Below are positions 1-64,000 of a stretch of 64,000 bases of DNA, piece by piece. The stretch is from contig JBOHWH010000135.1 of assembly GCA_050736695.1 (NCBI GenBank), positions 28,504 through 92,503 on the forward strand. The letters are read 5' to 3'. Every line of letters starts with the position of its first letter. The stretch's first letter is position 1. The notes beneath the pieces are model-generated. The model was not told the DNA's origin, ran no database searches, and was given only the letters and a program-made list of their open reading frames with translations. Source of the DNA: Candidatus Binataceae bacterium. GTDB lineage: Bacteria; Desulfobacterota; Binatia; Binatales; Binataceae. The position numbers were made by a program, and so were the translations under genes.

Positions 1-252
1 CACGCACCGGGACTCGGTTCTGATTTCGTTCGGCAGGTCGAGCGCACGCTCGCACAGATAAATGCGAATCCCGAGTCTCTGCAGGGCTTCGACCAGAGTA
101 TCAGGCGACTACTCCTGCCGAGATTTCCTTTCGCAATTCTCTATCTACCGACCAGCGAAGACCTTCTCGTCTTAGCGATCATGCACTTGCGGCGTCGCCC
201 CGGAAATTGGAAAAGACGGCTGCGAAATAGAAGTCTGGAGCGCAAACCGTGA
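1..252 (+). CDS. 5'-partial CDS (start lies outside the window) whose C-terminus resembles a RelE/ParE-family type II toxin
   Basis: Frame 1 is open from base 1 to TGA at 250-252. The C-terminal motif ...RFPFAILYLPTSEDLLVLAIMHLRRRPGNW resembles the ParE/RelE C-terminal signature (YRIIY...VxILRVxHxRRD). The stop overlaps the GTG start of the next gene (GTGA). Confidence 0.35.
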   Translation, partial: HAPGLGSDFVRQVERTLAQINANPESLQGFDQSIRRLLLPRFPFAILYLPTSEDLLVLAIMHLRRRPGNWKRRLRNRSLERKP

Positions 253-992
253 ATCGCGCGGCGGCATTCTCTTACGATTGCAACGCGTGCGGCAAATGCT
301 GCCGCGACAAGGTGATCACGCTTGCGCCGTACGATGTGATCCGAATCGCGCGCGCGGCCGGTGTTCCGACCGGCGAGGCTGTGCGGCGCTTCACCTTGCG
401 GCGCGGGTCGATCCTGAAGTTCGGCGCCGGCGGCGCATGCGGCGCGCTGGCGGGCGTGCGCTGCTCGATTCATGAGGGGCGCCCTCTCGCCTGCCGGCTC
501 TATCCGCTGGGCATCGAGCGCGCCGCCGACGGCCGCGGCGAGCGATTCATCCGGCTCGAACCGGCGCCAGGCTCGCTCGGCGTGTATGGCGAAGACGGCG
601 CGGTCGGCGATTTTCTCGAGGCGCAGGATGTCGCCGAATATCTGGACGCGAATGATCGCTATCGCCGGCTGATACCGCGATTGCGCGCAAGAATCGCCCA
701 GCTCGTAGACTTCGAGAAGATCGAGCCGCGCGAATTCTGGCGCCGCGCCACGCGCGAGGCTCTGGCCGAGTCAGACTACGATCCGAATCCGTTGATCGAC
801 GCGCTATTCGACGCCGACGGATTGGTTGGCAGGCGCGACGACGAGGAAGCCGAGATGTTCGTGCATCTGGCCGCGCTCGCGATACGGGCGGGAAAATCCA
901 CCGACGCGGCGGGTCTCGCGGCCGCCGCGGTGATGCTCGCAGTCAGTCTTGGCTATTCGCCCGCCGAGGCAAGCGGGTCTTCACAGAACTAG
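249..992 (+). CDS. YkgJ-family Fe-S/zinc-chelating cysteine-cluster protein (UPF0153)
   Basis: N-terminal CxxCGxCC motif (DCNACGKCCRDK) and a further Cys cluster (GGACGALAGVRCSIHEGRPLACRLYPLG) are typical of the YkgJ family. GTG start overlaps the upstream stop. Confidence 0.65.
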   Translation: MNRAAAFSYDCNACGKCCRDKVITLAPYDVIRIARAAGVPTGEAVRRFTLRRGSILKFGAGGACGALAGVRCSIHEGRPLACRLYPLGIERAADGRGERFIRLEPAPGSLGVYGEDGAVGDFLEAQDVAEYLDANDRYRRLIPRLRARIAQLVDFEKIEPREFWRRATREALAESDYDPNPLIDALFDADGLVGRRDDEEAEMFVHLAALAIRAGKSTDAAGLAAAAVMLAVSLGYSPAEASGSSQN

Positions 993-998
993 ACGCGC

Positions 999-1604
999 TC
1001 AGAATCCGCCCGACGGAGCGCCAGCCGTCGCGCCCGACGCGGGAGCGGGAGCCGGATGCTCGGGAATTTTGAGGTCGCTCAGGATTTCGGCCGCGTGAAC
1101 AGACGGATCGACGCTCGGATAAACCTTCGCGATCTTGCCGTCGCCATCGATTACGTAAGTGATGCGCCGGTCCAGGCCGAGAATCGGAATTCCGTTGGCG
1201 GCGCCATACTCGGTCGCAATTTTCTTGTCCGGGTCGAGCAGGAGCGGAAACGGGATGTTGTACTTCTTGATAAAAGCGCGATGCGCGTCGGAATCCTGCA
1301 CACTGCATCCCAGCACCACCAATCCCGCCGACTGAAAACGCGCAAAGCCGTCGCGGAAAGCGCACGCCTCTTTAGTGCATCCGGGAGTGTCATCCTTCGG
1401 ATAGAAATAGAGTACGACCGTCTTGCCGCGCAGGTCGGCCAGCGAGATCGGAGAGATCTGGTCGCCCTGCACCATCTGAGTGGAAAATCCCGGCGCGATT
1501 TGCCCTTGCTTGAGCAACTCCGCGCGCGCGGCGCGCGGCCGAAAAATGACGATCGCGACGATCACGATCGCAGCTATGACAATGAGGCCGGCTGGTAACT
1601 TCAT
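999..1604 (-). CDS. bcp: Thioredoxin-dependent peroxiredoxin Bcp/PrxQ (AhpC/TSA family) with N-terminal membrane anchor
   Basis: YFYPKDDTPGCTKEACAFRD is the Bcp/PrxQ active-site motif. A hydrophobic N-terminus follows the Met. A GGGAGA RBS lies 6 nt upstream of the internal ATG at 1604, so the ORF-track start at 1649 is probably too long. Confidence 0.85.
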   Translation of the reverse strand: MKLPAGLIVIAAIVIVAIVIFRPRAARAELLKQGQIAPGFSTQMVQGDQISPISLADLRGKTVVLYFYPKDDTPGCTKEACAFRDGFARFQSAGLVVLGCSVQDSDAHRAFIKKYNIPFPLLLDPDKKIATEYGAANGIPILGLDRRITYVIDGDGKIAKVYPSVDPSVHAAEILSDLKIPEHPAPAPASGATAGAPSGGF

Positions 1605-1661
1605 GTAGTCTCCCTGGTTCCTATAATCGAACGCGCGCGCCGCAACCACATTGCTTAAGTC

Positions 1662-2660
1662 TTATACGCGGTATAGCCATTCCTGATACTTGCGGTCGCG
1701 TCCGTGCAGCGCGTCCTGAAAGACCTTTTGCACCTTGCGCGTGATCGGTCCCGGAGCGCCGCCGCCGATCCGCCGGTCGTCGAGCTCGACCACCGGGGTA
1801 ACCTCCGCCGCGGTGCCGGTCATGAACGCCTCATCGGCGACATAGAAAGCGTCGCGCGCGAAGAGTTCCTCGCGCACTTCGATCGAATTGTCGTGCAGAA
1901 TCTTTATCACCGAGTCGCGCGTGATTCCCGGCAGGATCGAGCTCAGCGTCGGCGTGCGCACGATTCCGTCGCGAATCACGAATACGTTCTCGCCGCTGCC
2001 CTCGGCGACAAACCCCTGCGTATCGAGCAGCAGCGCCTCATCGTAGCCGCCGCGCCGCGCCTCGTAACCGGCCAGAATCGAATTGATATAGTTCCCCGAA
2101 GCCTTCGCCGCCGGCATCATCGAGTTGTGATGAAACCGCACGAACGATGAGGTCTTGAGCCTGACGCCTTTGTTGAGGCCGTCCTCTCCCAGATATGCGC
2201 CCCACGGCCACGCCGCGATCGCAACCCGAGTCTTGTTGCCGCGCGCCGCAAGCCCCATCTCGCCTTCGCCGTAAAACGCGATCGGACGCAGGTAACATTC
2301 GTCGAACTTGTTCACGCGGACTACATCGGCGCACGCCTTAAGCAGCTCCTCGGAGCTGTGATGCATCGGCATCTCGACGATATGCGCAGATTCGAGCAGG
2401 CGGCGGATATGCTCCTTGCCGCGGAAAATGGCGGAGCCTCCGGCATCAAGCTTGTAGCATCGCATCCCTTCGAAAACCGCGAGCCCATAGTGCAGGCTGT
2501 GAGTCAGGACATGGATGTTGGCCTCGTCATAGGGGACCAGGGTTCCATCGATCCAGATCTTGTCCGAACGCAGATTGCTCGCCGCCAAGGGAAAACCTCT
2601 GGGGAAAGAATCGGCGCCGTATGCCCGCTGCGAGCCGCCAAGGCGCCTTCCACGGCTCAA
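1662..2660 (-). CDS. ilvE: Branched-chain amino acid aminotransferase (class IV PLP enzyme)
   Basis: IWIDGTLVPYDEANIHVLTHSLHYG...FEG.RCY and the rest of the 332-aa product match the IlvE fold IV pattern over its length. The true start may be downstream of the ORF-track M. Confidence 0.85.
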   Translation of the reverse strand: MSRGRRLGGSQRAYGADSFPRGFPLAASNLRSDKIWIDGTLVPYDEANIHVLTHSLHYGLAVFEGMRCYKLDAGGSAIFRGKEHIRRLLESAHIVEMPMHHSSEELLKACADVVRVNKFDECYLRPIAFYGEGEMGLAARGNKTRVAIAAWPWGAYLGEDGLNKGVRLKTSSFVRFHHNSMMPAAKASGNYINSILAGYEARRGGYDEALLLDTQGFVAEGSGENVFVIRDGIVRTPTLSSILPGITRDSVIKILHDNSIEVREELFARDAFYVADEAFMTGTAAEVTPVVELDDRRIGGGAPGPITRKVQKVFQDALHGRDRKYQEWLYRV

Positions 2661-2964
2661 AGTTAATCGAAGGGTGATCGCCGGACAAGCCGTTCCCCGT
2701 CGAGAGGGGATCGGCTTAGATGACGGGGGAGAAGATCCACAGAGACTTGCCGTTCGTCATTTCGACCGCAGAGAGAAATCCCGAGCGGAGGGGCTGCTGT
2801 ATGTGGCGTCGGCGCCGCGCATGGGCACCTCGTGATTTCTCGCTCAGGGCTCGAAATGACGACCTCAGGGAACCGCCGACGCCGGGTCTCTGGGCTGCCG
2901 GCGATCGTGGGCGAGACGCCTGCGCTACTAATGATTGTCGGCGCGATTTGCGCGGTGAAATGTT

Positions 2965-4359
2965 TCAGTCTTGCGGCTTGATTGCTTGCGCGGCTGATTC
3001 TCTTGGGTTCGCGCCGGTGTCCGGCGGTGAGGCTTCTGCTGATGCCCTTTGTTGCGCGCCGTTCGGCGCTATTTCATGGTTGCCGCGATGCGCCCTGCCG
3101 CCGCGGCGGCGGCGTCGGCGGCGTCTGCGGCCGCCGGCCGGGGGTGCCTCGGATGCAGTTTCCGGTTGCGGATGCGGGCGCGCGACAAACCCGTCGGGAT
3201 TTTCGACGTAGCGCGCAAGGATTCGTGTGTCGATTCCGTAAGTCGGCGCCATCGCCTCGAAGAATTTGCGCGCCGACTCGAAGTACGGCCTGCGCATCAG
3301 CCGCCGCGTGCGGCGCGACGGCGCGGCCATGTTCTCGAACGCGTCATGGATGAGCCGCATCCGCTCGGTGTCTCCGCGGGCAAACCCGCGCGCGCGCAAC
3401 TCGTCGAGCAGGTCAAAATCGCTATTGCGCGCGCCGGGGTTGCGCACCAGATCGAGCGTCATTGCGGCGAGCACGAAGGCATGGTCGGGCGGAGTGATTC
3501 CCTCGATCATCCTGCCGAGCGCCGCCATGTTGCGAATCGTCGGCGCGCCGGCCGGGTCGCCTTCATGGCGTCGCAGATGCTCGGAGAGAAACGGAATCAG
3601 CGCCTCGAGCAGCCCGATCTCCTCCATCAGCGCGGCGGCGCGCGCGCAAGCGGACTGCCCGAGCGTGCGATAGGTCTCTTCGACCAGACGCGGTACGGAG
3701 GCCTTGGCGAGATCGGCGCGATGCGTCTCGATTGCGGCGCGGGTAGCCGGTTCGATCTCGAAGCCGAGTTTGGCGGCGAAGCGCACCGCGCGCATCATCC
3801 GCACCGGATCTTCGCGCATCCGCAGCACCGGCGCGCCTATCGTGCGGATCAGCCGTGAGCGAAGATCGTCGCCGCCGCCGGCGTAGTCGATCACATTGAA
3901 TGTCTGCGGATCATAGAACAGCGAATTGACAGTGAAGTCGCGCCGAAACGCGTCTTCCTCTGGCGTGCCGAAGGTATTGTCGGCGCGGATCAGCGGATCA
4001 CCCTCGGCGGCGACCTCCTCGCTCTGGCGGCGAAAGGTCGCGACTTCGATATTCTGTGGTCCGAAGAAAACGTGCACCAGGCGAAAGCGCCGGCCGATCA
4101 AACGCGAGTTGCGGAACAGATCGCGGACCTGCTGCGGATGCGCCGAGGTCGCAACGTCGAAGTCCTTGGGCCGCCGACCCAGCATCAGGTCGCGCACCGA
4201 GCCGCCGACCAGGTAGGCGATGTGGCCAGCCGCGCCGAGCCGGTACAACACCTTTAATACATTGGGATCGATATCGCGGCGCGAGATCGGATGCTCTGAG
4301 CGAACGATAATGCGCGGTTCCAATTCCGATGACCTTGCGGCCGGGGTCACGATGCGCAC
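2965..4359 (-). CDS. pcnB: Poly(A) polymerase I / CCA-adding enzyme family nucleotidyltransferase with Arg-rich C-terminal tail
   Basis: N-terminal GGSVRDLMLGRRPKDFDVAT (polymerase beta-like NTase motif) and RLIGRRF.LVHVFFG are PcnB features. The C-terminus is strongly R-rich, as in PcnB. Confidence 0.8.
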   Translation of the reverse strand: MRIVTPAARSSELEPRIIVRSEHPISRRDIDPNVLKVLYRLGAAGHIAYLVGGSVRDLMLGRRPKDFDVATSAHPQQVRDLFRNSRLIGRRFRLVHVFFGPQNIEVATFRRQSEEVAAEGDPLIRADNTFGTPEEDAFRRDFTVNSLFYDPQTFNVIDYAGGGDDLRSRLIRTIGAPVLRMREDPVRMMRAVRFAAKLGFEIEPATRAAIETHRADLAKASVPRLVEETYRTLGQSACARAAALMEEIGLLEALIPFLSEHLRRHEGDPAGAPTIRNMAALGRMIEGITPPDHAFVLAAMTLDLVRNPGARNSDFDLLDELRARGFARGDTERMRLIHDAFENMAAPSRRTRRLMRRPYFESARKFFEAMAPTYGIDTRILARYVENPDGFVARPHPQPETASEAPPAGGRRRRRRRRRGGRAHRGNHEIAPNGAQQRASAEASPPDTGANPRESAAQAIKPQD

Positions 4360-4527
4360 GCCCCCTCGCGCCCATCCCCTACCGCCGCCAAGAACCTAGC
4401 ACGACGCTCGTCGCTCTTCATCGCCCCCCGCTACTTCTTCCGGGTCATGCCGGGCGATTGAAAAACCGTGCATATTGAGTGTGAATCACGGTACGATTGA
4501 GACCATACCTGAAAGGAGCCTGATCGA

Positions 4528-5058
4528 ATGGGAAAATTTGTCGCCGACGTAAAGAAAATCCGTGAGCGCGCCCGCAAGAACATGGAGGAAGGCCCGGTCA
4601 CCGCTGGCTACAAGGCCAATCGCAAGGACGTCGTAAAAGTGCTCAACGATGTCCTCGCGACCGAGTTGGTCTGCGTGTTGCGCTACAAGCGCCACTACTA
4701 CACCGCCGATGGCATCTACGCCGATCCCGCGCGCCAGGAATTCCTGCAGCACGCGGGTGAGGAACAACAGCATGCCGACTGGATCGCGGAGCGCATCAGC
4801 CAGCTCGGGGGAAAACCAAACTACAGCCCAACCGGGATGGCGGAGCGGGCGCACTCGCAATACGACGACAGCGAATCGCTGACCGACATGATCAGGGAAG
4901 ATCTGGTTGCCGAGCGAATCGCGGTCGAGTCGTATTCGGATATCGTACGATGGCTCAGCGACAAGGATCCGACTACCCGGATCCTGATCGAGCAGATCCT
5001 CAAGATGGAAGAAGAACATGCCGACGACATGAAGAATCTGCTCGCGAAGATTTCGTAG
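4528..5058 (+). CDS. Bacterioferritin-like / ferritin-like diiron domain protein
   Basis: ELVCVLRYKRHYY and EEQQHADWIAERISQLGG fit the ferritin-like four-helix E..H diiron pattern. AAAGGAG RBS lies 8 nt upstream. A TTGAAA -35-like hexamer is upstream. Confidence 0.6.
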   Translation: MGKFVADVKKIRERARKNMEEGPVTAGYKANRKDVVKVLNDVLATELVCVLRYKRHYYTADGIYADPARQEFLQHAGEEQQHADWIAERISQLGGKPNYSPTGMAERAHSQYDDSESLTDMIREDLVAERIAVESYSDIVRWLSDKDPTTRILIEQILKMEEEHADDMKNLLAKIS

Positions 5059-5117
5059 CGAACAATCGGCCGCATTCCTCTATCGATCCCAAGTGGGAGG
5101 AAGAGCGCGTGCGCCGT

Positions 5118-5732
5118 TCAAGCACGCGATCGATAGGCGAGCGCTCGCTCGATCATCGCCGCGATGTAGAAGATCGCCAACGCGGGTGTCGCGGTCTTGA
5201 TTGCGCCGCGCGCAATCGAGCCGGGCGGCGTCAGCGCGAGCGCCAGAACCAGCCCATAGTTGACCACGCCGCCGTAATGTCCGAGCCGGCTGCGGATCGG
5301 AGCACCGGCGCGATACAGCATCCGCGAATCGATCGCATATTGTGAAAAGGAAACCGCGATCAGAATTGGGATATAGAAAGGGATTGCACCGGACGCCGCC
5401 GCACAGCCAAGCGCGGCCAGCACAAAGGTGACATCGGCGATCGGATCAAGCCAACGCCCGGTACCGCCGCCGACTCCGAGCCGGCGCGCAACGCGGCCGT
5501 CAAGGAAATCGCTTGCCGCGGCGGCAATCGCGATCATCGCAAACGCGATCCGCGACTGCGGCGCCGCGAGATATATCGCGATCCACGCAGCCGCAAGCCC
5601 AAATCGAGCGAGCGTAAGCACGTTGGCCGCTTGCGCACGAATCGCGGAGTATGCCGGTTCGCTTGGGAACGCGCTTTTCCTTATAGTCGCACCCTTATGC
5701 CCGAGTCGCGCACTATCCAGATCGTCAGCCAC
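5118..5732 (-). CDS. pgsA: CDP-alcohol phosphatidyltransferase family protein (PgsA-like)
   Basis: DFLDGRVARRLG...G.WLDPIADV is the CDP-alcohol phosphatidyltransferase signature (D-G-x2-A-R...D-x3-D), with multiple TM helices. The N-terminal 30-40 codons overlap the divergent neighbour, so the true start is probably internal. Confidence 0.7.
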   Translation of the reverse strand: MADDLDSARLGHKGATIRKSAFPSEPAYSAIRAQAANVLTLARFGLAAAWIAIYLAAPQSRIAFAMIAIAAAASDFLDGRVARRLGVGGGTGRWLDPIADVTFVLAALGCAAASGAIPFYIPILIAVSFSQYAIDSRMLYRAGAPIRSRLGHYGGVVNYGLVLALALTPPGSIARGAIKTATPALAIFYIAAMIERALAYRSRA

Positions 5733-6680
5733 GGACCCTCATGCCTCGACGGCGTGATGGCGGCCGCGGCGGTCGCGCGATTTTACGACGGCGAGCGCGT
5801 GATCGCGGTTCTGCCCGGCAACAACGAAGCGGACCGGACGATCCGCGGCCTCGAGCTCAAATCGCAGGGTGCCGGCAATGACGAAATCTGGATCACCGAT
5901 CTTTCCTGGACCTCGCTCGAGACCGGCAGACATCTGACTTCGCTGATCGAGCGCGGCGCGCGCGTCTTCTGGATCGATCATCATCGCACCGCAGTCTCCC
6001 GCGCGGGCGCGCCGGAGTTCAAGGTTCCATTCACCGGCAAGATTTTGTCCGAGCAATACTCGGCGGCGCGGCTGACGTTTAATTTCCTGCGCAAGATCGC
6101 GCGGGACACGATGCCGGCGGGACGCCGCGAAGCCTACGAGGCGTTCGCGCCCTTTGCCGCGATCGCCGACGATCACGACCGCTGGGTCCACAAAATCCCC
6201 GAATCCGCAGATTGGGCGCTCGCCGTGCAGACCCTCGGCGGCCGCAATTCGTATCGCGAGATCCTGCGCCTGCGCGACCCCGTCATGACGCGGCGGCTGC
6301 GCTCGGCGCTCGAAGCCGGCAAAGAGGGGATGCAAAAGAGCGTCGATCTCGCGCGCGCCACGATGGTCGATCGGATGCTCGCCAACGGAATCAAGGTGCG
6401 CACCGCATGCTGCTTCGGTTACAGCAGTGAAGTCGCCTCCTATCTCTACGAAGGGCAGCTCCGCACCGTCGTCGCGTTGTTCGACCTGCGCAGTCAGGGC
6501 GTAAGCCTGCGCCGCAGCGCCGATAGCGATATAAACCTGGCGGTGCTGGCGGAAGGTTTTGGCGGTGGAGGACACGCGGCGGCTTCTGGTTTCGCGATCG
6601 CCGATCTGCGCCGATTACCCGCCGAACGTCTGGCCGAGCTGCTAGCCGATAAACTCGAAAAATCCACCCCCACCGAGTAG
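5697..6680 (+). CDS. DHH/DHHA1 family phosphoesterase (NrnA-like bifunctional oligoribonuclease/pAp phosphatase)
   Basis: A DHH-type N-terminal domain and the C-terminal DHHA1 motif GGGGHAAASGF are present. The ATG at 5697 is the first Met; the TTG at 5631 given by the ORF track overlaps the divergent pgsA-like gene. Confidence 0.75.
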   Translation: MPESRTIQIVSHGPSCLDGVMAAAAVARFYDGERVIAVLPGNNEADRTIRGLELKSQGAGNDEIWITDLSWTSLETGRHLTSLIERGARVFWIDHHRTAVSRAGAPEFKVPFTGKILSEQYSAARLTFNFLRKIARDTMPAGRREAYEAFAPFAAIADDHDRWVHKIPESADWALAVQTLGGRNSYREILRLRDPVMTRRLRSALEAGKEGMQKSVDLARATMVDRMLANGIKVRTACCFGYSSEVASYLYEGQLRTVVALFDLRSQGVSLRRSADSDINLAVLAEGFGGGGHAAASGFAIADLRRLPAERLAELLADKLEKSTPTE

Positions 6681-6681
6681 C

Positions 6682-7107
6682 TTGTCCGTCCGATCACTTG
6701 AGCGACGAACGATGCAATCAACTGCCACCATCGACGTGAGATCCCACATGAGCGAAATGCTGATAGTCCTGGCAATCGGACTCACCGCCGGCGTGCTGAG
6801 CGGTTTTTTCGGAGTCGGCGGCGGAGTGCTGATTGTTCCTACGCTGGTGGTGCTGCTCGCGATGCCGATGCATGCCGCAGTCGGCACCTCGCTTGCGGCC
6901 CTATTGCCTCCGGTCGGAATTCTGGGCGCGTACGAGTACTACAAAACCGGGAACGTGAATATCGGCTTCGCCGCGATGCTGGCGGCCGGACTCATCCTGG
7001 GCGGGTTCGTCGGCGCCAAAATCGCGGTCGGAGTCGCACCCGTCCTGTTGCGCCGGGCGTTTGCGATTTTTCTGATCGCGATATCGATTCGCATGCTGAT
7101 GAAGTAG
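6682..7107 (+). CDS. TauE/SafE (DUF81) family sulfite-exporter-like membrane protein, half-size
   Basis: GFFGVGGGVLIVP and GFVGAKIA motifs lie in TM helices. The start may be the internal M at 6748. Confidence 0.6.
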   Translation: MSVRSLERRTMQSTATIDVRSHMSEMLIVLAIGLTAGVLSGFFGVGGGVLIVPTLVVLLAMPMHAAVGTSLAALLPPVGILGAYEYYKTGNVNIGFAAMLAAGLILGGFVGAKIAVGVAPVLLRRAFAIFLIAISIRMLMK

Positions 7108-7172
7108 ATCTGGCGGCGGCGCGGATTCTCTCACTGCTTGCGCCTGCGGCGAACCCTTACTAGATTCGCGCC

Positions 7173-7595
7173 GTGGACACACGGCTTCAAGATGCCCTGA
7201 ATTTGCTGCTCGAATCCGAACGCGCAGGCACACTCGCGCTAGAGGTGCTCGCGGGCGAGGTCGAACAAGAGGGCCTGCGCCGCTTTCTGCGCGGCTCGCG
7301 CGAAGAAGAGGCACGCAACGTCCGCGAACTCGAGGCGCTGATTCGCGCCGGCGGCGGCACGCCCTCGGAAAAGATCGGTCCCTTCGCCGCCAAAGTCGCA
7401 GCACTGCCTACAGTTCGCGAGCGGCTGAACCTGATGTCGCGCGGGCAGGAATGGGCCGCGCGCAAGACCGAGGACGCGCTCGCAGTCGCGCCGTCCACCG
7501 GGCCGATTCACGATTTCCTGGCCGCGATGGCGAATCATCATCGCGCGGAAGTCGAATGGGGTCGCGCCGAAGTCATCCGCCTGCTGTCCGCGTAA
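7173..7595 (+). CDS. Hypothetical protein
   Basis: 140-aa ORF with protein-like composition; no recognisable motif. Confidence 0.35.
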   Translation: MDTRLQDALNLLLESERAGTLALEVLAGEVEQEGLRRFLRGSREEEARNVRELEALIRAGGGTPSEKIGPFAAKVAALPTVRERLNLMSRGQEWAARKTEDALAVAPSTGPIHDFLAAMANHHRAEVEWGRAEVIRLLSA

Positions 7596-7628
7596 TCAGC
7601 CGCGCTACTAATCGCGACGCGCGCGAAA

Positions 7629-7865
7629 TCAGCTAAGTCCCAGCGCGTTTCTGAATTGCGAAACGCTGAAGCCGATGATCGGATGCTCATCGATCATCGT
7701 GACCGGTGTCGCGCGAAAGCCCTTGGCGATAAGCTCGTCGCGCGCGATGGAATCGTGAGTGATGTTTTTCTCCGTGAACGCAACCTGGTTGCGCGAGAGA
7801 TATTCCTTCGCCTGATGGCACGCGGAACATTGGTCCTGGGTATAAACCACGACTTTCATCGTCAT
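7629..7865 (-). CDS. Glutaredoxin-like (NrdH/Grx family) small redox protein
   Basis: 78 aa; CSAC (CxxC) active site in a thioredoxin-fold pattern (VVVYTQDQCSACHQAKEYL...TPVTMID). Confidence 0.7.
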   Translation of the reverse strand: MTMKVVVYTQDQCSACHQAKEYLSRNQVAFTEKNITHDSIARDELIAKGFRATPVTMIDEHPIIGFSVSQFRNALGLS

Positions 7866-7890
7866 CGCCTCCGGATTTTCCCGGCACCCG

Positions 7891-8505
7891 TCAACCCTTG
7901 GCCGGCGCGGGTGCGGGAATTTCTTTCATCCGCGCTGTGGTGTCGCCATCGAACTCGAGATGCAGCGCGCGCACGATCATTCCGTGCATCCGCCATAGCC
8001 CAATCACGTAGAACAACTCCATAATCTGTGCGTCATCGAGATGCAGCTTCAGCGCGGCGAATGATTCGTCCTCCACCAGATTACGCCCGACGATTTCGTC
8101 AGTCACCTGCATCACCGCGCGTTCGGAGGGAGTGAATCTGTCGGACAGCGCCCAAGTTTTAATCGCGGCAAGCTTGTCGTCAGCGACGCCGACCATACGC
8201 GCGACCTTCAGATGCTGCGAATACTCGAACCGGGAATCGCCTACGATTCCGGTGCGCAGAATCGCGAGCTCGCGCAGCTTGGCGGGCAGCTTGCGCCCCG
8301 GCTGCATCAGAGCCATCAGCGAATTTCGCGCCTGGAAAAGAAGATCCGGCACCAACGCGAACGTTGTCCAGTAATCGCCGGGCGTGCCGGTCGCGGTGCC
8401 CGGATTCTTGACCGGATCGCGGCCGCCAAAAAATTGTTTGTACAGTTCCTTGATCTCGGGCGAAGCCTCGTCGAGGCTCACCTGCTTGAGTCGTCCCATC
8501 GCCAT
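7891..8505 (-). CDS. Carboxymuconolactone decarboxylase (CMD/AhpD-like) family protein, Cys-less
   Basis: CMD-fold pattern (AILRTGIVGDSRFEYSQHLKVAR...). It has no cysteines, so it is a non-peroxidase member. Confidence 0.7.
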   Translation of the reverse strand: MAMGRLKQVSLDEASPEIKELYKQFFGGRDPVKNPGTATGTPGDYWTTFALVPDLLFQARNSLMALMQPGRKLPAKLRELAILRTGIVGDSRFEYSQHLKVARMVGVADDKLAAIKTWALSDRFTPSERAVMQVTDEIVGRNLVEDESFAALKLHLDDAQIMELFYVIGLWRMHGMIVRALHLEFDGDTTARMKEIPAPAPAKG

Positions 8506-8568
8506 TCCTCCTCCTGTGGGCTTCGCGCGCGATGCGCGGACAGCGCAACCTTCGCGCAGGCATAGGTT

Positions 8569-9984
8569 TCAGGTCAAATGGGAACGCGCAGAATGCGAAA
8601 ACTCCGCGGCCTCGCGCGCGAGACGGCCGGCAAGAGCTTCGCACTGGGAGCGCAGATCGGGCACGGCGATAATTTCCCAATAGGCGCCCTTGGTGATCGA
8701 GCCCAGCGCAAACAAATTCCGCTGCGCAGTTCCGTCCGCCGCAATGAGACGCAAATCGCCGGCGACCTCCAGCCCGAGGCGCGAGGGATCGGGGCGAACG
8801 ATCCCGTGTCCGAGCATCGATTGAATCAGGGGATCGTCGATGCGGCGATAATCCGCCGACGGTCCCGAGCAATTGATCACGCGCGCAACGCTCAGAGACT
8901 CAGGCTCGGCCCCGCCACGGCCTCGATATTCCACCCACACCATCGATCCGACGATCCGGTAAGCGTCGATTCGCCCCGCATGAAAGACGAGCTGCCCTGA
9001 TGCTACCGCGGCGGCGATTCGCGCGCCGATCTCCGGCGCGACGCGATGCCGGTGCACGTCCCACCATGGCCGCAGATGGCGGAGAAAACGCCTGCGCTCA
9101 GACATCGCGGCACGGCGCCATAACTCCTGCGTGATTGGGCGCAATGCGTCGATTACGGATTGCCACGGAACGTCGCGCGCCGATTCGGCGTCGATTCGGG
9201 CGCGAACTACGCGCAGCATCGCGCGTGCCGACACCGGAAGCGCGGCGAGCTCGAACGGCGGAGTCGCCACAGAGGCCTCGAGATGACGGCGCGGCAACAG
9301 TCCGTGCCGTGAGATGGCGTTGATCGTGCCGGTATGACCGCGCTCGACCAGCAAAATGGCGATATCGACGGTAGTCAGAGCCGCGCCGATCAAAAGCACG
9401 GGCGCGTTCGGCTCTATATGATCCAGCGCGCCAGCCGCCCAGGGGTCTCGGCGATAGAAGGAAGAAGTATAAAAGCTTGGATCGGCAACCGGCGGATCCG
9501 CAGGCGAAAAATTCCCCGGCGCGAGCACCACGGCGCCGGCGTCGAGACTATCGCCGCTCGCAAATCTGATTCGCAGACTTTTGCCTGCCGGCTCGACGTC
9601 GATCGCGGTCTCGCGATGCGTCACGATCCGCTCGGGATGCGCGCGACGAGCTTGCGCGAGCAATTCTTCGAGATAGCGCCCATACAAAAGACGTGGAACG
9701 AAACTGGCCGCGTTGAAGTCGGCCGCGCCGTTTGCTGCCGCGTCGCCTCGCAGCCAATTGAGAAAATGATCGGGCTCGCCGGGAAACGCACTCATCTTAC
9801 CGGCAGGAACATTCAGGAGATGCCGCGAGCTGGCAGTTGAATAGGCGAGTCCGCGTGCGAAGCCGCTCTTGTCGATCAAGTCTACATGTAGATCGGCGCC
9901 GGAATCCGTCCCGAGCCGGCGCATCAATTGCGCCGCGAGGATCGATCCGCTGAAGCCAGCCCCAATGATTGCGAGTTTGCGCAC
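8569..9984 (-). CDS. FAD/NAD(P)-binding oxidoreductase (YdhS-like FAD_NAD(P)-binding family)
   Basis: N-terminal Rossmann GxGxxG (KLAIIGAGFSGS). 471 aa. Confidence 0.7.
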   Translation of the reverse strand: MRKLAIIGAGFSGSILAAQLMRRLGTDSGADLHVDLIDKSGFARGLAYSTASSRHLLNVPAGKMSAFPGEPDHFLNWLRGDAAANGAADFNAASFVPRLLYGRYLEELLAQARRAHPERIVTHRETAIDVEPAGKSLRIRFASGDSLDAGAVVLAPGNFSPADPPVADPSFYTSSFYRRDPWAAGALDHIEPNAPVLLIGAALTTVDIAILLVERGHTGTINAISRHGLLPRRHLEASVATPPFELAALPVSARAMLRVVRARIDAESARDVPWQSVIDALRPITQELWRRAAMSERRRFLRHLRPWWDVHRHRVAPEIGARIAAAVASGQLVFHAGRIDAYRIVGSMVWVEYRGRGGAEPESLSVARVINCSGPSADYRRIDDPLIQSMLGHGIVRPDPSRLGLEVAGDLRLIAADGTAQRNLFALGSITKGAYWEIIAVPDLRSQCEALAGRLAREAAEFSHSARSHLT

Positions 9985-10067
9985 TTAGGAAAATGCGGAC
10001 TGTGGCCCGCCCTAGAATAGCTGTCCGACCCCCGACCCCAAGTCAAGCAAGACGCCCGCGCGCGGAC

Positions 10068-10096
10068 TTGCGAGACTAACGTGCCGGCGCGATAAT
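10068..10096 (+). promoter_or_regulatory. sigma70-type promoter for tRNA-Val (-35 TTGCGA, 17-bp spacer, -10 GATAAT)
   Basis: TTGCGA at 10068-10073 and GATAAT at 10091-10096, with the tRNA 5' end at 10110. Confidence 0.6.
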
Positions 10097-10109
10097 CCTG
10101 CTTCGCGAT

Positions 10110-10187
10110 GGACGCATAGCTCAGCTCGGTTAGAGCACATGCCTCACATGCATGGGGTCGCAGGTTCAAATCCTGCTGCGTCCACCA
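10110..10187 (+). tRNA. tRNA-Val (anticodon CAC), CCA encoded
   Basis: Cloverleaf: acceptor GGACGCA/TGCGTCC, D-arm GCTC..GAGC, anticodon stem CATGC/GCATG with loop CTCACAT, T-arm GCAGG-TTCAAAT-CCTGC, then discriminator A and CCA. Confidence 0.85.
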
Positions 10188-10745
10188 TCCAGTCCCTCAG
10201 TTTACGAACATCTCGGAGAATCGCAGGAAATCCGCGCATGTGCGCGCGATTTGCGATCGCGCAGGGACCCGGAGAACGACCCTTTCGGCGTGATTCGCCA
10301 GAATCGGCCGATTTCTCTCTCGGCGCGAATTGCCTAGGTCCCACCCCACGCCTGGCGAGACGACTTCCCATGTCGGCGCGACAGAGCGATGTGTGCTGAG
10401 GACGGTCGGTCGCGCCGAAGCGCCGGCCCGAGAAGGAGAACCACATGAACGCGAATACCAAACCGGTCGCAGCCACGCCGACGCCAGCGCTGCCCTCGAA
10501 AAACAGGAAGGACGCACCTCGGCCATCGCGGTCATCGCGTGCGGCGGCCAAAGCGCAGAAGTTGGTCTGTCGATATTGCGGCAGCGACGATCTCGCGCCG
10601 TCGTTCAAGAAGCGACGCGACGCCCGCTGCCGCGCCTGCTTCAAGAAGCGCTACGGTTCTGCTACGCGCAAGAAGGACACGCGCACTCGGAACACGAAGA
10701 CCGCGAAGTAGTTTCGCGGCGCAACCAAAGTAATTGGGGCCGGGT
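10178..10745 (+). repeat. Left copy of an imperfect direct repeat (tRNA-Val 3' end plus small-gene region) marking the left border of a genomic island
   Basis: Sequence from the tRNA 3' strand (ctgcgtccacca...) through the 88-aa ORF recurs at 32606-32975. The second copy differs by base substitutions, a roughly 170-bp segment absent from it, and frame-disrupting indels. Confidence 0.7.
10445..10711 (+). CDS. Small basic zinc-ribbon protein (C4: CRYCG...CRAC), hypothetical
   Basis: GAAGGAGAA RBS lies 4 nt before the ATG. 88 aa, Lys/Arg-rich with CxxC...CxxC. A degraded second copy lies at 32690-32950. Confidence 0.5.
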   Translation: MNANTKPVAATPTPALPSKNRKDAPRPSRSSRAAAKAQKLVCRYCGSDDLAPSFKKRRDARCRACFKKRYGSATRKKDTRTRNTKTAK

Positions 10746-10825
10746 CCTCGAAGGGGCCCGGCCTCGTCTCATTCGTTGAAGAGAGTCACAACTTGCCCGC
10801 GTGCAAGAGATCCTTCAGACGTGAA

Positions 10826-12508
10826 CTAGCGGATGCCGAGCGCCTGTTCCTGCGCGCTCCAGAGCAGAGGGAGATCGACCCGGCGGGAGAGACCGATCAC
10901 GGTGAGGTCCGGCGGCTGGCGACCTTCGGCTATCGCCTCGACGATTCGCGGCGACAGAAATGCGAGCCGAAGCAATCGATGGACGGAGCGGCGATCGAGC
11001 TGTTCCCGCCGCGCCAGCTCTGAGATCGACTGAACGCGGCCCGAGATCAGATCCAGAGACCAGCGGCGGGCGCGGGCGACCGCGTTGAGCAGGGGCAGAT
11101 CGACCCGGGCGGGGGTAGCGTCGCCCTCAAGCACCATGCGCATCTCGACTCCGCGCCGCTTCATCTGCATCGGAACGAATTTGGTCAGAGCGATGTGGCG
11201 CCGCGACGTGTCGCTCTCTCCTTCGGCCGGTGGGATCGGCAGCTTGAGCGAGACTCGGATGCCGTCGCGGCCGAGCTCGGTCCGCTCAATCAAGTCAGCA
11301 AGCGCCGCTGAAGTTTCGGTCTCGGCGCGCAGGCGCTCAATCCAAGCTTGAGCCGACTTCAGAACCGACGGCAGCCGATGCGCGTCGATGCCGGACTCCT
11401 CTGCTTTCTGCGCAATGGCATCACGGTCGGCGAGAAACTGTCGGGCAGCAGCGGAGACGGAGCGCTCAATCTCGAGCGCGGATAATCGCCATCTAGGCTC
11501 CCCACTCTCAGGCCCATTTAGGACTCGTTTCCTGGATACGTAATAGCGATAGCGGTGTTGACCTTTCGCTGCTCCCTGAACGTACAGAGGATCGCCCGTT
11601 TCATCGAACAACTTGCCGGCTAGCGGACTTCGCGGCGCCTCGGTCTTGCGGCCCTCGCCTCGGCGGACCGCACCGGTGCGCAGCCGTTCCTGGACCCGTT
11701 CCCAGAGCTCGCGGCTCAAGATGGCCTCGTGTTGCCCTGGGTAGCGTTCTTTCTTGTGTCGGATCTCCCCGAGGTAGATCGGGTTGGAGAGCAGACAGTA
11801 GAGCGCTCCGCGTGAGAAGGGCTTTCCGCCTCTTTGCCTGCCCTTCTTCGATACCTTAACCGCGGAGACAATCCCGCGCCGATCGAGGTCTCGCTTCAGA
11901 AGCCGGACGCTGCCGAGTTCCAGATAGCGCTCGAAGATCTGGCTGACCATCTTGGCTTCGCCGGGGTTGACGACGAGCTTGCGCGCGTGGACGTCGTAAC
12001 CCATTGCTAGCCCTCCACCCACCCAGATCCCCCTGCGCTTGGAGGCGGCCACCTTGTCCCGGATCCGCTCGCCGATCACTTCACGCTCGAACTGGGCGAA
12101 CGACAGCAGCACGTTCAGAGTGAGCCGCCCCATCGAGGTGGTGGTGTTGAACTGCTGGGTGACGGAGACGAACGACACGCCCTGCGCGTCGAACAACTCG
12201 ACCATCTTGGCGAAGTCCGCGAGCGAGCGGGTCAACCGGTCGACTTTGTACACGACCACCACATCGACCAAACCTTCGCGGATGCTCGCGAGCAGTTGCT
12301 GCAACGCCGGCCGCTCCATCGAGCCGCCCGAGAAGCCGCCATCATCATAGGCGGTCTTGACGAGCTTCCAGCCCTCGCCCGCTTGGCTCTTGATGAACGC
12401 CTCGCACGCCTCGCGCTGGGCGTGCAGCGAGTTGAAGTCCTGCTCCAGACCCTCTTCCGAGGACTTGCGGGTGTAAATCGCGCAACGCCTGATAGGAGTA
12501 TCAGCCAT
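10826..12508 (-). CDS. Large serine recombinase (resolvase N-domain + recombinase domain + zinc-ribbon/coiled-coil C-terminus)
   Basis: Resolvase catalytic N-terminus (CAIYTRKSSEEG...VVVYKVDRLTRS) plus a long C-terminal recombinase domain. AGGAGG RBS lies 6 nt before the ATG at 12508; the ORF-track upstream extension is spurious. Confidence 0.9.
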   Translation of the reverse strand: MADTPIRRCAIYTRKSSEEGLEQDFNSLHAQREACEAFIKSQAGEGWKLVKTAYDDGGFSGGSMERPALQQLLASIREGLVDVVVVYKVDRLTRSLADFAKMVELFDAQGVSFVSVTQQFNTTTSMGRLTLNVLLSFAQFEREVIGERIRDKVAASKRRGIWVGGGLAMGYDVHARKLVVNPGEAKMVSQIFERYLELGSVRLLKRDLDRRGIVSAVKVSKKGRQRGGKPFSRGALYCLLSNPIYLGEIRHKKERYPGQHEAILSRELWERVQERLRTGAVRRGEGRKTEAPRSPLAGKLFDETGDPLYVQGAAKGQHRYRYYVSRKRVLNGPESGEPRWRLSALEIERSVSAAARQFLADRDAIAQKAEESGIDAHRLPSVLKSAQAWIERLRAETETSAALADLIERTELGRDGIRVSLKLPIPPAEGESDTSRRHIALTKFVPMQMKRRGVEMRMVLEGDATPARVDLPLLNAVARARRWSLDLISGRVQSISELARREQLDRRSVHRLLRLAFLSPRIVEAIAEGRQPPDLTVIGLSRRVDLPLLWSAQEQALGIR

Positions 12509-13001
12509 TGGCCACCTCCTTGGCCCGGCGCTTGAGGCCGAAGAACAGTGGTCCGGACCAGTGGGTGCCGGTGATGACACGGGCGACTTCCGACAGCGAC
12601 TTGTAGCGCCGCCCACGATAGACGACGTCGTGATCGAGCACCGTGACCCGGTGATGGACGCCGCGCCATTCCCGGATCAGAACGGTTCCCGCGCCAACCC
12701 GTCGATTCGGAATACGCTCCGAAACGGCCTCTGCAAGGCCATTGCATACGCGATCGAGGATCCGCTGCGTGGATGGCCTGACGCCGCCGAGCGCTCTCTC
12801 TTGGAGCCGATACGCGATCGCCCAAATCATGAAGGACCGTCCGAGGTACGGCGACGGATCGCCACCAAACAGCGCCTTCCATCTCTGCCGCAGCGCCTCG
12901 GGATCAAGCGCGCGAAGGCTCGCAAGCTCCGTCGCCAGATCTTCGGAACCGCCAGCGCGGCGGGGCTTCCTGTTTCGATTTCGCGAACTTTCCCGTCCCA
13001 T
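12501..13001 (-). CDS. DUF2924-family protein (serine-recombinase-associated)
   Basis: Small basic protein immediately upstream of, and overlapping, the serine recombinase; this pairing is typical of DUF2924 in integrative elements. A diverged remnant copy lies at 33665-34110. Confidence 0.6.
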   Translation of the reverse strand: MGRESSRNRNRKPRRAGGSEDLATELASLRALDPEALRQRWKALFGGDPSPYLGRSFMIWAIAYRLQERALGGVRPSTQRILDRVCNGLAEAVSERIPNRRVGAGTVLIREWRGVHHRVTVLDHDVVYRGRRYKSLSEVARVITGTHWSGPLFFGLKRRAKEVANG

Positions 13002-13437
13002 GGAGACCTCCTTTCAGACCTCCATGTGCGCTCTGTGTGCGTTGGAAATCCAGTCGCCGTTGACCGGCCTAAGTATGCGAAAGATTTGAAGAATTTGGCC
13101 CCAAGAGCCCGATCTATGGCTCAAGGCGCGGCGCATAATGCTTTCTAGCTGATAGAAAGGTCCGGAGCGCCGTGTCGCCTCCGGATTACCTGAATGCAAT
13201 GCAGGTTCACAGCCCACTCAGCAGTCACAGCGAACCAAGTATTTTCGTAATTAGCTGCGCGATGAAACCCGCAACGCTCCTGATCTACGCTACAAAGGGA
13301 ACGATCTCGAACGCGCGTGACCGGCACCCAACCATCGAGTGTGAATATAGTGGCCTGCTGACGGCGGATTTCAAATCATCTACTGGTTGCTCTTGGCAGA
13401 GAGTAGTAACCTCGTACGGCGGCGGAAAGGTGTTCCG

Positions 13438-13635
13438 ATGGACGATTTCAATATCGATCCAAAACGAGGCGTTGTATGCTCGAAGTGCGGCAAAGTGATC
13501 GCGCGCATTTGGGAAGAGAGACCTTCATGTCCACGAAAATCCTGCGGAGTCAGCTCTTGTCCGTATTGCGATAATGGGAAGCCTCCAAGATGCCCGCTTG
13601 GCGATAGTGATTGCGGTTTGGGGCTCCCAGTCTGA
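13438..13635 (+). CDS. Hypothetical Cys-rich small protein
   Basis: 66 codons from the internal ATG, with ten Cys (CSKCGK...CPRKSCGVSSCPYCDNGKPPRCPLGDSDCG), in a lower-GC patch of the island. Confidence 0.25.
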   Translation: MDDFNIDPKRGVVCSKCGKVIARIWEERPSCPRKSCGVSSCPYCDNGKPPRCPLGDSDCGLGLPV

Positions 13636-14180
13636 ACTCTCTTTTCGGCGCCGCGACCGGCGCGCTCCGCGGCATTCAGGAATTTTAGCTATTCTCGGGA
13701 TGGGAGCGTTACCCGATGGCGAAGAATCAGCCGAGAGACCATCGTACGTGCGCCAAGGATAGACGGTATAACGCGACCCCTCCACCCAAAGCATCGGCAA
13801 CGGCGTTCAGATCACCGGAGCGAAGCGGATGACAGCTTTAGGGTTCCCGATCAAACTCACGGGACGCGCGTTGGGCCACCGACAATGACGCAATCGGGGT
13901 CGGTAAGGTTCAGGCGGTTCTCCGATCACCTGGCGAGCTCGGAATGGACGCACACTATGGGGTCGACAGATGGTCAGGAAAGCTGACACTGCGCGGCGGC
14001 TTCTTACGTGGCGATCTGGTCTGCGGCGGCGAGGCGGCATCGTTGAACGGAAGAATCTTTCAGAGTCCATTCGAGCCAAACCGATGGTTCTTTTCCGGCG
14101 AATGGAAGGAAGGCGGAACGGTCTACTTCTTTTGGGCCGACCTCGAAGCGAAGCCACAATAGGTCTTTGGGACTCTGCGC

Positions 14181-14807
14181 ATGACAGTCGAGGAATACTT
14201 AGACATCCGAACAAAAGTAATGGCGCACCCCAACGGCCGCGCCGAGATTGAATGGCTGCGAAAGGCCGGCCGTCCGAAAGATTCCAACGATCTCGCGTTG
14301 CGGTTGGCGTCAGTGGTGACCTCGTCGGGTTTCGAATACCGTCCCGAGCTTTGGGAGCGCATCGGGTCGGCGTTGCGCCGCGGTCGACGAATCTTCCCTG
14401 ATGTGTTTGGAAACAAGAATAAGGCGGCGGCAATCGAAAAGATTTGGCGCGACCGACGTGCACTGTTCACGACGTTCAAAGCGATCCATACCCCGCAAGA
14501 GGCGCTCAAGTGGTGCGAGGGAATCCCGTATGTTCAGGGTCCGGTGTTGAGGTACCAAGCCGTACGCGACCTGGGTGTCGCCGATGTGGCGAAGCCAGAT
14601 CGGCATTTGGAGCGCATCGCTGAAAGGGCCGGTGAGTTCCTGAATGAACTAAGCAAACGGCTGGCGCGTTCAACGGGCGACAGCGTAGGAATGGTGGATA
14701 TGGTCCTCTGGAACGGCGCGCGCTTGCGGATAATTCCGGGCATCAGCCGTCGGCGTGGCCGTGTCGCAGATTGTCAGCCGCGCGCTCGCGCGTCCCGACG
14801 CCGATGA
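14181..14807 (+). CDS. Hypothetical protein (possible HhH-type DNA-binding segment)
   Basis: 208-aa ORF. The segment GIPYVQGPVLRYQAVRDLGVADVAKPDRHLERI loosely resembles a helix-hairpin-helix / HhH-GPD motif. No firm assignment. Confidence 0.3.
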   Translation: MTVEEYLDIRTKVMAHPNGRAEIEWLRKAGRPKDSNDLALRLASVVTSSGFEYRPELWERIGSALRRGRRIFPDVFGNKNKAAAIEKIWRDRRALFTTFKAIHTPQEALKWCEGIPYVQGPVLRYQAVRDLGVADVAKPDRHLERIAERAGEFLNELSKRLARSTGDSVGMVDMVLWNGARLRIIPGISRRRGRVADCQPRARASRRR

Positions 14808-15429
14808 AAAGATCCTACATAGCCGTGCGGCGGATAATTCTGATTCAAGTCACGTTTTTCTTAGGACAACCGAACGACTTTCCCTTTCTCCGCGGCGAGC
14901 GATTTGCGCCTGGGTCGCGGACGTTTCTCGGCCGATGAAGTGTCGCCCGGAGAACCGGTGACTGTCCATCTACCTGCCGAAAATCCGCGCTTAATCTGAT
15001 CCAGCGGAATATGAAGTTTATCAAGTACTCTTCAACGGATCACTCCCTCGTGCTTCAGTCCCAGACTCATTTGGGCGATTCTTTTTCGTATTCGGCGTAA
15101 TTTCCGTGCTTTAGACCTCACATGAAATTGGGACAGCGTTCGAGAGGCGTTTGCGTGCATCGCAACTTCGGTTGTGGGACAGAAAGGGCTTGGCGCGGAC
15201 GAGAAGTCCGACGGCGCCCAGCTACTATGATGCTGTGCGCTAGGCGCATTGCTAGACGAAGGAGTTTACCGGGACCGCCTCAAGACTCTCACCTGCACCC
15301 GCGATGTCTCGGGGATATGACCAAGAGTCAGGAATGGGGACGCAAATTGGTGTAGGATTCGTCTTCGCGGCCCAGTGCGCTCGCGGAGTGCTTCGGTGCC
15401 GGTTCGATGGCAGCCAGGTTGATGGCGGA

Positions 15430-17295
15430 ATGATGTCCCGACGCGACACGGAACCTGAACGCAAAACTCGCCTAATGCGAGTGGATCCGAAGCTTCACAT
15501 TCTGGGCTGGAAAATGGTCGCATTCAACCCCGATCTTGATTTATCCGCATGCACGGCACATGCGATTACTGAATACCCGACTGACGAAGGCCCGGCCGAT
15601 TACGCTTTGGCTCTCAACGGACGTATCGTCGGAATTATCGAGGCGAAAAAGCTCTCCCTCGGGCCCCAGAATGTCCTGACGCAGGCGGAGCGCTATGCCC
15701 GCAGCCTGCCGCCCAGCGAGTTAAATTTCAACGGCCTGCGCGCGCCGTTCCTGTACTCCACGAATGGCGAGGTGATCTGGTTTCATGACGTGCGCTCGCC
15801 TGCGAGTCGCTCGCGCCGCATCGCCAACTTTCACACGCCGGTCGCTCTGAGCGAGATGCTCGGGCGCGACTTCGAGGCCGAGTGCTATCGGCTGAGGGCG
15901 CTACCTAACATCCACAGCCTTCTGCGCCCCTATCAGCGAGAGGCCAACGCAGCGATCGAGCGAGGGATCGCGGAGCGGAAGCGCGTGATGCTCGTCGCGA
16001 TGGCGACCGGCACCGGCAAGACCTTTACGATGGTGAATCAGGTCTACCGGCTGATGAAATCGGGCGTCGGTCGCCGGATACTCTTCCTCGTCGATCGCCG
16101 GGCGCTGGCGGCGCAGGCGGTTCGCGAGTTTGCCTCGTTCGAGGCGGCGCCGGGCCTAAAGTTCGACAAGATTTACGAGGTTTACAGCCAGCGCTTCCAG
16201 AAAGACGATCTCGATCCCAGCGAGAAGTTCGATCCCAAGGTCATGCCCAACGCCTACCTCACGGATCCGAAGCCGGGAGCGGCGTTCGTTTACGTGAGCA
16301 CTATCCAGCGGATGGCGCGGTATCTGTTTCCCGACCGCAGCTTTGGGGAACGCGACGACGAGGACGAAAACGACCTGCCCGAGCCTCTGCCCATTCCAAT
16401 TCACGCCTTCGACCTGATCATCGCCGACGAATGCCACCGCGGCTACACCGCCGCCGAGCAGTCTCTGTGGCGCGACACGCTCGACCACTTCGATGCGATC
16501 AAAATCGGGCTTACCGCCACGCCCGCGCATCACACCACCGCCTACTTTCGCGACATCATTTACCGCTACGATTACCGCCGCGCCGTGGCCGAAGGCTTCC
16601 TGGTCGATTATGACGCCATCGCGATCAAGTCCGGCGTGCTGGTCAAGGGCATCTTCCTTAAAGAAGGCGATCGCGTGCAGACGGTTGATCCACAATCCGG
16701 CTTGACCGGCATGGACCAGCTCGAAGATCAGCGCCAATTCGACTCGACCGACGTCGAGCGCAAGATCACCGTTCCCGACACCAACAAAAAAATCGTCGAG
16801 GAACTGAAGAAGTACGCGCTGGCGCACGAGCAGAAGTTCGGGCGTTTCCCCAAAACGCTCATCTTTGCGGTCAACGACAAGCCGCACGTTTCACACGCCG
16901 ACCAGCTCGTTGATCTCTGCCGCGACATCTTCGCTCGAGGCGAAGCCTTCGTTGCCAAAATCACGGGGATCGTGGATCGCCCGTTGCAACGGATCCGCGA
17001 GTTCCGCAACCGTCCCGAGCCCGCGATCGTAGTGTCGGTGGACCTAATGTCCACCGGCGTGGACATTCCCAATCTTGAATTCATCGTGTTCGCGCGCCCC
17101 GTCAAGTCGCGCATCCTGTGGGAGCAGATGCTCGGCCGCGGTACCCGCCTCGGCAGCCTGACGCCGCCCAAGTCGCACTTCACGGTCTTCGATTGTTTCG
17201 ATGGCACGCTGTTCAATTACTTCAAGAACGCATCCGCCTTCACGGAAGGCGATTATGCCGTACTTGACTCCGACCCTCGCATGAGTTATATTTGA
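15430..17295 (+). CDS. hsdR: Type I restriction enzyme R subunit, N-terminal portion (HSDR_N PD-(D/E)xK nuclease + SF2 helicase motifs I-VI); gene apparently interrupted after motif VI
   Basis: The nuclease motif (ADYALALNGRIVGIIEAKK), Walker A (MATGTGKT), DECH box (LIIADECHRG) and motif VI (QMLGRGTRL) are all present. The ORF ends at 17295, immediately before the IS1595 transposase gene. The expected C-terminal domain is encoded separately at 20046-20972. Confidence 0.8.
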   Translation: MMSRRDTEPERKTRLMRVDPKLHILGWKMVAFNPDLDLSACTAHAITEYPTDEGPADYALALNGRIVGIIEAKKLSLGPQNVLTQAERYARSLPPSELNFNGLRAPFLYSTNGEVIWFHDVRSPASRSRRIANFHTPVALSEMLGRDFEAECYRLRALPNIHSLLRPYQREANAAIERGIAERKRVMLVAMATGTGKTFTMVNQVYRLMKSGVGRRILFLVDRRALAAQAVREFASFEAAPGLKFDKIYEVYSQRFQKDDLDPSEKFDPKVMPNAYLTDPKPGAAFVYVSTIQRMARYLFPDRSFGERDDEDENDLPEPLPIPIHAFDLIIADECHRGYTAAEQSLWRDTLDHFDAIKIGLTATPAHHTTAYFRDIIYRYDYRRAVAEGFLVDYDAIAIKSGVLVKGIFLKEGDRVQTVDPQSGLTGMDQLEDQRQFDSTDVERKITVPDTNKKIVEELKKYALAHEQKFGRFPKTLIFAVNDKPHVSHADQLVDLCRDIFARGEAFVAKITGIVDRPLQRIREFRNRPEPAIVVSVDLMSTGVDIPNLEFIVFARPVKSRILWEQMLGRGTRLGSLTPPKSHFTVFDCFDGTLFNYFKNASAFTEGDYAVLDSDPRMSYI

Positions 17296-17298
17296 TTC

Positions 17299-18225
17299 AT
17301 GCGAGAGAAGAAGCCCAAAGAGCCATTGGTTCCGCAACTTACCCTGAGTCAGTTCGCGGGCATGTTTCCCGATGAAGCCGCCTGCAAAGCCTATCTGGTC
17401 GCACGCCGCTGGCCGCAAGGCGTCCGTTGCCCGCGCTGCCAGAATGAGAAGGTGTACGAACTGAAAACCCGCCCCTTCCACTGGGTTTGCAAGAAGTGCG
17501 GCAAAACGCCTTATCGCTTCTCGGTCACGGTCGGAACCATCTTTGAGAATACCAATTACAAGTTGCTTGTTTGGTTCAAGGTTCTGCACCTGATGGTGAC
17601 CAGCAAGAAGGGAATCAGCGCGCTTCAAATCCATCGCATGATCGGTTCCGGTTCGTACCGTACCGCATGGTTCATGTGCCATCGGCTCCGCGCCGGTATG
17701 GCCGATCCCGAGTTTCGCCAGTTGATGGGCATCGTCGAAGTGGACGAAACCTATATCGGCGGCAAGGCTCAGAACATGCACCTCAACAAGCGCAAGGCGC
17801 TCGCGCTGACCGGAACCAAAGGTAAGGCGACCGTCATCGGCGCGATCTCCCGCAAGGGCAACGTGGTCTGCAAGGTGATCGAGAATACCGATCAGTTCAC
17901 GCTCGATAGGTTCGTTCGTAAAGCGGTCAATCAAGAGCGCGTCGATATGATCATGTCGGATGAGCACGGCGGTTATCGCCTGCTCGGCACTGGACCGCAG
18001 GCAATGCCGCACGGCGTCGTGCGCCACAGCGCGGGCGAATACGTTCACGGCATTGTGCATACGAATACGATCGAAGGATTCTGGAGCCTGCTCAAGCGGG
18101 GAATCATGGGCAGCTATCACAAAGTCAGCAAGAAATATCTGCCGCTCTACATCAACGAGTTTGTGTTCCGGTACAACAATCGCAAGAATCCGGACATCTT
18201 CGGGAGCGCGATAGCAGGATGCTGA
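17299..18225 (+). CDS. IS1595-family (ISXO2-like) transposase
   Basis: N-terminal transposase zinc-ribbon (CPRCQNEK...CKKCGK) followed by an ISXO2-like DDE domain (VDETYIGG...MSDEHGGY...HTNTIEGFWSLLKRG). Confidence 0.85.
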   Translation: MREKKPKEPLVPQLTLSQFAGMFPDEAACKAYLVARRWPQGVRCPRCQNEKVYELKTRPFHWVCKKCGKTPYRFSVTVGTIFENTNYKLLVWFKVLHLMVTSKKGISALQIHRMIGSGSYRTAWFMCHRLRAGMADPEFRQLMGIVEVDETYIGGKAQNMHLNKRKALALTGTKGKATVIGAISRKGNVVCKVIENTDQFTLDRFVRKAVNQERVDMIMSDEHGGYRLLGTGPQAMPHGVVRHSAGEYVHGIVHTNTIEGFWSLLKRGIMGSYHKVSKKYLPLYINEFVFRYNNRKNPDIFGSAIAGC

Positions 18226-18418
18226 AGCGACCAGACTGGCAGGCGCTTCAGCGGTCGCCAGCCAGTAGACCAACGCAACTCGACTTGTTTCCGAGAGTGC
18301 GGCGCTATGTCTAAACGAGAACCTCATGGTGTTTACGAGAACAAATAAACTAGGCGTACCAGAGCGACAATCCCGACAATGATTCCAAGCCATTGAAGCC
18401 AAGAAAGGTCACACACAA

Positions 18419-18739
18419 ATGATTCGATACTATCTTGCGGTATTCGCTCAGATAGCGAATCTAGTCGGCACTGCGACGATTTTTTTTGCACTGTCTTTTA
18501 CCTCTATCGGATTCCGCGCAGCGGTAGAGCCAACGCTCGGCAGAACCGAATTGTGCTTTGGTGGAGTGGCATTTATCGATTCCGTAGGCCATTTGATGAG
18601 CGCACCGTGCCCAGAGAACTCCACCGGCCAGATCGCGATCGTGAATAGCTTTCATCCAACAATGGCGCTTGTCGGTTTGGGGCTCGTTGTATTCGGTTCG
18701 TTATTTGCGCTTCTGACAATTCAAAAGCCGAAGGTGTAA
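18419..18739 (+). CDS. Hypothetical small membrane protein
   Basis: 106 aa with three hydrophobic segments, in the low-GC passenger region. Confidence 0.35.
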   Translation: MIRYYLAVFAQIANLVGTATIFFALSFTSIGFRAAVEPTLGRTELCFGGVAFIDSVGHLMSAPCPENSTGQIAIVNSFHPTMALVGLGLVVFGSLFALLTIQKPKV

Positions 18740-18743
18740 CGCG

Positions 18744-18887
18744 ATGTCCAAAGAAGGCGAAGCCAAAAAGAAAATTATTCACTTCTACTGTCGCCCGTGC
18801 GGCGAGTACCATCTGAAAACGCATCCGCACTATGCCGCGATGAAGCGGCGAGCCGAGCAGCGCAGGAAAGCCGAGAACGGACGATAA
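18744..18887 (+). CDS. Hypothetical 47-aa protein with CxxC..H...H pattern
   Basis: ATG...TAA ORF not in the ORF track (under 60 aa): MSKEGEAKKKIIHFYCRPCGEYHLKTHPHYAAMKRRAEQRRKAENGR, Lys/Arg-rich. Sits between two passenger genes. Confidence 0.25.
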   Translation: MSKEGEAKKKIIHFYCRPCGEYHLKTHPHYAAMKRRAEQRRKAENGR

Positions 18888-18891
18888 GGGT

Positions 18892-19293
18892 ATGCGAAAA
18901 TTTAACGCTGCGGTTTCGGCGCTCGCAATCGTGTTCGTCTTCGGGTGTTCGAGTCCGACCGATGACTTTGCCGTCGGTAAGACGTACCAGGTAGGTGCGG
19001 GCAAGCACGGATATGTGTGCGCCGGTGCGCCGCATCCGGATGATGCTGAGGTGGATCTAAGCGGAGCAAGCCTCAACCTTCTCAAAGGGCGAGAGTTCAT
19101 CACACAACCTGGGTGTGCAGGCCTGATAGAGTTTGATCGCATCAAAGTTATGGGCGTGAAAGATGACTATTTGGTGGTCGAGGTCGTTTGGGGGTACGAT
19201 CCCACTCGCGATGTGGACGCAACTGGATACGTCGGAATGATGGAGCCGGATTGTCTCGCGCCGGCCGCCCTTCCGGATTTTTCAAAGAAGTGA
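18892..19293 (+). CDS. Hypothetical lipoprotein
   Basis: Signal peptide with lipobox (LAIVFVFGCSS). Confidence 0.5.
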   Translation: MRKFNAAVSALAIVFVFGCSSPTDDFAVGKTYQVGAGKHGYVCAGAPHPDDAEVDLSGASLNLLKGREFITQPGCAGLIEFDRIKVMGVKDDYLVVEVVWGYDPTRDVDATGYVGMMEPDCLAPAALPDFSKK

Positions 19294-19986
19294 ATCAACG
19301 CATTCGGGGGCGCAGCGTCCCACGACCAATTCGCAGCTACCGGCTTGAACAGGAAACTTCAACGCAAGCGACCTGATTTCGTGTTTCAATCCTGCGCGTG
19401 TAAGCGCCCGCGAAAGTCGGCCAACGATCGAGGGCTGGGGACGCTCGCCGCCAATCCTGATAAGCAGACCGGATACATTAGGTGGGATGTCGGGATTGGT
19501 CATACCTCCGCCAAGGCCGAGCGACAGGAAAAGCCGTTGAAATTCCAGCGCGTAACGTCCAGCCTCGCTATCATAGGGATGGACGGCGATTGAAATATCT
19601 GTTTTTTCTTCGGCGGAAAGTGGGCGCAGCGATTCGTAAATTATCCGCCGTTGCTCTCTAGTGATTGTTCGTTGTTGATTACGATGTATTCCCCTTAGTT
19701 CGGTACGAAGCATCCCTATTTCCGCTTTCATTTCGGGCGACGCAGAGCCTTCGGTTCTCGAAAGGAAACTCGCTATCTTCTCATCCTTGAGTTTGTGGCG
19801 CTCTTCGTGAATGAGAAGTTGGCCGTCCCGCGTGGATATTTGGTGGCCGAAGGACCAAGACATCGCAAAATACATTACGATGCCAATGACGAGCAGCAAC
19901 CCGAAAAAGATAACAGGAGCCCCCGCGACCATCTTATACTCCTGCTCCCAATGTCCGACGACCCAACTCAAGATGGCCTCTTTCAT
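19282..19986 (-). CDS. Hypothetical membrane-anchored protein
   Basis: GGGAGA RBS before the internal ATG at 19986, an N-terminal TM segment, then a charged and coiled region. Confidence 0.4.
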   Translation of the reverse strand: MKEAILSWVVGHWEQEYKMVAGAPVIFFGLLLVIGIVMYFAMSWSFGHQISTRDGQLLIHEERHKLKDEKIASFLSRTEGSASPEMKAEIGMLRTELRGIHRNQQRTITREQRRIIYESLRPLSAEEKTDISIAVHPYDSEAGRYALEFQRLFLSLGLGGGMTNPDIPPNVSGLLIRIGGERPQPSIVGRLSRALTRAGLKHEIRSLALKFPVQAGSCELVVGRCAPECVDSLL

Positions 19987-20045
19987 ATAGATCTCCCGCC
20001 CTTGAGATAGACGTTCCCCGTCCATCCCTCAAGGCGAGGGGACTA

Positions 20046-20972
20046 TTGGCGTACTCCCGGCTAAGAGTCAAGTCCAGCATAATCGCCTTCACGGAAGACC
20101 CGCCCGATCGGCCCACGCGCACCATCGAGGAGATCATCCAGGCGATCTGGGACAACCGGGACCGCGCGTACAACGTCCGATGCCTCTGCCGCCGTTTGCT
20201 CCGTATCGACAAGGAGATGTCCGGAAACGCCCGTGAGGCGTTTGCGGCCTACTTCTCGGACGGCGATATGAAGGAGTTTGCGAACCGCGTGCCGCGAGCG
20301 ATTACCGACGATTTCTCGGCGACGATGAAGCTCTTGCGCGATTCTCAATTCCAGCGGCTTCTCGTGAACTATGAGCGCGCACGGCCCTATTTCATCGTCG
20401 CCCACGAGGCCACCGACGAAGTCTCCTCGCGCATTCTGATCCGCGATGCCGCCGGCAACGAGCACCGACCCGAGGACTATCTCGCCGCGTTCGCCCGTTT
20501 CGTAAGCGAGAACCCAGATCGAATCGAGGCTATCCGCATCCTCCTGAACCGTCCCAAAGACTGGAGCACCAACGCGCTGGCGGAATTGCGCCGAAAGCTC
20601 GCCACCGCGCCGCAGCATTTCACGGAAGAGAACTTGAGGCGTGCACACGCGGCGCGCTACAACAAGGCATTGGTCGATATCATCTCGATGGTCAAGCATG
20701 CCGCCAAAGATGAAGAGCCGCTGCTGAGCGCCGCCGAGCGCGTCGATCGCGCGCTCCAGCGCCTCGCCATCGGCCACAAGTTCACCACCGAGCAGCAACG
20801 ATGGCTCGATCGCATCCGCTCGCACCTGGTCGAGAATCTCTCGATTAGCCGCGACGATTTCGATATCGTGCCCGTCCTTTCCAATCCCGGCGGATGGAAG
20901 CCAGCCGATCGCGCATTCGCCGGTAAACTCAAGCCCCTTCTGTCTGCGATAAATGAGGCTGTCGCCCAGTGA
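20046..20972 (+). CDS. hsdR: Type I restriction enzyme R subunit, C-terminal domain fragment (EcoEI_R_C-like) separated from the helicase part
   Basis: 308 aa resembling the HsdR C-terminal domain (...FTTEQQRWLDRIRSHLVENLSISRDDFDIVPVL...). It ends 4 nt into the hsdM start (operon coupling) and lies 2.75 kb downstream of the hsdR helicase fragment. Confidence 0.6.
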   Translation: MAYSRLRVKSSIIAFTEDPPDRPTRTIEEIIQAIWDNRDRAYNVRCLCRRLLRIDKEMSGNAREAFAAYFSDGDMKEFANRVPRAITDDFSATMKLLRDSQFQRLLVNYERARPYFIVAHEATDEVSSRILIRDAAGNEHRPEDYLAAFARFVSENPDRIEAIRILLNRPKDWSTNALAELRRKLATAPQHFTEENLRRAHAARYNKALVDIISMVKHAAKDEEPLLSAAERVDRALQRLAIGHKFTTEQQRWLDRIRSHLVENLSISRDDFDIVPVLSNPGGWKPADRAFAGKLKPLLSAINEAVAQ

Positions 20973-21240
20973 ATGAGAAACGGAACCATCAGATCGACGT
21001 CGTGCAGAAGCTATGGGGCTTCTGTCACGTCCTTCGCCACGACGGGATCGGTTACGGCGAGTATATCGAGCAGATCACTTTCCTGCTCTATCTCAAGATG
21101 GCCGACGAAAAGGGCGTCGCGCTGCCCAAAGGATGCGGCTGGCAGCCCCTGCGCGCCAAAAGCGGCACGGAACTGCTCGACGGCTACGCCGACATGCTGC
21201 GCGCTCTGGGAAAGTCGCCCGGCCTGATCGGCGACATCTC
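20969..21240 (+). pseudogene. hsdM: Type I R-M methyltransferase subunit HsdM, N-terminal roughly 90 codons only (truncated)
   Basis: HsdM N-terminal domain signature (LWGFCHVLRHDGIGYGEYIEQITFLLYLKMADE). Sense is lost after ...PGLIGDI at about 21240, where an unrelated divergent ORF abuts. No hsdS is in the window. Confidence 0.65.
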
Positions 21241-21501
21241 CTCGAGCTCCCAGTGTTTAAATTCGCTCTCGATACGAACGTACCGGAACGACTTACCGGC
21301 TTTTCTCCGATACCAGGGCCGCTGTCCTCTCTTGAAAAAGATGGCGTGAAGCAAAGCCGTCCAAGCGATTGTCATCAGGACCAGATAGTGTGGCGTCCGA
21401 AAGGCCGACCCCGGTCTGTTGTACACCTCAACGGCACTTATCGCCGCAGCGCGAGCTTTTTCGAGATGCGCTCGTGCCGGCCGTGTCAGGCGTGACGGCA
21501 T
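21184..21501 (-). CDS. Hypothetical protein fragment truncated at the hsdM junction
   Basis: AGGAGGCAAACC RBS before the ATG at 21501. The C-terminus runs antisense into the hsdM remnant, so the gene is not intact. Confidence 0.25.
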   Translation of the reverse strand: MPSRLTRPARAHLEKARAAAISAVEVYNRPGSAFRTPHYLVLMTIAWTALLHAIFFKRGQRPWYRRKAGKSFRYVRIESEFKHWELEEMSPIRPGDFPRARSMSA

Positions 21502-21972
21502 ATGGTTTGCCTCCTTGGCTGTCTGTTAGTGGATCGAACAGAAACCGATTCACCACGGGATTTGGAAAAGCGGCGGCAGGAGTATCAGTGAATTTCTTGA
21601 GTTCATCGTCGCGGCAGTTCCAAATCCCTAGACGACAGTAACACCCAGCGCGTACCTTGGGAGCCCGATTCCGGTCGCCTCTGTCCTCCGCGGGTTGGGT
21701 CGTAATTTTCGTTACCGAAAAGCGGACAGGCCAACGGTCAGCGCCCACAGCACGGCAGCGACGACAGAATTAAAGATTACAGACTGGCGAAGGACTCGCT
21801 GCTCGTCTGTGGCTGGCTTATACACCGCGAGGAAAGCGGGTGATTTCCCTGCAATCGAGGTTTCGAGATCCGAATCCTCTGATCCTTGGAGCCAGTAGGA
21901 AAATTCGAGTGCCTTGCTCGCGGCGACTCCAACGCCTCGCGAAGCATGGTGCGCTCCGCAAGACGCTCCATC

Positions 21973-22530
21973 TCAGTTTTGGCGCCACGGCGAAATATCG
22001 AGCCGTCGACGCTGTGTCGAAGACCTATCGACAGGCGTGCCGGCGAATTCATCACGAATTCGGAAGGGGCTGAGGTAGCCTTCCTCGCGAAGTCGCAATA
22101 CCGCCCCAAATCCAATAGCGATTTCGATTGCGGACGGCCGGTGAAGGCTCTCGGTCGATTCTGGGTACCTGATCTCAAACCCGTGCGAATGGCACTTCAA
22201 TCCCAATTCATCGGCTGCTGGCTTGAGAAATTTCGTGAAGAAATAGTCCAGAAGCGCATTGTACTGGTCGGGGGACAAGCTTCTGCCGCGAAATGTGCCG
22301 ATGTTCTCGACACTGATAGCGTCCTTGTCCCGCGCCAGCACGAATCCGATGTCGCCGTATATGCCGCGACATCGGATGGCATAAAACTGAACATTTGTTA
22401 AATCGACAGCTCGACTCTCAGCCTCCAGGTCTCGGTACCAATTCGGCTCCAGGCGCGATTCAATGGTGGCGATCAATTTCCCTAGCGCGTCAGAGTTGCC
22501 GCGGACAACCAGATCAAAACACCACTTCAT
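21973..22530 (-). CDS. Hypothetical protein
   Basis: AAGGAGAATCGT RBS before the ATG at 22530. 185 aa with natural-looking composition. Immediately downstream of terL, in a roughly 50% GC patch. Confidence 0.45.
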   Translation of the reverse strand: MKWCFDLVVRGNSDALGKLIATIESRLEPNWYRDLEAESRAVDLTNVQFYAIRCRGIYGDIGFVLARDKDAISVENIGTFRGRSLSPDQYNALLDYFFTKFLKPAADELGLKCHSHGFEIRYPESTESLHRPSAIEIAIGFGAVLRLREEGYLSPFRIRDEFAGTPVDRSSTQRRRLDISPWRQN

Positions 22531-22626
22531 ACGATTCTCCTTGCGCAAATGAGTCCGCTCCGTCACCGGTCGAGCCGAGTAAACCATCGCAGCAAATGAC
22601 GCAGATCGAGCGTGGCCACTCGCCGC

Positions 22627-24255
22627 CTACCAGGTTCCACGATTTCTTCCCAGCGAGCGTGCGATACTTGCCGGCGCCCATCCATCCCAACGATGAGTAC
22701 GCGGAGATCGGTAATCATCGTCGTAATCGTCGGCGAATGGATCGCCGACCAGGCGCTGGTCCGAACCTGGCGGATTACGAGCTGAGTAGTACTCGATCTT
22801 CTGCGGTGACTTGCACAGCGCCAGCATGAGCGCTTCAGCCCGATCGGGCGAAGGCACGCCACGAGCCCGCGCGCTTTCTTTCGATTCGATTTTCAAGCGC
22901 CCTTGGGAATCGAGTTCCCAGCGAATGCCTGCGAGTTGGCCGATCGTCTCCTCGTCCGTCAATCTATCGACTTGATCGCGTTCCAACGCGTCGGCGAGCG
23001 CCTGGTAGAAGCAGGCTTTCTGGTTGACGAAGCGCCGCGTCGGATCGTTTTCCCCGAGGTTGGGTTTGCTCTCGCAGGGCAGCGCCACGTTGATCAATTC
23101 GACCGGAAACCTTTCGTCGCGCAGGTGCAAGCCGAAGTTGTGGCCGATGCCGATCGCATCGACGCGGACCACCGCGAGGCGCTGGCGAAATTCGCTGAGG
23201 AAGCGAACCACCTGTCCGCGGGTATCCTCTCCGCGCCAGGCACCCATCGCGACAATTCTCCATCGGTCGCCGCAGCGCTCACATACATAGACGACGGTTT
23301 CAGCCTGGCCGCCGCCGACATCCACTCCGGCGAAGAGCGGAGCATTTCCCGCCGCGTGGTTTGAATCCTTGAGCGCACGCTGCTTGGCCCGTTCTAGCCA
23401 GATCAGTTTGATTAAGGCGTCTTGCGCCTGGTCCGGAAACCGCGCCAGTACTCGCGACAGCCAGTTTGGAGAGCTGGCTTCGTTGCCATGCCACCAGGAC
23501 TGATGCTGATCGTAAACCCAGCGTTTGCCAACCAGATAAGAAACCAGATTGCGATCGAGTGGGCCGCCGTCTGCGGGATCCATCTGCAGCAGCTGTTCAA
23601 GCGTGATGCCTTTCAGATTCGGCGAGTCAAAAGCGCCGATCGTGAAGCAGTTCCAAAGGCCGCGCTCTTTGCTGAAGGCGTCGAAAAAGGCGCCCGACGG
23701 GATGGTTGGATTCCCCGCCATCACGATGTGCACGATGCCTCCCGCCATCGTTCCGGCAATCGCGTCCCAGATGCCCGATTCAATCCCGGGTGCTTCGTCG
23801 GCGATGATGAGAACGTATTTTCCGTGATAACCCTGAAAGTTTTCTGACTGATTGGTCGAAAAACCGATCGCGAAGTTGTTGTCGTCGCGGAACTTGAGCT
23901 CGGTTGTTTTCAATTTCGGGTAGGGGACTTTGGCGCGTTCCACCAGCCGGTGGATCTCGGTCCAGAGCTGGGTGCGCACCTGCCGCTGAGTGGGCGAGGT
24001 GGTCAGGACGATGCCTTCGGGAAAACGCGCCAACCACCACAGCGCGGCGATAGCGAGCGTGAAGGTCTTGCCGACGCCGTGGCACGCCTTGATTGCGGTT
24101 CTTCTGCGACTCTTGATCGACCGCAAAATCTCGGCCTCGGTGGTCCAGAGGTCCACGCCCAGTACATGGGTGGCGAACAGAACCGGATCGCTCATTACCT
24201 TCTTTGCGAAAAGCTTTTGTTCGTCAGAGAGTTCGTGATAACTTTTGACTTTCAT
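22627..24255 (-). CDS. terL: Phage terminase large subunit (ATPase + nuclease)
   Basis: Walker A GVGKT in an N-terminal ATPase domain (IKACHGVGKTFTLAIAALWW), Walker B-like LIIADEA, and a C-terminal RNaseH-like nuclease region. GAGGAAGAAG RBS before the ATG at 24255. Confidence 0.85.
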   Translation of the reverse strand: MKVKSYHELSDEQKLFAKKVMSDPVLFATHVLGVDLWTTEAEILRSIKSRRRTAIKACHGVGKTFTLAIAALWWLARFPEGIVLTTSPTQRQVRTQLWTEIHRLVERAKVPYPKLKTTELKFRDDNNFAIGFSTNQSENFQGYHGKYVLIIADEAPGIESGIWDAIAGTMAGGIVHIVMAGNPTIPSGAFFDAFSKERGLWNCFTIGAFDSPNLKGITLEQLLQMDPADGGPLDRNLVSYLVGKRWVYDQHQSWWHGNEASSPNWLSRVLARFPDQAQDALIKLIWLERAKQRALKDSNHAAGNAPLFAGVDVGGGQAETVVYVCERCGDRWRIVAMGAWRGEDTRGQVVRFLSEFRQRLAVVRVDAIGIGHNFGLHLRDERFPVELINVALPCESKPNLGENDPTRRFVNQKACFYQALADALERDQVDRLTDEETIGQLAGIRWELDSQGRLKIESKESARARGVPSPDRAEALMLALCKSPQKIEYYSARNPPGSDQRLVGDPFADDYDDDYRSPRTHRWDGWAPASIARSLGRNRGTW

Positions 24256-24781
24256 TGTCTTCTTCCTCAATCGGTCCGATTGCCTCGAGTAGCTGGACGA
24301 GTGTTAGGGGCGCACCATCTTTGCCGGTCAGCTCGTGGCGCTGGGGTGCCGCATAGCCGTTGATCTGCGCCGCATGGCGGAGCACCTTGACCCCGGCTTC
24401 AACCGACCGAGGATTGCCTTTGCGTATGCCGGGTTGGAGGTTCATGAACATCTCTTCGCACCGGGAGGTGTCGAGCTTGCGAAACTCGTCGGCTGCAATC
24501 GACGGATCGCGCGCGATCGCTCTCCGAAATGCTTTGTGAATCGCCTGCCGCGAGATTTGAAAGTCAGGCAGGAACGTGACTCCGTCCGGGATCGCGACGA
24601 TCGCCTGGGCTTGGTGTTTCCCCACGCGGGCGATCTGGTCCGCGATCGCGTCGAAGGTCAGGCCAATGCGTTTTAGATGAAGCGTTTCGGCTTCGATCCA
24701 CCTCGCCCTGAGCACCGCCGCAGAAACTACCGTTGGACGATGGGTGCCGCGCCAAGTTCCGTCCGGGTGGCGCCTCATCAC
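24224..24781 (-). CDS. Putative phage terminase small subunit
   Basis: 185-aa ORF immediately upstream of and overlapping terL, downstream of the ParB-MTase; position and size are consistent with a small terminase. Confidence 0.35.
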   Translation of the reverse strand: MMRRHPDGTWRGTHRPTVVSAAVLRARWIEAETLHLKRIGLTFDAIADQIARVGKHQAQAIVAIPDGVTFLPDFQISRQAIHKAFRRAIARDPSIAADEFRKLDTSRCEEMFMNLQPGIRKGNPRSVEAGVKVLRHAAQINGYAAPQRHELTGKDGAPLTLVQLLEAIGPIEEEDNESQKLSRTL

Positions 24782-26133
24782 TCACCCACCAATTCGGGCT
24801 TGAGGCCGAGCGCCGCCATGCGTTCCAGCGCAACCGCGACGAACGGCGGGGATTTTTCAATCGCGTAACAGCGCCGACCGGTCTGCTCGGCCGCGACCAA
24901 CTGCGATCCGCTGCCAGAGAACGGCTCGTAACAGATGTCGCCGCGCTCGGTGTGCATCTCCATGGGAAGCGCGAACAACCGGCAAGGCTTACAGGTTGGA
25001 TGTGCGTCGGTCTCGACTTCCGAACTTGGGACTTCCCAGACCGTGCTGGGAAACTCGCCCGCGATTTTGCCGAGATCTGAGCGTAGCGTCTTGGGTTTCT
25101 CGCCTCTGATCCAACCGAACAAACATGGTTCGTGCTGCCAGAGGTAGGTCGAGTAGGTCAACACCGGGCGACTCTTGACCCAAATGATCTGCTGGTGAAC
25201 GAAGGCGCCGAACTCGCCCCAGATCGATTCGAGCATCATCTGGCGGCGCGATGCGTGCCAGCAATACCACGCGGCGTTGCGGACAATCGCATGCTCGATC
25301 GCCATCCCGATGAACCCGCGGTAGAGTTCGACTCCTGCCTCCTCGGCGTTCTTAACGTCCGCGCTTTTCGCTTCCACGTACACCCCCGACCAATTCTTGT
25401 CGCGGTTTGCAGCGCCTCGATTTCCCCAGCTCTGTGGATGGGAACCGCCGGTGTACCCGACCGCGTAGGGCGGGTCGGTCGCGAACAGGACCGCGCGCTC
25501 GTCGCCCATCAACCGCGCGACGTCCTCGGGTTTGGTTGCGTCACCGCAGAGCAGGCGATGCGCGCCCACTCGCCAGAGTTGGTTCGCGCGCGTGCCCCAT
25601 TTTTTCTGGAGTTCGGCTGCTTGCTCGATTTGTGCCGGCGGTTCGGCCTGCGGATGGATCAGGCTCCACAGCCGGTCGCCTGCGGTACGCCGAAGGAGAT
25701 CTTCAACCGCGGGGCTATCGGTTCTCACGGTCTGGAGAAGCGTTCCGATTCGCTCGGAGTCGGATTCGGCTAGGGAAGCGAGCGGATCGAGGGTAAGCAA
25801 CAGTTTGTCCGCCTCCGCTTCATCGAGGTCCAGAATGAGCACCGGAACTTCGAAGTCCGGCGTGGTTTCGGCGCGCAAGTGACCGTCAATCAACATGAGC
25901 CTTCCGTTTCCCAGTTCGCGGGCAAGCAGCGCGTCGGCGTACCCGATCTCGGCGAGAAGGTCACGCAGGGCATTCGCCTGAGCCTTTGGATGGCGCCGCC
26001 AGTTTTTCGGATTGGAAAGCAGGTCCCGAGCCGGGACTCGACGCAGCTCTCTTATGCGATCCCGAATCGCGATGGCGCCGTTGGAATTTGTTGATGTTGC
26101 GTTAGCCATTCGACATCTCGGTTCAATTCTCAT
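24778..26133 (-). CDS. ParB-like nuclease domain fused to an N-4/N-6 DNA methyltransferase (phage-type orphan MTase)
   Basis: N-terminal ParB/sulfiredoxin-like motif (LIDGHLRAE) and a C-terminal MTase with the DPPY motif (FATDPPYAVGY) plus a SAM-binding region (YEPFSGSGSQLVAAEQTGRRCYAIE). Confidence 0.85.
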   Translation of the reverse strand: MRIEPRCRMANATSTNSNGAIAIRDRIRELRRVPARDLLSNPKNWRRHPKAQANALRDLLAEIGYADALLARELGNGRLMLIDGHLRAETTPDFEVPVLILDLDEAEADKLLLTLDPLASLAESDSERIGTLLQTVRTDSPAVEDLLRRTAGDRLWSLIHPQAEPPAQIEQAAELQKKWGTRANQLWRVGAHRLLCGDATKPEDVARLMGDERAVLFATDPPYAVGYTGGSHPQSWGNRGAANRDKNWSGVYVEAKSADVKNAEEAGVELYRGFIGMAIEHAIVRNAAWYCWHASRRQMMLESIWGEFGAFVHQQIIWVKSRPVLTYSTYLWQHEPCLFGWIRGEKPKTLRSDLGKIAGEFPSTVWEVPSSEVETDAHPTCKPCRLFALPMEMHTERGDICYEPFSGSGSQLVAAEQTGRRCYAIEKSPPFVAVALERMAALGLKPELVGE

Positions 26134-26355
26134 TTTGGAGAAAAACCGAGACTGGAATCAAAGTGACAAATTGCAAGTGCCAGGGGGGATTTCGTCACCC
26201 GCATCTCGGCCTTGCCTGCTGTCGCTTTTCGCAGGCCAGGGCAGCGCTCCAGCCGTCCGACAGCATATGAGCCAATGTGGAAATTAGGCGCCACTAGAAC
26301 GCTCAGCGTCGGATAGCGCCCGACACGCAGCCCTGCCGTGTCACGCTAGCCTGAG

Positions 26356-27435
26356 CTAGGGCCGCTCGTTGCGGGACCGGCCCAGGGTACCTTTGCGTTT
26401 TTGAGAACGGAGAATGGCGCGACGGCGACTGCTGGCAGATATGTCCCTATTTTCGACGGCTTGCTCGCGCTTCCGCATCCGGACGTAGCTATCGAGCGAA
26501 AGTGCGCGGCCGATCGCCACTTTAAATAGCTCGTTCAAGACCTCATCAATTTTCGGCTGCGAAAGCGCCCGATATCCGTCTTTGAGTAGAACCCCGGGCC
26601 ACAGGAAAACCCACATGTTGCGCCGGAACGTCTGGCCAAGACTGTCCCGCGGACGTCCCTGTGGTCTGTTCGAGGCCAAATGCTGCAATTTATCCTGCAG
26701 AGTGTCGAGCGCGACTGAGACATGATCGGGAAGCCAGGTTGGCTCTCGCAGTTCCCGCCTGAGATTCAGTAGCAGCGAGAGCGCGCGTCCTGCGCCAGCG
26801 CCTTTCAGCCCTTTACGCGCCTCGGCGCAGCGGAAGTTCCAGCAAGCCTCTTCGAGGTTCTCCAGTCGCTTCGTCTGGTATCTACGCAGGGGGCTGAGCA
26901 ATTGATAAGCCTGCGTGCGCTGGAACTGCGCGCGGAAGGCAGCCTTTGCCTCCGCCCGCTCTTCTTGCATGGATGGGAGGTCGCAAAATGTCTCCAAAGC
27001 CCGACCTCTCTGCAAACTGGAATCGTCCGAAGATTTCATCGCAATGATAATGGTAGCACGTCCCCATGCGTTTCCCTGACATCTGGGCAGACACTTTTTC
27101 CACAAATCAATAGGGTCCAGGAGATTTGGAGTAGTGGTTTGCCCAGGGTATTTTGTACCAGCTGTCAAATTGAAGCTGGAACTGGAGGAACCCCGCAGTG
27201 GCAAGGCGACAGTACACGGCGGAAGAGATCGTATTAGCGGTTCGCATATGTCGGCATCTGAATCGCAGCGCGCCTGCCGGAGCAGATCGGGGTTAGATTC
27301 CGTTGGATTAGAGAATGACAAATGCTGTCCGATTGAAACGAACAACTCATAAATTGACTTGGTCGCTGCTGGCAGTCTGGCTGGCATGGGAAGGTTACTT
27401 GCTTGTCGCGGGCTTGTGGCCCTTTTTGGGGCCAC
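26356..27435 (-). CDS. Hypothetical protein (start uncertain)
   Basis: Long ORF. The C-terminal two-thirds has protein-like composition; the upstream third lies in a low-GC stretch and may be non-coding. Confidence 0.3.
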   Translation of the reverse strand: MAPKRATSPRQASNLPMPARLPAATKSIYELFVSIGQHLSFSNPTESNPDLLRQARCDSDADICEPLIRSLPPCTVALPLRGSSSSSFNLTAGTKYPGQTTTPNLLDPIDLWKKCLPRCQGNAWGRATIIIAMKSSDDSSLQRGRALETFCDLPSMQEERAEAKAAFRAQFQRTQAYQLLSPLRRYQTKRLENLEEACWNFRCAEARKGLKGAGAGRALSLLLNLRRELREPTWLPDHVSVALDTLQDKLQHLASNRPQGRPRDSLGQTFRRNMWVFLWPGVLLKDGYRALSQPKIDEVLNELFKVAIGRALSLDSYVRMRKREQAVENRDISASSRRRAILRSQKRKGTLGRSRNERP

Positions 27436-27795
27436 AAACGGATACTTTTAACGGTGTGGTTTACCACGGCCGCGCGGATCGGATGGAAACTGGATTAATC
27501 GCAACGGTCTCTGGGTTTCCGTCGGGCCTCTTTATCCCTGCCTTAGAGTTGATCCTGTTGCAAAAAAGCCTGGTATAGGACTTGTTGGTAGGCAAGACAC
27601 TTGATCGAGTTTATCTTCAGCTGGTTGATTATTTGTGCTGTGACTTCGCGCAATGGTACGTTACGCTGCGCGGGCTGGACTTCTTGATCAGAAGGCTGAG
27701 GATACGACTGAGACAGAAATCCGTTACCCCGACGTGAGAGCCCGCAGGGAACGTTCGGCGTCGAGATGCGGAACTCCTCCGTCGGCGGGAAGGCA

Positions 27796-30651
27796 ATGAA
27801 ATCATCGAGGGTTCGTTCAACCAATCGCGTGCGCGTGTTGTTGGGGGTAGCGGTTCTCCTGGCAGCGATCGCGGGCTACCGGCAGGTTGTAGGGGCGCAA
27901 TCACAACCCCGCGCTTTGATCACCGAGCCGGTCAGCGATACCAAGCTGGTCACGCTCGCGGGTAATACGCGTCCGGAGGCGAACTCACGCTACGATCGCG
28001 GGCCGGTCACTGACAGCTTCCGGATGGAGCATATGTTCCTCCAGTTGCGACGCTCTCCCGGAGCGGAGCACGCCCTTCAGCAGTACATGGGACAACAGGC
28101 CGACCCCAAGTCACCAAACTATCACCATTGGTTGACGGCGCAGGAAATCGGTCAGCGGTACGGTCTGGCCCCGGAAGATATGGTCACGATCACCGGGTGG
28201 CTCCAGTCCCACGGCTTCACTGTCAATGTCGTTTATCCCAACGGCATGGTGATCGACTTCTCGGGTACGGCAGGCGAGGTGCGCAAGGCTTTCCACACCG
28301 AGATTCATCGCCTTGATGTGGACGGCAAGCTACATATCGCCAACATGAGCGATCCGCAGATTCCGGCCGCGCTCGTGCCGGCAGTGGTCGGCATCGTGTC
28401 GCTGAACGACTTCCGGCCGCATCCGATGCGCACGAAAAGCTCGAACTTCTCGCGGGGCGGTACTTGCGGCCCATTGGGCGCTCCGTGTGAGAAGCTCGTA
28501 CCTGCCGACGTCGATACCATCTACAACTTGAATCCGCTCTTTTCCGGCAGTATCACCGGGCAAGGCGAGAGAGTCGTAGTGGTCGAAGATAGCGATGTCT
28601 TCAATCCTGGCAACGCGATTTGTATGGGGAATGGCACTCCCACCGGCTGTTGTTCGGGTTTCGGAACAGGATCCTGCGGCACCGGAGACTGGGACACCTT
28701 CCGCACTACTTTCGGCCTTGCCAGCGACTTCCCGAACGGACGTTTCGTGCAGTTCCAACCGCCACCGCCCAGCGGCTCGAACAATTGTAGCGATCCGGGC
28801 GCCGTCACAGACGTTGATGTCGAGGCGATCCTCGATGCGGAATGGGCCTGCGCGTCGGCGCCCAACGCGACTATCCTTATGGGCTCGTGCGCGGACGTCA
28901 CTACCGGATCTTTTGGGACGACATTGGCTTCGGGAGTTTTTGTCGCACTGCAGAACATTCTAAACGGCGCGCTGAGCCCGAAGCCGGATGTGGTGAGCGT
29001 CAGTTACGGCGAATCGGAGGCAGTTAACGGCGCGTCGTCCAACGCCGCCATCGACTCGCTGTATCAGACGGGCGTGGCGGGAGGCATTTCAATTTTCGTT
29101 GCTGCGGGCGATGCCGGTTCGGATTCTAATGACGAGGATCGAGGGCCGCCTCCATCCGCGGCAACCTTCGGAATCAGCGTGAGCGGATTTGCGTCCAGCC
29201 CGAACGACGTGGCGGTGGGTGGCACCGATTTCGGTGACTTCTTAACCAACACCAGCTCCACATACTGGAATGCGTCGAATGGGGCCAACGATGGCTCGGC
29301 CCAGTCCTATGTGCCGGAAATCCCGTGGAACGACTCGTGCGCCAGCGACCTGTTGTCCGGATTCATGGGCACGGTCTCAACCTTTGGCCCAAGTGGCTTG
29401 TGCGAACTTGCTTTGTTCGGAAGCGGGATTTGCACGAGTAACCGCGAGCCATACGGGTGTTGTGATGGGCCGGGGAGCGGCATTTGTCCACAACCCGATT
29501 TTTCGCTGCAAGTCGCCGGCGGCAGCGGCGGCCCAAGCAGCTGTGCGAGCGGAGCGCCGTCCACGAGCGGCGTGGTAAGCGGGACCTGTAAAGGATGGAC
29601 CAAGCCTGGTTATCAATCGGTTTTTGGCAACCCGAGCGACGGCGTTCGCGATGTTCCCGACGTCGCGCTGTTCGCCGCAGACGGATTGTGGGGGCATTGC
29701 TACGTGTTTTGCAATTCCAACCCTGCGGACATGAATTCATGCACTGGCGACGTCAGCACCTGGCCTTGCGCGGGCGGGACCTCGTTCGCCTCGCCGATAA
29801 TGGCCGGCATCCAAGCTCTGGCCGATCAGAAGACCGGCAGCGATCAAGGCAACCCGAATACCACCTACTATTCGCTCGCGCGCACCGAGTATGGCGCGAG
29901 TGGCAACGCCAGCTGCAAGTCGAGCCTGGGTAACGGAGTTTCAAGTTCGTGCATCTTCTATGACATAACCCAGGGTGACAACGACCAACCATGCGTTGTA
30001 GGCGACCCGAACTGTTTCGCCGACGGAGTACCTACCGGGGATGTCGGCGTGCTGTCCACGTCAAACTCGTCGTTCCAGAACGCATTTGGGGCGAACGCCG
30101 GATGGGACTTCGATACCGGCATCGGGACCGTCAATGCCACCAATCTCGTGATGGCATTTGCCGGCAGCGTGACGGTAACGGTAACGGCAACCGCGACTGC
30201 AACGTCAACCAGCGGCACGCCGACAACAACCGCAACGTCAACTACGCCTAGCACCGCGACTCCGTCGGCAACAATGACTGCTACCGCTACCGCGACGAAG
30301 ACCGCAACGCCGACGGCTACTGCGACGCCGGGCGGCGGGCGAGTCTCGGTGAACCGGAAGAAGCTCGTGCTCAACGCGTCGCCGATGGCGACGGCGTCCT
30401 CAAGTATCACTATTGGCAACAGGGGGACGGGCCCGCTGACGGCTAACGTAAGCGCCCCGGAACACGACCCCCCATTTACGGAGGTTGGTGGAGCAAGGGG
30501 GATTGTGATCGGTCCGGGCTTAAACCACGAAGTGATAATCGTGTACGCGCCGACGAAGAAAGGATCGAGGAGCGATCAGATCTTGATCACGAGCGATGAT
30601 CCCACGCATAAGAAAGTAATCAAGGTGAAAATCAAGGGTAGGGCGAAATAG
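27796..30651 (+). CDS. Secreted sedolisin-like serine peptidase (S53: pro-kumamolisin activation domain + peptidase) with a Cys-rich insert, a Thr/Ala/Pro-rich linker and a C-terminal beta-sandwich domain
   Basis: GGGAAGG RBS before the ATG at 27796. Signal peptide, then an S53 pro-domain (...QYMGQQADPKSPNYHHWLT...). The catalytic serine motif is GGTSFASPIMAG. The linker (TVTVTATATATSTSGTPTTT...) is followed by a roughly 100-aa terminal domain. Confidence 0.8.
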   Translation: MKSSRVRSTNRVRVLLGVAVLLAAIAGYRQVVGAQSQPRALITEPVSDTKLVTLAGNTRPEANSRYDRGPVTDSFRMEHMFLQLRRSPGAEHALQQYMGQQADPKSPNYHHWLTAQEIGQRYGLAPEDMVTITGWLQSHGFTVNVVYPNGMVIDFSGTAGEVRKAFHTEIHRLDVDGKLHIANMSDPQIPAALVPAVVGIVSLNDFRPHPMRTKSSNFSRGGTCGPLGAPCEKLVPADVDTIYNLNPLFSGSITGQGERVVVVEDSDVFNPGNAICMGNGTPTGCCSGFGTGSCGTGDWDTFRTTFGLASDFPNGRFVQFQPPPPSGSNNCSDPGAVTDVDVEAILDAEWACASAPNATILMGSCADVTTGSFGTTLASGVFVALQNILNGALSPKPDVVSVSYGESEAVNGASSNAAIDSLYQTGVAGGISIFVAAGDAGSDSNDEDRGPPPSAATFGISVSGFASSPNDVAVGGTDFGDFLTNTSSTYWNASNGANDGSAQSYVPEIPWNDSCASDLLSGFMGTVSTFGPSGLCELALFGSGICTSNREPYGCCDGPGSGICPQPDFSLQVAGGSGGPSSCASGAPSTSGVVSGTCKGWTKPGYQSVFGNPSDGVRDVPDVALFAADGLWGHCYVFCNSNPADMNSCTGDVSTWPCAGGTSFASPIMAGIQALADQKTGSDQGNPNTTYYSLARTEYGASGNASCKSSLGNGVSSSCIFYDITQGDNDQPCVVGDPNCFADGVPTGDVGVLSTSNSSFQNAFGANAGWDFDTGIGTVNATNLVMAFAGSVTVTVTATATATSTSGTPTTTATSTTPSTATPSATMTATATATKTATPTATATPGGGRVSVNRKKLVLNASPMATASSSITIGNRGTGPLTANVSAPEHDPPFTEVGGARGIVIGPGLNHEVIIVYAPTKKGSRSDQILITSDDPTHKKVIKVKIKGRAK

Positions 30652-30771
30652 GCGGACGGGCCGGTTTGAATACGCGCGCAACGAAAGGACGCACGGTGCG
30701 AGCCGATGAGCCCGAAAATGCACCTAAGCCGATCATCGCCATCGATGGCGATGATCGCCGCTCGATCCGGT

Positions 30772-32361
30772 CTATTTGTTCTTCGGCGCTTTCCCCGTTC
30801 CCGACAGCTTCACCGACTGCTGCTCAGCATTGTCGATGATCATCAGGGTGGCCGTAGACGATACGGCGGCGGTCGGCGCGAACGTAATTCCGATCGCGCA
30901 CTCCGAGCCTGGGTATAGCTCCGCCGGAAAACTGCACCTATTATCCACGCCGAACGGACTGCCCCCTCCGCTGAGTCCTTCGATCAGCACAGTGATACCG
31001 GGCTTCTTCTTGCTCCCCTTGGGATTGCGCATGATGACACGCTTGGGCCCCTTAAGACTCCCTACCTCCACGCTGCCGAAATTCAGCGATGTCGGTCTGA
31101 TCCTGAGCTCAACCGGTACCGGTGTTGGCGTCGGTGTTGGCGTCGGTGGAATTCCAGGGCCTATTGCGTAAAGGCGATTTGGCCCATACGGATAGACGTT
31201 CATGTAGATCGTTCCGTCGGCGCCGATCGCCGGCGCTCCTTCTATAAGGGAAATACCGCCGGCCGCGGTGGCGAACTTCCACTTAATGGAGCCGTCGGGG
31301 TTGATCGCGTAGATATTCCCGTCATTGGCGCCAACATAGATAGCGCCATCGGCTCCAATCGCCGGCGACGAGATTACCGCCGCGTCCTCAGTAAAAACTT
31401 GCCACCTGAAACTGCCGTTGGGGTTTAACCCCCACACGCTGCGTCCGTCTCCAAAATAGATTGCGCCATCGGCCCCAATAGCTGGCGAGGATAGTACCCA
31501 GTAATTCGGTGACTGGAACCGCCACTTTAACGAACCGTCGGGATTGATGGCGAACAGGTAGGCGATACTATTCGGGTAACCCCCAGTAAATTCGGAACCG
31601 ACATAGATAGTACCATCCGCCCCTACTGCCGGAGAAGACTCCACGTCGCCAGGCGTCGTGAAGAACCACTTCAACGAGCCGTCGGGGTTTACTGCATAGA
31701 CGTTGTAGTCAGCGGAACCAAAGTAGATTGTTCCGTCGGTAGCGATCGCCGGAGAGGACATCTCATTGGTCCCATAATTTCCTTCCGCCAGCACCCACTT
31801 CGCGGTGCCGTCGGGGTTGATCGCATACAGTTTGCCGTCATCGCAGTACACGTAGATGGTTCCATCGGCTCCGATTGCGGGCGAGGATTCTAATTCAAAG
31901 CCGGTTTGGAAAATCCACTTCAATGTACCATCCGGATTTACTGCGTATAGGTAACCGGTTCGGATATCGCCGGCTGAAGGAGCGTAGATCGTTCCATCGG
32001 CTCCGATTGCGGGCGAAGGGTACAGTGGCCAGGCGGCTGCGAACGTCCACTTCACCGTCCCGTCCTGATTAAATGCGTAGAGATTATTGTCTCCAGGCGT
32101 TGAATAGATGGTTCCATCCACGCCAAGGGTGGGCGACGATAGCGGCGCAAAAATAGTGCCCCCTGGGTAAACAAACAACCATTTCTGGACGCCGTTGTTG
32201 GCGCTGGTGTCGAATGAGCTTTGGCCAGTGTGTGCAGAGTCGTGCCGGAAGACCGGCCAAGGCGAAGCCGCCAGTTGTGCACGCGGCGCGCTCGTCAACG
32301 AGACTATGAGCAAAACGCCAGCGGCCAAACTCAATAAAACGATCGGACCAATTCGGCCCAC
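30772..32361 (-). CDS. Secreted PQQ-type beta-propeller repeat protein with TPTPTP linker and C-terminal beta-sandwich domain
   Basis: About nine repeats of ...SSPAIGADGTIY...NPDGS.KW.F... form a PQQ-like/BamB-like propeller. A signal peptide is present. The linker is PTPTPTPTPVP, and the C-terminal domain resembles that of the adjacent S53 protease. Confidence 0.75.
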   Translation of the reverse strand: MGRIGPIVLLSLAAGVLLIVSLTSAPRAQLAASPWPVFRHDSAHTGQSSFDTSANNGVQKWLFVYPGGTIFAPLSSPTLGVDGTIYSTPGDNNLYAFNQDGTVKWTFAAAWPLYPSPAIGADGTIYAPSAGDIRTGYLYAVNPDGTLKWIFQTGFELESSPAIGADGTIYVYCDDGKLYAINPDGTAKWVLAEGNYGTNEMSSPAIATDGTIYFGSADYNVYAVNPDGSLKWFFTTPGDVESSPAVGADGTIYVGSEFTGGYPNSIAYLFAINPDGSLKWRFQSPNYWVLSSPAIGADGAIYFGDGRSVWGLNPNGSFRWQVFTEDAAVISSPAIGADGAIYVGANDGNIYAINPDGSIKWKFATAAGGISLIEGAPAIGADGTIYMNVYPYGPNRLYAIGPGIPPTPTPTPTPVPVELRIRPTSLNFGSVEVGSLKGPKRVIMRNPKGSKKKPGITVLIEGLSGGGSPFGVDNRCSFPAELYPGSECAIGITFAPTAAVSSTATLMIIDNAEQQSVKLSGTGKAPKNK

Positions 32362-32524
32362 GTCCTTGTAACGTTTCGTTGGATTTCCCCCCGCTTACTC
32401 GGTCCCCGCTCGCAGACGCTATTTTGGTACTCATGGAGAGACGGTGCAACCTTTTTCCCATCCAGGTAGTAGGGTCTGAGCATTACTAGAACGTCGTTTG
32501 GCTTGCCTATCCGGAAAGCGGCGC

Positions 32525-32586
32525 GTCAACCGCCAGGGCTGTCAACCGCCGCTTGTCAACCGCCCCATAGTGTCAACCGGTTGACA
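32525..32586 (+). promoter_or_regulatory. Iteron array: three direct GTCAACCGCC repeats (14-16 bp phasing) plus the palindrome TGTCAACCGGTTGACA, adjacent to the right island junction
   Basis: GTCAACCGCC occurs at 32525, 32541 and 32555. The perfect 16-bp palindrome lies at 32571-32586. The array is 20 bp upstream of the tRNA-3'-end-like repeat (32606). Confidence 0.4.
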
Positions 32587-32605
32587 GAGAGCACCTGCTA
32601 TCGGA

Positions 32606-32975
32606 CTGCGTCATCCACCATTCAGTCTCTTAGTATTCGCACATCTCGGAGAGCCGCGCGAAATCCGCGCTGGCCCGAGAAGGAGAACCACGTGAACGCG
32701 AATACTAAACCCGTCGCTGCTACGCCGCCGCCGGCGCTGCCTTCGAAAAACAGGAAGGACGCGCCTCGGCCATCGCGGTCATCGCGTGCAGGCGGCCCAA
32801 GCGGAGAATTTGGTTTGTCGATACTGCGGCAGCGAAGATCTCGCGCCGTCGTTCAAGAAGCGACGCCCGATGCCGCGCCTGCTTCAAGAACCGCTACGGT
32901 TCGGCTCCGCGCAAGAAGGCCACGCGCACTCGGAAGCCGAAGGCTGCGAAGTAGTTCGCGGCGCAACCAATGTCA
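32606..32975 (+). repeat. Right copy of the direct repeat (tRNA-Val 3'-end-like sequence plus pseudogenised copy of the small zinc-ribbon gene), marking the right border of the island
   Basis: ctgcgtcatccacca...acatctcggaga...gaaggagaaccacgtgaacgcgaatac... is collinear with 10178-10745, apart from a roughly 170-bp segment that it lacks and several indels. Confidence 0.7.
32690..32950 (+). pseudogene. Degraded paralog of the small zinc-ribbon protein gene (frame-disrupting 1-bp and 5-bp indels)
   Basis: Same N-terminus (MNANTKPVAATPPPALPSKNRKDAPRPSRSSRA), but the CxxC region appears only in a shifted frame (the 32786 ORF: ...LVCRYCGSEDLAPSFKKRR...). Confidence 0.55.
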
Positions 32976-33122
32976 TTGGGCGCGGGGGAACCCGTGACAC
33001 GCACGCGGGGTACACAGGTTCGTGGCGTGATAATGAAAATCCTTTGGCCCAACAATCAGGCGCGAACTTCGCATTTGCAAACTAAATGGTTTTGGTGCCA
33101 AGTCTCACCCAGGTGAAGTATA

Positions 33123-33701
33123 ATGCGAATCAAAGGAGTTGACCCGGAGCATGTCCCGGAGAGCGTAAAGTCAATCTTTCAACGAAGCCTCGACCTGTTC
33201 GGGCGTGTCATCACGCCCAGTACGGTGCTGGCGCATCGGCCGGAGATTCTGCTCGCCGCAGGACAATTGGGCAAGGCGGTTGGCGCCTCGACGGTGGTCG
33301 AGGGCCGTCTCAAGACGATGGTCTCGGTGCGCGCGGCGCAAATGGTCGGCTGTCCCTTTTGAGTAGACATCAACTCTGCCGTCGGCAGAAACGCCGGTAT
33401 TACCGATGAGCAACTCGGAGATTTAGCCACCTTCGAGACCAGTGCGCGTTTCGACCGCCGCGAAAAGGCAGCGTTGCGCTATGCCGAAGGGATGACGCGC
33501 ACGCCCGCTGATGTCTCCGAGGCGGTGTTCGAAGAGGTGAGATCGTTCTTCAACACGGAGCAAATGGTGGAATTGACAGCGGCGATCGCGCTCGAGAATT
33601 TCAGGGCGCGGCTCAACTGCGCGTTCAAGGTCGAGAGCGACGGCTTGTGCCTGCTGCCGGCTGATCATCCAGTGCGCAAGGCGTTGGCCAAACGTCCGTG
33701 A
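33123..33701 (+). CDS. AhpD-like (carboxymuconolactone decarboxylase family) protein with one in-frame TGA at the CxxC position; candidate selenoprotein (CPF-U), otherwise a nonsense pseudogene
   Basis: ORFs 33123-33362 and 33474-33701 are in the same frame, and the only intervening stop is TGA at 33360-33362. The TGA falls where CMD proteins carry the second Cys of Gly-Cys-x-x-Cys (here GCPF-TGA-VD). A 5-bp-stem hairpin (CTGCC-GTC-GGCAG, 33376-33388) puts G and U in the loop at +22/+23 from the UGA, close to the G23/U24 geometry of the E. coli fdhF SECIS. No Sec-machinery genes are in the window. Confidence 0.5.
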
Positions 33702-34110
33702 ATCCGGATGCCGCGGAGGATTCGATAGCCCCGGTCTGAACGGCGGACTGAACCCGGCGCCCACGTCCTGAGGCCAAAGAACAACGGCCCCGGCCGGCGG
33801 CTGCCGGTGATGAGACGCGCGATCTCTGAAAGAAAGCGGTATTGCTTGCCGCGAAAGAGCGCGCCGTGTTCGAGCACCGTCACCTGATGCTGGACTCCGC
33901 CCCGCTCGCGCAGCAGGATGGCGTCGGCTTAGAGTTTGCGCACGGAGACGACTCTAATCGGCCTGCACTCACCCACATTGTTGGCGACCTGTTCGAGCAG
34001 GCGGTGCGTGGCGGAGCCAGTCCGCCGGGCGTGCGTTCCTTCATGCGGTAGACGACCGCGCGGCTCCGGCGTTGACAACCACGATCGCGGGCGTCTCCGT
34101 AAGTTGCTTT
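33665..34110 (-). pseudogene. DUF2924-family gene remnant (frameshifted), with its partner recombinase deleted
   Basis: The 33665-33883 ORF matches the intact DUF2924 C-terminus ([37 protein letters not shown] vs TVLEHGALFRGKQYRFLSEIARLITGSRRPGPLFFGL). The 33880-34161 ORF, in another frame, matches the mid-region (YRLQERALGGVRPSTQRILDRVCNG vs YRMKERTPGGLAPPRTACSNRS). No recombinase follows. Confidence 0.5.
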
Positions 34111-34157
34111 TCGCGCGGATTGGGTTTGAGAAACCACAGCCCGCATGCGCCCGGATT

Positions 34158-35435
34158 TCAATCAGTTCCGCAAGCGCCCGGCTTGCTTTCCAAGGTGGGA
34201 TCTCGCACCAAAATTCCGTCGGCGTAGAGCTTGCGGATTTCGCCTTCGTTCATCTTCAGCAGCTCACGGAGAACGCGCTCGTTGTCCTCGCCGAGCCTTG
34301 CGGCGCGGACCTCGGTCCGATCCGGCCACGCGGAAAACTTCACCGGGACCGCCGGAATTGCGACCTTGCCAAGCAGCGGATCCTGGACCCATCGAACTGT
34401 CTTGCGCTCATTGTGATGTGGATGCTTGACGGCCTCGTTGACCGTCAGCACCGGCGCGCACGGCACCCGCTCGGCATCGAGCGCGGCGATCGCGTCGTCG
34501 CGGGTTGGAAATTTAGAGAGCCAGTCCTCGATGACGTCCCTGAGCTGCTCCTTGTTGTCGCGCCTGGCGCGGGCGCTATTGAAGCGCGGATCGTCCGCCA
34601 ATGCGGGCATCCCGAGCGCACGGATGACCTGCGGCCACTGATGAGGCGTCGAGGTGATCAGCACGTACTGCTCGCCGCGATAATGATAGATGCCGGTCGC
34701 TCCGCCGTCGGGATGCAGCGAGCCGCTGCGGGTCGGCCGATACTTGTCGCCGCGTAACGACACCATCGGCACCGTCTTCTCGTGCATATGGAAGTAGGTG
34801 TCCAACAGCGAGGCGTCCAGGTACTGGCCTTCGCCGGTGCGCTCGCGATGGAGCAGCGCAAATCCAATCGCCATCGCGGCGTTGACGCCGGTCGATACGT
34901 CGCCAATCGCCATGCTGGTCAGCGCCGGCGGTCCGCCAACCTGGCCGATGCCGTCGGTGACGCCCGCGTACGCCTGGCCGATGAAGTCGTAGCCGGCCTT
35001 GTTCGAGAGCGGTCCGCTCTGTCCCGCCATCGAGATCGAGCACATGATGATTTTCGGATTCACCGCCTTCACGTCGGGGTAGGAAAACCCGAGCCGATCG
35101 ATCACGTGCGGCGCGAAATTTTCGACCACCACATCGATCTGCGGAATCATCGCCATGACGATTTCGCGCGCGCGCGGCTTTTTAAGATCGATCGCGAAAC
35201 TCAGCTTCGAGTGATTGTGCTGAAGATAGTAGGTGCTGTGGCTGGAGTTCTTGTATTCCGGCGCGAGCGATTTCAGCCCATCGGCGCGCACCCGATCGCC
35301 CGCGGGCGCGAGCTCGAGCTTGATCACCTCGGCGCCCATCTCGCCAAGAATTCGCGTGCAAGTCGGTCCTGCCACGAACTGCGTGAAATCCAGTACCCGG
35401 TAACCTTCGAGCATTCGTGGCGGATCGTTTGTCAT
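34158..35435 (-). CDS. CoA-transferase family III protein (CaiB/BaiF; formyl-CoA transferase / acyl-CoA racemase-like)
   Basis: The N-terminus GYRVLDFTQFVAGPTCTRILGEMGAEVIKLE is the family III CoA-transferase signature. 425 aa. Confidence 0.85.
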   Translation of the reverse strand: MTNDPPRMLEGYRVLDFTQFVAGPTCTRILGEMGAEVIKLELAPAGDRVRADGLKSLAPEYKNSSHSTYYLQHNHSKLSFAIDLKKPRAREIVMAMIPQIDVVVENFAPHVIDRLGFSYPDVKAVNPKIIMCSISMAGQSGPLSNKAGYDFIGQAYAGVTDGIGQVGGPPALTSMAIGDVSTGVNAAMAIGFALLHRERTGEGQYLDASLLDTYFHMHEKTVPMVSLRGDKYRPTRSGSLHPDGGATGIYHYRGEQYVLITSTPHQWPQVIRALGMPALADDPRFNSARARRDNKEQLRDVIEDWLSKFPTRDDAIAALDAERVPCAPVLTVNEAVKHPHHNERKTVRWVQDPLLGKVAIPAVPVKFSAWPDRTEVRAARLGEDNERVLRELLKMNEGEIRKLYADGILVRDPTLESKPGACGTD

Positions 35436-35496
35436 TTGCTCATATTTCCCAATTGACGATTCTCAATTTCGCGGTTCTTTCAACAACCACACCGCC

Positions 35497-36255
35497 TCAC
35501 GGAACGACCACCGATCCGCCGCTGATGCTGATTACTTCACCCGTGATGTATGATGACATATCGCTGGCAAGGAACAACGCGAGGTTGGCAACCTCGCGCG
35601 GCTCGCCGAGCCGGCCCATCGGATTGCGTTTCTTCGCGCCTTCGAACATTCCCTTCGGATATATCCTCTCCAGGAATTCGTTGTAGATGACGCTCGGCGC
35701 GATTGCGTTGACGCGAATCCCCTTTCGCGCGAGCTCGCCGGAAGCGGCGCGCGTCAGACCCATCACTCCCGCCTTGGCCGCTGAGTACGCAGCCTCGCCA
35801 CCGCTTGAGGCAATCCATCCCGCTGCCGACGCCATGTTTACGATTGCGCCTTTGCCTTGCTTGATCATATGTGGCAGGACCGCGCGCATCGCCCAGAACG
35901 TTCCTCTCAGGCACACGTTCATCACCAGGTCCCAGGTTTCGTCCTTGAGTTCCCAGATCGGCTCGAGCTTGTTGATCCCGGCGTTGTTGAAAAGCACATC
36001 GATGCGGCCGAACTTATCAATCGCCTTCGCGACCGCATCTTCGACCTGTTTTCGGACGGTAACATCCACCGCCACGCCGAGTACCTCCCTTCTGAATTGC
36101 TTGCTCAGTTCGTCGGCGAGTTCGCCGGTGCGGCGCGGATGCGCGTCGGTAATCACCACGTTGGCGCCTTCCTCCAGGAAGCGAGTCGCGACTGCGTGGC
36201 CAATGCCAGCTCCAGCGCCGGCGGTTATCAACGCAACTTTGTCCTGAAGCAGCAT
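35497..36255 (-). CDS. SDR-family short-chain dehydrogenase/reductase
   Basis: GGAGGA RBS before the ATG at 36255. Cofactor motif TAGAGAGIG, NNAG, and the catalytic S...YSAAK triad. Confidence 0.85.
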   Translation of the reverse strand: MLLQDKVALITAGAGAGIGHAVATRFLEEGANVVITDAHPRRTGELADELSKQFRREVLGVAVDVTVRKQVEDAVAKAIDKFGRIDVLFNNAGINKLEPIWELKDETWDLVMNVCLRGTFWAMRAVLPHMIKQGKGAIVNMASAAGWIASSGGEAAYSAAKAGVMGLTRAASGELARKGIRVNAIAPSVIYNEFLERIYPKGMFEGAKKRNPMGRLGEPREVANLALFLASDMSSYITGEVISISGGSVVVP

Positions 36256-36307
36256 GTCATCCTCCGATCTTGAGTGAAGTCCGCAGACTCGCCTCATTCG
36301 TCGCCGT

Positions 36308-36958
36308 CTATCGCTCGAACGTGCCGATCAGTTCCCGCAGCCGTAGCTTCGCATCATTGAGCATACACTCGCCGTCGCCAAGCAGCATCGTGTCAAAATC
36401 GAGTGCCGCCAGTCCGCGTACGCTCTCGCGCAGCTTCGGCGGATCGTCCACTACCGTTTCGCGCAACAGGCTGAGCCGCCCCGGCGGATTTCCGACCACC
36501 GCATCGCCGACTATCAGAATCTTCCGTGCGGGCCAGTGCAACGCCACCTCGCCCGGCGATTTTCCCGGCACTCCTACCACGACCAGCGGTCCGATCTTCT
36601 CGTTCACCCTCAACTCATCGTCAAGTTCGGCGCCCTGGCCGCGCGCGTAATCGGCATCGTCGCGATGAATCGCGATTCGTGCTCCGGTGCTCGCCCGTAT
36701 CCGATTCGCCGCCCGCACATGGTTGCGGTTAGTGAGCAGGATTCGGCTGACGCCCGCGCGCGTCAGCTCGCGAAGATCCTCCGCGCCCGGCTCGACCGGA
36801 TCGACGACGAGGTTGCCGGAGCGATCCGCAATCAGAAAGCTGTTGAAGTTGTAGCCGTGCGGCTCTGAAAACCATGACCACGTCAGAATATCGCCCGCGA
36901 TTGTTTTCAACGTGCTCGCCTCGCGGGGGTGGCGTATTGATTCGATGCCACCCGCCAA
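36308..36958 (-). CDS. MBL-fold metallo-hydrolase-like protein
   Basis: 216 aa with a beta-lactamase-fold-like pattern (NSFLIADRSGNLVVDP...ILLTNRNHVRA...IVGDAV). Motif conservation is incomplete. Confidence 0.45.
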   Translation of the reverse strand: MAGGIESIRHPREASTLKTIAGDILTWSWFSEPHGYNFNSFLIADRSGNLVVDPVEPGAEDLRELTRAGVSRILLTNRNHVRAANRIRASTGARIAIHRDDADYARGQGAELDDELRVNEKIGPLVVVGVPGKSPGEVALHWPARKILIVGDAVVGNPPGRLSLLRETVVDDPPKLRESVRGLAALDFDTMLLGDGECMLNDAKLRLRELIGTFER

Positions 36959-37266
36959 GATATCCGCGCGTCCGGAAATATCCGCAGGAAATTTTCCGAA
37001 CAGAATCGATCGCGTACCTTTTCCGATCGATCTCCCGGCGCCGTCTCGAACCGCGCAATCGGGTTTCGTCCCCTTTCGATGTGCGCGTAATCACCCGAAA
37101 ACAGATACAGCTCCGGATTTGACTCGTCAATTCTCAATGCCTGGATCTCTTTCGACGTCTTGATCAATCGCTCGCCCAACGCCAGCAAATCCGTGACGTG
37201 CTCCTCGCTATGCTGCCCGCCGCGCGTCACGATCTCCGCGACTTCCTCGGTGACTAGGCGACGCAT
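36907..37266 (-). CDS. Hypothetical protein (overlaps the upstream end of the MBL-fold ORF in another frame)
   Basis: 119-aa ORF. It could be a separate small gene, or could point to a frameshift or start-site problem in the neighbouring gene. Confidence 0.2.
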   Translation of the reverse strand: MRRLVTEEVAEIVTRGGQHSEEHVTDLLALGERLIKTSKEIQALRIDESNPELYLFSGDYAHIERGRNPIARFETAPGDRSEKVRDRFCSENFLRIFPDARISWRVASNQYATPARRAR

Positions 37267-37424
37267 ACTTCTGAAGAAAATCCGGGAGCTCCGTGATTAT
37301 GGCGGTCGGTGCCGCAAAACGGCCGATGATCGGGTGCGTACGACATGGTTGGTTCCTCTACGCCGGTTAGTTCATCAAGGCTTGAGGATCGATTTAACCA
37401 TTAAAGTCTGACGACTCTCAAGGA

Positions 37425-38108
37425 ATGGCTCCGAAACGAACTCGCGATTCGATTTGCACCGTTGCGGCACTCGTTCGATTATCGAATATCGTGACGCCTT
37501 TTCTCATCGATGGACCCCCGACGGCGGCGCGCTCGATCGCACTCGCGCATGGCGCCGGGGCGCCGATGGATACGCCGTTCATGCAGACGATCGCTCGAGG
37601 TCTCGGCGCGGCGGGTATTCGCGTGATCCGGTTCGAATTCCCATACATGCGGCGGCGCCGCGAGACTGGCGCGCGCCGCGCGCCGGATCCCGGACGCTTG
37701 TTGATTGCGTCCTGGCGTGACACGATTAACGAACTCGGCAATGCGAACCGGCTCGTCATCGGCGGTAAATCGCTCGGCGGCAGGATCGCAAGCATGGTCG
37801 CCGACGAAGCCGGAGCAGCCGGCGTCGTATGCCTCGGCTATCCGTTCCATCCACCCGGCCGGCCAGCGCAGACGCGCATCAAGCATCTCGAGGTGATGCG
37901 CACCGCGGCGCTAATTCTCCAAGGCACGCGAGATAGCTTCGGCCACCCCGATGAAGTGCGCGACTATCAGCTGTCACACGCCATTCGGATCGAGTGGCTC
38001 GAAGACGGAGATCATTCGTTCAAACCGCGCATCCGCAGCGGCCGCACCGAGGCCGACAATCTGCGCAAGGCTATCGCGCTCATCGCCGACTTTATGGCCG
38101 CGCTTTGA
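37425..38108 (+). CDS. Alpha/beta hydrolase (KANL3/Tex30-like, dienelactone hydrolase fold)
   Basis: HGAGAPMD, the nucleophile elbow GGKSLGGR, and a conserved C-terminal His region. Confidence 0.7.
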   Translation: MAPKRTRDSICTVAALVRLSNIVTPFLIDGPPTAARSIALAHGAGAPMDTPFMQTIARGLGAAGIRVIRFEFPYMRRRRETGARRAPDPGRLLIASWRDTINELGNANRLVIGGKSLGGRIASMVADEAGAAGVVCLGYPFHPPGRPAQTRIKHLEVMRTAALILQGTRDSFGHPDEVRDYQLSHAIRIEWLEDGDHSFKPRIRSGRTEADNLRKAIALIADFMAAL

Positions 38109-38159
38109 TTTCCGGGAAAGCCAGTCGGTTGCGCTCTCGAGGTCGGCCAAAGCCTGTCT

Positions 38160-38202
38160 GTGGCGAATTGCCGATTTCTATAGAAAATCAGCAATTCGCC
38201 AC
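38160..38202. repeat. 43-nt near-perfect palindrome (12-bp perfect arms GTGGCGAATTGC / GCAATTCGCCAC around a partly palindromic 19-nt centre)
   Basis: gtggcgaattgccgatttctatagaaaatcagcaattcgccac, located between the two hydrolase genes. No T-tract follows. Confidence 0.5.
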
Positions 38203-38372
38203 ACGCAGGTTCTCTCTTGAGGTACTTGATACTCATAACTGCCGGTCTCTACTTATGATCTGACGGGAAGCAGGCCATCATCTATCATCTTCTTCACAAC
38301 GCCTGAGATCGAAATCGCGTTAGAACAGCGGATATGTCAGGCTGCATCGGGAATAAAGTGGAGATGCCGATG

Positions 38373-39152
38373 AAATCGATGCAGCGAATCTGGCTCGTCT
38401 CGGTCGCCTCCGCGCTTTTGGTCTGCGCTGGACCGCGACAAGCCGCAGCCTGGACCATGAGCCAGTTCGTGTCCAATGGCGAGCCGGTGGAACAGTACGC
38501 CTGCGCGCCCGACTCCAAGCAACCGAGCCCAGCGGTGATCCTGCTGCATGGCGCCGAGGTCCATGGCGCGAGTTATCACAACCTGGAAAGAATCTGCACT
38601 GATCTCGCAGCGCAGGGCTACTACGCGGAAATGATCGAATACTACAGCCAGGGCGAAGAAGTCGTTCCTGGCGAGTTTGGGCAAATCCGCAAATCGTTTC
38701 GCCGGTGGGTATGGAAAATTCACGATGGTTTGGACGCACTCGGTAAAAACCCCGCAGTCGATCCCAAGCGGATTGGTGTGATGGGATATTCGTTGGGCGG
38801 ACTGATGGCGCTAGCTATCGGCGCGCGCCATTCGGACCAGATTGCAGCGGTCGTTGACTACTACGGCGGTCTGCCGCCGTCAGTGAAGGAACAGGCGGCC
38901 ACGATGCCGCCTACATTGATCATCCACGGCGGCAAGGATCGCATCGTGCTCGCTCAGTTATCGCGTGAGCTCGATAAGATTCTCACCGACGCCGGGCGGC
39001 CGCACCAGTTGAAGCTCTATCCCGATGCGGATCACGCTTTCAACTTCGACGACTCGAAAACGTACGACACCAGCGATACGCAAGCCGCATGGACCGCGAC
39101 GCTCGACTTTCTGGCGCAATATCTGAAGGGCAATCCTCCGGCATCTCAATAA
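38373..39152 (+). CDS. Secreted dienelactone hydrolase family protein
   Basis: Signal peptide (MKSMQRIWLVSVASALLVCAG), nucleophile elbow GYSLGG, and the C-terminal HGGKDRIV...DADHAF. Confidence 0.8.
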   Translation, partial: KSMQRIWLVSVASALLVCAGPRQAAAWTMSQFVSNGEPVEQYACAPDSKQPSPAVILLHGAEVHGASYHNLERICTDLAAQGYYAEMIEYYSQGEEVVPGEFGQIRKSFRRWVWKIHDGLDALGKNPAVDPKRIGVMGYSLGGLMALAIGARHSDQIAAVVDYYGGLPPSVKEQAATMPPTLIIHGGKDRIVLAQLSRELDKILTDAGRPHQLKLYPDADHAFNFDDSKTYDTSDTQAAWTATLDFLAQYLKGNPPASQ

Positions 39153-39320
39153 CCGAAGCCGCCGCGTGCCGATTGGCTACCACCCTCGCCGCGGGAGCGT
39201 CAGGTTGACTCTATGAGGTTGTTCGGATTAGCTGACAAATCGCTGCGTACGCGGTACGAGTTTCTAAAGTTTTTTAAGCTCCCCGTACCTAATCCGAAAT
39301 GTCCGCCTGCGAGAGTGCGG

Positions 39321-39890
39321 ATGGCCGATGATAACGCAAAGGGCGGCCGCGGGATTTCCGGCGGCCTGATTGGTGGCGCAACCGCGCTAGCCACCGCGAT
39401 CGCCGCTATCGTCGGGATGCTCAATCAACTCGGCTACATCGGAAATCACGGGACATCCAAGCCGGCCGCAGTCGTCGCATCCGCGCCGCTCAATTCCGAA
39501 CCCGCGAGTGCGCCCGGATCTTCTATCTCGGATGAGGCGCGCTCCGCAGCCGGAGCGGCGCCGTCGTCAGCGCTCGCCATGACAGAGCCCGGGAAATTAT
39601 CGAGCCTCACCGGGGCATGGCGCGACGCCGGCATGGGCGCGTGCCATCTCATTACTCAGCATGGCTCCGATCTCGAAATAACCAACTACTTTCCCGATTC
39701 CAACGAGGTGATGAGCCACGGGGACGGGACGGTTACTGGAAGCCAGGTCGAATTTCGGCTTAGGACGATGCATGGTCACTTTCGAATCTCACCCGATGGC
39801 AAGGTCTTGCAAGGGACGATGCTCCGCGCAACGGGCACACGTCGTTCGATGTGGCAGTACATCGGAACCTCCTGCCGGAAACCGGGCTGA
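39321..39890 (+). CDS. Hypothetical secreted/membrane protein
   Basis: Internal ATG followed by a Gly-rich hydrophobic segment. No recognisable domain. Confidence 0.35.
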   Translation: MADDNAKGGRGISGGLIGGATALATAIAAIVGMLNQLGYIGNHGTSKPAAVVASAPLNSEPASAPGSSISDEARSAAGAAPSSALAMTEPGKLSSLTGAWRDAGMGACHLITQHGSDLEITNYFPDSNEVMSHGDGTVTGSQVEFRLRTMHGHFRISPDGKVLQGTMLRATGTRRSMWQYIGTSCRKPG

Positions 39891-39901
39891 ATCAGCCGGC
39901 C

Positions 39902-41616
39902 TCAAGCCGAACCTGCCGCGGTCGAGGCGGGTAGTTCCTTGATTGGGCGGATCTCCCAGCGGCCTCCGCTGCTCAGTTCGAGGTTGCGATCGTGGTATTG
40001 CGCCAGGCTGGTGCGATGGCCGACGCTTACCACCACTATCGGACTATCGACGAGCCGTCGGTAGAGCATCGTTTCGTTGGCCGGGTCGAGTGCGCTGGTC
40101 GCCTCGTCCAGAAAGGCGAAGCGCGGCAGATTGAGTATCAGGCGCCCGAACGCGAGACGTTGCTGCTCGCCCTGCGACAGGACGTCGGCCCAATTGCGCT
40201 CGGCGTCGAGACCGCCGACGCGCGCGGGCAGATCCGCAAGATTCACCTCGGCGAGGATGCGATTCAGATCGTCGTCGGAGGCTCCCGCCGCGCGCGGGTA
40301 GCATAGCTGCGCGCGCAACGAACCCAGAATCATGTAGGGCCGCTGCGGCAGGAACATCATGTCGGCGAGCGGCGGGCGCACGATTCGACCGCTGCCGGTG
40401 CGCCAGATGCCCGCGATCGCGCGGGTCAGCGAAGTTTTTCCGACACCGCTCGCACCCGTGATCAGCAGGCGTTCGCCCTCTTTGACATCGACCGACAGAT
40501 TCTCCACCAATTGGTTTTGTCCGTCCGGAGTTTTGAGCGAGACATCTTCGAGCGCGATGCACTGCTCTTCGGCGATCTCGATCCCGGGGCTGCCTTCGGC
40601 CAGGCGGGCGTTGTCGCACGCTTCGAGATAGGTTGCGAGCCGATTCACCACCGTGGCATACCTGGTCAATCCCTGGAAATCACTGATCACGAGGGCCAGG
40701 GTGCCCTTGACCGCGCCAAAGGCGGTCGCCGCCTGAAAGATTTGCCCCATCTGAATTTTATGCGAGAAATAGGCGCCCGCCAGCACGATCCACGGCACCA
40801 GGGCGACCGAGTTGTCGTAAGCGGTCTGCACGAAGCCCAGATATAGCTGCCATTGAAGCAGCAGCTTGAAATTCGAGACCACCCACCCGAAGCGTCGGCT
40901 AAGCTCGCCATGCTCCTGCGCTTCGCCGCCGTACATCGCGATCGATTCGGCATTGTCGCGCACGTGAACCAGGTCAAAGCGGAAGTCCGCCTCGTAGCGC
41001 TCCTGATTGAAATTAATCAGCACCAGGCGGCGGCCCACGATCACGGCAGCGTAGGTGCCGATAACCGAATAGGCGATCAGCGAGATTGCCAGCCAGTGCG
41101 AGATCGTCCACAGGATTCCGAAGAACGCGGCCGCCATCACGAGCGAACCCACCAAGCTGTTGATGTAGCTGAGCGTCGAGGTGGTGAAAGTATCGAGATC
41201 CTGCTGGATGCGTTGGTCGGGGTTATCGACGTTGCCGTCGAGGTTCATCTGGTAGAAGGCATGATTGCCGAACCCCGCGCCAACGAACCACTCGGTCATC
41301 CATTCGCGCCAAAGAATCTGGAGCCTGCCGATCAGGTAGGGCAGGAATGGGTAAACCACGATGACGAAAGAGATCCAGATGAAAAAAGCTTCAGCAGGAA
41401 ATAAAATCTCTTCTGATTGTACTTCTGGAGCGCATCGACCACGTCGCGGTTGATATAGCTGAAGACCGCCGAGAACCCGACGAACAGCAGGATCATCACG
41501 AGTACGACGGCCAGCAGGGTGCGGCCCTTGCGCTTCTGATCCGAAACCCAAAACGGCTTCGCCAGCCGCCATAGCCGCTGCCAGAAGACCCGGTCAAACC
41601 TATCCATTGAATTCAA
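39902..41616 (-). pseudogene. ABCD-type (SbmA/BacA-like, ABC_membrane_2) ABC transporter permease/ATPase, with a frameshift near codon 65
   Basis: The N-terminus (MNSMDRFDRVFWQRLWRLAKPFW...) is in the 41332-41616 frame. The rest (TM region, Walker A GASGVGKTS, signature LSQGEQQRLAFGR, Walker B FAFLDEATSALD) is in the 39902-41572 frame. The frames switch around 41400-41445, near A/T homopolymers. Confidence 0.65.
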
Positions 41617-41763
41617 GAATACACCTCGACAACTGCGACGGCGCTAAGTCGGCAGATATGATGTGCGTCAGAATCGCGCCTCGCCGCAAGCGAGTACTCG
41701 CAAACGGTCGATTTGGCGCGGCAATCGGCCGCCCGGCGCATCCAGCGGATATGCGAATACCGG

Positions 41764-42915
41764 CTATTGCTTACCGGCGATCGCGCCGGATTTGCGCAGC
41801 CGCTCGAGATCGCCCGCGCTGAAACCCCAATCGCCGAGCGCGGCTTCCGTATGCTCGCCCGGCCGCGCCGGCGGACGCTGGATCTTGCTCGGAGTGCGGC
41901 TGAAACGCGGTGCCGGACCCGGCTGGAGAACGCCGCCGCTTTCGACGAAGGTGCCGCGATGCCGGTTGTGCGGATGATGCGGCGCTTCGTCCATGCTGAG
42001 GACGGGCGCGAAGCAGATGTCGCTGCCCTCCATGATCGCGCACCACTCGTCGCGCGTCTTGGTCAGGAACAGGGCCTTCAGCCGCTCCTTCATTTTCGGC
42101 CATGAGGCGCGGTCATTCTGGCGCGGCAGCTCCTGCCCCTTGAGGCCCGACAGGCGCAGCAGCTCGTCATAAAATTTGGCTTCGATCGATCCGATCGCGA
42201 CGTGTTTGGCGTCTTTGGTCTCGTAAACTTCGTAATAATGCGCGCCCGTGTCGAGAATATTTTCGCCGCGCTTGTCGTTCCACACTCCCGACAGACGCAG
42301 GCCGTAAATCGCGGTCATCAGCGACGCCGCTCCATCGACCATCGCCGCATCGACCACCTGTCCCTTGCCGGACTTTTGCGCCTCGAGCAGCCCCGCGACG
42401 ACGCCGAGCGCCAGGTAAAGCGCGCCTCCGCCAAAGTCTCCCACCAGGTTGAGCGGCGGGAGCGGCGCGTCGCCTTTGCGGCCGATACTGGCGAGGGCGC
42501 CGGACAGCGCAATGTAGTTGATATCGTGGCCCGCTGCATGCGCGAGCGGACCCTCCTGACCCCATCCGGTCATGCGTCCATAGATCAGGCGTGGATTACG
42601 CTTAAGGCAATCGTCGGGACCGAGCCCGAGCCGTTCGGTCACGCCGGGCCGAAAGCCTTCGATCAGCGCGTCCGCCTTTTCGACCAGTCTCAGCACCGCC
42701 TCGATCGCCTCGGGACGTTTGAGGTCGAGCGCGACCGAGCGGCGGCCGCGATTGAGCAGGCTGTATTTGGTTTCCATCGCTATGCCCAGCGCGGCGTCAG
42801 CCGTGCGGTCGATACGCAGCACGTCGGCGCCCATGTCCGACAGCAGCATCGCGCACATCGGTCCCGGACCGATTCCCGCAAGTTCCACAATTTTGTAACC
42901 TGACAATACTCCCAT
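41764..42915 (-). CDS. CoA-transferase family III protein (CaiB/BaiF; alpha-methylacyl-CoA racemase-like)
   Basis: The N-terminus LSGYKIVELAGIGPGPMCAMLLSDMGADVLRID is the family III signature. 383 aa. Confidence 0.85.
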   Translation of the reverse strand: MGVLSGYKIVELAGIGPGPMCAMLLSDMGADVLRIDRTADAALGIAMETKYSLLNRGRRSVALDLKRPEAIEAVLRLVEKADALIEGFRPGVTERLGLGPDDCLKRNPRLIYGRMTGWGQEGPLAHAAGHDINYIALSGALASIGRKGDAPLPPLNLVGDFGGGALYLALGVVAGLLEAQKSGKGQVVDAAMVDGAASLMTAIYGLRLSGVWNDKRGENILDTGAHYYEVYETKDAKHVAIGSIEAKFYDELLRLSGLKGQELPRQNDRASWPKMKERLKALFLTKTRDEWCAIMEGSDICFAPVLSMDEAPHHPHNRHRGTFVESGGVLQPGPAPRFSRTPSKIQRPPARPGEHTEAALGDWGFSAGDLERLRKSGAIAGKQ

Positions 42916-43049
42916 GATTCACCTCATAAGCTCTTCGGCCTGCTCATCGCTAGCGCGAAGATCGGTTTCGATCCCGCGCCACGCTTGGCGTGGTATCCCT
43001 TCTCTCTAGTATAGATTCAAGAGAACATCACGGGACGAAGAGCGAATAA

Positions 43050-45035
43050 ATGATGGCGACGAAAATGCCGCGCCTGCATTTCGAGGGGCGATGGTTCGTT
43101 GACGAGTCGGGGCGGCGCGTGATTCTGCGCGGCGTCAACCTGGGCGGCGACTGCAAGGTTCCCTATCCAGATGGCGGCACCAACTTTCCCTCCGACTTCT
43201 CGGACCATCGCGAGGTCTCGTTCATCGGGCGGCCGTTTCCGCTCGAACAGGCCGACGAGCATTTTGCGCGCATCCGCGGATGGGGCTTCAACTGCCTGCG
43301 CCTGCTCACGACGTGGGAAGCCGTCGAACATCGCGGCCCGGGAGAATTCGACGCCGAGTATCTCGACTACTACGCCGAGCTATGCCGCCGCGCGGGAGAC
43401 TTCGGGCTTTACGTCTTCGTCGATTTTCATCAGGACGTATGGAGCCGGATGAGCGGCGGCGACGGCGCGCCGTGCTGGATGTTCGAGAAAGTCGGAATCG
43501 ATTACCGGCATCTGGCCGAATCGGAATCGGCGCACGTAATGCAGTTCCTTTACGACTACGCGCGCGGCGGGCGTCAGGAAGATCGCTACCCGACGATGAC
43601 CTGGTCGCAGAACGCGCGCCGGCCCGCCAACGGAATCATGTGGACGCTGTTTTTCGCGGGCCGCGACTTCGCGCCCGGGCTCAATATCGACGGCCGCAAC
43701 GTTCAGGACTACATGCAGGATCACTATTTGGCCTCGCAGGCAGAAATCGCGCGGCGCGTGCGCGATCTTCCCAACGTGATGGGCTTCGACACGCTGAACG
43801 AGCCGCACGAAGGGTGGATCGGGCACTCGCTGAGTTATCGCCACCTCGCGCCGAGCGAGGAGGATCCATTTCCCGCCTCGCCCGGCGTTGCCTGGTCGCC
43901 AATCGACGGGCTACTGGTTTCGCACGGAGTAACCCGCGCGCTCCCGGAACTCGGATACGACAAAGCGGCCAAGCGCGCGGTCGTGCGCCGCGACCGTGAG
44001 ATGAATCCGCGAAAAGTGTCGATCTGGCGCGATGGGCGGGTCGATCCATTCGAACAAGCGGGAGCATGGCGGCTCGGCCCGGGCGGCAACTACGAGATTT
44101 TGCGCGAGGATTTTTTTCAGCGCATCGGCGATCGCAAAGTCAGCTTTATCGAAGACTACATGGGACCGTTTTTCACCCGGGTCGCGGAGAATATGCGCGC
44201 GATCAATCCGGACTGGATTCTGTTTGCGGAAGTCGATCCGCTCTCCGGATTTCTTGGACCCGGTTTTCCCGCCGATACTCCCGCCAACAGCGTCAACGCA
44301 GGCCACTGGTACGACATTGTGACGCTGGGCACGAAGACTTTTCGGACCGATTTTACTTTGGATGAATTGATTGGTGAGACGGCGGCCGCGGCCGTGCAGA
44401 TTCAAACCCGCTACGAGCAACAGCTTGGGCGGTTCGCGAAGAGCTCAGAACGAATCGGCGCCGGCGGAGTGCCCACGCTGATCGGCGAATTCGGAATTCC
44501 GTTCGATCTGAACGGCGGTGAAGCCTACCGCGCCTTTCGCGGCGGCGATCGCTCTTTGACTCCGTGGACGCCGCACATCGTCGCGCTCGATCTGATGTAC
44601 AACGCGCTCGATGCGCTGCTGATCAACAGCACTCACTGGAACTACACCGCATCCAACCGCAACGACCTTGCGATCGGCGACGGATGGAACCAGGAGGATC
44701 TGAGCATCTTCTCGCGCGACCAACAGACCGACCCTAACGACTTGAACAGCGGCGGACGCGCGCTCACGGGCTTCGTGCGGCCGTTCGCCCATGCGACGCA
44801 GGGAACGCCGCGCAAGTCGAAATTCGATCGCGTGTCGGGCGATTTCGAGTTCGTATTCGACGCCGATCCGAAGGCGTCAGCCCCGACCGAGATCTTCGTG
44901 CCGAAGCTTCAATATCCGCGCGGATGCGAGGTCGAGATTTCGGGCGGCGAGGCACGCATCGATCTCGAGCTTCAGCGCCTGTTCGTCACGATTCGCGGAG
45001 CCGGCGAGGTTCGCGTGGCGTTGCATCGGCGATAA
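43050..45035 (+). CDS. Glycoside hydrolase family 5 protein (cellulase-superfamily, endoglycoceramidase-like)
   Basis: GVNLGG...GFNCLRLLTTWEAVEH near the N-terminus and the catalytic NEP (FDTLNEPHEGW). 661 aa. The stop lies 2 nt before the boxC start. Confidence 0.7.
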   Translation: MMATKMPRLHFEGRWFVDESGRRVILRGVNLGGDCKVPYPDGGTNFPSDFSDHREVSFIGRPFPLEQADEHFARIRGWGFNCLRLLTTWEAVEHRGPGEFDAEYLDYYAELCRRAGDFGLYVFVDFHQDVWSRMSGGDGAPCWMFEKVGIDYRHLAESESAHVMQFLYDYARGGRQEDRYPTMTWSQNARRPANGIMWTLFFAGRDFAPGLNIDGRNVQDYMQDHYLASQAEIARRVRDLPNVMGFDTLNEPHEGWIGHSLSYRHLAPSEEDPFPASPGVAWSPIDGLLVSHGVTRALPELGYDKAAKRAVVRRDREMNPRKVSIWRDGRVDPFEQAGAWRLGPGGNYEILREDFFQRIGDRKVSFIEDYMGPFFTRVAENMRAINPDWILFAEVDPLSGFLGPGFPADTPANSVNAGHWYDIVTLGTKTFRTDFTLDELIGETAAAAVQIQTRYEQQLGRFAKSSERIGAGGVPTLIGEFGIPFDLNGGEAYRAFRGGDRSLTPWTPHIVALDLMYNALDALLINSTHWNYTASNRNDLAIGDGWNQEDLSIFSRDQQTDPNDLNSGGRALTGFVRPFAHATQGTPRKSKFDRVSGDFEFVFDADPKASAPTEIFVPKLQYPRGCEVEISGGEARIDLELQRLFVTIRGAGEVRVALHRR

Positions 45036-45036
45036 A

Positions 45037-46725
45037 ATGAAAAATACTCCAGTGGAACGCAATTCAATAGCGCCGATGATTGATTTTCGCACCGAGCCTT
45101 CACGCTACCGGCACTGGAAACTATCGATCGCCGGAGCAGTCGCCACGCTCGCGATGGACGTGGACGAAACCGGCGGTTTGGTTCCCGGCTACGAGCTGAA
45201 GCTCAACTCCTACGACCTGGGCGTTGATATCGAGTTGAACGACGCGATTCAGCGCCTGCGCTTCGAGCATCCGGAGGTCGGATGCGTGATGATCACGTCC
45301 GCCCGGGAGCGCGTGTTCTCCGCCGGCGCGAACATCAGGATGCTCGCGCAGTCGAGTCATCCTTTCAAAGTGAATTTCTGCAAATTTACAAACGAGACAC
45401 GCAACGCAATCGAGGATGCGACGCACAACTCGCGGCAGTTCTATATGACCACGATCGGCGGCCCCTGCGCCGGCGGAGGTTACGAACTCGCGCTCGCAAC
45501 TGACTACATCGTGATGGCCGACGACGGCTCGACCAGCGTCTCGCTTCCCGAGCTGCCGCTGCTCGCGGTGCTGCCGGGAACGGGCGGGCTGACCCGCCTC
45601 GTTGACAAGCGACATGTGCGCCGCGATCGCGCCGATTTTTTCTGCACCACCGAAGAAGGGATCAGAGGCTCGCGCGCCGTCGATTGGCGGTTGGTCGACG
45701 AAGTCGCGCCACGCTCGCGGATTGCGGAAATCGCGGCGCGCAAAGCCGCCGAGTTTGCCGCGCGTTCGGACCGAAGTGCCGCGCATGGCGGAATTGCGCT
45801 GAGCCCGCTCGCGCGGAGTATCGAAGGCGACCGGATTGCGTATCTGCATCTCACCGTCGATCTCGATCGCGCCCAGTCTGCCGCAGTCTTCCGTATCGAG
45901 GGCCCCTCGCAACCCGCGCCGGCGCGAGTTGACGACGCGATCGCGCTCGGATGCGATTTCTGGCCGCTCGCGTTCGCGCGCGAGCTCGAGGACGCGATCC
46001 TTCATCTGCGCTTCAATGAAGACACCGTCCGAACCTGGATTTTCCGCAGCGAAGGCGACCTCGCGCGACTGAAGTCCTACGACGATCTTATGGCCGCGCA
46101 CGCTGACGACTGGCTGGTCCGCGAGATCGTTCTCTATCTGAAGCGCACCCTCAAGCGGCTCGACGTGAGTTCGCGTTCGATGTTCGCATTGATCGAGCCT
46201 GGCTCATGTTTCGGCGGCATTCTGCTGGAGCTCGCGCTCGCGGCTGACCGTGCGTACATGATGCGCGGAAAACGTGCGGATGACGAAACCGCCCCCGCGC
46301 GAATCGTGCTGTCGAAAATGAATTTCGGCGCGCTGCCGATGTGCAACGGTCTCTCGCGGCTGCAAACCAGATTCCTGGACGCTCCCGAGCACGTCGAGAC
46401 AGTATGCGCTCGAATCGGCGAAGAGCTCTCGGCTGAGGACGCCGACGTGCTCGGGCTGGCCGGCTTCACCCCTGACGATATCGACTGGAACGACGAGACC
46501 CGCCTCGCGATCGAGGAGCGCGCCGCATTTTCCTCCGACGCGCTCACCGGACTCGAGGCGTCGCTGCGCTTTGCCGGGCCGGAGACAATCGAAACGAAAA
46601 TTTTCGCGCGGCTGTCCGCTTGGCAGAACTGGATCTTCCAGCGGCCCAACGCAATCGGCGAAAAGGGCGCGCTCAAACTCTACGGCACCGGGCGCCGGGC
46701 CGAATTCGATCCGAGGCGAGTGTGA
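45037..46725 (+). CDS. boxC: Benzoyl-CoA-dihydrodiol lyase BoxC (crotonase-fold, about 560 aa)
   Basis: N-terminal IDFRTEPSRYRHWKL...GYELKLNSYDLGVDIELNDAIQRLRFEHPEV, the crotonase motif CAGGGYELALATDYI, and ...LPGTGGLTRL match BoxC from the aerobic benzoyl-CoA pathway. The ATG is at 45037; the ORF-track upstream extension overlaps the GH5 gene. Confidence 0.8.
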   Translation: MKNTPVERNSIAPMIDFRTEPSRYRHWKLSIAGAVATLAMDVDETGGLVPGYELKLNSYDLGVDIELNDAIQRLRFEHPEVGCVMITSARERVFSAGANIRMLAQSSHPFKVNFCKFTNETRNAIEDATHNSRQFYMTTIGGPCAGGGYELALATDYIVMADDGSTSVSLPELPLLAVLPGTGGLTRLVDKRHVRRDRADFFCTTEEGIRGSRAVDWRLVDEVAPRSRIAEIAARKAAEFAARSDRSAAHGGIALSPLARSIEGDRIAYLHLTVDLDRAQSAAVFRIEGPSQPAPARVDDAIALGCDFWPLAFARELEDAILHLRFNEDTVRTWIFRSEGDLARLKSYDDLMAAHADDWLVREIVLYLKRTLKRLDVSSRSMFALIEPGSCFGGILLELALAADRAYMMRGKRADDETAPARIVLSKMNFGALPMCNGLSRLQTRFLDAPEHVETVCARIGEELSAEDADVLGLAGFTPDDIDWNDETRLAIEERAAFSSDALTGLEASLRFAGPETIETKIFARLSAWQNWIFQRPNAIGEKGALKLYGTGRRAEFDPRRV

Positions 46726-48149
46726 TGGCGATCGACTACTCCGAACGGATTCCCAATAACGTAAACCTGGACGGCGATCGCCGCCTGCAACGCGCGCTCG
46801 AAGCATGGCAGCCGGAGTTCCTGAAATGGTGGGGCGAGATGGGGCCCGAGAGCTTTCAGTCCTGCGAGGTTTATCTGCGCACCGCAACCTCAGTGGACGC
46901 GAAAGGCTGGGCCACCTTCGGCTACGTGAAAATGCCTGAATACAGGTGGGGAGTATTCCTTGCGGATCGCGAATCCGACGCGCGAATCGGCTTCGGCGAA
47001 CATAAGGGCGAGCCGGTCTGGCGCGAGGTCCCGGGCGAGCATCGCGGAGTCCTGCGCCGCCTGATCGTCACCCAAGGCGACACGGAGCCTGCCTCGGTCG
47101 AGCAGCAGCGTCATCTCGGGCGCACCTGCCCGTCGCGCTACGACCTGCGTAATCTCTTTCAAGTGAACGTAGAAGAGGGGCGCCATCTGTGGGCGATGGT
47201 TTACCTGCTGCACGCGCATTTTGGACGCGACGGACGCGAAGAAGCCGACGCGCTCTTGAGGCGCCGTTCCGGCAGCACCGACAATCCGCGCATCCTGGGC
47301 GCGTTCAATGAACGCACGCCGGACTGGCTGGCGTACTTCATGTTCGCGCACTTCACCGATCGCGATGGAAAATTTCAGCTCGCCAGCCTGGCTGAATCCG
47401 GCTTCGACCCGCTCGCGCGGACCTGCCGTTTCATGCTCACCGAGGAAGCGCACCATCTGTTCGTCGGCGAGGCGGGAGTCGGACGAGTGATTGCGCGGAC
47501 CTGCGAGCTCATGAAGCATCACGACACCGATCGGGTTGGGAAATTCGGCGGAATCGATCTGGGGATCATCCAGCGTTATTTGAATTTCCATTATTCCGTC
47601 TCGCTGGATCTGTTCGGCTCCGAGCTATCGACCAACGCCGCCAACTATTTCAGCGCCGGACTTAAGGGACGGTTCAGAGAAGCCGACGCGCACGACGATC
47701 ATCAATTGATCGGTAGCGAGCGGCGGATTTTGAAGCCGCAAGACGGCGTGATCGTCGAAATCGAACAACCTTCCCTGGCCGCGCTCAACGAAACCCTGCG
47801 TGATTCGTATGTCGCCGATTGCGAGCGCGCGCTCGCGCGTTGGAACAAGATCATTCGCGAGGCCGGAGTCGAAACCGCGCTCACGCTGCCGCATCGCGGC
47901 TTCAATCGCGCGATCGGGCACTTCAGCGGGACCAGCGTGACCCCCGCCGGCCAGATAATCACGCGCGATCAGTGGCTCGAGCGCCAGTTCGAATGGCTGC
48001 CGTCGCCCACCGACCGCGAATTTATCGCGTCGCTTATGACTCCGGTCACGGAGCTGGGAAAATTCGCCGGATGGATTGCGCCGCCAACCCGGGGAATCAA
48101 TCATCAGCCGATCGAGTTTGAATACGTGACCGAGCTGCCTGCCCCTTGA
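46725..48149 (+). CDS. boxB: Benzoyl-CoA 2,3-epoxidase oxygenase component BoxB (diiron enzyme, about 474 aa)
   Basis: N-terminal MAIDYSERIPNNVNLDGDRRLQRALEAWQPEFLKWW...; NVEEGRHLWAMVYLL and TEEAHHLFVGE are diiron-ligand motifs typical of BoxB. The ATG overlaps the boxC stop (TGATG). Confidence 0.8.
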   Translation: MAIDYSERIPNNVNLDGDRRLQRALEAWQPEFLKWWGEMGPESFQSCEVYLRTATSVDAKGWATFGYVKMPEYRWGVFLADRESDARIGFGEHKGEPVWREVPGEHRGVLRRLIVTQGDTEPASVEQQRHLGRTCPSRYDLRNLFQVNVEEGRHLWAMVYLLHAHFGRDGREEADALLRRRSGSTDNPRILGAFNERTPDWLAYFMFAHFTDRDGKFQLASLAESGFDPLARTCRFMLTEEAHHLFVGEAGVGRVIARTCELMKHHDTDRVGKFGGIDLGIIQRYLNFHYSVSLDLFGSELSTNAANYFSAGLKGRFREADAHDDHQLIGSERRILKPQDGVIVEIEQPSLAALNETLRDSYVADCERALARWNKIIREAGVETALTLPHRGFNRAIGHFSGTSVTPAGQIITRDQWLERQFEWLPSPTDREFIASLMTPVTELGKFAGWIAPPTRGINHQPIEFEYVTELPAP

Positions 48150-48172
48150 GCGCGAGCGGAGGGAATCGCTTC

Positions 48173-48772
48173 ATGGCGGAATCCAATCTGCCGCGCATCG
48201 AGACTCTCTCCGGCGCGCTACCTTGGATCTTGTACTTCGCGCTGCCGCACCTTGGCCTGCCCGTCGCCGCGCTGATCGCCGCGTTCGTCGCGGCATTGTA
48301 TCCGGCCGCAATAGCGGCCGCGCGCGGAAAAAGCGTGAAGCTGATCGATTGGACCACCCTCGCCTTCTTTGCGTTCGGATTGGCCGCATTGGCCGCGGGC
48401 ACTTCGGCGACGGCGGCGTTCTCGCACTACAACTACGTGTTAGTGTGGATCTTGTTCTCTGCGATGGCGTGGATATCCCTGTTGCTCGGGAAGCCGTTCA
48501 CGCTTGAATTCGCGCGCGAATCGACACCGCCCGAAATCTGGGGCACGCCGTTGTTTCACCACGCCAACGTGATCATCACACTGGCGTGGGCTGCCGCGTT
48601 CACGCTTAATCTTCTGGTCGCGCTGCTCGCGCTCAGGCTAAGGGGAGCGGCGGCTATCGCGGCGCAGATTTTCCAATTCATCCCGATGGCGGGCGCGGTG
48701 GTGTTCATGAGCCGCTACCGCGCGTCGATCCAGCAAGGGCGCGCTAGGTCCGCGCCGGCTGCGACGATCTGA
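48173..48772 (+). CDS. Hypothetical polytopic membrane protein, co-directional with and coupled to boxB
   Basis: Five or six hydrophobic helices; the frame starts within or at the boxB stop. No recognisable family. Confidence 0.4.
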   Translation: MAESNLPRIETLSGALPWILYFALPHLGLPVAALIAAFVAALYPAAIAAARGKSVKLIDWTTLAFFAFGLAALAAGTSATAAFSHYNYVLVWILFSAMAWISLLLGKPFTLEFARESTPPEIWGTPLFHHANVIITLAWAAAFTLNLLVALLALRLRGAAAIAAQIFQFIPMAGAVVFMSRYRASIQQGRARSAPAATI

Positions 48773-50168
48773 CCGGCCTGTCGAGCGCCTGAACGGTTTG
48801 CGGGCGACCGATCGCGGACCAATATGCCGCCAGAAATCCGAGCATCATCACCACAAATCCGAGCTCGGCGACTGCGACAATCAGCACGGACGGTCCAAGC
48901 GGCAATCCGGCGTTGAACCGCGGCGTATCGGCGGCCCAAAAGCGCAGCCACAGCGCGCTCAGAAAAAAATTCGCGACCAACGCCCAGACCGCGAGCGCCG
49001 ATCCGCGTCCCTCGAGCGCGCACCACGCGATGGTCGCGAACGGAATCAGCAGCAGCGCCATGTAATGCGGCCATGCGATCGGTGAAAGCACGATCGCCGC
49101 CGCGATCCACAAACCGTAGGCTCGGAAATCGCGGTCAGGTTCCGTTTCGCGATGAGGAGTCGTCCGCCACACCAGCATCACTATCGCGAACGCGCAAACC
49201 AGCACCGCCAGGTGTCGCCCGAGTTCGAGCGCGGGGCTGAGCGGCGCGCCAAATGCGTACCAGAACATCCGCGAAACGAACGGAGCTAGCCCGAGGTTGA
49301 ACGCGAGGCTGCTCTGCCAGAACCCGGAATTCCACGCGATCATCCTGACCCAGCTAAAGCATCGCGCGACCCCGGTTATCGCGGCCGTCGCAAGCGCGCC
49401 CCCAACGCAAAACACAACCATCCAGAAGAGCGCCCGCCACTTGCGCCGCGCCAGCAGATAGCCACCCATCAGGAGCGGGAAGGCACGCAGCAGTCCGGCT
49501 AGCGCGAGTCCCGCGCCAGCCCCCACGTCGCCCCTCCGTCCGCGCCCGAGCGATCGCATCGCGAGCACCAGCAGAAACACCAGGACGATCTGCGTCTGTC
49601 CCCAGATGAACACCTGATCAATCGGCGAATACAGAAACGCCAGCGCCGCCAGGCTGAGCGCGGCGGCGCGCGACTCGGCGCCTGCCGGCGCAAGCAGCAT
49701 CCACAACGATGCGATCAGAAGCACGAAGTTCAGCGAGATCCAGACGGCATGCGCCAGTCGTGGTGAAAGCCGAGTCAACGGTTCGAAGCACAAAAGAAAC
49801 ACCGGCGTTTCGGCTGAGTGGATCATCGCGCCGGCGTCGAGGTTCAGTCTCGCGCTCATCTCCAGCAGATTGTCAGAATAGGGATTCATCCCGTCGCGCA
49901 TCGCGAGTGCCGAAACATAGTGACTGCTGAAATCGAGTAGCCGGTAGCGCGGCGCGACTTGCATGCTCAGCGTCGCCAGATGAAACATCGCGGCGACGAG
50001 CAGCATCCCCGCGACCGGCGCGCGTCTAAGCGCTATCGCAGTGCGCGGACCAATGCCCTGTCTTGGAGGATTTTCGTCGGACACGTGGGCGCGCTTGGGC
50101 ATCGCGGCTACACGCATAGCATGTTCGGCAGTCTGCTTAAACACATTATTTGACCATGCAGATCGCAA
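48744..50168 (-). CDS. Glycosyltransferase family 87 (DUF2029) integral-membrane mannosyltransferase-like protein
   Basis: Polytopic membrane protein with a GT87/DUF2029-like hydrophobic pattern (about 12 TM segments; the loops are Arg-, Trp- and Pro-rich). The start may be the internal M at 50117. Confidence 0.6.
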   Translation of the reverse strand: MRSAWSNNVFKQTAEHAMRVAAMPKRAHVSDENPPRQGIGPRTAIALRRAPVAGMLLVAAMFHLATLSMQVAPRYRLLDFSSHYVSALAMRDGMNPYSDNLLEMSARLNLDAGAMIHSAETPVFLLCFEPLTRLSPRLAHAVWISLNFVLLIASLWMLLAPAGAESRAAALSLAALAFLYSPIDQVFIWGQTQIVLVFLLVLAMRSLGRGRRGDVGAGAGLALAGLLRAFPLLMGGYLLARRKWRALFWMVVFCVGGALATAAITGVARCFSWVRMIAWNSGFWQSSLAFNLGLAPFVSRMFWYAFGAPLSPALELGRHLAVLVCAFAIVMLVWRTTPHRETEPDRDFRAYGLWIAAAIVLSPIAWPHYMALLLIPFATIAWCALEGRGSALAVWALVANFFLSALWLRFWAADTPRFNAGLPLGPSVLIVAVAELGFVVMMLGFLAAYWSAIGRPQTVQALDRPVRSSQPART

Positions 50169-50241
50169 CGTGCGTACTGCAAAGTGAACGACACGCGGCC
50201 CACGACGCCGAACAACTTTGCTCTATTGCTGACTATTGTGA

Positions 50242-50257
50242 TGGCACGGCGAGTGCT
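50242..50257 (+). promoter_or_regulatory. Candidate sigma54 (-24/-12) promoter upstream of kdpF: TGGCAC-N5-GTGC
   Basis: TGGCACggcgaGTGCT gives GG and GC at the canonical spacing of TGGCAC-N5-TTGCW. It lies about 93 nt upstream of the kdpF ATG. A sigma54-dependent regulator is encoded at the operon's 3' end. Confidence 0.45.
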
Positions 50258-50349
50258 CAGTATCGCTTCATGTACGACCTGCTCTGCGTGACCGGAACTA
50301 TCGCGTTTTTCATAGTCTGCTTCGCGTATGTCGCGGGATGCCAAAAGCT

Positions 50350-50442
50350 ATGAGCACCCTCGATCTCGTCATGGGCGCGACAATCGCCATCATTTTGTGC
50401 GTGTACCTGGTATACGCATTGATTAATCCTGAGCAGTTCTGA
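50350..50442 (+). CDS. kdpF: K+-transporting ATPase subunit F
   Basis: 30-aa hydrophobic peptide MSTLDLVMGATIAIILCVYLVYALINPEQF, with the KdpF signature (YL.YAL..PE.F), immediately upstream of kdpA. Absent from the ORF track (under 60 aa). Confidence 0.75.
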   Translation: MSTLDLVMGATIAIILCVYLVYALINPEQF

Positions 50443-50466
50443 ACTCCCTGCGACTGAGTAATCACG

Positions 50467-52194
50467 ATGCTTTTGAATGCGCTATTGCAAGTTGGTATTT
50501 TCTGCCTGCTCGTCCTGCTGCTGACGGTCCCCCTTGGAAGCTATATCAAGCGCGTCTTCTCGGACGAGCGGACTTTTCTCGATCCGATCCTCCGCCCGCT
50601 CGAGCGGCTCATCTACGGCTTTTGCCGAATCAGTCCCGCAACCGAAATGAGTTGGGCCGAATATGCGATCGCGATGCTGATGTTCAGCATGGCCGGGATG
50701 CTGCTGCTTTACGGGATCGAGCGGCTGCAAGAATTTCTGCCGCTCAATCCGCAAGCGTTCGGAGCGGTTGGCCCTTCGCTCGCGTTCAATACCGCCGCAA
50801 GCTTCACCACCAATACCAACTGGCAGGCCTACGGCGGCGAATCGACGATGAGCTATCTGACCCAGATGGCCGGGCTCGCGTTTCACAATTTCGTCTCGGC
50901 GGCCTCTGGAATCGCGGTAGCCATCGCGATAATCCGCGGGTTCGTCCGGAGGAGCGTGTGCACGCTCGGAAATTTCTGGTTCGATCTAACTCGCGCAACG
51001 CTATGGATTTTGCTCCCGCTCGCGAGCGTTCTCGCGCTCGCGTTGGTCTGGCAGGGCGTGCCTGAAAATTTCGAGCCTTATGTTCACGCGCGGACCGTCG
51101 AGGGCGCCGCGCAGATCATCGCCGAAGGGCCGGTTGCCTCGCAAGAGGCGATCAAGGTGCTCGGCACCAATGGGGGAGGATTCTTCAACGCCAACTCCGC
51201 GCATCCGTATGAGAACCCGACGCCGCTTTCAAACCTGCTCGAGATGCTCGCGATCTTCGCGATTGCAGCCGCATTGACTCATACCTTCGGCCTGATGGCG
51301 GGCGATCCGCGCCAGGGATGGGCGCTCTTCGCCGCGATGGCTCTGCTGTTCATCGTCGGCGCCAGCTCTGCGATTTGGGCCGAACAGGGCGGCAATCCGG
51401 AACTGGCCCGGCTCGGCGTCGATCAGCATGCGAGTGCGCTTCAATCGGGCGGCAACATGGAGGGTAAGGAAGTCCGGTTCGGAATCGTAAATTCCGCGCT
51501 GTGGGCTACCGTCACCACCGATACTTCGTGCGGCGCGGTCAACGCGATGCACGACAGTTTTACGCCGCTCGGCGGATTGGTTCCGCTGGTCAATATGCAA
51601 ATCGGTGAAATGATTTTCGGCGGCGTCGGCTCCGGACTGTACGGGATGCTGGTGATGGCGATCCTGTCGGTGTTTATCGCGGGGCTCATGGTCGGCCGCA
51701 CGCCCGAATACCTCGGCAAGAAGATCGAGTCGCGCGAAATGAAGCTCGCGATGTTCTACGTGTTGATCTTTCCGGCGGCCATTCTTCTGCCCGCGGCCGT
51801 CGCGATCGCCTCGAAAGCGGGACTGGCGGGAATTTCCAATCCCGGCCCACACGGGTTTTCGCAGATACTTTATGCATATACCGAAGGCGCGGCGAACAAT
51901 GGATCCGCATTTGCCGGACTAAACGCCAACACCGGCTTCTACAACATCACGATCGCACTTTCGATGCTGTTCGGCCGCTTCATGATGAAGATTCCCGCAC
52001 TCGCGATTGCCGGCTCGCTGGCCGGCAAACGAGTCGTGCCGCAAAGCGCGGGCACCTTTCCCACCACGGGCGCGGTCTTCGTCGTACTGCTGGTCGGCGT
52101 GATCCTGATCGTCGCCGCGCTCACCTTTTTCCCGGCCGATGCGCTCGGACCGATCGTCGAACACCTGGCGATGTCGGCCGGCAAACTCTACTAA
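50467..52194 (+). CDS. kdpA: K+-transporting ATPase subunit A
   Basis: 575 aa, polytopic, with KdpA selectivity-filter-like motifs ([19 protein letters not shown]). Confidence 0.9.
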
Positions 52195-52218
52195 GCCGCG
52201 CCGCTGACTAACGGAGGA

Positions 52219-54270
52219 ATGCTTCCGATGACTGAACGAAAAGCGCCCGTCCTCTGGGACCGCGCCATCGTCGGGCGCGCCCTGATTGATTCCTGCCGCA
52301 AGCTCGATCCGCGCGTCCAGTTGCGCAATCCGGTGATGTTCGTGGTCGAAGTCACCGCGCTCGCGGTTACAATTATCCTCGTGCGCGACTGGTTCGCCGC
52401 GCACGGTTCGTTGGTCAAGTTCGAATTGCAAATCGCGCTGTGGCTGTGGTTCACCGTGCTATTCGCAAACTTTGCAGAGGCGATGGCGGAAGGACGCGGC
52501 AAGGCGCAGGCCGACAATCTGCGCAAGACCCGCACTGAGACTTTCGCCAAACTGGTCGGCCCCGGCGGTGCGATAGCGGCCGTGCCCGCGACCAACCTGC
52601 GGCGCGGCGACGTAGTGCTGGTCGAGGCGGGCGACGTGATTCCCGGCGACGGCGAGGTGATCGAGGGCGTCGCCGCCGTGAACGAGGCCGCGATCACCGG
52701 CGAATCCGCGCCGGTCATCCGTGAAAGCGGTGGCGACCGCAGCGCTGTCACCGGCGGCACCACGGTGATTTCGGATTTCATCAAGGTCAAGATCACCGCG
52801 AACCCCGGCGAGACTTTTCTTGACCGCATGATCGGGCTGGTCGAAGGCGCGCAACGTCAGAAGACGCCCAACGAGATCGCGCTCAGCATCCTGCTCTCGG
52901 GCCTGACCGTGATTTTTCTGCTCGTGTGCGTGACACTTTACCCGTTCGCGCTGTATGGCGGGATCGCGCTGTCCCTGCCGGTGATCGTCGCGCTGCTGGT
53001 ATGCCTGATTCCGACCACGATCGGCGCACTGCTTTCCGCGATCGGAATTGCCGGGATGGATCGCCTGGTTCAGCACAGCGTGCTCGCGATGTCCGGGCGC
53101 GCGGTCGAGGCGGCCGGCGATGTGGACACTCTGCTGCTCGACAAGACCGGAACGATCACCTTGGGCAACCGGATGGCCACTGAATTCCTGCCCGTTCCTG
53201 GCGTCACGGCCGCGGAACTGGCCGAGGCGGCTCAACTCGCGTCGCTGGCCGACGAAACTCCCGAAGGCCGCTCAATCACCGTTCTCGCAAAGCGGGAATT
53301 CAATTTGCGCGGACACGATTTAGCGGAACGCAACGCGCGCTTCATCGCGTTCTCGGCACAAACCCGGATGAGCGGCGTCGATATCGGCGACCGCACGATC
53401 CGCAAGGGCGCCAGCGAGCAGGTGCTCGATTTCGCGCGCCAAAATGGCGGCGCGGTACCAGCCGAAATGACCGAGATCGTCGAGCGGATCGCCAAGGCGG
53501 GTGGAACTCCGCTTGCGGTCGCGGATCGCGGACGCGTGCTCGGCGTCATTCACCTGAAGGATGTCGTCAAGGACGGAATCCGCGAACGCTTCGAGCGGTT
53601 GCGCGCGATGGGCCTGCGCACCGTGATGATCACCGGCGACAATCCTTTGACCGCCGCCGCGATCGCGCGGGAGGCCGGGGTTGACGATTTTCGCGCGGAG
53701 GCCACCCCCGAGACCAAGCTGCGTTTGATTCGCGAGGAGCAGGCACAGGGCAAGCTGGTCGCGATGATCGGCGACGGCACCAACGATGCGCCCGCGCTCG
53801 CGCAGGCCGACGTGGGAGTCGCGATGAACGCGGGCACTCAGGCCGCGCGCGAAGCCGGCAATATGATCGATCTCGATTCAAATCCGACCAAGATCATGGA
53901 GGTGGTCGAGATCGGCAAGCAACTGCTGATCACGCGCGGCGCGCTGACCACCTTTTCGATCGCCAACGACGTGGCGAAGTATTTCGCGATTATTCCCGCG
54001 ATGTTCGTGCTCGGATATCCTCAGCTCCAGGCGCTCAACGTGATGCATCTGTCCACGCCGCAGAGCGCGATTCTTTCCGCGGTCATATTCAACGCGTTGA
54101 TCATTATCGCGCTGATTCCTCTGGCGCTGCGCGGAGTGGCCTATCGGCCTGTCGGCGCCGCCGCGATTCTGACCCGCAATCTGCTGATCTATGGCCTCGG
54201 CGGCGTGATCATTCCGTTCATCGGAATCAAGGCGATCGACATGATCGTCGCCGGGCTGCATCTGGCGTGA
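52219..54270 (+). CDS. kdpB: K+-transporting P-type ATPase subunit B
   Basis: DKTGTIT phosphorylation motif, TGDN, and the hinge [16 protein letters not shown]. 683 aa. Confidence 0.9.
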
Positions 54271-54278
54271 GGTGATTC

Positions 54279-54869
54279 ATGATCCGCGATCAAATCAAGC
54301 CCGCGATAATTATGACGATCGTCCTGACCGTGTTGACCGGGTTCATTTATCCCGTCGTTGTCTGGGCGATCGCTCAAGTCGCATTTCCAACCCAGGCCGG
54401 CGGCAGTATCGTGATGCGCGGCGGCCGTCCGATCGGCTCGACGCTGATTGGCCAGAACTTTTCCGCCGACAAGTATTTTCATCCACGCCCGTCCGCCGCC
54501 GGCGACAAGGGTTACGCCCCGACGAGTTCCGGCGGCTCGAATCTTGGTCCCACCAACAAGGCGCTGATCGACGCGGTGCGCGGCCGCGTTGCCGAAGTAT
54601 CGAAGCAGGATAGTCCGATTGCGCCGGAGGGCGTTCCCGCTGATCTTGTGACGGCATCCGGCAGCGGCCTCGACCCTGAAATCACTCCGGCGGGCGCAGC
54701 GCTTCAGGTGCCTCGAGTCGCCCGCGCCCGGGGAATCGCAGAGGATGCGGTTCGCGCGCTCGTGAGTCAGAATACTCGTCAGAGGTGGGCGGGGGTGCTG
54801 GGCGAGCCGGGGGTTAATGTCCTGGAACTGAATCTTGCTCTCGATAGTCTATCGAAGGCCAAGCGATGA
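54279..54869 (+). CDS. kdpC: K+-transporting ATPase subunit C
   Basis: 196 aa with an N-terminal TM helix and KdpC-conserved segments (SGSGLDPEITPAGAALQVPRVARARG). Confidence 0.9.
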   Translation: MIRDQIKPAIIMTIVLTVLTGFIYPVVVWAIAQVAFPTQAGGSIVMRGGRPIGSTLIGQNFSADKYFHPRPSAAGDKGYAPTSSGGSNLGPTNKALIDAVRGRVAEVSKQDSPIAPEGVPADLVTASGSGLDPEITPAGAALQVPRVARARGIAEDAVRALVSQNTRQRWAGVLGEPGVNVLELNLALDSLSKAKR

Positions 54870-54905
54870 ACCGCATGGCGCGAACCGAACAGTTGAGCAC
54901 TAGAA

Positions 54906-56081
54906 GTGGAGCGCTCGCGTAACATCAAGGACGCGGAACGACCCGATCCGGAGTCGTTCCTGGACCTGGTTGCGCGATCGCAAAAGGGCCGCCTGAAGGT
55001 CTATCTTGGCGCCGCGGCGGGCGTCGGCAAGACCTGGAAGATGCTCGAAGAAGCGCACCAGTTGCGCGCGAAGGAAGTCGATGTCGTCGTCGGTCTGGTC
55101 GAGACTCATCACCGCGCCGAAACCGAAGAGAAGCTCGCCGGTCTCGAAATCGTCCCGCGCAAAAAGTATCCGTACAAAGGCGTCGAGTTGGAGGACTTGG
55201 ATCTCGACGCGGTCCTCGCGCGCAATCCGGAAGTCGCGATCATTGACGAGTTGGCGCATACCAACGCGGCCGGCGCCAAGCATGAAAAGCGCTGGCAGGA
55301 TGTCGAAGAGCTGATGCACCGCGGTATCAATGTGATCACCGCGGTCAATATCCAGCACCTCGAAAGCCTCAATCCCGTCATTAGGCGCATCACTGGAATC
55401 GAGGTGCGCGAGACCGTGCCTGACTCGATCCTCACCCGTGCCGATCAGGTGGTTAACGTTGACGTTACGGTCGAGTCGCTGCGCGAGCGCCTGCGCGAAG
55501 GAAAGATTTATCCCGGGCCGCAGATCGAGCAGGCGCTGCGAAATTTCTTCACTCCGGGCAATCTGGCGTCGCTGCGCGAGATGGCGCTGCGCGAGGTCGC
55601 ACGCGGACTGACCCGCCAGCGCCGGGACGCCGAGAACCTCAAGCGCGAGGGCGGGCATCGGACGCGAGTCGTGGAGAAGCTCATGGTCGGGCTATCCTCG
55701 AACCCTCGCGACGGTGGGAAACTTCTGCGCAAAGCGTGCCGGGTCGCCACGCAACTGAGCGCCGACTGGTACGCGGTGCATATCGAGACGCCGGCCGAAT
55801 CGGTCAAGAAGATCCGCACCGGCGATTTCGTCACGCTGCTCGACAACATCAACCTCGCGAGCGATCTCGGCGCCGAAACGGTGTGGCTTAAGGCGCCCGA
55901 CCCGGTCAAGGGGATGCTCGATTACGCGCGCGACAATGGAATTTCAAAAATCATCGTTGGCCGATCGCATCAGCCGCGATGGCGTCGCGCGTTGCGCCGC
56001 GATGTCGCCGCCCGGATCATTGCGAGCGCGCCCGACATCGACGTCGAAATTCTGGCCGATGAACCCGGTGAGGAAAAATGA
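54906..56081 (+). CDS. kdpD: KdpD sensor-domain-only protein (KdpD N-terminal domain + Usp domain, no TM/kinase part)
   Basis: RLKVYLGAAAGVGKTWKMLEEA (KdpD N-terminal P-loop) followed by a Usp-like domain. It stops at 391 aa with no histidine-kinase portion. Confidence 0.85.
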   Translation: MERSRNIKDAERPDPESFLDLVARSQKGRLKVYLGAAAGVGKTWKMLEEAHQLRAKEVDVVVGLVETHHRAETEEKLAGLEIVPRKKYPYKGVELEDLDLDAVLARNPEVAIIDELAHTNAAGAKHEKRWQDVEELMHRGINVITAVNIQHLESLNPVIRRITGIEVRETVPDSILTRADQVVNVDVTVESLRERLREGKIYPGPQIEQALRNFFTPGNLASLREMALREVARGLTRQRRDAENLKREGGHRTRVVEKLMVGLSSNPRDGGKLLRKACRVATQLSADWYAVHIETPAESVKKIRTGDFVTLLDNINLASDLGAETVWLKAPDPVKGMLDYARDNGISKIIVGRSHQPRWRRALRRDVAARIIASAPDIDVEILADEPGEEK

Positions 56082-57865
56082 GTACGCCTTCACTTCGGCG
56101 GCGGATTCGTAACGGCACCCTGCTGCTGCTGGTGCTGGTCGTGCTACTCGGCGCGTTCACCCTTCCGCGCGTATACAGGCTGGGCGGCGCGATTCGCCAG
56201 ACGCTGTACCGCAACTACGTCAGTATCGATGCCGCGCAGCATATGCACATGGCGCTCGCGAACCTCGAGCTGGCCGAGCGCGACGGCCGCGCGAAGGATG
56301 CGCTGCCGGCGGCGCGCGCTGAATTTATGCTCCGGATGGACACCGAGGATCACGACTACACCGAGGCTGGCGAGCCGGAGCTCGCGCACGCGATTAGGTC
56401 GGACGCCGATCGGTTGTTCAGCGATATCGCCGCGGCTCCTCCCGGCGCGCGCCACGACGCGGAGTTCACCGCGCTGCACGCGCGTCTTGACGATCTGATC
56501 GCGATGAATCAGGCAGCGATGTTCCGGGCCGACAGCCGTTCCGCCGAGCTTGGGCGGCGGCTCACCTATCAATTCGCCGCGAGCCTTGCGCTGGTGCTGA
56601 TCTTCGGCGCCGCGATCTCGTGGGGGCTCGGATGGTCGCTGTCGCAGCCGCTGATCGAAGTTGCCGAACGCCTGCGCGGCGTCGGCCAGCGTCGCGGGCA
56701 GGTGCGGCTCGGGCCGCAAAAGTTCGCCGAGCTTGACGCGGTCGCGCGCGAGTTCAACCAGATGGCGGAGCGGCTCGAACGATTCGAAAAACTCAACGTC
56801 GATCGGCTGGTCTATGAAAAGAGCAAGACCGAGGCGATTATCGAAAGCCTCGAAGACGGCGTGGTCCTGATCGATTCCGAAGGAAGGGTCGCGCATATCA
56901 ACGAGATCGCCGCCTTGATCATGGGCGTCGAGCCGAAGGACGCGCTCGGCAGCCCATTCGAGGATCTGAGCAGCAATCATCCGCACTATCTGCGCGTGCG
57001 CGACGCACTGCATAATCTGCGCAAGGCCGGCCCTTTAAGCCAGCGAATCGAAGTCCAGTTGCACGTGCGCGGCCGCGACCACACCTACGTTCTTAAGCCC
57101 ATGCCGCTGCATCACGACGAGGGCGCCCCACTCGGCACCCTGCTGATTCTGCAGGACGTGACTTATCTGCGCGATCAGGATCGCGCGCGAGCCAACCTGA
57201 TCGCTACTCTGTCGCACGAGTTGCGTACTCCGCTGACCTCGCTCGCGCTATCGGCCGAGTTGCTCCGCCGTGACGGCGCGGCGCTTGATTCCAAGCAGCG
57301 AGAGTTGCTGGAAGCGATCCTCGAGGAATGCGCGCGCATGAAGGCGCTCAGCGGCAGCCTGCTCAATCTCGCGCGCGGCGAGCTCGCCTCAATCTCGGTG
57401 CAGCGCGAACGTCTGGACCTGCGCCAGATTATCGAAGAAGTCGTCCGCCGCTTCGCACTGCAAGCCGAAGAGAAGCATGTGAAACTGACCGGGCTGCTTG
57501 AACCTGTTCCTGAAATCTCAGGCGATGCGGTAAAGCTCTCGTGGGTGGTCTCGAACCTGATCGGCAACGCTCTGCGCTACACGCCCGAAGGCGGACAGAT
57601 AGAGGTGGCGGCTCGCCCAGTCGATTCGAAAGTGCGGCTCGAGGTCTCTGACTCAGGCCCGGGCATCCCATCCGAGATTCGCGAACACATCTTCGAACGG
57701 TTCGCGCAATATGGGCGCGGCGGAGTCGAAAACGGTTCCGCGGGACTGGGCCTGGCGATCGCAAAAGACATCGTCGCCGCGCATGGCGGCCGGATCTTTG
57801 TCGATAGCAACGCGGGCGTGGGCAGCCGCTTTGTGGTCGAACTGCCGGCCGGAGGAAATCTCTGA
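56078..57865 (+). CDS. Sensor histidine kinase (N-terminal TM and HAMP, PAS, HisKA, HATPase_c)
   Basis: H-box ATLSHELRTPLTSL, N-box SNLIGNALRYT, G-boxes SDSGPGIP and GLGLAIAKDIV. Overlaps the kdpD-N stop and the response-regulator start. Confidence 0.85.
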   Translation: MSTPSLRRRIRNGTLLLLVLVVLLGAFTLPRVYRLGGAIRQTLYRNYVSIDAAQHMHMALANLELAERDGRAKDALPAARAEFMLRMDTEDHDYTEAGEPELAHAIRSDADRLFSDIAAAPPGARHDAEFTALHARLDDLIAMNQAAMFRADSRSAELGRRLTYQFAASLALVLIFGAAISWGLGWSLSQPLIEVAERLRGVGQRRGQVRLGPQKFAELDAVAREFNQMAERLERFEKLNVDRLVYEKSKTEAIIESLEDGVVLIDSEGRVAHINEIAALIMGVEPKDALGSPFEDLSSNHPHYLRVRDALHNLRKAGPLSQRIEVQLHVRGRDHTYVLKPMPLHHDEGAPLGTLLILQDVTYLRDQDRARANLIATLSHELRTPLTSLALSAELLRRDGAALDSKQRELLEAILEECARMKALSGSLLNLARGELASISVQRERLDLRQIIEEVVRRFALQAEEKHVKLTGLLEPVPEISGDAVKLSWVVSNLIGNALRYTPEGGQIEVAARPVDSKVRLEVSDSGPGIPSEIREHIFERFAQYGRGGVENGSAGLGLAIAKDIVAAHGGRIFVDSNAGVGSRFVVELPAGGNL

Positions 57866-59211
57866 TGGCATCGCTGCTGATCGTTGACGACGAAAAAAAT
57901 ATCCGCCGCGGCCTCGTCTCATTCTTCGAGTCGCTCGGTTACTCCGTCGCAGCCGCCGAGAACGGCAAGGAAGCGGCCGCGATGCTTTCGAACCGTACGT
58001 TTGATCTGGTTCTGACCGACTTCCGGATGGCCGAGATGAATGGTCTCGAACTGGTCGGCGAGGTGTGCAGCCGCCAGCCCGACTGCCCGATCATCCTGAT
58101 GACCGCGTACGCAACCGTCGAGAACGCCGTAGCCGTGATGAAAGCCGGGGCGTACGACTACGTTACCAAGCCGTTCTCACTCGAGCAGATCCGGCACATC
58201 GTCGAGCGCGCACTCGAGCTGCGCGGTTTGCAGGCCGAGAATCGCGCACTGCGCGATACGATCGATGAGGCGCCGCTGCTCGAATCGAAGAGCGCCGTGA
58301 TGACGCATCAGCTCAAACTCGCGCGCCAGGCCGCCGCAAGCGACGCGACTATCCTGCTGACCGGCGAAAGCGGGACCGGCAAGAATGTGCTCGCCCGCCA
58401 GATGCATCGCTGGAGCCTGCGAAAAGACGGGCCGTTCGTGGTGATCAACTGCACCACCCTCTCCGACGAGCTGCTCGAAAGCGAATTGTTCGGACATATG
58501 CGCGGCTCGTTCACTGGAGCGGTGAAGGACAAGCCCGGACGGCTCGAAGCGGCCGACAAAGGCTCGGTGTTTCTCGACGAGATCGCCGATCTGACGCCAA
58601 CGCTACAAACCAAATTCCTGCGCTTCGTGCAGGAGCAGAGTTTCGAACGCGTCGGCGGCGACAAGACGATTCGCGTCAACGCGCGGATCATCGCCGCCTC
58701 CAATCGCGATCTCGAAGCCGAGGTCGCGGGCCGTCGCTTCCGCGAGGATCTTTTCTATCGCCTCAACGTCATCACGATTCGAGTTCCCGCCCTGCGCGAG
58801 CGGCGCGAGGACGTGCCCGCGCTGGCGCAGTGGATGCTCCAGGCGGCGGCGATCCGGCATCACCGGCCTGCGATGCGGCTGGCTCCGGAAGCGGCTGCGG
58901 CAATCTCAAAATATAGATGGCCGGGCAATGTACGCGAGCTGCGCAATGCGCTCGAACGCGCGGCCGTGCTCTCCCGCAGCGACGAAATCACCCGCGAGGA
59001 TTTACCCGATTCGATTTTTCGGGAAAACGCTGAGCCCGCGTCGGGCGGCGCGCAATCTCCAGGCCCGCATTCTCCAAGCCTCGAAGATCTCGAACGCGAG
59101 CATATCCGCCGCGTGCTCGCCGAAAGCGCAACTCTGGAAGAAGCGGCAGCCGCGCTCGGGATCAACGTCACCACGCTATGGCGCAAGCGCAAACGCTACG
59201 GCATCGAATGA
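57865..59211 (+). CDS. Sigma54-dependent Fis-family response regulator (NtrC-like: REC + AAA+ + HTH)
   Basis: REC domain (LIVDDE...D at LVLTDFRM), AAA+ Walker A GESGTGKN, GAFTGA-like ESELFGHMRGSFTGA, and a C-terminal Fis-type HTH. Confidence 0.9.
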   Translation: MASLLIVDDEKNIRRGLVSFFESLGYSVAAAENGKEAAAMLSNRTFDLVLTDFRMAEMNGLELVGEVCSRQPDCPIILMTAYATVENAVAVMKAGAYDYVTKPFSLEQIRHIVERALELRGLQAENRALRDTIDEAPLLESKSAVMTHQLKLARQAAASDATILLTGESGTGKNVLARQMHRWSLRKDGPFVVINCTTLSDELLESELFGHMRGSFTGAVKDKPGRLEAADKGSVFLDEIADLTPTLQTKFLRFVQEQSFERVGGDKTIRVNARIIAASNRDLEAEVAGRRFREDLFYRLNVITIRVPALRERREDVPALAQWMLQAAAIRHHRPAMRLAPEAAAAISKYRWPGNVRELRNALERAAVLSRSDEITREDLPDSIFRENAEPASGGAQSPGPHSPSLEDLEREHIRRVLAESATLEEAAAALGINVTTLWRKRKRYGIE

Positions 59212-59229
59212 ACGCGGGCGTGGGTCGCG

Positions 59230-59658
59230 CTAGCGGATATAATAGCCGGACACGCGCCACTGTCCGTCTTTTTCCAGCATCGGCGTAACGATCTCTTTCG
59301 CCGCGCGGCGTCCGGCAAAATCCGTAGCATAAACCACGACCACGTATTTTCCCGGGGGAGCGCTTGGAAGCGAGGTCGCGTAGGTAGCAGATTCAAATTT
59401 ACGTGAGGTGACCGCGCCGAGCGGCTTGCGCACCGCATCCATCGCACTGGCGAATTGATCGGCGGTTGCCGCGGCTTTTACCGGCGCCGCAGCCTGCCGC
59501 CATGCCTGCGCGTACTGGCCCGCATCGATTTCGTGCAGCCATCCGAGCGCGACCGTTTGCGCGGCCGCTTCGTCGGCTTTCTCGTCAGCTCGAACCCCGG
59601 CCGCAAGCGCGACGACCAGACACGCCGCGATGACCCCGTATCGAATTGCACGCGTCAT
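59230..59658 (-). CDS. DUF4019-family secreted protein
   Basis: Signal peptide, and a C-terminus ...MLEKDGQWRVSGYYIR typical of DUF4019. Confidence 0.55.
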   Translation of the reverse strand: MTRAIRYGVIAACLVVALAAGVRADEKADEAAAQTVALGWLHEIDAGQYAQAWRQAAAPVKAAATADQFASAMDAVRKPLGAVTSRKFESATYATSLPSAPPGKYVVVVYATDFAGRRAAKEIVTPMLEKDGQWRVSGYYIR

Positions 59659-59720
59659 CCGTAGCTGCCCTCCTGACTGCGTGCTTTCTTAGCAGGCGCT
59701 GTTGATCACCGGCAAGCCGC

Positions 59721-60950
59721 TCAATCGATCGCAAGGCTCGCAAACGACACGCACGAGTCCGTCTGCGGCTCCATCGCGATGCCGTATTTAAGCAGCCGCG
59801 CGGGATGTCCGCGCAGGAGTTCGAGTTGAGTGTACATGGGAGCGACGCCGCAGATTTTCCGCTGGTCGCGATCGGCCGCGATCGCGGCGAAAAATCCAGC
59901 CGGATCGCCGCGCTTGATGTTTTCAATCAGCGCGAGGTCTTCGCGCTCGATCCGCTCGGCCATCGCCTGATCGGCCGCGAAAGCATCGCCGAATTTTCTG
60001 CCGACGTGCGCGAAATCCACCCCCGCGAGCACCAGCACGCCGCGGCGTTCAGCGGCGATCATCGCGCCGAGAGCCTCGGTAAACGAACCCACCCGCGGAT
60101 CGCCGGAGGGCGGACGCCCGGAGAGAATCATTTCGTGAAACGAGCTTACGAGAATCGGCACCACCTGGTAGCCGCGCACCCCCATCGCATAGGCAAGGAA
60201 CAGCGCCTGAAACTCGATCGAGTGCTCGCTGCGATGCAGAAACTCGTCGGCAAACAAATCGCCGCCCGAGTAGCGGCTGGCCAGTTGATCGGCGAACTCG
60301 CGATCGGTTTCGACCGTTCCTAGCGGGGTCAAATAACTCTTGCGCGTGGCGCTGAACAACTCCGGACCGGCGCCGTAGTGCGAAGTGCCAAGAATGATCA
60401 CCAGTTCGGGCGGCTCATGCGCCATCAGCTCGCCATACGCGTGCGCGTAGGCCGCTGCTCCGCGGCGCGGATCGATATGCGGCGCGATTAGTCCGCGCAG
60501 CGAGGATCCGGCTTTGCGCGCGGGTTTGCGGCCGGGACCGCCGGGAGGGTCGAAGAATTTCGCGAGTTCGTTGCGCAGTTGCGCGGGCTCAGGCGCGTAG
60601 CAAACTCCGGCGAGCGCGGCGGGCCGGTCGGTTTGGGCCCGGAATTCCTCGCGCACGTGGCGCTCATGATCGTGGAAAGCCGGAGAGTCGAGGAAATGCG
60701 CCCGGTCGAGCGCGCTCATCAACTCGGTGATCTTCTCGAGTTCAAGGACTTCGCCAAATCGCTTGGTAAATGCGGCCTGCACCTCGCGCAGATCGTTGCG
60801 GCCGTCGAACAGCGACACAATGAAATATGCGCCCATCCCGACCACGATCGGTTCGGGTGCAAGCCCCGTCGGATCGCGCAGGCAGATGTAGGTCTGTCCA
60901 TTCTGATCGAGTGGAAAGGCCTCGACAGCGCGAATAATCGGTTTATCCAT
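59721..60950 (-). CDS. MEMO1-family protein (AmmeMemoRadiSam system protein B-like) with an N-terminal extension of about 130 aa
   Basis: MEMO-like motifs (LIAPHIDPRRGAAAYAHAY, ILGTSHYG, GVDFAHVG). 409 aa, against about 270 aa for canonical members. Confidence 0.5.
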   Translation of the reverse strand: MDKPIIRAVEAFPLDQNGQTYICLRDPTGLAPEPIVVGMGAYFIVSLFDGRNDLREVQAAFTKRFGEVLELEKITELMSALDRAHFLDSPAFHDHERHVREEFRAQTDRPAALAGVCYAPEPAQLRNELAKFFDPPGGPGRKPARKAGSSLRGLIAPHIDPRRGAAAYAHAYGELMAHEPPELVIILGTSHYGAGPELFSATRKSYLTPLGTVETDREFADQLASRYSGGDLFADEFLHRSEHSIEFQALFLAYAMGVRGYQVVPILVSSFHEMILSGRPPSGDPRVGSFTEALGAMIAAERRGVLVLAGVDFAHVGRKFGDAFAADQAMAERIEREDLALIENIKRGDPAGFFAAIAADRDQRKICGVAPMYTQLELLRGHPARLLKYGIAMEPQTDSCVSFASLAID

Positions 60951-61107
60951 CAGGCCGGTTTTATGTTTTTATTGCGCGCGGCATTGCCGCGTGATGCGCG
61001 GACCAGTGCCACGCGCGTGTAAAGGATGCTATGGCCTTTGGCGCAACCCGGCAAGCGCTGGTTTACCCGCGCCGCGTGATGCGTGAGAATTTGGTAAAAG
61101 TGGAAGC

Positions 61108-61875
61108 ATGAAAATCGTTCGCTACAGTTCGAAAAGTCGCGTAAGTTTTGGCGCGCTCGACGGCACGTCGATTCTGCCGCTTGCGGGCGCGCTCGAGTTG
61201 CTCAAACCGGCGGCGGACGCCAAGCCGGTCGCGGCCGCGTCAGTCAAATTACTCGCGCCGATTGCGCCGGGCAAAATCGTCGCGGTGGGCGTTAATTATA
61301 GCGACCACGCCAGCGAGATGGGACGCCAACTCCCCGAGGAGCCGCTCCTGTTCATCAAACCCTCGACCTGCGTTATTGCTCCTGAGGCGCCGATCATCTA
61401 TCCGCCGCAGTCGAAGCTGCTGCATTACGAAGGCGAGCTCGCAATCGTGATTTCTCGCGCGGCGGCGAAAGTCGCAACCGAGGACGCGCGCGATTACGTG
61501 CTCGGCTACACCTGCATGAACGACGTGACCGCGCGCGACTTGCAGCGCAAAGACGTGCAGTTCACGCGCGGCAAAGGCTTCGACACGTTTGCGCCGCTGG
61601 GCCCCGTGATCGCGACCGACATCGCCGATCCTGACGATCTTGCGCTGACCACGCGCCTCAACGGCGAGGTGCGGCAGCAAAGCCGCACCTCGAATCTCAT
61701 CTTCAAGTGCGATTTTCTGGTCAGCTATATTTCGCACATCATGACGTTGCTGCCGGGTGATGTAATCTCGACCGGAACGCCGTCGGGCGTTGGCGAGATG
61801 AAACCGGGCGACACGGTCGAAGTCGAAATCGAGAAAATCGGATGTCTTCGGAGCATCGTCGCCGCGCCCCGCTGA
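61108..61875 (+). CDS. Fumarylacetoacetate hydrolase (FAH) family protein
   Basis: FAH-fold motifs (GVNYSDHASE, HYEGELAIVI, MNDVTARDLQ, GKGFDTFAPLGP, GTPSGVG). Confidence 0.85.
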   Translation: MKIVRYSSKSRVSFGALDGTSILPLAGALELLKPAADAKPVAAASVKLLAPIAPGKIVAVGVNYSDHASEMGRQLPEEPLLFIKPSTCVIAPEAPIIYPPQSKLLHYEGELAIVISRAAAKVATEDARDYVLGYTCMNDVTARDLQRKDVQFTRGKGFDTFAPLGPVIATDIADPDDLALTTRLNGEVRQQSRTSNLIFKCDFLVSYISHIMTLLPGDVISTGTPSGVGEMKPGDTVEVEIEKIGCLRSIVAAPR

Positions 61876-62273
61876 CCCGCGGCCGCCCGCGCGCCACCCC
61901 CGCTCCGGCGCATCGGCGCTACCGGGTAGGACGCACGCAGGATCTGGCGCCGGGCGAGTCGCAGAAGTTCATGCTGCCGATTCGCGGCACCGACGAAGAA
62001 TGTTTCCTGATCAATTTTTCGGGCGCGTTTCACGCATACGTGAATCGATGCCGCCATGTGCCGATGGCGATGGACTGGGTGGACAATCAGTTCTTCGCCG
62101 AAGAAGGGCGCTACCTGATGTGCCAGACGCACAACGCCTACTACGAACCGGGCTCGGGCCAATGTATCGCGGGACCGGAATCAGCCTGCGGAAAATTTCT
62201 GTATCGGGTACCGATCGAAATCGAAGAAGGGACTATTTACGCGCGCGCCCCCGAAGAGGAGTTCGACGACTGA
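61842..62273 (+). CDS. Rieske [2Fe-2S] domain protein
   Basis: Rieske ligands CRH (NRCRHVPMAMDW) and CQTH (LMCQTHNAYYE). The start overlaps the FAH 3' end. Confidence 0.7.
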   Translation: MSSEHRRRAPLTRGRPRATPAPAHRRYRVGRTQDLAPGESQKFMLPIRGTDEECFLINFSGAFHAYVNRCRHVPMAMDWVDNQFFAEEGRYLMCQTHNAYYEPGSGQCIAGPESACGKFLYRVPIEIEEGTIYARAPEEEFDD

Positions 62274-62288
62274 AAAAAGCTTCCCACT

Positions 62289-62540
62289 TTATTCGTATTC
62301 GTCGCCGAAATGAGCGCGCACGATACGCGCCTTCAAGTACTCGAGCGTGCCAAGATCCTCGACGATATCGCCCCCAGTGTCATAGAAGAACAGTTCTCCG
62401 TTCTTCGTACGCCCCACGGCGATTATCCACTCCAAGTCGTCTCGATCTTCGAGCAAATAGTTGATGGTCTGGGCCACACCCCGCCCGGGGATGATGGTAA
62501 TTTTCGGGCGGGCGACCTTTTCCTTTTCCTGCTTGGGCAT
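62289..62540 (-). CDS. Hypothetical small protein
   Basis: 83-aa ORF with protein-like composition, between the Rieske and rlmD-like genes. Confidence 0.3.
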   Translation of the reverse strand: MPKQEKEKVARPKITIIPGRGVAQTINYLLEDRDDLEWIIAVGRTKNGELFFYDTGGDIVEDLGTLEYLKARIVRAHFGDEYE

Positions 62541-62606
62541 CGTTGTGAATTACCCTCGGGCGCGAAGGTACGAACCGAATGATCTACATTAAGGATGGCC
62601 CGTGAT

Positions 62607-63878
62607 TTAAGTCAATACCGCATGCGCGGCGATCTCGGCGTGATGCGTATTGGGGAAAAAATCAAACGCGCGCACGCGCGATAATTTATAACCACGCGAC
62701 GCGAGCGCCCGCAGATCGCGCGCGAGAGTTGCAACATCGCACGACACGTACACAACGCGTGCGGGCGCAAGCTTCGCGATCGGTTCGATAAGCGCGGCCG
62801 CGCCGGTCCGCGGCGGATCCAGAATCACAACGTCGGGCCGAAATCGCGCGCGCTGCAAAAAGGCCGCAAGCTCGTGCGCCTTCATCGCGGCGAATTGCGC
62901 CTCGCCGAGCCCCATCCGCTCCGCGTTGCGCGCGGCAGCCGCGATCGCAGGCGAATCCGAATCGACACCGATGACCCTCGCGCCGCGCCGCGCGGCCGGG
63001 ATGCTGAAATTTCCGGAGCCGCAAAACAGATCGAGCAGCTTCGTCCCCGGCGCCGGCGCCGCCATCGCCATCACCTCCGCCACCAGGCGCAAATTCTGCG
63101 CGCGATTCACCTGGCTGAATAAATCCGCACCCGCGCGAAGGATGACGCCCGGCTCGATCTCCGCGTCGATTTCAACTTCGCCCAGAACCACGCGAAACTC
63201 ACCCGCGCGCAACACGATTCCCGCAATCCGCGCGTCGGACGCAAGCGCGCGGCGCGTTCGCTCGATCTGCTCGACACCCGCCGGCTTCTTCAGATGGCCG
63301 ACCAGCACCGTACGACTGTCATTCGCCGCAACTGCCTCGATCTCGATGAGGTCGCGCGCCAGCACCCGCGCCAGGATCGACGGCATCGCGATACTGTCCT
63401 CTCCGACCAGGCAACGCTCGATCGCGACCAATTCGTTGCTGCCCAGTTCGAAAAAGCCAAGCGCGCCACCGCGCCCAACCCGGAGCCGTATCCGTGCGCG
63501 GTATCCAAATTCGGCTGGCGCCGGCTCGACTAGACCGGCCGGATCGATCTTGATGCCAAGCGCACGGCTGAGTTCCCGGGCAATCAGCTCGGACTTCAGC
63601 CACACCTGCGCCGGGTACTCGATCTGCTGCCAGTCGCATCCTCCGCAGCGCGGCAGATAAGGGCAGGGCGTGGCGCGGCGCGCGGCGCCGCCCGCAACGA
63701 TCCGTTCGATCGAACCCAAGCTATAGTCGCGCCGCTCGGAACGTACCGCGACTTCGAGGCGATCTCCGGGCGCCACGTTGGGCACCATGATGGTCTTGCC
63801 GTCGCGATGCCCCAAGCCATACGGCCCGAGCGTCATCCCGGTGATCTCGATCTCCGCCATAGCAATCTCTAATCGCAC
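62607..63878 (-). CDS. rlmD: 23S rRNA (uracil-C5)-methyltransferase RlmD/RumA family (TRAM + Fe-S Cys cluster + class I SAM MTase)
   Basis: TRAM-like N-terminus, the Cys cluster CPYLPRCGGCDWQ, the SAM motif LLDLFCGSGNFS, and the catalytic VILDPPRTG. The start is M at 63878 or 63860. Confidence 0.8.
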   Translation of the reverse strand: MRLEIAMAEIEITGMTLGPYGLGHRDGKTIMVPNVAPGDRLEVAVRSERRDYSLGSIERIVAGGAARRATPCPYLPRCGGCDWQQIEYPAQVWLKSELIARELSRALGIKIDPAGLVEPAPAEFGYRARIRLRVGRGGALGFFELGSNELVAIERCLVGEDSIAMPSILARVLARDLIEIEAVAANDSRTVLVGHLKKPAGVEQIERTRRALASDARIAGIVLRAGEFRVVLGEVEIDAEIEPGVILRAGADLFSQVNRAQNLRLVAEVMAMAAPAPGTKLLDLFCGSGNFSIPAARRGARVIGVDSDSPAIAAAARNAERMGLGEAQFAAMKAHELAAFLQRARFRPDVVILDPPRTGAAALIEPIAKLAPARVVYVSCDVATLARDLRALASRGYKLSRVRAFDFFPNTHHAEIAAHAVLT

Positions 63879-64000
63879 GGCCTTTGCGCCTGCCCTTTAC
63901 TTCGCTGATTTTGGCGCTATCGGCCTCGTTTCGTGAACAATATAATCGATTGAGCGGGTTGAATCGCCGCGCCCGAGTTCCTGGACCTTTTGATAAGGTG

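Follow-up and report, generated by a model that had tools for sequence, protein, structure and literature searches.

A probable head-to-tail array of two serine-recombinase elements at a tRNA-Val gene of a Candidatus Binataceae bacterium

The SCC elements (SCCmec) of staphylococci use Ccr large serine recombinases (LSRs) to insert at the extreme 3' end of rlmH, which is not inactivated, and they stack head-to-tail into composite islands whose older units decay. The locus described here, in a 64,000-nt stretch of a Candidatus Binataceae contig (the window), resembles them as an LSR island at the 3' end of a housekeeping gene, with head-to-tail stacking and a decayed older unit; it differs in its targets (several tRNA genes, not rlmH), in the association of the LSR with a DUF2924 protein and a zinc-ribbon ORF, and in the iterons of its right arm, the Ccr and window LSRs being compared by shared Pfam domains only. 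A DUF2924 gene immediately upstream of an LSR gene, near the genome or prophage end, also occurs in Wolbachia phage WO and Acidithiobacillus phage AcaML1, but those are full phages with structural genes, their DUF2924 proteins are only 31-40% identical, and the small zinc-ribbon ORF is neither reported nor seen in their DUF2924-LSR modules. The tycheposons of Prochlorococcus, small elements that carry cargo or resemble satellites, sit at tRNA genes and end in partial copies of the tRNA; they have tandem repeat junctions, hallmark replication genes (primase, helicase, polymerase) and, in some cases, terminase genes; LSRs were found in 27 of 937 tycheposons and cryptic elements and tyrosine recombinases cutting inside the tRNA in 910 of 937 (bioRxiv 10.1101/2020.12.28.424599). 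By the criteria tested, what our locus has in common with tycheposons is limited to its tRNA site and its tandem habit; Pfam and PHROGs scans of the window returned no tyrosine recombinase, primase or polymerase, and host phylum and module genes differ. Islander-type islands carry a tyrosine integrase and a direct repeat that is a true displaced tRNA fragment (PMC4383910). The present locus shares with them the tRNA 3' end as hotspot, a distal tRNA-like fragment and tandem arrays, but its recombinase is a serine enzyme and its distal tRNA-like piece is a conserved part of the element's own arm. We found no published description of a family that, as here, pairs an LSR targeting tRNA 3' ends with two uncharacterised partner genes.

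The tRNA-Val locus is very likely a head-to-tail array of two members of one integrative-element family. Element 1 (about 10184-32616, 22.4 kb) appears complete, with its three module genes intact and both ends, placed by conservation only, conserved, and it is probably still mobile; a remnant of element 2 of about 1.5 kb (32617 to about 34100) abuts its distal end. The target is tRNA-Val(CAC) (10110-10187, + strand; ARAGORN, Rfam tRNA at 70.6 bits). Four related Binataceae genomes (L001-L004; 75-78% amino acid identity on the flanking FAD gene) align to window positions 248 to 10187/10193 at 79-84% nucleotide identity, and because they keep synteny to the last tRNA-Val bases (10187-10193) and then diverge, the interval beyond is accessory DNA. 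Nothing downstream of tRNA-Val is common to the window and these four relatives, so that the interval is not a shared ancestral core; no empty site, excised circle or attP was seen, and one relative (L001) carries at the same gene a different island of the classical tRNA-associated kind, in which a tyrosine integrase is accompanied by a tRNA repeat of 45 nt. The site tRNA-Val(CAC) is thus variable in this lineage, where two or more unrelated integration systems make use of it. Between about 10-11 kb and 33-34 kb the tetranucleotide profile of the window is atypical, and it is host-like again at about 34 kb; orthologues of the neighbouring CoA-transferase sit in unrelated contexts, and synteny does not fix the right boundary of the array (~34.1 kb).

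Element 1 opens with a conserved 2.95-kb module formed by a leader, a zinc-ribbon small ORF (smORF), the LSR and the DUF2924 gene; homology of other loci to the window runs from 10154 to about 13100 at 72-82% and then stops, and the three genes are adjacent in L083-L088 and many other loci. The leader (about 257 nt, 10188-10444, + strand), which holds GGAGAATCG and two GCGCGATTTGC motifs, matched no Rfam family, and an alignment of 32 non-redundant leaders revealed discrete length classes of 263, ~304 and ~330 nt. The first gene is the smORF (10445-10711, + strand), encoding an 88-aa basic CxxC...CxxC zinc-ribbon protein with 884 homologues sharing the invariant core LVCRYCG...RCR.C; it had no match in Pfam, PHROG or PDB, formed only 193 clusters among 1.84 billion representatives, and is element-borne, not a host gene. 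Convergent with it lies the LSR gene (560 aa, 10826-12508, - strand), whose product has an N-terminal ...AIYTRKSSEEG stretch, matches the Pfam Resolvase and Recombinase families (PF00239, 1.7e-40; PF07508, 8.1e-16) and the phrog_95 integrase, and extends, as LSRs do, into a long C-terminal region beyond the resolvase catalytic and recombinase domains. Zinc-ribbon and coiled-coil domains were not individually detected in this protein; its PDB relatives include TP901-1 integrase, YokA of prophage SPbeta and PhiC31 integrase. The gene lies 640 nt from the tRNA junction, adjoining one end of the insertion that the four relatives lack, and its ATG at 12508 overlaps the stop codon of the translationally coupled DUF2924 gene (166 aa, 12501-13001, - strand). 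The module closes with the DUF2924/LSR upstream region (13002-13105; homology to L083-L087 ends at 13095-13109), containing GTTGACCGG at 13059-13067 and a second CCAGTC site at 13050-13055 that is conserved in junctions of other loci. Rearrangements around this second site, beyond a simple two-element model, were observed in L085, L087 and L138.

The cargo (13106-32389; Pfam, PHROGs) includes a wrecked type I restriction-modification locus, in which hsdR is split into two pieces (15304-17249 and 20088-20972) by an IS1595 element (17250-20087) with inverted repeats and a target-site duplication, and HsdM is reduced to an N-terminal stump (HsdM_N, 20969-21349). There follow a conserved block of an unknown ORF, TerL, a TerS-like gene and a ParB-methyltransferase (21973-26133), a further ORF (26356-27435), a sedolisin-type peptidase (27766-30651) and a PQQ beta-propeller protein (30772-32361). 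L130 has the TerL/methyltransferase block with the gene order unchanged, again upstream of a class-2 right arm, and the block occurs also in L132, L138, L143 and L180. A PHROGs scan of ten window ORFs, of which six belong to the cargo, found no capsid, portal or tail gene, and the only phage-type matches were TerL, the TerS-like protein, the ParB-methyltransferase, the LSR and DUF2924; structural phage genes were likewise absent among the ORFs scanned in the related loci L130 and L138. The sequence-only reading of this interval had listed the LSR-DUF2924 head module, a decayed type I system, an IS1595 transposase, terminase genes, two secreted-protein genes and patches of low GC, and each of these was recovered: the genes by their positions and Pfam or PHROGs matches, and the GC patches at 18-20 and 27-28 kb (0.53-0.54) within a k-mer profile atypical over 10-34 kb. 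The secreted proteins are the peptidase and the beta-propeller protein, putatively so, judged by eye from hydrophobic, signal-peptide-like N-terminal stretches.

At its distal side element 1 ends in a conserved class-2 right arm (32390-32616, + strand), identified by motif search and architecture comparison, with GTCAACCGCC iterons at 32525, 32541 and 32555, a palindrome GTCAACCGGTTGAC at 32572-32585, and a core composed of GACTG (32604-32608), CGTCAT and CC (32615-32616). This right end, iterons followed by a tRNA-Val-like core, matches the right ends at six other loci: iterons and GGACTGCGTCATCCAC core recur in L081, L097, L121, L130 and L131, while L084 has the core but lacks the iterons. 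The tRNA-like 15-mer at 32606-32620 is part of a conserved right arm of the element. At the left junction (attL, 10173-10196, + strand) the left arm starts in a register that does not change between tRNA-Val, -Ala, -Pro and -Lys genes, and the two junctions have in common only TCCACCAT plus the CAGTC register. Comparison of L096, at a real tRNA-Ala, with L084 and L091, where the same left arm follows a pseudo-tRNA, places the crossover between T-stem and CCA, and class-2 cores show a GACTG-N14-CAGTC symmetry centred on CC. We infer from these alignments that the exact crossover dinucleotide would be the CC at 10182-10183 (tRNA positions 71-72), followed by the element-supplied ACCA, TC and CAGTC (10190-10194).

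The island is flanked by imperfect direct repeats of several hundred bp. A first part (window 10173-10237 vs. 32606-32670) is 80% identical over 65 nt, and a second (10420-10744 vs. 32667-32986) is 89% identical over 326 nt (blastn E = 6e-120), the intervening 182 nt (10238-10419) being missing from the right copy. Left and right copies are 89.0% identical, and the left copy is 88.5% identical to L090, 87.3% to L084 and 87.0% to L081 (86-88.5% overall to elements from other genomes). The distance between the two copies is thus as large as that from the left copy to elements of other genomes, and on these distances they are independent lineages, not a recent duplicate. The right copy begins a second left arm (32617-32691, + strand) with ACCATT and CAGTC (32623-32627), the 182 nt of leader being gone in the alignments, and continues into a smORF pseudogene (32692-32954, + strand) with a GTG start, which matches the left copy at 89% and L090 at 84%. 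After it comes a DUF2924 pseudogene (residues ~61-157, 33767-34059, - strand, with an in-frame stop and a frameshift), detected by tblastx and by tblastn (82 aa at 46% identity, E = 5e-25). For this reason the right copy is taken as the head of a decayed second element, and leader, smORF pseudogene and DUF2924 pseudogene are collinear over 32617-34059, as expected of a tandem array. No sampled copy is closer to the DUF2924 pseudogene than 68-75% identity (71% for the intact gene of the window), whereas that intact left gene reaches 81-83% with its nearest relatives. At the position expected for the LSR of element 2 stands an AhpD-like gene (CMD family by Pfam, 33123-33701, + strand), whose in-frame TGA at 33360-33362 aligns to the second Cys of the CxxC in PDB homologues; an apparently functional gene in place of the LSR requires a replacement event, with no parallel at other loci.

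In the long direct repeats we therefore see homologous left arms that belong to two different elements, tandem accretion and not a duplication made by integration. Much of what had been read from the letters holds: the copies are significantly similar and lie where they had been placed, the right smORF carries the frame-disrupting indels (one A inserted at 32790, and 5 nt lost after 32859), and the premise that a serine recombinase duplicates only a short core is consistent with a long similarity that is homology between two elements. The two explanations then offered hold together, the element carrying its own segments (spacer and smORF in the conserved left arm, the tRNA-like 15-mer in the right arm) and elements having accreted in tandem. 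Some points needed revision: the repeat is real but not continuous (65 nt + 320 nt), the DUF2924 pseudogene is a further homologous piece outside both copies, the ~22.4-kb extent fits element 1 but the island complex reaches ~34.1 kb, and the AhpD-like gene, taken for native flank, sits inside the element 2 remnant.

Tandem arrays are the rule in this family. In soil and peat metagenomes the module can begin immediately behind a tRNA gene, in one constant register: this was seen at 10 distinct tRNA-Ala(CGC) loci and also at tRNA-Pro(GGG), tRNA-Lys(CTT) and tRNA-Val(CAC). More commonly it is preceded by the conserved right end of another element, so that elements stand in tandem arrays. By our tally of 36 distinct left arms, about 23 have the right arm of another element or a pseudo-tRNA before them, and in many such arrays the LSR and DUF2924 genes of one element lie 340-720 nt upstream of the smORF of the next.

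A family member would thus consist of the module at the tRNA-proximal end, optional cargo, and a right arm ending in a core that resembles a tRNA 3' end. The LSR would recombine the attP of the circular element, made up of right arm, core and left arm, with the very 3' end of a tRNA gene, with the crossover in the acceptor-stem/CCA segment, and the element would resupply the discriminator base and CCA, leaving the tRNA intact. Element 1 would have entered a tRNA-Val already occupied by an older relative, element 2, pushing it rightward, after which element 2 would have decayed to a truncated leader, a frameshifted small gene and a DUF2924 pseudogene, with no recombinase. In canonical LSR systems of the phiC31 and Bxb1 types the occupied site, attL, is not a substrate or is a poor partner for attP, and since attL is no canonical attP substrate, an LSR that inserted a second time at one tRNA would have to tolerate a P'-type half-site. 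This would favour, for the same two-element array, entry of element 1 by RecA-dependent recombination between left arms, without LSR action on the occupied tRNA; the ~320-nt common arm at 89% is long enough for homologous recombination, and a single crossover gives exactly this tandem structure. We consider that route unlikely, though deserving some weight: arrays are very common and join divergent arms (in L126 the LSRs show 57% vs. 79% identity), which favours a site-specific route, both junctions keep the conserved register at the core, and SCC-type LSR elements stack at one site. On this balance we infer that the second insertion was the work of the LSR and not of homologous recombination.

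Far less probable is a single element with captured host flank, in which leader and smORF would be ancestral and the native copy displaced to the right after imprecise excision. Host-like metabolic genes do follow the right copy, with host-like composition near 34 kb; yet the smORF is found at tRNA-Val in none of the four related genomes, leader and ORF elsewhere come after genes for tRNA-Ala, -Pro and -Lys and after the right arms of elements, nearly always together with LSR and DUF2924 or their remnants, and a DUF2924 pseudogene stands after the right copy. Although mis-assembly or replication slippage can yield repeats of this size, a local segmental duplication or assembly artefact has almost no likelihood in view of 11% divergence with three indels between copies as distant from each other as from elements of other genomes, of the conserved element terminus left of the right copy, and of independent assemblies spanning each junction, both junctions being reproduced in two other public assemblies (GCA_975255925.1, contigs L176 + L170, 99.96-99.97% identical to the window; Logan contigs L174 + L177, 99.99-100%).

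Returning to the two-element array, it is a tentative reading, which we hold to be less likely than its negation, that an undescribed compact LSR family jointly combines generic recognition of tRNA 3' ends, re-use of occupied sites, an accessory role for the arm, the zinc-ribbon protein and DUF2924, and a read-through switch. Its minimal form would measure ~3.2 kb (leader, zinc-ribbon gene, LSR, DUF2924 and a ~0.25-kb right arm); the LSR would read T-arm, acceptor and CCA, which would open several tRNA species and occupied sites to it and give head-to-tail arrays. The iteron arm, the zinc-ribbon protein and DUF2924 might serve as DNA-binding accessory or directionality factors, and the small gene may be turned on by read-through from the tRNA promoter only when integrated. 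To our knowledge, canonical LSR systems have no such DNA-binding accessory arm or factors.

These results account for the two long repeats, which were puzzling at first, delimit the mobile DNA of this genome, and bring to light a family of LSR elements carried by uncultured Binataceae and by further bacteria of soil and peat. Insertion at the last bases of a tRNA is usually the territory of tyrosine integrases; here it goes with a serine recombinase and with stacked arrays. Should the LSR indeed recognise conserved features of tRNA ends, many genomes would already hold several landing sites for this natural serine integrase, and the family would provide a first functional context for DUF2924 and for a highly conserved orphan zinc-ribbon protein.

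The single tRNA gene of the window, tRNA-Val(CAC) at 10110-10187 on the forward strand (ARAGORN and Rfam), marks the left end of a 22.4-kb island (element 1, ~10184-32616). Four genomes, chosen through the gene of a FAD-binding protein on the left of the tRNA (75-78% amino acid identity) and all deriving from uncultured Binataceae or 'delta proteobacterium' MAGs, align to window 248-10187/10193 at 79-84% nucleotide identity, and in all of them similarity is lost exactly at the tRNA 3' end. In the first 10 kb beyond the tRNA, no protein from the interval or from the genes right of it is encoded in any of the four, so the gene content that the sequence-only reading had attributed to an island, and not to ancestral core, is missing from this position in 4/4 relatives. 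What follows tRNA-Val also differs among the four, and the empty site sought in them was not found, different DNA occupying the position in each. The comparison indicates that the interval is accessory DNA. One relative, L001, carries at the same tRNA-Val a different island of 7.6 kb (2137-9868), whose tyrosine integrase gene adjoins the tRNA and in which 45 nt of the tRNA 3' end are directly repeated; tRNA-Val(CAC) is therefore a variable site in this lineage, where at least two unrelated integration systems have acted.

The repeat noticed at the two ends of the island was recovered by repeat finding, MAFFT and blastn as two blocks, 10173-10237 matching 32606-32670 (80% identity) and 10420-10744 matching 32667-32986 (89% over 326 nt, E = 6e-120), with 182 nt (10238-10419) missing from the right copy. 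The frame-disrupting indels reported for it were likewise present: the right copy of the small ORF (smORF) encoding an 88-aa protein starts with GTG and carries two indels, an additional A at 32790 and a 5-nt loss after 32859, and is thus a pseudogene. GC and tetranucleotide profiles were atypical from ~10-11 kb to 33-34 kb. Both junctions are crossed by contigs of another assembly (GCA_975255925.1) and a Logan run, at 99.97% over 20.5 kb in L176 on the left and at 99.96% in L170 on the right, hence the structure is not an assembly artefact. When alternative strain states were sought by exact-protein look-up, every contig recovered either had the same configuration or broke inside the repeat; the look-up of P0001 gave no match, and a scan of the window for additional att-like sites or right arms elsewhere found none. 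The short palindrome at 38152-38207, for which locus L084 (12879-12933) has a match in either orientation (82-84%), probably represents a repeated extragenic palindrome or a terminator.

The head of element 1 is formed by the smORF (10445-10711, forward strand), followed in every long contig examined by convergent genes for a 560-aa large serine recombinase (LSR; 10826-12508, reverse strand) and a 166-aa DUF2924 protein (12501-13001, reverse strand), the LSR ATG overlapping the DUF2924 stop codon. Nucleotide homology of other loci to the window runs from 10154 to ~13100 at 72-82% and is absent beyond, which delimits a module of 2.95 kb. This module starts at one register right after genuine tRNAs of four kinds, namely tRNA-Ala(CGC) in 10 distinct loci, tRNA-Pro(GGG), tRNA-Lys(CTT) and, in the window, tRNA-Val(CAC), with the junction pattern ...acceptor-A-CCA-NN-CAGTC.... 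Being found behind different tRNAs in different flanks, it behaves as a mobile unit instead of a native neighbour of tRNA-Val, and the smORF is accordingly part of the element. The 884 homologues of the smORF protein come nearly all from metagenomes of soil and peat, and the few with a named source belong to Binataceae and Terriglobales. The protein is a basic zinc ribbon and has an invariant core, LVCRYCG...RCR.C; it had no match in Pfam, PHROG or PDB, and its AF2 model was poor (pLDDT 60). Resolvase and Recombinase domains, together with the relatedness to the integrases of TP901-1, YokA (SPbeta prophage) and PhiC31, identify the recombinase by homology as a bona fide LSR. In the predicted model of the DUF2924 protein a helical N-domain is joined to a small C-domain of beta-alpha type, and the model weakly resembles DNA-binding modules of the SAP/LEM kind.

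In about 23 of 36 distinct left arms (our own tally) no tRNA precedes the module; its place is taken by a conserved right arm, which terminates in a tRNA-3'-like core, and the LSR and DUF2924 genes of one unit often lie just 340-720 nt upstream of the smORF of the next. Such loci are best read as head-to-tail arrays or, in principle, circles, and as some units are devoid of any cargo the minimal element would measure ~3.2 kb. Right arms are of two classes: class 1 carries a degenerate tRNA-Ala 3' half, and in class 2 the GTCAACC(G/A)CC iteron is present in four to eight copies, along with a GTCAACCGGTTGAC palindrome and a core, GGACTGCGTCATCCAC(CA), resembling the tRNA-Val acceptor end. Element 1 terminates in a class-2 arm (32390-32616) with GTCAACCGCC iterons at 32525, 32541 and 32555 and the palindrome at 32572-32585; its iteron architecture is common to five other loci, and L084 shares its core. 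Having both a conserved head and a conserved tail, element 1 is a complete member of the family, and the 15-mer resembling a displaced tRNA end is part of its tail. Arrays can mix both arm classes: a single contig, L084 (4739-12627), holds at least three stacked units, in the order class-2 arm and leader fragment, cargo with a Mutator-family transposase, and class-1 arm with pseudo-tRNA-Ala and a complete module. Another locus, L081 (9511-10756), lies on contig CAWDFL010000001.1, shared with the tRNA-Val locus of relative L002, and shows a class-2 right arm followed by an intact smORF and a 114-aa C-terminal LSR stump; this remnant lies in inverted orientation and on the opposite side of tRNA-Val, at a distance of ~105 kb, an arrangement that an inversion between att-like sites could explain.

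Between the tRNA end and the smORF lies a non-coding leader (10188-10444) that is approximately as conserved as coding sequence. With its homologues in 31 loci it falls into discrete length classes (263, ~304 and ~330 nt), and two GCGCGATTTGC motifs as well as a GGACCC...GGTCC pairing are present in it. A structured RNA was considered and rejected, given that Rfam returned no match for the leader, the alifold structure was weak and the sequence too conserved for covariation, and the leader is treated here as putative protein-binding DNA. No terminator-like site was found between tRNA and smORF, which makes read-through expression of the latter from the tRNA possible in the integrated state, if speculative. 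At the opposite end of the module, 50 nt upstream of DUF2924, a second CCAGTC site (13050-13055) is conserved in all modules; in the window (13046-13067) the sequence that comes next is GTTGACCGG, which repeats the iteron core in inverted form. The right end of the module is duplicated in L085 (12523-12861) and L087 (12499-12665 and 18694-18860), with copies 0.2 kb and 6.2 kb apart and one copy stopping exactly at this second site; in L138 (10396-12620) the LSR-DUF2924 block is inverted, with a breakpoint near it. It may serve for secondary recombination or as an operator, and together with the iterons and the GCGCGATTTGC motifs of the leader it is a candidate binding site.

To the right of the element 1 core the left-arm register restarts (ACCATT-CAGTC), followed by a truncated leader, the broken smORF and, ~800 nt beyond, a collinear DUF2924 pseudogene on the expected strand (residues ~61-157, 46% identity, E = 5e-25, one in-frame stop and a frameshift). 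The right copy is thus a second, decayed element, in line with tandem accretion, one of the two alternatives offered by the sequence-only reading. Its recombinase is absent and an AhpD-like gene stands in its place; similar internal deletions sparing the smORF and the module ends occur for instance in L152, L160, L081 and L082. The left smORF arm is 89.0% identical to the right copy, 88.5% to L090, 87.3% to L084 and 87.0% to L081. For DUF2924, the identity of the pseudogene to the copies sampled is only 68-75% (71% for the intact gene of the window), against 81-83% between that intact gene and its closest relatives. These values point to two separate lineages and not to a duplication made when the island arrived. 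The tetranucleotide profile becomes host-like again at ~34 kb, and on this basis the end of the array was placed near 34.06-34.16 kb; synteny gave no right boundary, CoA-transferase orthologues (83-88% identity) being found in unrelated neighbourhoods and none on the relatives' contigs. The AhpD-like (CMD family) gene, at 33123-33701, has one in-frame TGA (33360-33362), which in the alignment with PDB homologues falls exactly on the second Cys of their catalytic CxxC motif (GCPF-TGA-VD vs. GCAYCVN), and could encode a CxxU selenoprotein instead of being a pseudogene. A 6-bp hairpin begins 11 nt downstream of this TGA and, tested as a SECIS, was no more stable than shuffled sequence (z = -0.03).

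The position of the crossover can be approached through one left-arm lineage found both behind a real tRNA-Ala (L096) and behind the class-1 pseudo-tRNA (L084, L091-L093). The T-stem is host-type in the former and degenerate in the latter, while the post-acceptor bases are the same in all (CAC, not CCA), which suggests an exchange point in the acceptor 3' strand. A crossover inside the tRNA in the style of tyrosine integrases does not fit an attL with host-type T-stem and element-type post-acceptor bases. In class-2 cores, 5-bp inverted repeats (GACTG/CAGTC) surround 14 bp centred on CC, found at 32615-32616 in the right core and at 10182-10183 in tRNA-Val (tRNA positions 71-72). With a 2-bp crossover at CC the element would supply A73 and CCA and the tRNA would stay intact, and the excised circle would join ~32616 to ~10184, reading right arm, CC and then ACCATCCAGTC. 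Array building would further need the use of an already occupied site. Homologous recombination between resident and incoming copies might have brought the incoming element in there; the frequency of arrays and the divergence of the units they join make this less likely, and we infer that LSR-catalysed stacking is the more likely route.

The cargo listed in the sequence-only reading was confirmed with Pfam and PHROGs: hsdR in two pieces around an IS1595 element, an N-terminal HsdM stump, TerL, a TerS-like gene and a ParB-methyltransferase, and a sedolisin-type peptidase and a PQQ beta-propeller protein, whose N-termini are signal-peptide-like by eye. With hsdR split, hsdM truncated and no hsdS found, the type I restriction-modification locus is dead. 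The IS1595-family element (17250-20087, 2.84 kb) has 23-nt inverted repeats (17250-17272 and 20065-20087) and an 11-nt direct duplication, CTTCACGGAAG, and thus entered hsdR late, by a clean insertion; its transposase gene is accompanied by ~1.8 kb of passenger ORFs with low GC (0.53) and no Pfam match. Eight to nine internal repeats of ~120-147 nt in the PQQ beta-propeller gene (31204-32139) are propeller blades and not a mobile-element feature. The TerL/TerS-like/ParB-methyltransferase block recurs in family loci L130, L132, L138, L143 and L180, and in L130 the unknown-ORF/TerL/ParB-methyltransferase block keeps its gene order and precedes a class-2 arm by a few kb. A prophage was rejected, as no capsid, portal or tail genes were found among the window ORFs scanned or in the sampled relatives; the latter carry nuclease-, helicase- and methylase-type genes, and for the element, 'satellite-like' or 'defence-island-like' integrative element would be the better description. 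In L180 (2740-3588), an IMG/VR contig with a more distant family member (LSR 62% identical), a CI-like repressor with HTH and S24 peptidase motifs (by eye) is located between the ParB-methyltransferase and the LSR, which hints at SOS-type control in some members of the family.

SCC elements form composite arrays, and their LSR targets the 3' end of a housekeeping gene. On these two features SCC would be the closest functional analogue of the present family, along with the tycheposons, tandem elements at tRNA sites that mostly use tyrosine recombinases, a few having an LSR. Phage AcaML1 and Wolbachia phage WO bear at the genome head a DUF2924-LSR pair in the same order as in the module, and in the literature searched DUF2924 was met only in three Wolbachia papers, with no assigned function. 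A passage of the Islander database paper states that tRNA and tmRNA genes are 'usually' targeted by tyrosine integrases (PMC4383910). Our literature search, whose silence is not proof of newness, retrieved no prior description of the element family.

Follow-up and report, generated by a model that had tools for sequence, protein, structure and literature searches.

A very probably dead Type I (EcoAI/EcoEI-like) restriction-modification module in a Candidatus Binataceae genome, with an IS1595-family transporter IS in hsdR and a separate deletion

The sequence analysed here, referred to as the window, is a 64-kb stretch of a Candidatus Binataceae genome, the source being a metagenome-assembled genome. 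It holds an hsdR gene in two parts, an IS1595-family element lying between them, a short 5' fragment of hsdM, and a fragment of a DUF3644 gene on the opposite strand (Table 1). An earlier, sequence-only reading had described a decayed Type I locus in which hsdR is split by an IS1595 transposase with passenger ORFs. All the features that it described are present, and its interpretation is supported once several coordinates are adjusted.

Table 1. Coordinates of the hsd gene fragments, the inserted element and its component features (positions in the window)
Feature	Position	Strand	Basis
hsdR 5' part, codons 1-606	15430..17247	+	PD-(D/E)xK nuclease region (D...EAK), DEAD/ResIII motor, Helicase_C; Pfam and NCBIfam matches
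Target-site duplication, left copy TTCACGGAA	17239..17247	.	Direct repeat; flanks read against repeat tips
Complete IS1595-family transporter IS, 2,840 bp, 54% GC	17248..20087	+	Inverted repeats and target duplication; absent from orthologous hsdR
Left inverted repeat GGCGATTATGCCGTACTTGACTC	17248..17270	+	Tip consensus common to >40 related elements
IS1595-family DDE transposase, 308 aa, intact	17299..18225	+	Pfam and NCBIfam full-length matches
Candidate 31-codon ORF (MLKRPDWQALQ...PTQLDLFPRVRRYV)	18219..18314	+	-1 frame; ATG overlaps last transposase codons
p106, 106 aa, predicted two-pass membrane protein	18419..18739	+	ORF list; this copy only
p47, 47-aa Cys/His mini-protein, basic tail	18744..18887	+	Recurrent accessory gene of IS clade
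p133, 133 aa, putative lipoprotein (signal peptide ending ...VFVFGC)	18892..19293	+	ORF list; call from sequence only
p234, membrane anchor, long helix and small alpha/beta domain	19282..19986	-	Recurrent cargo adjoining right repeat
Right inverted repeat (reverse complement GGCGATTATGCTGGACTTGACTC)	20065..20087	-	21/23 identical to left repeat
Target-site duplication, right copy TTCACGGAA	20088..20096	.	Direct repeat
hsdR 3' part, codons 604-897 (duplicated three codons counted)	20088..20972	+	EcoEI_R_C; in-frame fusion
hsdM 5' fragment, ~92/485 codons	20969..21241	+	HsdM_N match; start overlaps hsdR stop (GTGA)
DUF3644 / PADLOC PDC-S19 5' fragment, ~88 of ~350 codons	21238..21501	-	Own ribosome-binding site; profile matches

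The element is bounded by inverted repeats of 23 bp, and a 22-nt pattern of these repeats occurs exactly twice in the window, against none expected from 100 shuffles; the same search of the window revealed no internal copy inside the element. The transposase matches, from end to end, Zn_ribbon_IS1595 (PF12760, positions 1-46 of 46, E=1e-13, with a CPRC...CKKC motif) and DDE_Tnp_IS1595 (PF12762, positions 1-153 of 153, E=5e-36), and scores 187 bits with NF033547 (positions 2-215 of 215) against a cut-off of 75. A full-length DDE domain, an N-terminal zinc ribbon, terminal repeats, a target duplication and an empty site, features expected of a mobile IS1595-family IS, are all present. The passenger part has a GC content of 53% and the flanks 60-61%; the patch of about 50% GC in the sequence-only reading is indeed lower than its surroundings, with 400-nt windows dipping to 49-50%, but the element overall stands at 54%. 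Its figure of 2.75 kb for the insert has to be replaced by the measured length.

Evidence for insertion comes from the locus of the best HsdR homolog (L001; GCA_037025765.1), where the genes are ordered HTH-hsdR-hsdM(485)-hsdS(491). The orthologous hsdR is an empty site from which the whole 2.84 kb is missing: DNA homology to the window reaches 17248 and restarts at 20085, overlapping by 13 nt at the single-copy target (GCCTTCACCGAAG; the target in its single copy is TTCACCGAA). This empty site belongs to a different organism (86-88% DNA identity), not to a sister strain, and an empty-site 30-mer made up of the Binataceae genome's own sequence was not found. A search for repeats and duplications, proposed with the earlier reading, recovered terminal inverted repeats and a target-site duplication at both hsdR junctions, the latter being a perfect direct repeat. 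Because the target is nearly palindromic, a duplication of 7, 9 or 11 bp is formally possible, and the 9-bp figure depends solely on setting the tip at GG, its position in the relatives; 9 bp is also seen in two of these (L006 and L046). There is no second copy of the exact element in the 64-kb window, the exact transposase is on record at this locus only, and a left-repeat 30-mer had no match in JGI metagenome contigs; the argument for mobility is therefore built on the repeats, the duplication and the empty site in the ortholog rather than on multiple copies.

More than 40 relatives of the transposase (33-78% identity) share the repeat tips GGCGATTAT...CTTGAC. Those with a repeat pair, again more than 40, have duplications of 8-9 bp (mostly 8) and are 1.7-4.0 kb long, so all of them carry cargo. 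The closest other transposase on record is 77% identical, and matches in plasmid records, at no more than 44% identity, are labelled only 'IS1595 family transposase'. Since nothing recorded is nearer than this 77%, the element would take a new name under ISfinder practice.

IS1595-family IS that possess passenger genes were reportedly called 'transporter IS' by Siguier, Gagnevin and Chandler in 2009. The ISNwi1 subgroup in the ISfinder table has ends of the form ggnnatTAT and passenger-bearing members of 1.75-4.75 kb, and we take the tips of our element (GGCGATTAT) to fit this end consensus. With transporter IS the element shares a single DDE_Tnp_IS1595 transposase with an N-terminal zinc ribbon, short repeats starting GG, a target duplication of 8-9 bp, and non-transposition genes between the repeats. 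Four ORFs and a tiny overlapping ORF lie within the repeats and the duplication, and all are missing from the empty site; because passenger ORFs lie inside the repeats, this is a transporter IS rather than a bare IS, as had been proposed from sequence. Members of the IS1595 family have a DDE domain, an N-terminal zinc finger in all subgroups except IS1016, and usually an 8-bp target duplication (PMC8101967), whereas the duplication here is 9 bp. Passages in PMC8101967, PMC3129680 and PMC11891212, citing Siguier et al. 2009 (PMID 19286454), cover the features of the family and the transporter-IS concept.

Besides its transposase, the element carries four to five extra genes. Four small ORFs had been picked out previously as encoding a membrane protein, a 47-aa CxxC peptide, a lipoprotein and a membrane-anchored protein, and all four lie between the repeats. 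Neither p106 nor p133 has a family match, and no homolog was found for p106 in 78 related loci or for p133 in the related loci. The p47 gene, by comparison, is present in 13 of 27 related elements and is under strong purifying selection (pS 0.80, pN 0.12; pS/pN ~6.5). Its family members are ~45-60 aa long with invariant F, C, C, Y, K and H residues; none of 41 protein clusters has a Pfam family, and all three independent look-ups placed p47 next to an IS1595 transposase or a remnant thereof. An AF2 model predicts a beta-hairpin and a helix (pLDDT 82), and there is no detectable sequence relation between p47 and the transposase zinc ribbon (hhalign probability 3.5%). Sister elements have an alternative small basic protein in its place.

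We consider p47 to be a small basic protein that probably binds zinc, and our best guess is that it acts, by binding nucleic acid, as an accessory to the element or as its regulator. The InsA protein of IS1, a small zinc-finger protein, binds the IS ends and represses transposition. By analogy only, both are small Cys/His proteins with a basic region encoded in IS of the IS1/IS1595 superfamily, but p47 has its own gene, located downstream of the transposase, is found in either orientation, and its binding is putative. The p234 family (~234 aa) is IS cargo elsewhere too, and no known family was found for either p47 or p234. Nor was a description of a p47- or p234-type protein as conserved cargo found in the literature, a scope outside which ISfinder and Siguier 2009 fall. 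Cargo in this clade combines a protein of the p47 kind with one or more membrane or secreted proteins, here p234 together with p106 and p133, the last two being confined to this copy. The membrane proteins of the cargo are, as a best guess, exchangeable passengers.

The candidate 31-codon ORF is an uncertain gene. Of 11 close relatives examined, 10 have kept it, changes in its PTQLDLFPRARR stretch are mostly synonymous, and a hairpin at this ORF spans the transposase stop codon; its 116-nt segment as a whole folds no better than shuffles (z = -0.68).

One might suppose that the cargo arrived separately, a bare IS of ~1 kb having inserted first and 1.8 kb of passenger DNA later, with the right repeat left over from another copy to give a nested or composite scar. 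The GC3 of the cargo (0.53-0.65, with p106 at 0.53) is below that of the transposase (0.73; hsdR has 0.78), and no related element has anything corresponding to p106 or p133. The orientation of p47 also differs among relatives, so the cargo has clearly been exchanged over time. We nevertheless regard separate arrival as very unlikely. The repeat exists in only two copies, both at the outer ends; the perfect duplication encloses all 2,840 bp, every part of which is missing from the orthologous site; and among the relatives with a repeat pair, more than 40 in number, the minimum length is 1.7 kb. L099, with a transposase of just 65% identity, repeats the layout of a transposase, p47 and then an opposite-strand p234-like gene at the right end. 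The 2.84 kb was thus transposed in its entirety as a transporter IS, a category already known, and cargo was probably reshuffled inside the element before its insertion into hsdR.

The ORF containing the hsdR 5' part (15304-17295, with its true start at ~15430) has HSDR_N, ResIII/DEAD and Helicase_C domains and matches NCBIfam PRK11448 at positions 233-816 of 1123, and the ORF at 20046-20972 has EcoEI_R_C (PF08463, E=2e-36) and matches positions 838-1118. In comparison with the intact hsdR of L001, the 5' part has 85.7% DNA identity and ends exactly at 17248, and the 3' part has 88%, beginning at 20085. The sequence-only reading was right to see nuclease and helicase motifs in the first ORF and the C-terminal domain in the second, but the boundaries it gave, 17295 and 20046, are those of the ORFs: hsdR sequence stops at 17247, the final 15 codons and stop of the first ORF being IS sequence, and it resumes at 20088, inside the duplicated target.

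In-silico removal of the element and one duplicate, a check suggested with that reading, yields a single in-frame protein of 897 aa. This fused HsdR aligns end to end with PRK11448 in one continuous match (10-895 versus 233-1118), though its 564 bits against a cut-off of 729, like its 268 against 550 for restrict_EcoAI, fall under the NCBIfam equivalog cut-offs. It shares HSDR_N, the ResIII/DEAD motor, Helicase_C and EcoEI_R_C with the Type IB enzymes EcoAI and EcoEI.

Downstream, the hsdM ORF (20969-21349) overlaps the hsdR stop by 4 nt, as in intact relatives. A functional Type I system requires an HsdM with an N6_Mtase domain, and this ORF matches HsdM_N only. At the DNA level, homology to intact hsdM runs to 21244, and at the protein level it covers residues 1-95; no further hsdM sequence occurs in the 64 kb, and tblastn with the HsdS of the intact relative gave no match in the 64-kb window. 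The minus-strand ORF (21184-21501) matches Pfam DUF3644 at positions 2-75 of 183 and PADLOC PDC-S19 at positions 3-84 of 353 (E=7e-28), and AGGAGG lies 7 nt upstream of its ATG. Its PDC-S19 homology ends at codon 88, that is, at 21238, which makes it a 5' fragment of a protein that is ~330-350 aa at full length. The hsdM and PDC-S19 fragments are fused tail to tail at 21238-21244. These results agree with what had been read from the letters: an hsdM stop/start coupled to the hsdR 3' part, cut after ~90 codons (~92 by homology) and losing sense at ~21240 where an ORF with a ribosome-binding site, now recognised as PDC-S19/DUF3644, collides with it, and no hsdS. Set against the hsdR-hsdM-hsdS operon of EcoAI/EcoEI, only a remnant is left, with hsdR interrupted, hsdM at ~19% of its length and hsdS absent.

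It is highly improbable that the split is natural, with HsdR made as two polypeptides in a selected variant such as a reversible restriction switch operated through IS excision. That stops and frameshifts are absent from both hsdR parts, and that the TTG at 20046 is preceded, 5-9 nt upstream, by a GAGG-like motif, would suit such a variant, but the 5' ORF ends and the 3' ORF starts in IS-derived codons. Among the matches listed, homologs of the fused HsdR are nearly all single proteins of ~870-930 aa with helicase and EcoEI_R_C (the best intact one has 897 aa, 90% identity and 99% coverage), rather than having the C-terminal domain as a separate conserved gene, which the earlier reading had named as the finding that would count against it. 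The shorter HsdR matches listed are only copies of the truncated protein of the window itself, recorded in two further assemblies of this DNA. A functional Type I system also requires HsdR in one polypeptide, and the gene is intact only after in-silico excision. Type I enzymes have the composition R2M2S1; with hsdM cut and hsdS absent, HsdR is consequently without assembly partners.

Least credible of all is a metagenomic mis-join that put an IS from another genome into hsdR: the DNA comes from a metagenome-assembled genome, mis-joins classically occur at repeats and the GC content of the insert is unlike that of its flanks, but identical junctions occur in three assemblies (the window, GCA_975255925.1 and Logan SRR27067722; 99.99% identity), which are not fully independent because reads may be shared, and a mis-join would not yield a precise 9-bp target duplication on either side of perfect IS tips.

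The locus is thus, very probably, a dead Type I (EcoAI/EcoEI-like) module that two independent lesions would have killed, a transposon insertion and a deletion. In the first, the transporter IS would have transposed as a single unit into hsdR after codon 606, at the near-palindromic TTCACGGAA. Judging from the family, the DDE transposase would bind the 23-bp terminal repeats and join the ends to a target cut with a 9-bp stagger, the repair of which would give the duplication. The nuclease and motor part of HsdR would then terminate following 15 IS-encoded codons, leaving the EcoEI_R_C domain stranded 2.84 kb downstream, presumably without expression signals of its own. The second lesion, with its junction at 21238-21244, would have removed hsdM from ~codon 93, all of hsdS and whatever followed, together with the 3' three-quarters of the convergent PDC-S19/DUF3644 gene. 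With hsdM and hsdS lost by deletion, no methylation or target recognition would be possible, and IS excision could not revive the locus. The order and age of the two lesions we infer; the decay would be recent, since the two hsdR parts show no other damage and the two copies of the duplication are identical.

The module belongs to a decayed defence cluster, which itself lies in an apparent integrated element of the Binataceae genome. The same cluster holds an OGG-like gene and the PDC-S19 candidate defence gene. Sister modules in other metagenomes are decayed too: in L084 hsdM is split and hsdS truncated, and L085 is without hsdS. Inactivation of restriction and other defence genes by IS insertion and deletion is a general, well-known phenomenon in defence islands. 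The insertional disruption and adjacent deletion seen here follow the same course, with nothing unusual; this defence-locus decay is of an ordinary, well-understood kind.

Annotators should record both "HsdR-like" genes, the short "HsdM" gene and the stub with DUF3644 as pseudogene fragments, and the four hypothetical genes between the hsdR parts as mobile-element genes. The Binataceae genome should not be counted as a possessor of this Type I system. The locus also provides, for an uncultured soil lineage, a cleanly delimited cargo-carrying IS1595 element whose two ends, duplication and empty site are all in evidence. A more far-reaching reading, which we offer tentatively and think rather doubtful, is that this IS1595 clade is a structured mobile unit with undescribed conserved accessory genes (p47, and possibly the 31-codon ORF translationally coupled to the transposase stop) and an exchangeable slot for membrane-anchored or secreted proteins by the right repeat; p47 would be a DNA/RNA-binding regulator or transposition cofactor, and the envelope proteins a selectable payload, for example, in exclusion or anti-phage roles. 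Were this true, the insertion into the defence cluster would exemplify a cargo shuttle widespread among soil bacteria, and if p47 and p234 prove to be accessory to transposition, they would add to the knowledge of a poorly studied IS family.

The split hsdR and truncated hsdM of this restriction-modification locus are best explained, in an ordinary way, by an IS1595-family transporter IS that inserted into hsdR and by a separate deletion that took out hsdM and hsdS. A decayed Type I locus with a cargo-bearing IS was already the sequence-only reading; it is confirmed as an observation, and the interpretation is supported.

Features of the decayed restriction-modification locus and its insertion (positions in the window)
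Feature	Position	Strand	Description
tRNA-Val	10110-10187		Start of the surrounding stretch
hsdR 5' ORF	15304-17295, real start ~15430	+	663 codons; HSDR_N, ResIII/DEAD, Helicase_C
IS1595-family element	17248-20087		2,840 bp; 23-bp repeats, 21/23 matching; tip placed at GG
IS1595 transposase gene	17299-18225	+	308 codons
p106	18419-18739	+	Small cargo ORF, tightly packed
p47	18744-18887	+	Small cargo ORF, tightly packed
p133	18892-19293	+	Small cargo ORF, tightly packed
p234	19282-20025	-	Cargo ORF; gene probably 19986-19282, 234 aa
hsdR 3' ORF	20046-20972	+	308 codons; EcoEI_R_C domain
hsdM ORF	20969-21349	+	126 codons; start of HsdM_N only
Convergent ORF	21184-21501	-	First 75 positions of DUF3644

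Against the NCBIfam model PRK11448 (1,123 positions), the first hsdR piece matches positions 233-816 and the second 838-1118, so that the two follow one another within a single protein. The proposed fusion of the two in silico (15430-17247 with 20097-20972) yields an open frame of 2,694 nt, that is, 897 codons, whose product is one continuous HsdR with a single end-to-end PRK11448 match (residues 10-895 versus positions 233-1118), so that excision of the transposase-bearing insert does restore the gene it was said to split. The hsdR ORF also ends at 17295, with the transposase 4 nt on, as had been read, because the hsdR frame runs on through 15 codons of IS leader sequence until it meets a stop; the 4-nt spacing is incidental. 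An hsdR naturally encoded as two genes, the arrangement that would have spoken against an insertion, was rejected on the homologs listed: a search of 5.8 billion proteins gave thousands, and nearly all of the best 120 are single proteins of ~870-930 aa that carry both domain sets. The sole short matches among these 120 are the window's own truncated protein from two other assemblies. The best homolog, P0001, is 897 aa long and 90% identical across 99% of the query.

The inverted repeats and target-site duplication to be sought at both junctions were found. Two copies of a 14-nt direct repeat stand at 17235-17248 and 20084-20097, and a 33-nt inverted repeat overlaps them. A perfect 9-bp duplication, TTCACGGAA, brackets the element with its 23-bp ends (21/23); a length of 7 or 11 bp would formally also fit, given the near-palindrome of the target CTTCACGGAAG. 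In the 64 kb the 22-nt core pattern of the repeats has exactly two occurrences, versus 0 expected, and this search revealed no second copy of the element in the window. The locus that encodes P0001, L001 (GCA_037025765.1), has the gene order HTH-hsdR(897)-hsdM(485)-hsdS(491); at the DNA level its alignment to the window breaks off at 17248 and resumes at 20085, the two parts sharing 13 nt on L001, and there the target stands once, as GCCTTCACCGAAG. This empty site is known solely from an orthologue at 86-88% identity: a 30-mer representing the empty-site allele of the window's own genome had 0 matches in metagenome contigs. As for other copies of the element, a left-repeat 30-mer had 0 matches in JGI metagenome contigs, and no record outside this locus has the exact transposase, which one source assigns to a Candidatus Binataceae genome bin. 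One contig of GCA_975255925.1 and a Logan assembly of SRR27067722 are both essentially identical to the window (99.99%).

The second lesion lies in hsdM. Homology to intact hsdM stops at 21244 in the DNA and at residue 95 in the protein, while the convergent ORF matches profile positions 3-84 of PADLOC PDC-S19, a candidate defence protein of ~350 aa, up to codon 88, at 21238. From these two endpoints we infer that a deletion joined the two genes tail to tail over a 6-bp span, at hsdM codon ~92 and PDC-S19 codon ~88; the methylase catalytic domain, hsdS and more would have gone with it. Neither hsdS, nor further hsdM, nor the HTH controller gene that precedes hsdR in intact relatives is detectable in the 64-kb window. 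The earlier account of an hsdM cut after ~90 codons, with hsdS missing and sense lost at ~21240 in collision with a divergent RBS-bearing ORF, thus holds: the junction falls at 21238-21244, and AGGAGG lies upstream of the ATG of the PDC-S19 stub. Since hsdR is otherwise undamaged and the duplication is perfect, both the insertion and the deletion look recent.

Decay is also found in two of the three closest relatives with hsdRMS loci examined. In locus L084 (12688-14613) hsdM is broken into pieces of 110 and 376 aa, and hsdS is shortened to 164 aa; in L085 (12691-14064) an hsdM of 457 aa abuts conjugation genes, and hsdS is absent. Because these two modules adjoin SSB, ArdC, polyvalent-protein and type IV secretion genes, the sister hsdRMS modules seem to be carried by conjugative or integrative elements.

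In the window, the remnant sits between an OGG-like gene and the PDC-S19 stub, which together make the neighbourhood look like a defence cluster. The OGG-like gene (14181-14807) encodes a 208-aa protein that matches PADLOC OGG (E=2e-16, profile positions 97-202 of 215), with no match in Pfam or NCBIfam. The surrounding stretch looks like an integrated element with a decayed defence cluster, because it begins at tRNA-Val and holds a large serine recombinase, a DUF2924 protein, a phage-type large terminase and a DNA methylase. Immediately after the remnant come the large terminase gene (22627-24270; PHROG 2, E=6e-32), a gene with a PHROG 645 match (24224-24781) and an N6/N4 DNA methylase gene (24778-26133). 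A gene for an 88-aa basic protein (CxxC...CxxC) is located just downstream of tRNA-Val (10445-10711), and a second, frameshifted copy, ~89% identical, is found 22 kb from it (~32692-32960); between them are the serine recombinase, the remnant and the terminase, along with a methylase, a PQQ beta-propeller protein and a sedolisin-like peptidase. The integrated element may be delimited by these two copies.

For relatives of the transposase, 78 loci were fetched and each was scanned for inverted repeats. More than 40 of them have a repeat pair with the common tip consensus GGCGATTATGC....CTTGAC, and the duplications are of 8 bp (AACTAGTT, AAATATTT, TTTGCATA, CTGATAAA and others), or 9 bp in two. 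All relatives with a recognisable repeat pair measure 1.7-4.0 kb, none being a bare IS of ~1 kb. The small ORFs of the window's element are likewise enclosed by repeats and duplication, which bears out a transposon with passenger genes rather than a bare IS. The literature (PMC3129680, PMC11891212, PMC8101967; each cites Siguier et al. 2009) has transporter ISs as an established concept and gives an 8-bp duplication, a zinc finger and a DDE domain as IS1595 features. The transposition chemistry of the element would follow that of the family. Annotated plasmids offered no subgroup name: their labels, at ≤44% identity, read just "IS1595 family transposase". Judged by the end consensus of ISNwi1, the element may be of the ISNwi1 type.

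Among the IS flanks of L012, L037, L081, L042 and L009, TGAACTAGTTCA is the target in three cases, each from a different genome, and TGAAATATTTCA in one. Because these near-identical palindromic targets hold differing elements of the clade (transposase identity 56-70%), they suggest a strong target-site preference for TGAA-N4-TTCA, with AANNNNTT duplication.

Directly 3' of the transposase stop is a conserved stretch of ~95 nt (18219-18314 in the window; alike in L006-L013, L042 and L099), with a hairpin across the stop, GCTGAAGCG...CGCTTCAGC. The hairpin is ~11 bp long, with one apparent compensatory change among relatives, seen by eye; folding gave a structured RNA no support, the 116-nt segment doing no better than shuffles (z = -0.68). 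The -1 frame has a possible 31-codon ORF, GGATGCTGA, with its ATG overlapping the last transposase codons. Changes in its PTQLDLFPRARR stretch are almost solely synonymous among the closest relatives, and one relative, L036, has an in-frame stop.

None of the four cargo proteins has a match in Pfam, NCBIfam, PADLOC or PHROGs, and their genes have a GC3 of 0.53-0.65, below the 0.73 of the transposase and the 0.78 of hsdR. p106 and p133 have no counterpart in any relative of the element (78 related loci). p234 has 88 representative homologs; the one in L099 shares the layout with p47 beside a transposase 65% identical, and those in L100 and L101 begin just inside IS1595-like repeats. The idea that other large cargo proteins are distant relatives of p234 was rejected: an HMM of 45 homologs matched only the window's protein among the cargo ORFs catalogued from 27 elements.

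The 47-aa p47 consists of KIIHFYCRPCGEYHLKTHPHY and a basic tail, and 13 of the 27 elements have a homolog, whose orientation varies. Since pS exceeds pN in 66 of 66 pairs (core pS 0.80 versus pN 0.12), p47 is a real gene. Its family comprises 41 clusters, is small and is without a Pfam family; all three look-ups begun from homologs led to an IS1595 transposase or remnant alongside. AlphaFold models a beta-hairpin and helix (pLDDT 82), with no structural or sequence-profile match in PDB. YHLKTHPHY resembles YELKTRPFHW by eye, but hhalign (probability 3.5%) does not support p47 as derived from the zinc ribbon of the transposase. That p47 might regulate transposition is a guess, made by analogy. 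In L035, an 80-aa protein has a p47-like C-terminal end.

Ten other elements carry an alternative small basic protein (MPKAKPVSLHPLTFHEALKA...KRRK) directly after the transposase, often followed by a ~290-aa protein with a signal peptide or membrane segment. In more distant clade elements (L016, L017, L022, L028, L029, L031, L037, L038, L044 and L081), p47 is replaced by this second family, of 44-64 aa, located ~60-110 nt past the transposase stop and of the type above or MGKSLxMSSxGxDFDxFxKAL...; in MPKAKP-type elements, an overlapping ~260-330-aa protein with a signal peptide or membrane segment usually follows. In this IS clade, the recurrent accessory mini-protein and the membrane cargo are the sole part of the finding that might repay more work.

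What the first reader, a model, noticed from the sequence alone, without database searches (positions are those of the whole stretch)
32519..32620. Iteron array (3 x GTCAACCGCC plus the 16-bp palindrome TGTCAACCGGTTGACA) abutting the right island junction
Three direct copies with 14-16 bp phasing, followed by a perfect palindrome built from the same half-site, lie 20 bp from the tRNA-3'-end-like attR core. This architecture is typical of arm-type or accessory protein-binding sites (recombination directionality factor, repressor or centromere-like). No coding feature explains it, and no equivalent array exists at the left end. The island also encodes a ParB-domain protein.
Basis: seen in the sequence. 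Interest (0 to 1): 0.6.

Follow-up and report, generated by a model that had tools for sequence, protein, structure and literature searches.

The report
Conserved repeat array beside island attachment site
The repeats are real and form part of a roughly 140-base module, conserved at one end of a family of mobile islands in Binatia soil bacteria, that sits beside the point where a large serine recombinase appears to insert the island at the CCA end of tRNA genes; this enzyme class is thought to need no such extra sites.

Summary
GTCAACCGCC occurs three times (32525, 32541, 32555), followed by TGTCAACCGGTTGACA (32571-32586); no shuffle reached three copies.

It is the variable-copy part of a ~140-nt module (32482-32620): an AT-rich box, 2-6 direct GTCAACC(G/A)CC units, a palindrome, usually one more inverted half-site, and a tRNA-like tail ending CATCCACCA. 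The module recurs in 39 of 40 soil or peat metagenome hits, two Binatia MAGs and one IMG/VR contig. Conservation stops exactly at CCACCA.

The islands carry no tyrosine integrase. They carry a large serine recombinase (LSR) co-transcribed with a DUF2924 protein. An empty tRNA-Val site in a relative shows that the sequence right of CCACCA is element DNA. In the window, 32606-32620 therefore joins two tandem elements and is not an island/host junction.

Each unit (GTCAA-CC-RCC) mimics the central 10 bp of the inferred crossover site (GTCAT-CC-ACC).

Best reading (about 0.5): accessory protein-binding sites in the P arm of attP/attR. The binder is unknown: LSR, DUF2924 or the small zinc-ribbon protein.

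Tested without support: RNA gene, the CI-type repressor operator in one relative, a Rep-type origin, and ParB/parS. A regulatory or packaging role remains possible.

The parts
32484..32501 (+). AT-rich box (window: TACTAGAACGTCGTTTGG; family consensus AAnATAACAnCGTTTnA). It marks the left edge of the conserved module.
   Evidence: The nhmmer module hit starts at 32482. The box is partly conserved across the 32-sequence alignment A2 (mean pairwise identity 0.49), while the 40 columns to its left show 0.16.
32525..32534 (+). Direct repeat unit 1: GTCAACCGCC, preceded by GC (GCGTCAACCGCC).
   Evidence: It corresponds to the family's unit -3, consensus gcGCGTCAACCaccg.
32541..32550 (+). Direct repeat unit 2: GTCAACCGCC.
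   Evidence: Family unit -2, consensus cGTCAACCGCCGCt; 26 of 32 loci keep at least 2 such units.
32555..32564 (+). Direct repeat unit 3: GTCAACCGCC (TTGTCAACCGCC).
   Evidence: Family unit -1, consensus GctTGTCAACCGCCGct.
32571..32586 (+). Perfect palindrome TGTCAACCGGTTGACA: a fourth direct half-site fused to one inverted half-site. Most relatives carry a further GGTTGACA 8 nt downstream, which is missing here.
   Evidence: It is also present in the three relatives found by searches that did not require it: L036, L076 and L183.
32587..32620 (+). tRNA-like tail of the module, GAGAGCACCTGCTATCGGACTGCGTCATCCACCA. This is the inferred P half of the crossover site. The core unit GTCATCC is at 32610-32616, and family conservation ends at CCACCA (32615-32620).
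   Evidence: It resembles the T-arm and acceptor 3' strand of tRNA-Val (10154-10187) but carries indels.
32603..32628 (+). Inferred crossover site: the dyad GGACTG (32603-32608) / CAGTCT (32623-32628) around a 14-nt spacer, with proposed central dinucleotide CC at 32615-32616.
   Evidence: Read directly from the sequence. The limits on the crossover come from comparing intact tRNAs, module|flank classes and an empty site. The diverged relative L183 has AGACTC-N14-GAGTCC with the same centre CC. This is an inference; the site has not been demonstrated.
32621..32670 (+). Truncated 'class (i)' sequence, the left (P') arm of a second, decayed element. It lacks the 187 nt corresponding to 10238-10424.
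32693..32953 (+). Frameshifted copy (+1, then -5 nt) of the small zinc-ribbon gene; part of the remnant element.
   Evidence: Repeat families D5-D7 show spacing changes of 22247, 22248 and 22243. Translation gives a stop codon.
33668..33928 (-). Remnant of a DUF2924 gene belonging to the decayed tandem element.
   Evidence: It clusters by BLASTP with the DUF2924 proteins of L076, L121, L148 and L159. DNA repeat D4 matches at 71%.
10110..10187 (+). tRNA-Val(CAC); its 3' end is the inferred attL crossover point.
   Evidence: ARAGORN. The same tRNA has an empty downstream site in L174 and L175.
10188..10444 (+). Full-length 'class (i)' P' arm, including the GC-rich imperfect palindrome GAAATCCGCGCATGTGCGCGCGATTT.
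   Evidence: It is absent from the empty site.
10445..10711 (+). Small basic zinc-ribbon protein (88 aa, CxxC...CxxC); candidate DNA-binding factor.
   Evidence: Only weak zinc-ribbon Pfam hits.
10826..12508 (-). Large serine recombinase (560 aa as annotated in the 100%-identical database protein P0001).
   Evidence: Pfam Resolvase + Recombinase. PDB sequence matches to TP901-1, Bxb1, SPbeta and phiC31 integrases. Homologues listed.
12501..13001 (-). DUF2924 protein (166 aa); its gene overlaps the recombinase start by 8 nt.
   Evidence: Pfam E = 5.8e-42. The same overlap is seen in L161, L163, L164 and L166.

Best explanation
The array is the repeat-bearing part of a conserved ~140-bp module. 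That module forms the P arm of the attachment site (attP in the free element, attR once integrated) of a family of phage-like, defence-gene-carrying islands in Candidatus Binataceae. The islands encode a large serine recombinase (LSR) co-transcribed with a DUF2924 protein, and usually a small zinc-ribbon protein. They insert at the CCA end of tRNA-Val(CAC) or tRNA-Ala(CGC) genes. The crossover is inferred to lie inside (T)CCACCA, probably at the CC in the centre of the dyad GGACTG-N6-CC-N6-CAGTCY.

The array lies 25-130 bp to the element side of that point. Its layout is 2-6 direct units (3 plus the palindrome's left half in this window), a head-to-head pair, and usually one more inverted unit. 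Each unit, GTCAA-CC-(G/A)CC, copies the central 10 bp of the crossover site, GTCAT-CC-ACC.

I propose that the units are accessory binding sites for an element-encoded protein: the LSR itself, DUF2924 or the zinc-ribbon protein. That protein would assemble cooperatively next to, and perhaps onto, the crossover centre. It would thereby control the efficiency or direction of recombination, in the way res accessory sites, integron attI DR1/DR2 sites or lambda Xis sites do.

Shown: the repeats, their conservation, their fixed place beside the core, the element boundaries, and the absence of a tyrosine integrase. Inferred: that the LSR performs this insertion, the exact crossover point, that a protein binds the units, and what that binding does.
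For: (1) The array is non-random.
(2) The same architecture recurs in 37 distinct sequences including the window. The two central units were not part of the metagenome search pattern, yet they are kept in 26 of 32 aligned loci. The palindrome is present in all 3 relatives found without requiring it.
(3) Conservation ends exactly at CCACCA. At least 5 unrelated right-flank classes follow it, and the left flanks are unrelated (identity 0.16).
(4) Left neighbour genes are heterogeneous, so the only constant partner, across the circle junction, is class(i)-ZnR-LSR-DUF2924.
(5) That contiguous attP-type order is seen in L159, L139, L076 and L121/L148, and in the compact viral contig L183: cI -> array-core <- LSR.
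(6) An empty tRNA-Val site in L174/L175 lacks class(i) and shares at most CCACCATCCAGT with attP.
(7) The backbone gene order is consistent, with the LSR next to attL and the module at the far end, in the window, L161/L135 and L125/L150.
(8) No Phage_integrase hit was found among the island ORFs scanned; the LSR is genuine.
(9) The unit and core consensus sequences are related: gcGCGTCAACCaccg versus ctGCGTCATCCACCa.
(10) The attP dyad keeps its symmetry in L183, with GGACTG/CAGTCC becoming AGACTC/GAGTCC.
(11) No covariation or Rfam support for an RNA.
Against: No binding or recombination data exist. Characterised serine integrases use ~40-50-bp att sites without accessory sites (established knowledge), so the array may be unrelated to recombination and simply sit in the same short intergenic region.

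The distance from palindrome to core varies (38, 46-49, 53, 57 nt), which is loose for a rigid nucleoprotein architecture, although the steps are roughly one helical turn. The units lack the outer GACTG dyad motif that an LSR recombinase domain would be expected to read, so the LSR may not be the binder.

About 60% of modules are followed by another element's left arm. That requires frequent tandem accretion, which standard attP x attB logic for serine integrases does not readily give.
Confidence: 0.5

Rival explanations
1. Transcriptional control element. The units and palindrome would be operator or activator sites for an element-encoded regulator, for example the small zinc-ribbon protein acting like the P2 Ogr / P4 Delta zinc-finger activators that bind TGT-N12-ACA dyads. 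The target would be a promoter in or next to the module. Alternatively, the linkage of these sites to ZnR/LSR changes on integration, as with lambda sib.
For: Every unit read on the - strand contains TTGACA, and the palindrome is TGT-N10-ACA. The AT box read on the - strand resembles an extended -10 (TGTTATTTT in several loci). In about half of the loci the neighbouring gene starts just left of the module on the - strand. In the circular order the module lies ~250-400 nt upstream of ZnR. The Ogr/Delta and sib comparisons are from memory.
Against: The promoter scan finds no sigma-70-type promoter in 32250-32800. Left neighbours are unrelated, and in the other half of the loci they converge on the module. 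In L183 the MTase-TerS-TerL operon has its own divergent promoter region with the cI gene, and the CI operators there (TTGCATAnTATGCAA) are a different motif. This reading does not explain why the units copy the crossover centre.
Confidence: 0.2
2. Packaging, replication or partition site. This would be a pac/cos-type site read by the island's terminase small subunit (possibly dependent on methylation of GTYRAC by the island's methylase, as Dam sites are in the P1 pac site), an iteron origin, or a parS-like centromere for the ParB-like methylase.
For: The backbone conserves methylase, a 185-aa protein and a terminase large subunit. Repeats plus an AT-rich box resemble cosB, pac or origin layouts. 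The 16-bp palindrome has parS length. Comparisons with P1 pac, lambda cosB and parS are from memory.
Against: The distance to the terminase genes varies from 1.3 to more than 6 kb because cargo is inserted between them, while the distance to the att core stays within 38-57 nt. No Rep initiator or ParA gene was seen among the island ORFs scanned, and ParBc was not detected in the window protein at E <= 0.01. The 14/14/18-nt phasing is unlike the ~22-bp phasing of iterons. Decayed and mini elements without terminase genes keep the module, for example L132.
Confidence: 0.1
3. Evolutionary debris. The units would be tandem duplications of the att core left by imprecise recombination, with no present function.
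For: The units are clearly related to the core and to the tRNA-Val 3' end. Copy number varies from 2 to 6.
Against: Unit sequence, the 14/14/18 spacing and the palindrome are kept across elements whose LSRs differ by 15-39% in protein sequence, while the adjacent DNA is unalignable.
Confidence: 0.07
4. A small structured RNA gene ending in CCA: a tRNA-like or tmRNA-like 3' domain preceded by repeats.
For: Conservation ends exactly at CCACCA, and the last 34 nt resemble a T-arm plus an acceptor 3' strand.
Against: No Rfam match at E <= 10. ARAGORN finds nothing there. RNAalifold on 32 sequences gives 7 invariant pairs, none covarying, and a covariation term of +0.22. The CCA edge is explained by the crossover point.
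Confidence: 0.03

Closest known systems
Lambda-type attP P arm (arm-type Int sites, Xis X1/X1.5/X2 and IHF sites next to the core)
   Same: A ~100-150-bp element-side arm with several directly repeated protein-binding sites and an AT-rich box, directly beside a crossover core. The target is the 3' end of a tRNA gene, and tandem accretion of elements occurs at that tRNA.
   Different: No tyrosine integrase is present; the recombinase is a large serine recombinase. The repeat units resemble the core, whereas lambda arm sites do not. The repeats are on one arm only.
res sites of Tn3/gamma-delta and Sin/beta serine resolvases (crossover site I plus accessory sites II/III, some in direct repeat)
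   Same: A serine recombinase with accessory sites built from the same sequence word as the crossover site, within ~130 bp in cis and mixing direct and inverted orientations.
   Different: Here the enzyme is a 560-aa integrase-type LSR, and the reaction is integration into a chromosomal tRNA gene, not intramolecular resolution. The units copy only the central 10 bp, not a full 12-bp half-site pair. Binding by the recombinase is not shown.
Integron attI (simple site plus direct repeats DR1/DR2 bound by IntI)
   Same: Extra directly repeated copies of the core-type word on one side of the crossover site, acting as accessory sites (from memory).
   Different: IntI is a tyrosine recombinase, and there is no attC-like single-stranded partner.
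Simple att sites of characterised serine integrases (Bxb1, phiC31, TP901-1, A118)
   Same: The LSR gene lies next to attL. There is a short imperfect dyad around a non-palindromic central dinucleotide, with only 6-12 nt of attP/attB identity. The Bxb1 attP inner left half-site GTCAACCACCGCG (sequence verified) matches the array's distal unit consensus at 12 of 13 positions.
   Different: Those sites are ~40-50 bp with no accessory repeats, and their directionality factors act on the protein rather than on DNA (established knowledge). The LSR here is only a distant relative of Bxb1 integrase (phmmer E = 1.7e-15 over the catalytic and recombinase domains; roughly a quarter identical by eye), so the motif match may be coincidence.
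SCCmec / Ccr recombinases
   Same: LSR-mobilised islands that accrete in tandem at the 3' end of one conserved gene. NCBIfam's best hit for this LSR is CcrB, far below the cutoff.
   Different: The target is rlmH rather than a tRNA, two recombinases are used, and no repeat array is known at attSCC (from memory).
phiRSM-type small serine recombinase integration, and the S-Int islands in t(m)RNA genes predicted by TIGER/Islander
   Same: Serine-family recombinases associated with tRNA gene targets. Mageeney et al. 2020 counted 14 of 297 S-Int islands in t(m)RNA genes and called such use previously unreported and in need of proof (PMC7192596).
   Different: phiRSM uses a small resolvase-like enzyme. 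No accessory array is described for either.

Membership tests
Lambda-type arm sites (heterobivalent tyrosine integrase system) | Element encodes a tyrosine recombinase with an arm-binding domain | tested here: not met
   No Phage_integrase hit in the island ORFs scanned with Pfam or PHROGs. The only recombinase is Resolvase + Recombinase.
Lambda-type arm sites (heterobivalent tyrosine integrase system) | Arm-site sequence is distinct from the core-type sequence | tested here: not met
   The unit consensus GCGTCAACCaCC and the core GCGTCATCCACC differ at one or two of 12 positions, depending on the unit.
Lambda-type arm sites (heterobivalent tyrosine integrase system) | Repeats lie in the element-side arm within ~150 bp of the crossover core | tested here: met
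   Units lie 25-130 bp left of CCACCA in all family members.
Serine-integrase (LSR) attachment site | LSR gene (Resolvase + Recombinase domains, >450 aa) adjacent to one element end | tested here: met
   The 560-aa LSR is at 10826-12508, 640 nt from the tRNA-Val end. The arrangement is the same in L164/L165.
Serine-integrase (LSR) attachment site | Short imperfect dyad around a central dinucleotide shared by attP and attB | tested here: inconclusive
   The dyad GGACTG-N6-CC-N6-CAGTCY is centred in the shared (T)CCACCA, and L183 keeps the symmetry. The cleavage point was not determined.
Serine-integrase (LSR) attachment site | Minimal ~50-bp site is sufficient, with no accessory DNA sites | not testable with these tools
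   Needs recombination assays with truncated attP. The conserved extra ~100 bp is what departs from this rule.
res-type accessory sites of serine resolvases | Accessory sites carry the same recognition word as the crossover site and lie in cis within ~150 bp | tested here: met
res-type accessory sites of serine resolvases | The recombinase itself binds the accessory sites, and the reaction is resolution between two res copies | not testable with these tools
   Binding is unknown. The genomic evidence points to integration at tRNA genes, not resolution.
Iteron replication origin | Adjacent Rep initiator gene | tested here: not met
   No Rep-like family in the island or next to the module. Left neighbours are heterogeneous.
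Iteron replication origin | 17-22-bp iterons at about 22-bp phasing | tested here: not met
   Units are 10-13 bp at 14/14/18-nt spacing.
ParB/parS centromere | ParA-ParB operon next to a palindromic parS | tested here: not met
   No ParA. The methylase (24778-26133) gives only N6_N4_Mtase at E <= 0.01 and lies 6.4 kb away. The palindrome is 16 bp.
CI-type repressor operator | The same motif occurs in the repressor's own divergent promoter region | tested here: not met
   In L183 the cI/MTase intergenic region carries TTGCATAnTATGCAA repeats and no GTCAACC.
Structured RNA gene (tRNA-like or tmRNA-like) | Covariation-supported secondary structure, or a match to a known family | tested here: not met
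   Rfam gives no match. RNAalifold gives no covarying pairs. ARAGORN is negative.

The most novel reading that the evidence does not exclude
A large, DUF2924-linked clade of serine integrases would use a complex attP, unlike every characterised serine integrase. In this reading an array of core-mimicking sites beside the crossover point recruits the recombinase or its DUF2924 / zinc-ribbon partner. This lets the element integrate at the generic CCA end of more than one tRNA species despite an unrecognisable host-side half-site, and recombine with resident copies to build tandem defence islands.
Probability: 0.3. Interest if true: 0.8.

Novelty: new variant of a known kind. Interest (0 to 1): 0.6.

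Why it matters
Serine integrases are valued in genome engineering because their att sites are short and need no accessory DNA or host factors. They are also thought to avoid tRNA genes. This family has thousands of recombinase homologues in soil metagenomes, and the DUF2924-recombinase gene pair also occurs in Wolbachia phage WO. It appears to break both rules: it inserts at tRNA CCA ends and keeps a ~100-bp multi-site arm under strong constraint.

If the array controls efficiency, direction or target choice, it would be a new layer of regulation for this enzyme class. It would also give DUF2924 or the zinc-ribbon protein a first function. Finally, it would help explain how tandem defence islands build up at tRNA genes in Binatia.

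Tried and rejected
It therefore could not give a genome-wide density.
2. The first viral scan (palindrome + core) found nothing. A looser unit pattern gave 36 hits, of which one (L183) was related.
3. RNA gene: Rfam, ARAGORN and RNAalifold were all negative.
4. I first took ORF 30772-32361 for the integrase; it is a secreted beta-propeller cargo protein.
5. I considered that 'class (i)' was native host DNA downstream of the tRNA; the empty site in L174/L175 refutes that.
6. I considered the class (i) GC-rich palindrome as the true crossover site, because three rearrangement junctions fall at its centre (L132, window 32670/32671, L036). It cannot explain module|host junctions that diverge right after CCACCA, so I kept it only as an unexplained hotspot.
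7. A Bxb1-like register would put the crossover at the CA of TCCAGT; the same junctions reject it.
8. Clustering of neighbour genes found no conserved left neighbour.
10. Of 10 loci (5 distinct contexts) fetched through LSR homologues, none had the module next to the LSR. L166 shows a different left part fused to tRNA-Ala 3' fragments.
11. L130 was expected to be a complete 13.5-kb element, but its interior is IS elements and housekeeping-type genes.
Full report
**Observation.** The window carries GTCAACCGCC at 32525, 32541 and 32555 on the + strand, and TGTCAACCGGTTGACA at 32571-32586. The 10-mer occurs nowhere else in 64 kb. Chance expectation is 0.23, and none of 100 dinucleotide-preserving shuffles reached 3 copies. 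GTCAACCGS occurs 6 times, 5 of them here. The palindrome is unique, its nearest relative having 3 mismatches. With two mismatches the word is not enriched elsewhere. Start-to-start spacing is 16, 14 and 17 nt, counting the palindrome's left half as a fourth direct copy.

**Setting in the window.**
- tRNA-Val(CAC) lies at 10110-10187.
- Downstream come a 257-nt non-coding stretch that I call class (i), then an 88-aa zinc-ribbon ORF (10445-10711).
- Next, on the - strand, is a large serine recombinase (LSR; Resolvase + Recombinase domains). A DUF2924 gene overlaps its start.
- Further in lie a type I restriction R-like gene split by an IS1595 transposase, a terminase large subunit, a 185-aa ORF, an N6/N4 methylase, a sedolisin-like protease and a secreted beta-propeller protein.
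- No tyrosine integrase was found with Pfam or PHROGs among the island ORFs scanned.
- The LSR matches the solved TP901-1, Bxb1, SPbeta and phiC31 integrases by sequence. A 100%-identical database protein is annotated as coming from a Candidatus Binataceae MAG.
- The array sits between the beta-propeller gene start (32361) and a tRNA-3'-end-like CTGCGTCATCCACCA (32606-32620).

**The stretch right of 32620 is not host DNA.**
- 32606-32986 is an 80-92% identical copy of 10173-10744. It carries a 187-nt deletion and a frameshifted zinc-ribbon gene.
- 33668-33928(-) is a DUF2924 remnant.
- The window therefore holds an apparently complete element (about 10188-32620) followed by the stump of a second related one. 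Host genes resume at 34158.

**Relatives.**
- A scan of 185,579 species genomes for three spaced GTCAACCG words mostly returned unrelated tandem repeats. Two Binatia-type MAG loci, L036 and L076, carried the same array, palindrome and CATCCACCA tail.
- A metagenome scan for palindrome-N15-45-CATCCACCA gave 40 loci from soil and peat, of which 39 are true relatives.
- A later viral-contig scan for two adjacent units found one more diverged relative, L183.

**Shared module.** Alignment of 32 distinct sequences (A2) and a half-site scan of 37 show one architecture:
- an AT-rich box (AAnATAACAnCGTTTnA);
- direct units at -46, -32 and -18 relative to the palindrome's left half at 0;
- inverted units at +7 and usually +15;
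- GAGAGCAGTTCGCATCGGACTGCGTCATCCACCA.

There are 2-6 direct units per locus, most often 4.

**How strong the conservation is.** The two central units were not part of the search pattern, yet they are intact in 26 of 32 loci. DNA 40 nt left of the AT box is unalignable (identity 0.16). The palindrome is present in all three relatives found without requiring it.

**Where the module ends, and what that means.**
- Conservation stops exactly at CCACCA. It is followed either by class (i) or by at least five unrelated flank classes.
- Class (i) also follows intact tRNA-Val in the window and tRNA-Ala(CGC) in L132, L162 and L164.
- Two relatives that share one orthologue of the neighbouring FAD oxidoreductase, L174 and L175, have tRNA-Val followed by TCCAGTTCTCCCCAGTCTCGC and a host hydrolase gene. 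Neither class (i) nor the module is present there. Class (i) is therefore element DNA: the arm next to the LSR gene.
- The layout is then classical. attL = tRNA | class (i)-ZnR-LSR-DUF2924. attR = ...module | host flank. Module | class (i) is the attP order, or a junction between tandem elements.
- That attP order is seen in L159, L139, L076 and L121/L148. It is clearest in the 9.8-kb viral contig L183: CI-like repressor gene -> AT box, units, palindrome, core <- LSR <- DUF2924, with methylase, the 185-aa ORF and terminase transcribed divergently from cI.
- The tRNAs at attL are intact, and module|flank junctions diverge straight after CCACCA. The crossover must therefore lie within (T)CCACCA.
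- A dyad, GGACTG-N6-CC-N6-CAGTCY, is centred on the first CC (window 32615-32616). In L183 it reads AGACTC-N6-CC-N6-GAGTCC, which preserves the symmetry.
- This looks like a serine-integrase site, but the cleavage point is inferred, not shown.

**What the array is.**
- Genes to its left differ from locus to locus and often converge on it. It is therefore not the operator of a fixed neighbour.
- In L183 the CI operators (TTGCATAnTATGCAA) lie elsewhere and carry no GTCAACC.
- No RNA family, tRNA/tmRNA model or covarying helix supports an RNA gene.
- No Rep or ParA gene was seen among the island ORFs scanned. The window methylase gives no ParB hit at E <= 0.01.
- The array's one constant relationship is its 38-57-nt distance from the crossover core.
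- Its units echo that core. The consensus sequences are gcGCGTCAACCaccg, cGTCAACCGCCGCt and cttGTCAACCGCCGct for the units, against ctGCGTCATCCACCa for the core.
- In other words, each unit copies the central 10 bp of the crossover site (GTCAA-CC-RCC versus GTCAT-CC-ACC) without the outer GACTG motif.

**Proposed mechanism.** I conclude that the array is most likely a set of accessory protein-binding sites in the P arm. It would work like res accessory sites, integron DR1/DR2 sites or lambda Xis sites. A protein would load cooperatively on the repeats and reach the crossover centre, setting efficiency or direction. Candidate binders are the LSR, the co-transcribed DUF2924 protein and the zinc-ribbon protein.

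As a lead only: the distal unit consensus matches the Bxb1 attP inner left half-site GTCAACCACCGCG at 12 of 13 positions (sequence verified). Bxb1 integrase is only a distant relative.

**Rivals and cautions.**
- A transcriptional role remains possible. Units contain TTGACA on the - strand, the palindrome is TGT-N10-ACA, and a zinc-ribbon protein is encoded nearby. However, the promoter scan is empty.
- A pac-type site is possible because terminase genes are conserved. The array, though, keeps its distance to the core and not to those genes.
- Pure duplication debris is unlikely given the conservation.
- Characterised serine integrases need no accessory DNA. Use of tRNA genes by them has been called unreported and unproven (14 of 297 predicted islands; PMC7192596).
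- The frequent module | class (i) junctions imply tandem accretion, which standard attP x attB logic does not readily predict. SCC elements do accrete in this way (from memory).
- The metagenome set was selected on palindrome + CATCCACCA, so only the other parts count as independent conservation.

**Verdict.** The interpretation as accessory sites beside an attachment site is partly supported, with three corrections: the junction is element/element, the recombinase is a serine integrase, and the ParB and CI-repressor ideas lack support. The finding is a new variant of a known kind. It deserves bench tests, because it concerns a large and uncharacterised integrase clade.

Noticed in passing
window 32606-34157: Stump of a second, related element in tandem. 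It comprises a truncated class (i) arm, a zinc-ribbon pseudogene (32693-32953; +1 and -5 nt frameshifts) and a DUF2924 remnant (33668-33928, - strand). The recombinase gene is deleted, and host genes resume at 34158.
   Followed up: partly
window 10213-10250; L132 160-175; window 32660-32672; L036 ~775-800; L154: The class (i) arm contains a conserved GC-rich imperfect palindrome (GAAATCCGCGCG-TG-TGCGCGCGATTT). Three independent rearrangement junctions fall at its centre: the L132 left copy, the window's 187-nt deletion, and L036. In L154 the segment is inverted. It may be a fragile palindrome or a second recombination site.
   Followed up: partly
L132 1-1210: A mini-island of ~880 nt: tRNA-Ala(CGC), a 56-nt perfect direct repeat (CCACCA + 50 nt of class (i)), one AT-rich ORF, the module, the repeat again, then full class (i). 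It has no recombinase and may be a deletion derivative that can be mobilised in trans.
   Followed up: partly
L166 6700-7000 and 8640-8960 (also L167-L171): Next to another DUF2924-LSR pair, two copies of a different ~100-nt sequence are fused to a tRNA-Ala 3' fragment (..GGCAGTTCAAATCCCTTCTGCTCCACA) and class (i). They separate housekeeping-type genes (GST; SDR + F420H2-dependent quinone reductase) in a cassette-like way. There is no GTCAACC array. The same context occurs in 12 contigs.
   Followed up: partly
window 15304-17295, 17299-18225, 20046-20972: A type I restriction R-subunit-like gene (ResIII/HSDR_N at the 5' part, EcoEI_R_C at the 3' part) appears to be interrupted by an IS1595-family transposase gene.
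   Followed up: no
L161, L162 (flanks of the LSR gene): Related islands carry dense anti-phage cargo: DarT plus an ADP-ribosylglycohydrolase-family gene, SIR2, adenosine deaminase, type I restriction-modification, ThiF/Multi_ubiq, and HTH-Peptidase_M78 pairs. The family acts as a defence-island carrier at tRNA-Val and tRNA-Ala genes.
   Followed up: no
L172 1700-9870: In another relative, the same tRNA-Val gene hosts a tyrosine-integrase island flanked by a 40-nt repeat of the tRNA 3' end. The tRNA is thus a shared hotspot for two integrase classes.
   Followed up: no
L163 9600-9740: Just past the stop codon of a 74%-identical LSR lie three GGCTGTC-type repeats, the last reading GGCTGTCAACC. 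CGTCCACCA and CATCCACC words lie in the last codons of the gene. These may be related sites or coincidence.
   Followed up: no
L114 4349-4404; L017 459-497 and 715-752; L003 3258-3297; L021 3560-3599: Unrelated bacteria (Wenzhouxiangellaceae, Myxococcales, Falsiroseomonas and an alphaproteobacterial MAG) also have arrays of GTCAACC words at 14-16-nt periods. L114 has the same GTCAACCGCC unit at a 14-nt period. L017 has two opposed arrays about 230 nt apart. No LSR or DUF2924 lies within these 8-kb loci.
   Followed up: no
window 30772-32361 (- strand) and 27766-30651 (+ strand): The cargo next to the array is a secreted PQQ/BamB-type beta-propeller protein, with 43-44-aa repeats and a C-terminal ASH/Ig-like domain, plus a 961-aa sedolisin-like protease with a similar Ig-like domain. 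L036 carries related proteins near its module.
   Followed up: no
window 32525-32564 versus the Bxb1 attP sequence quoted in bioRxiv 10.1101/110254: The distal unit consensus GTCAACCACCGGG matches the Bxb1 attP inner left half-site GTCAACCACCGCG, which abuts the central GT, at 12 of 13 positions.
   Followed up: partly
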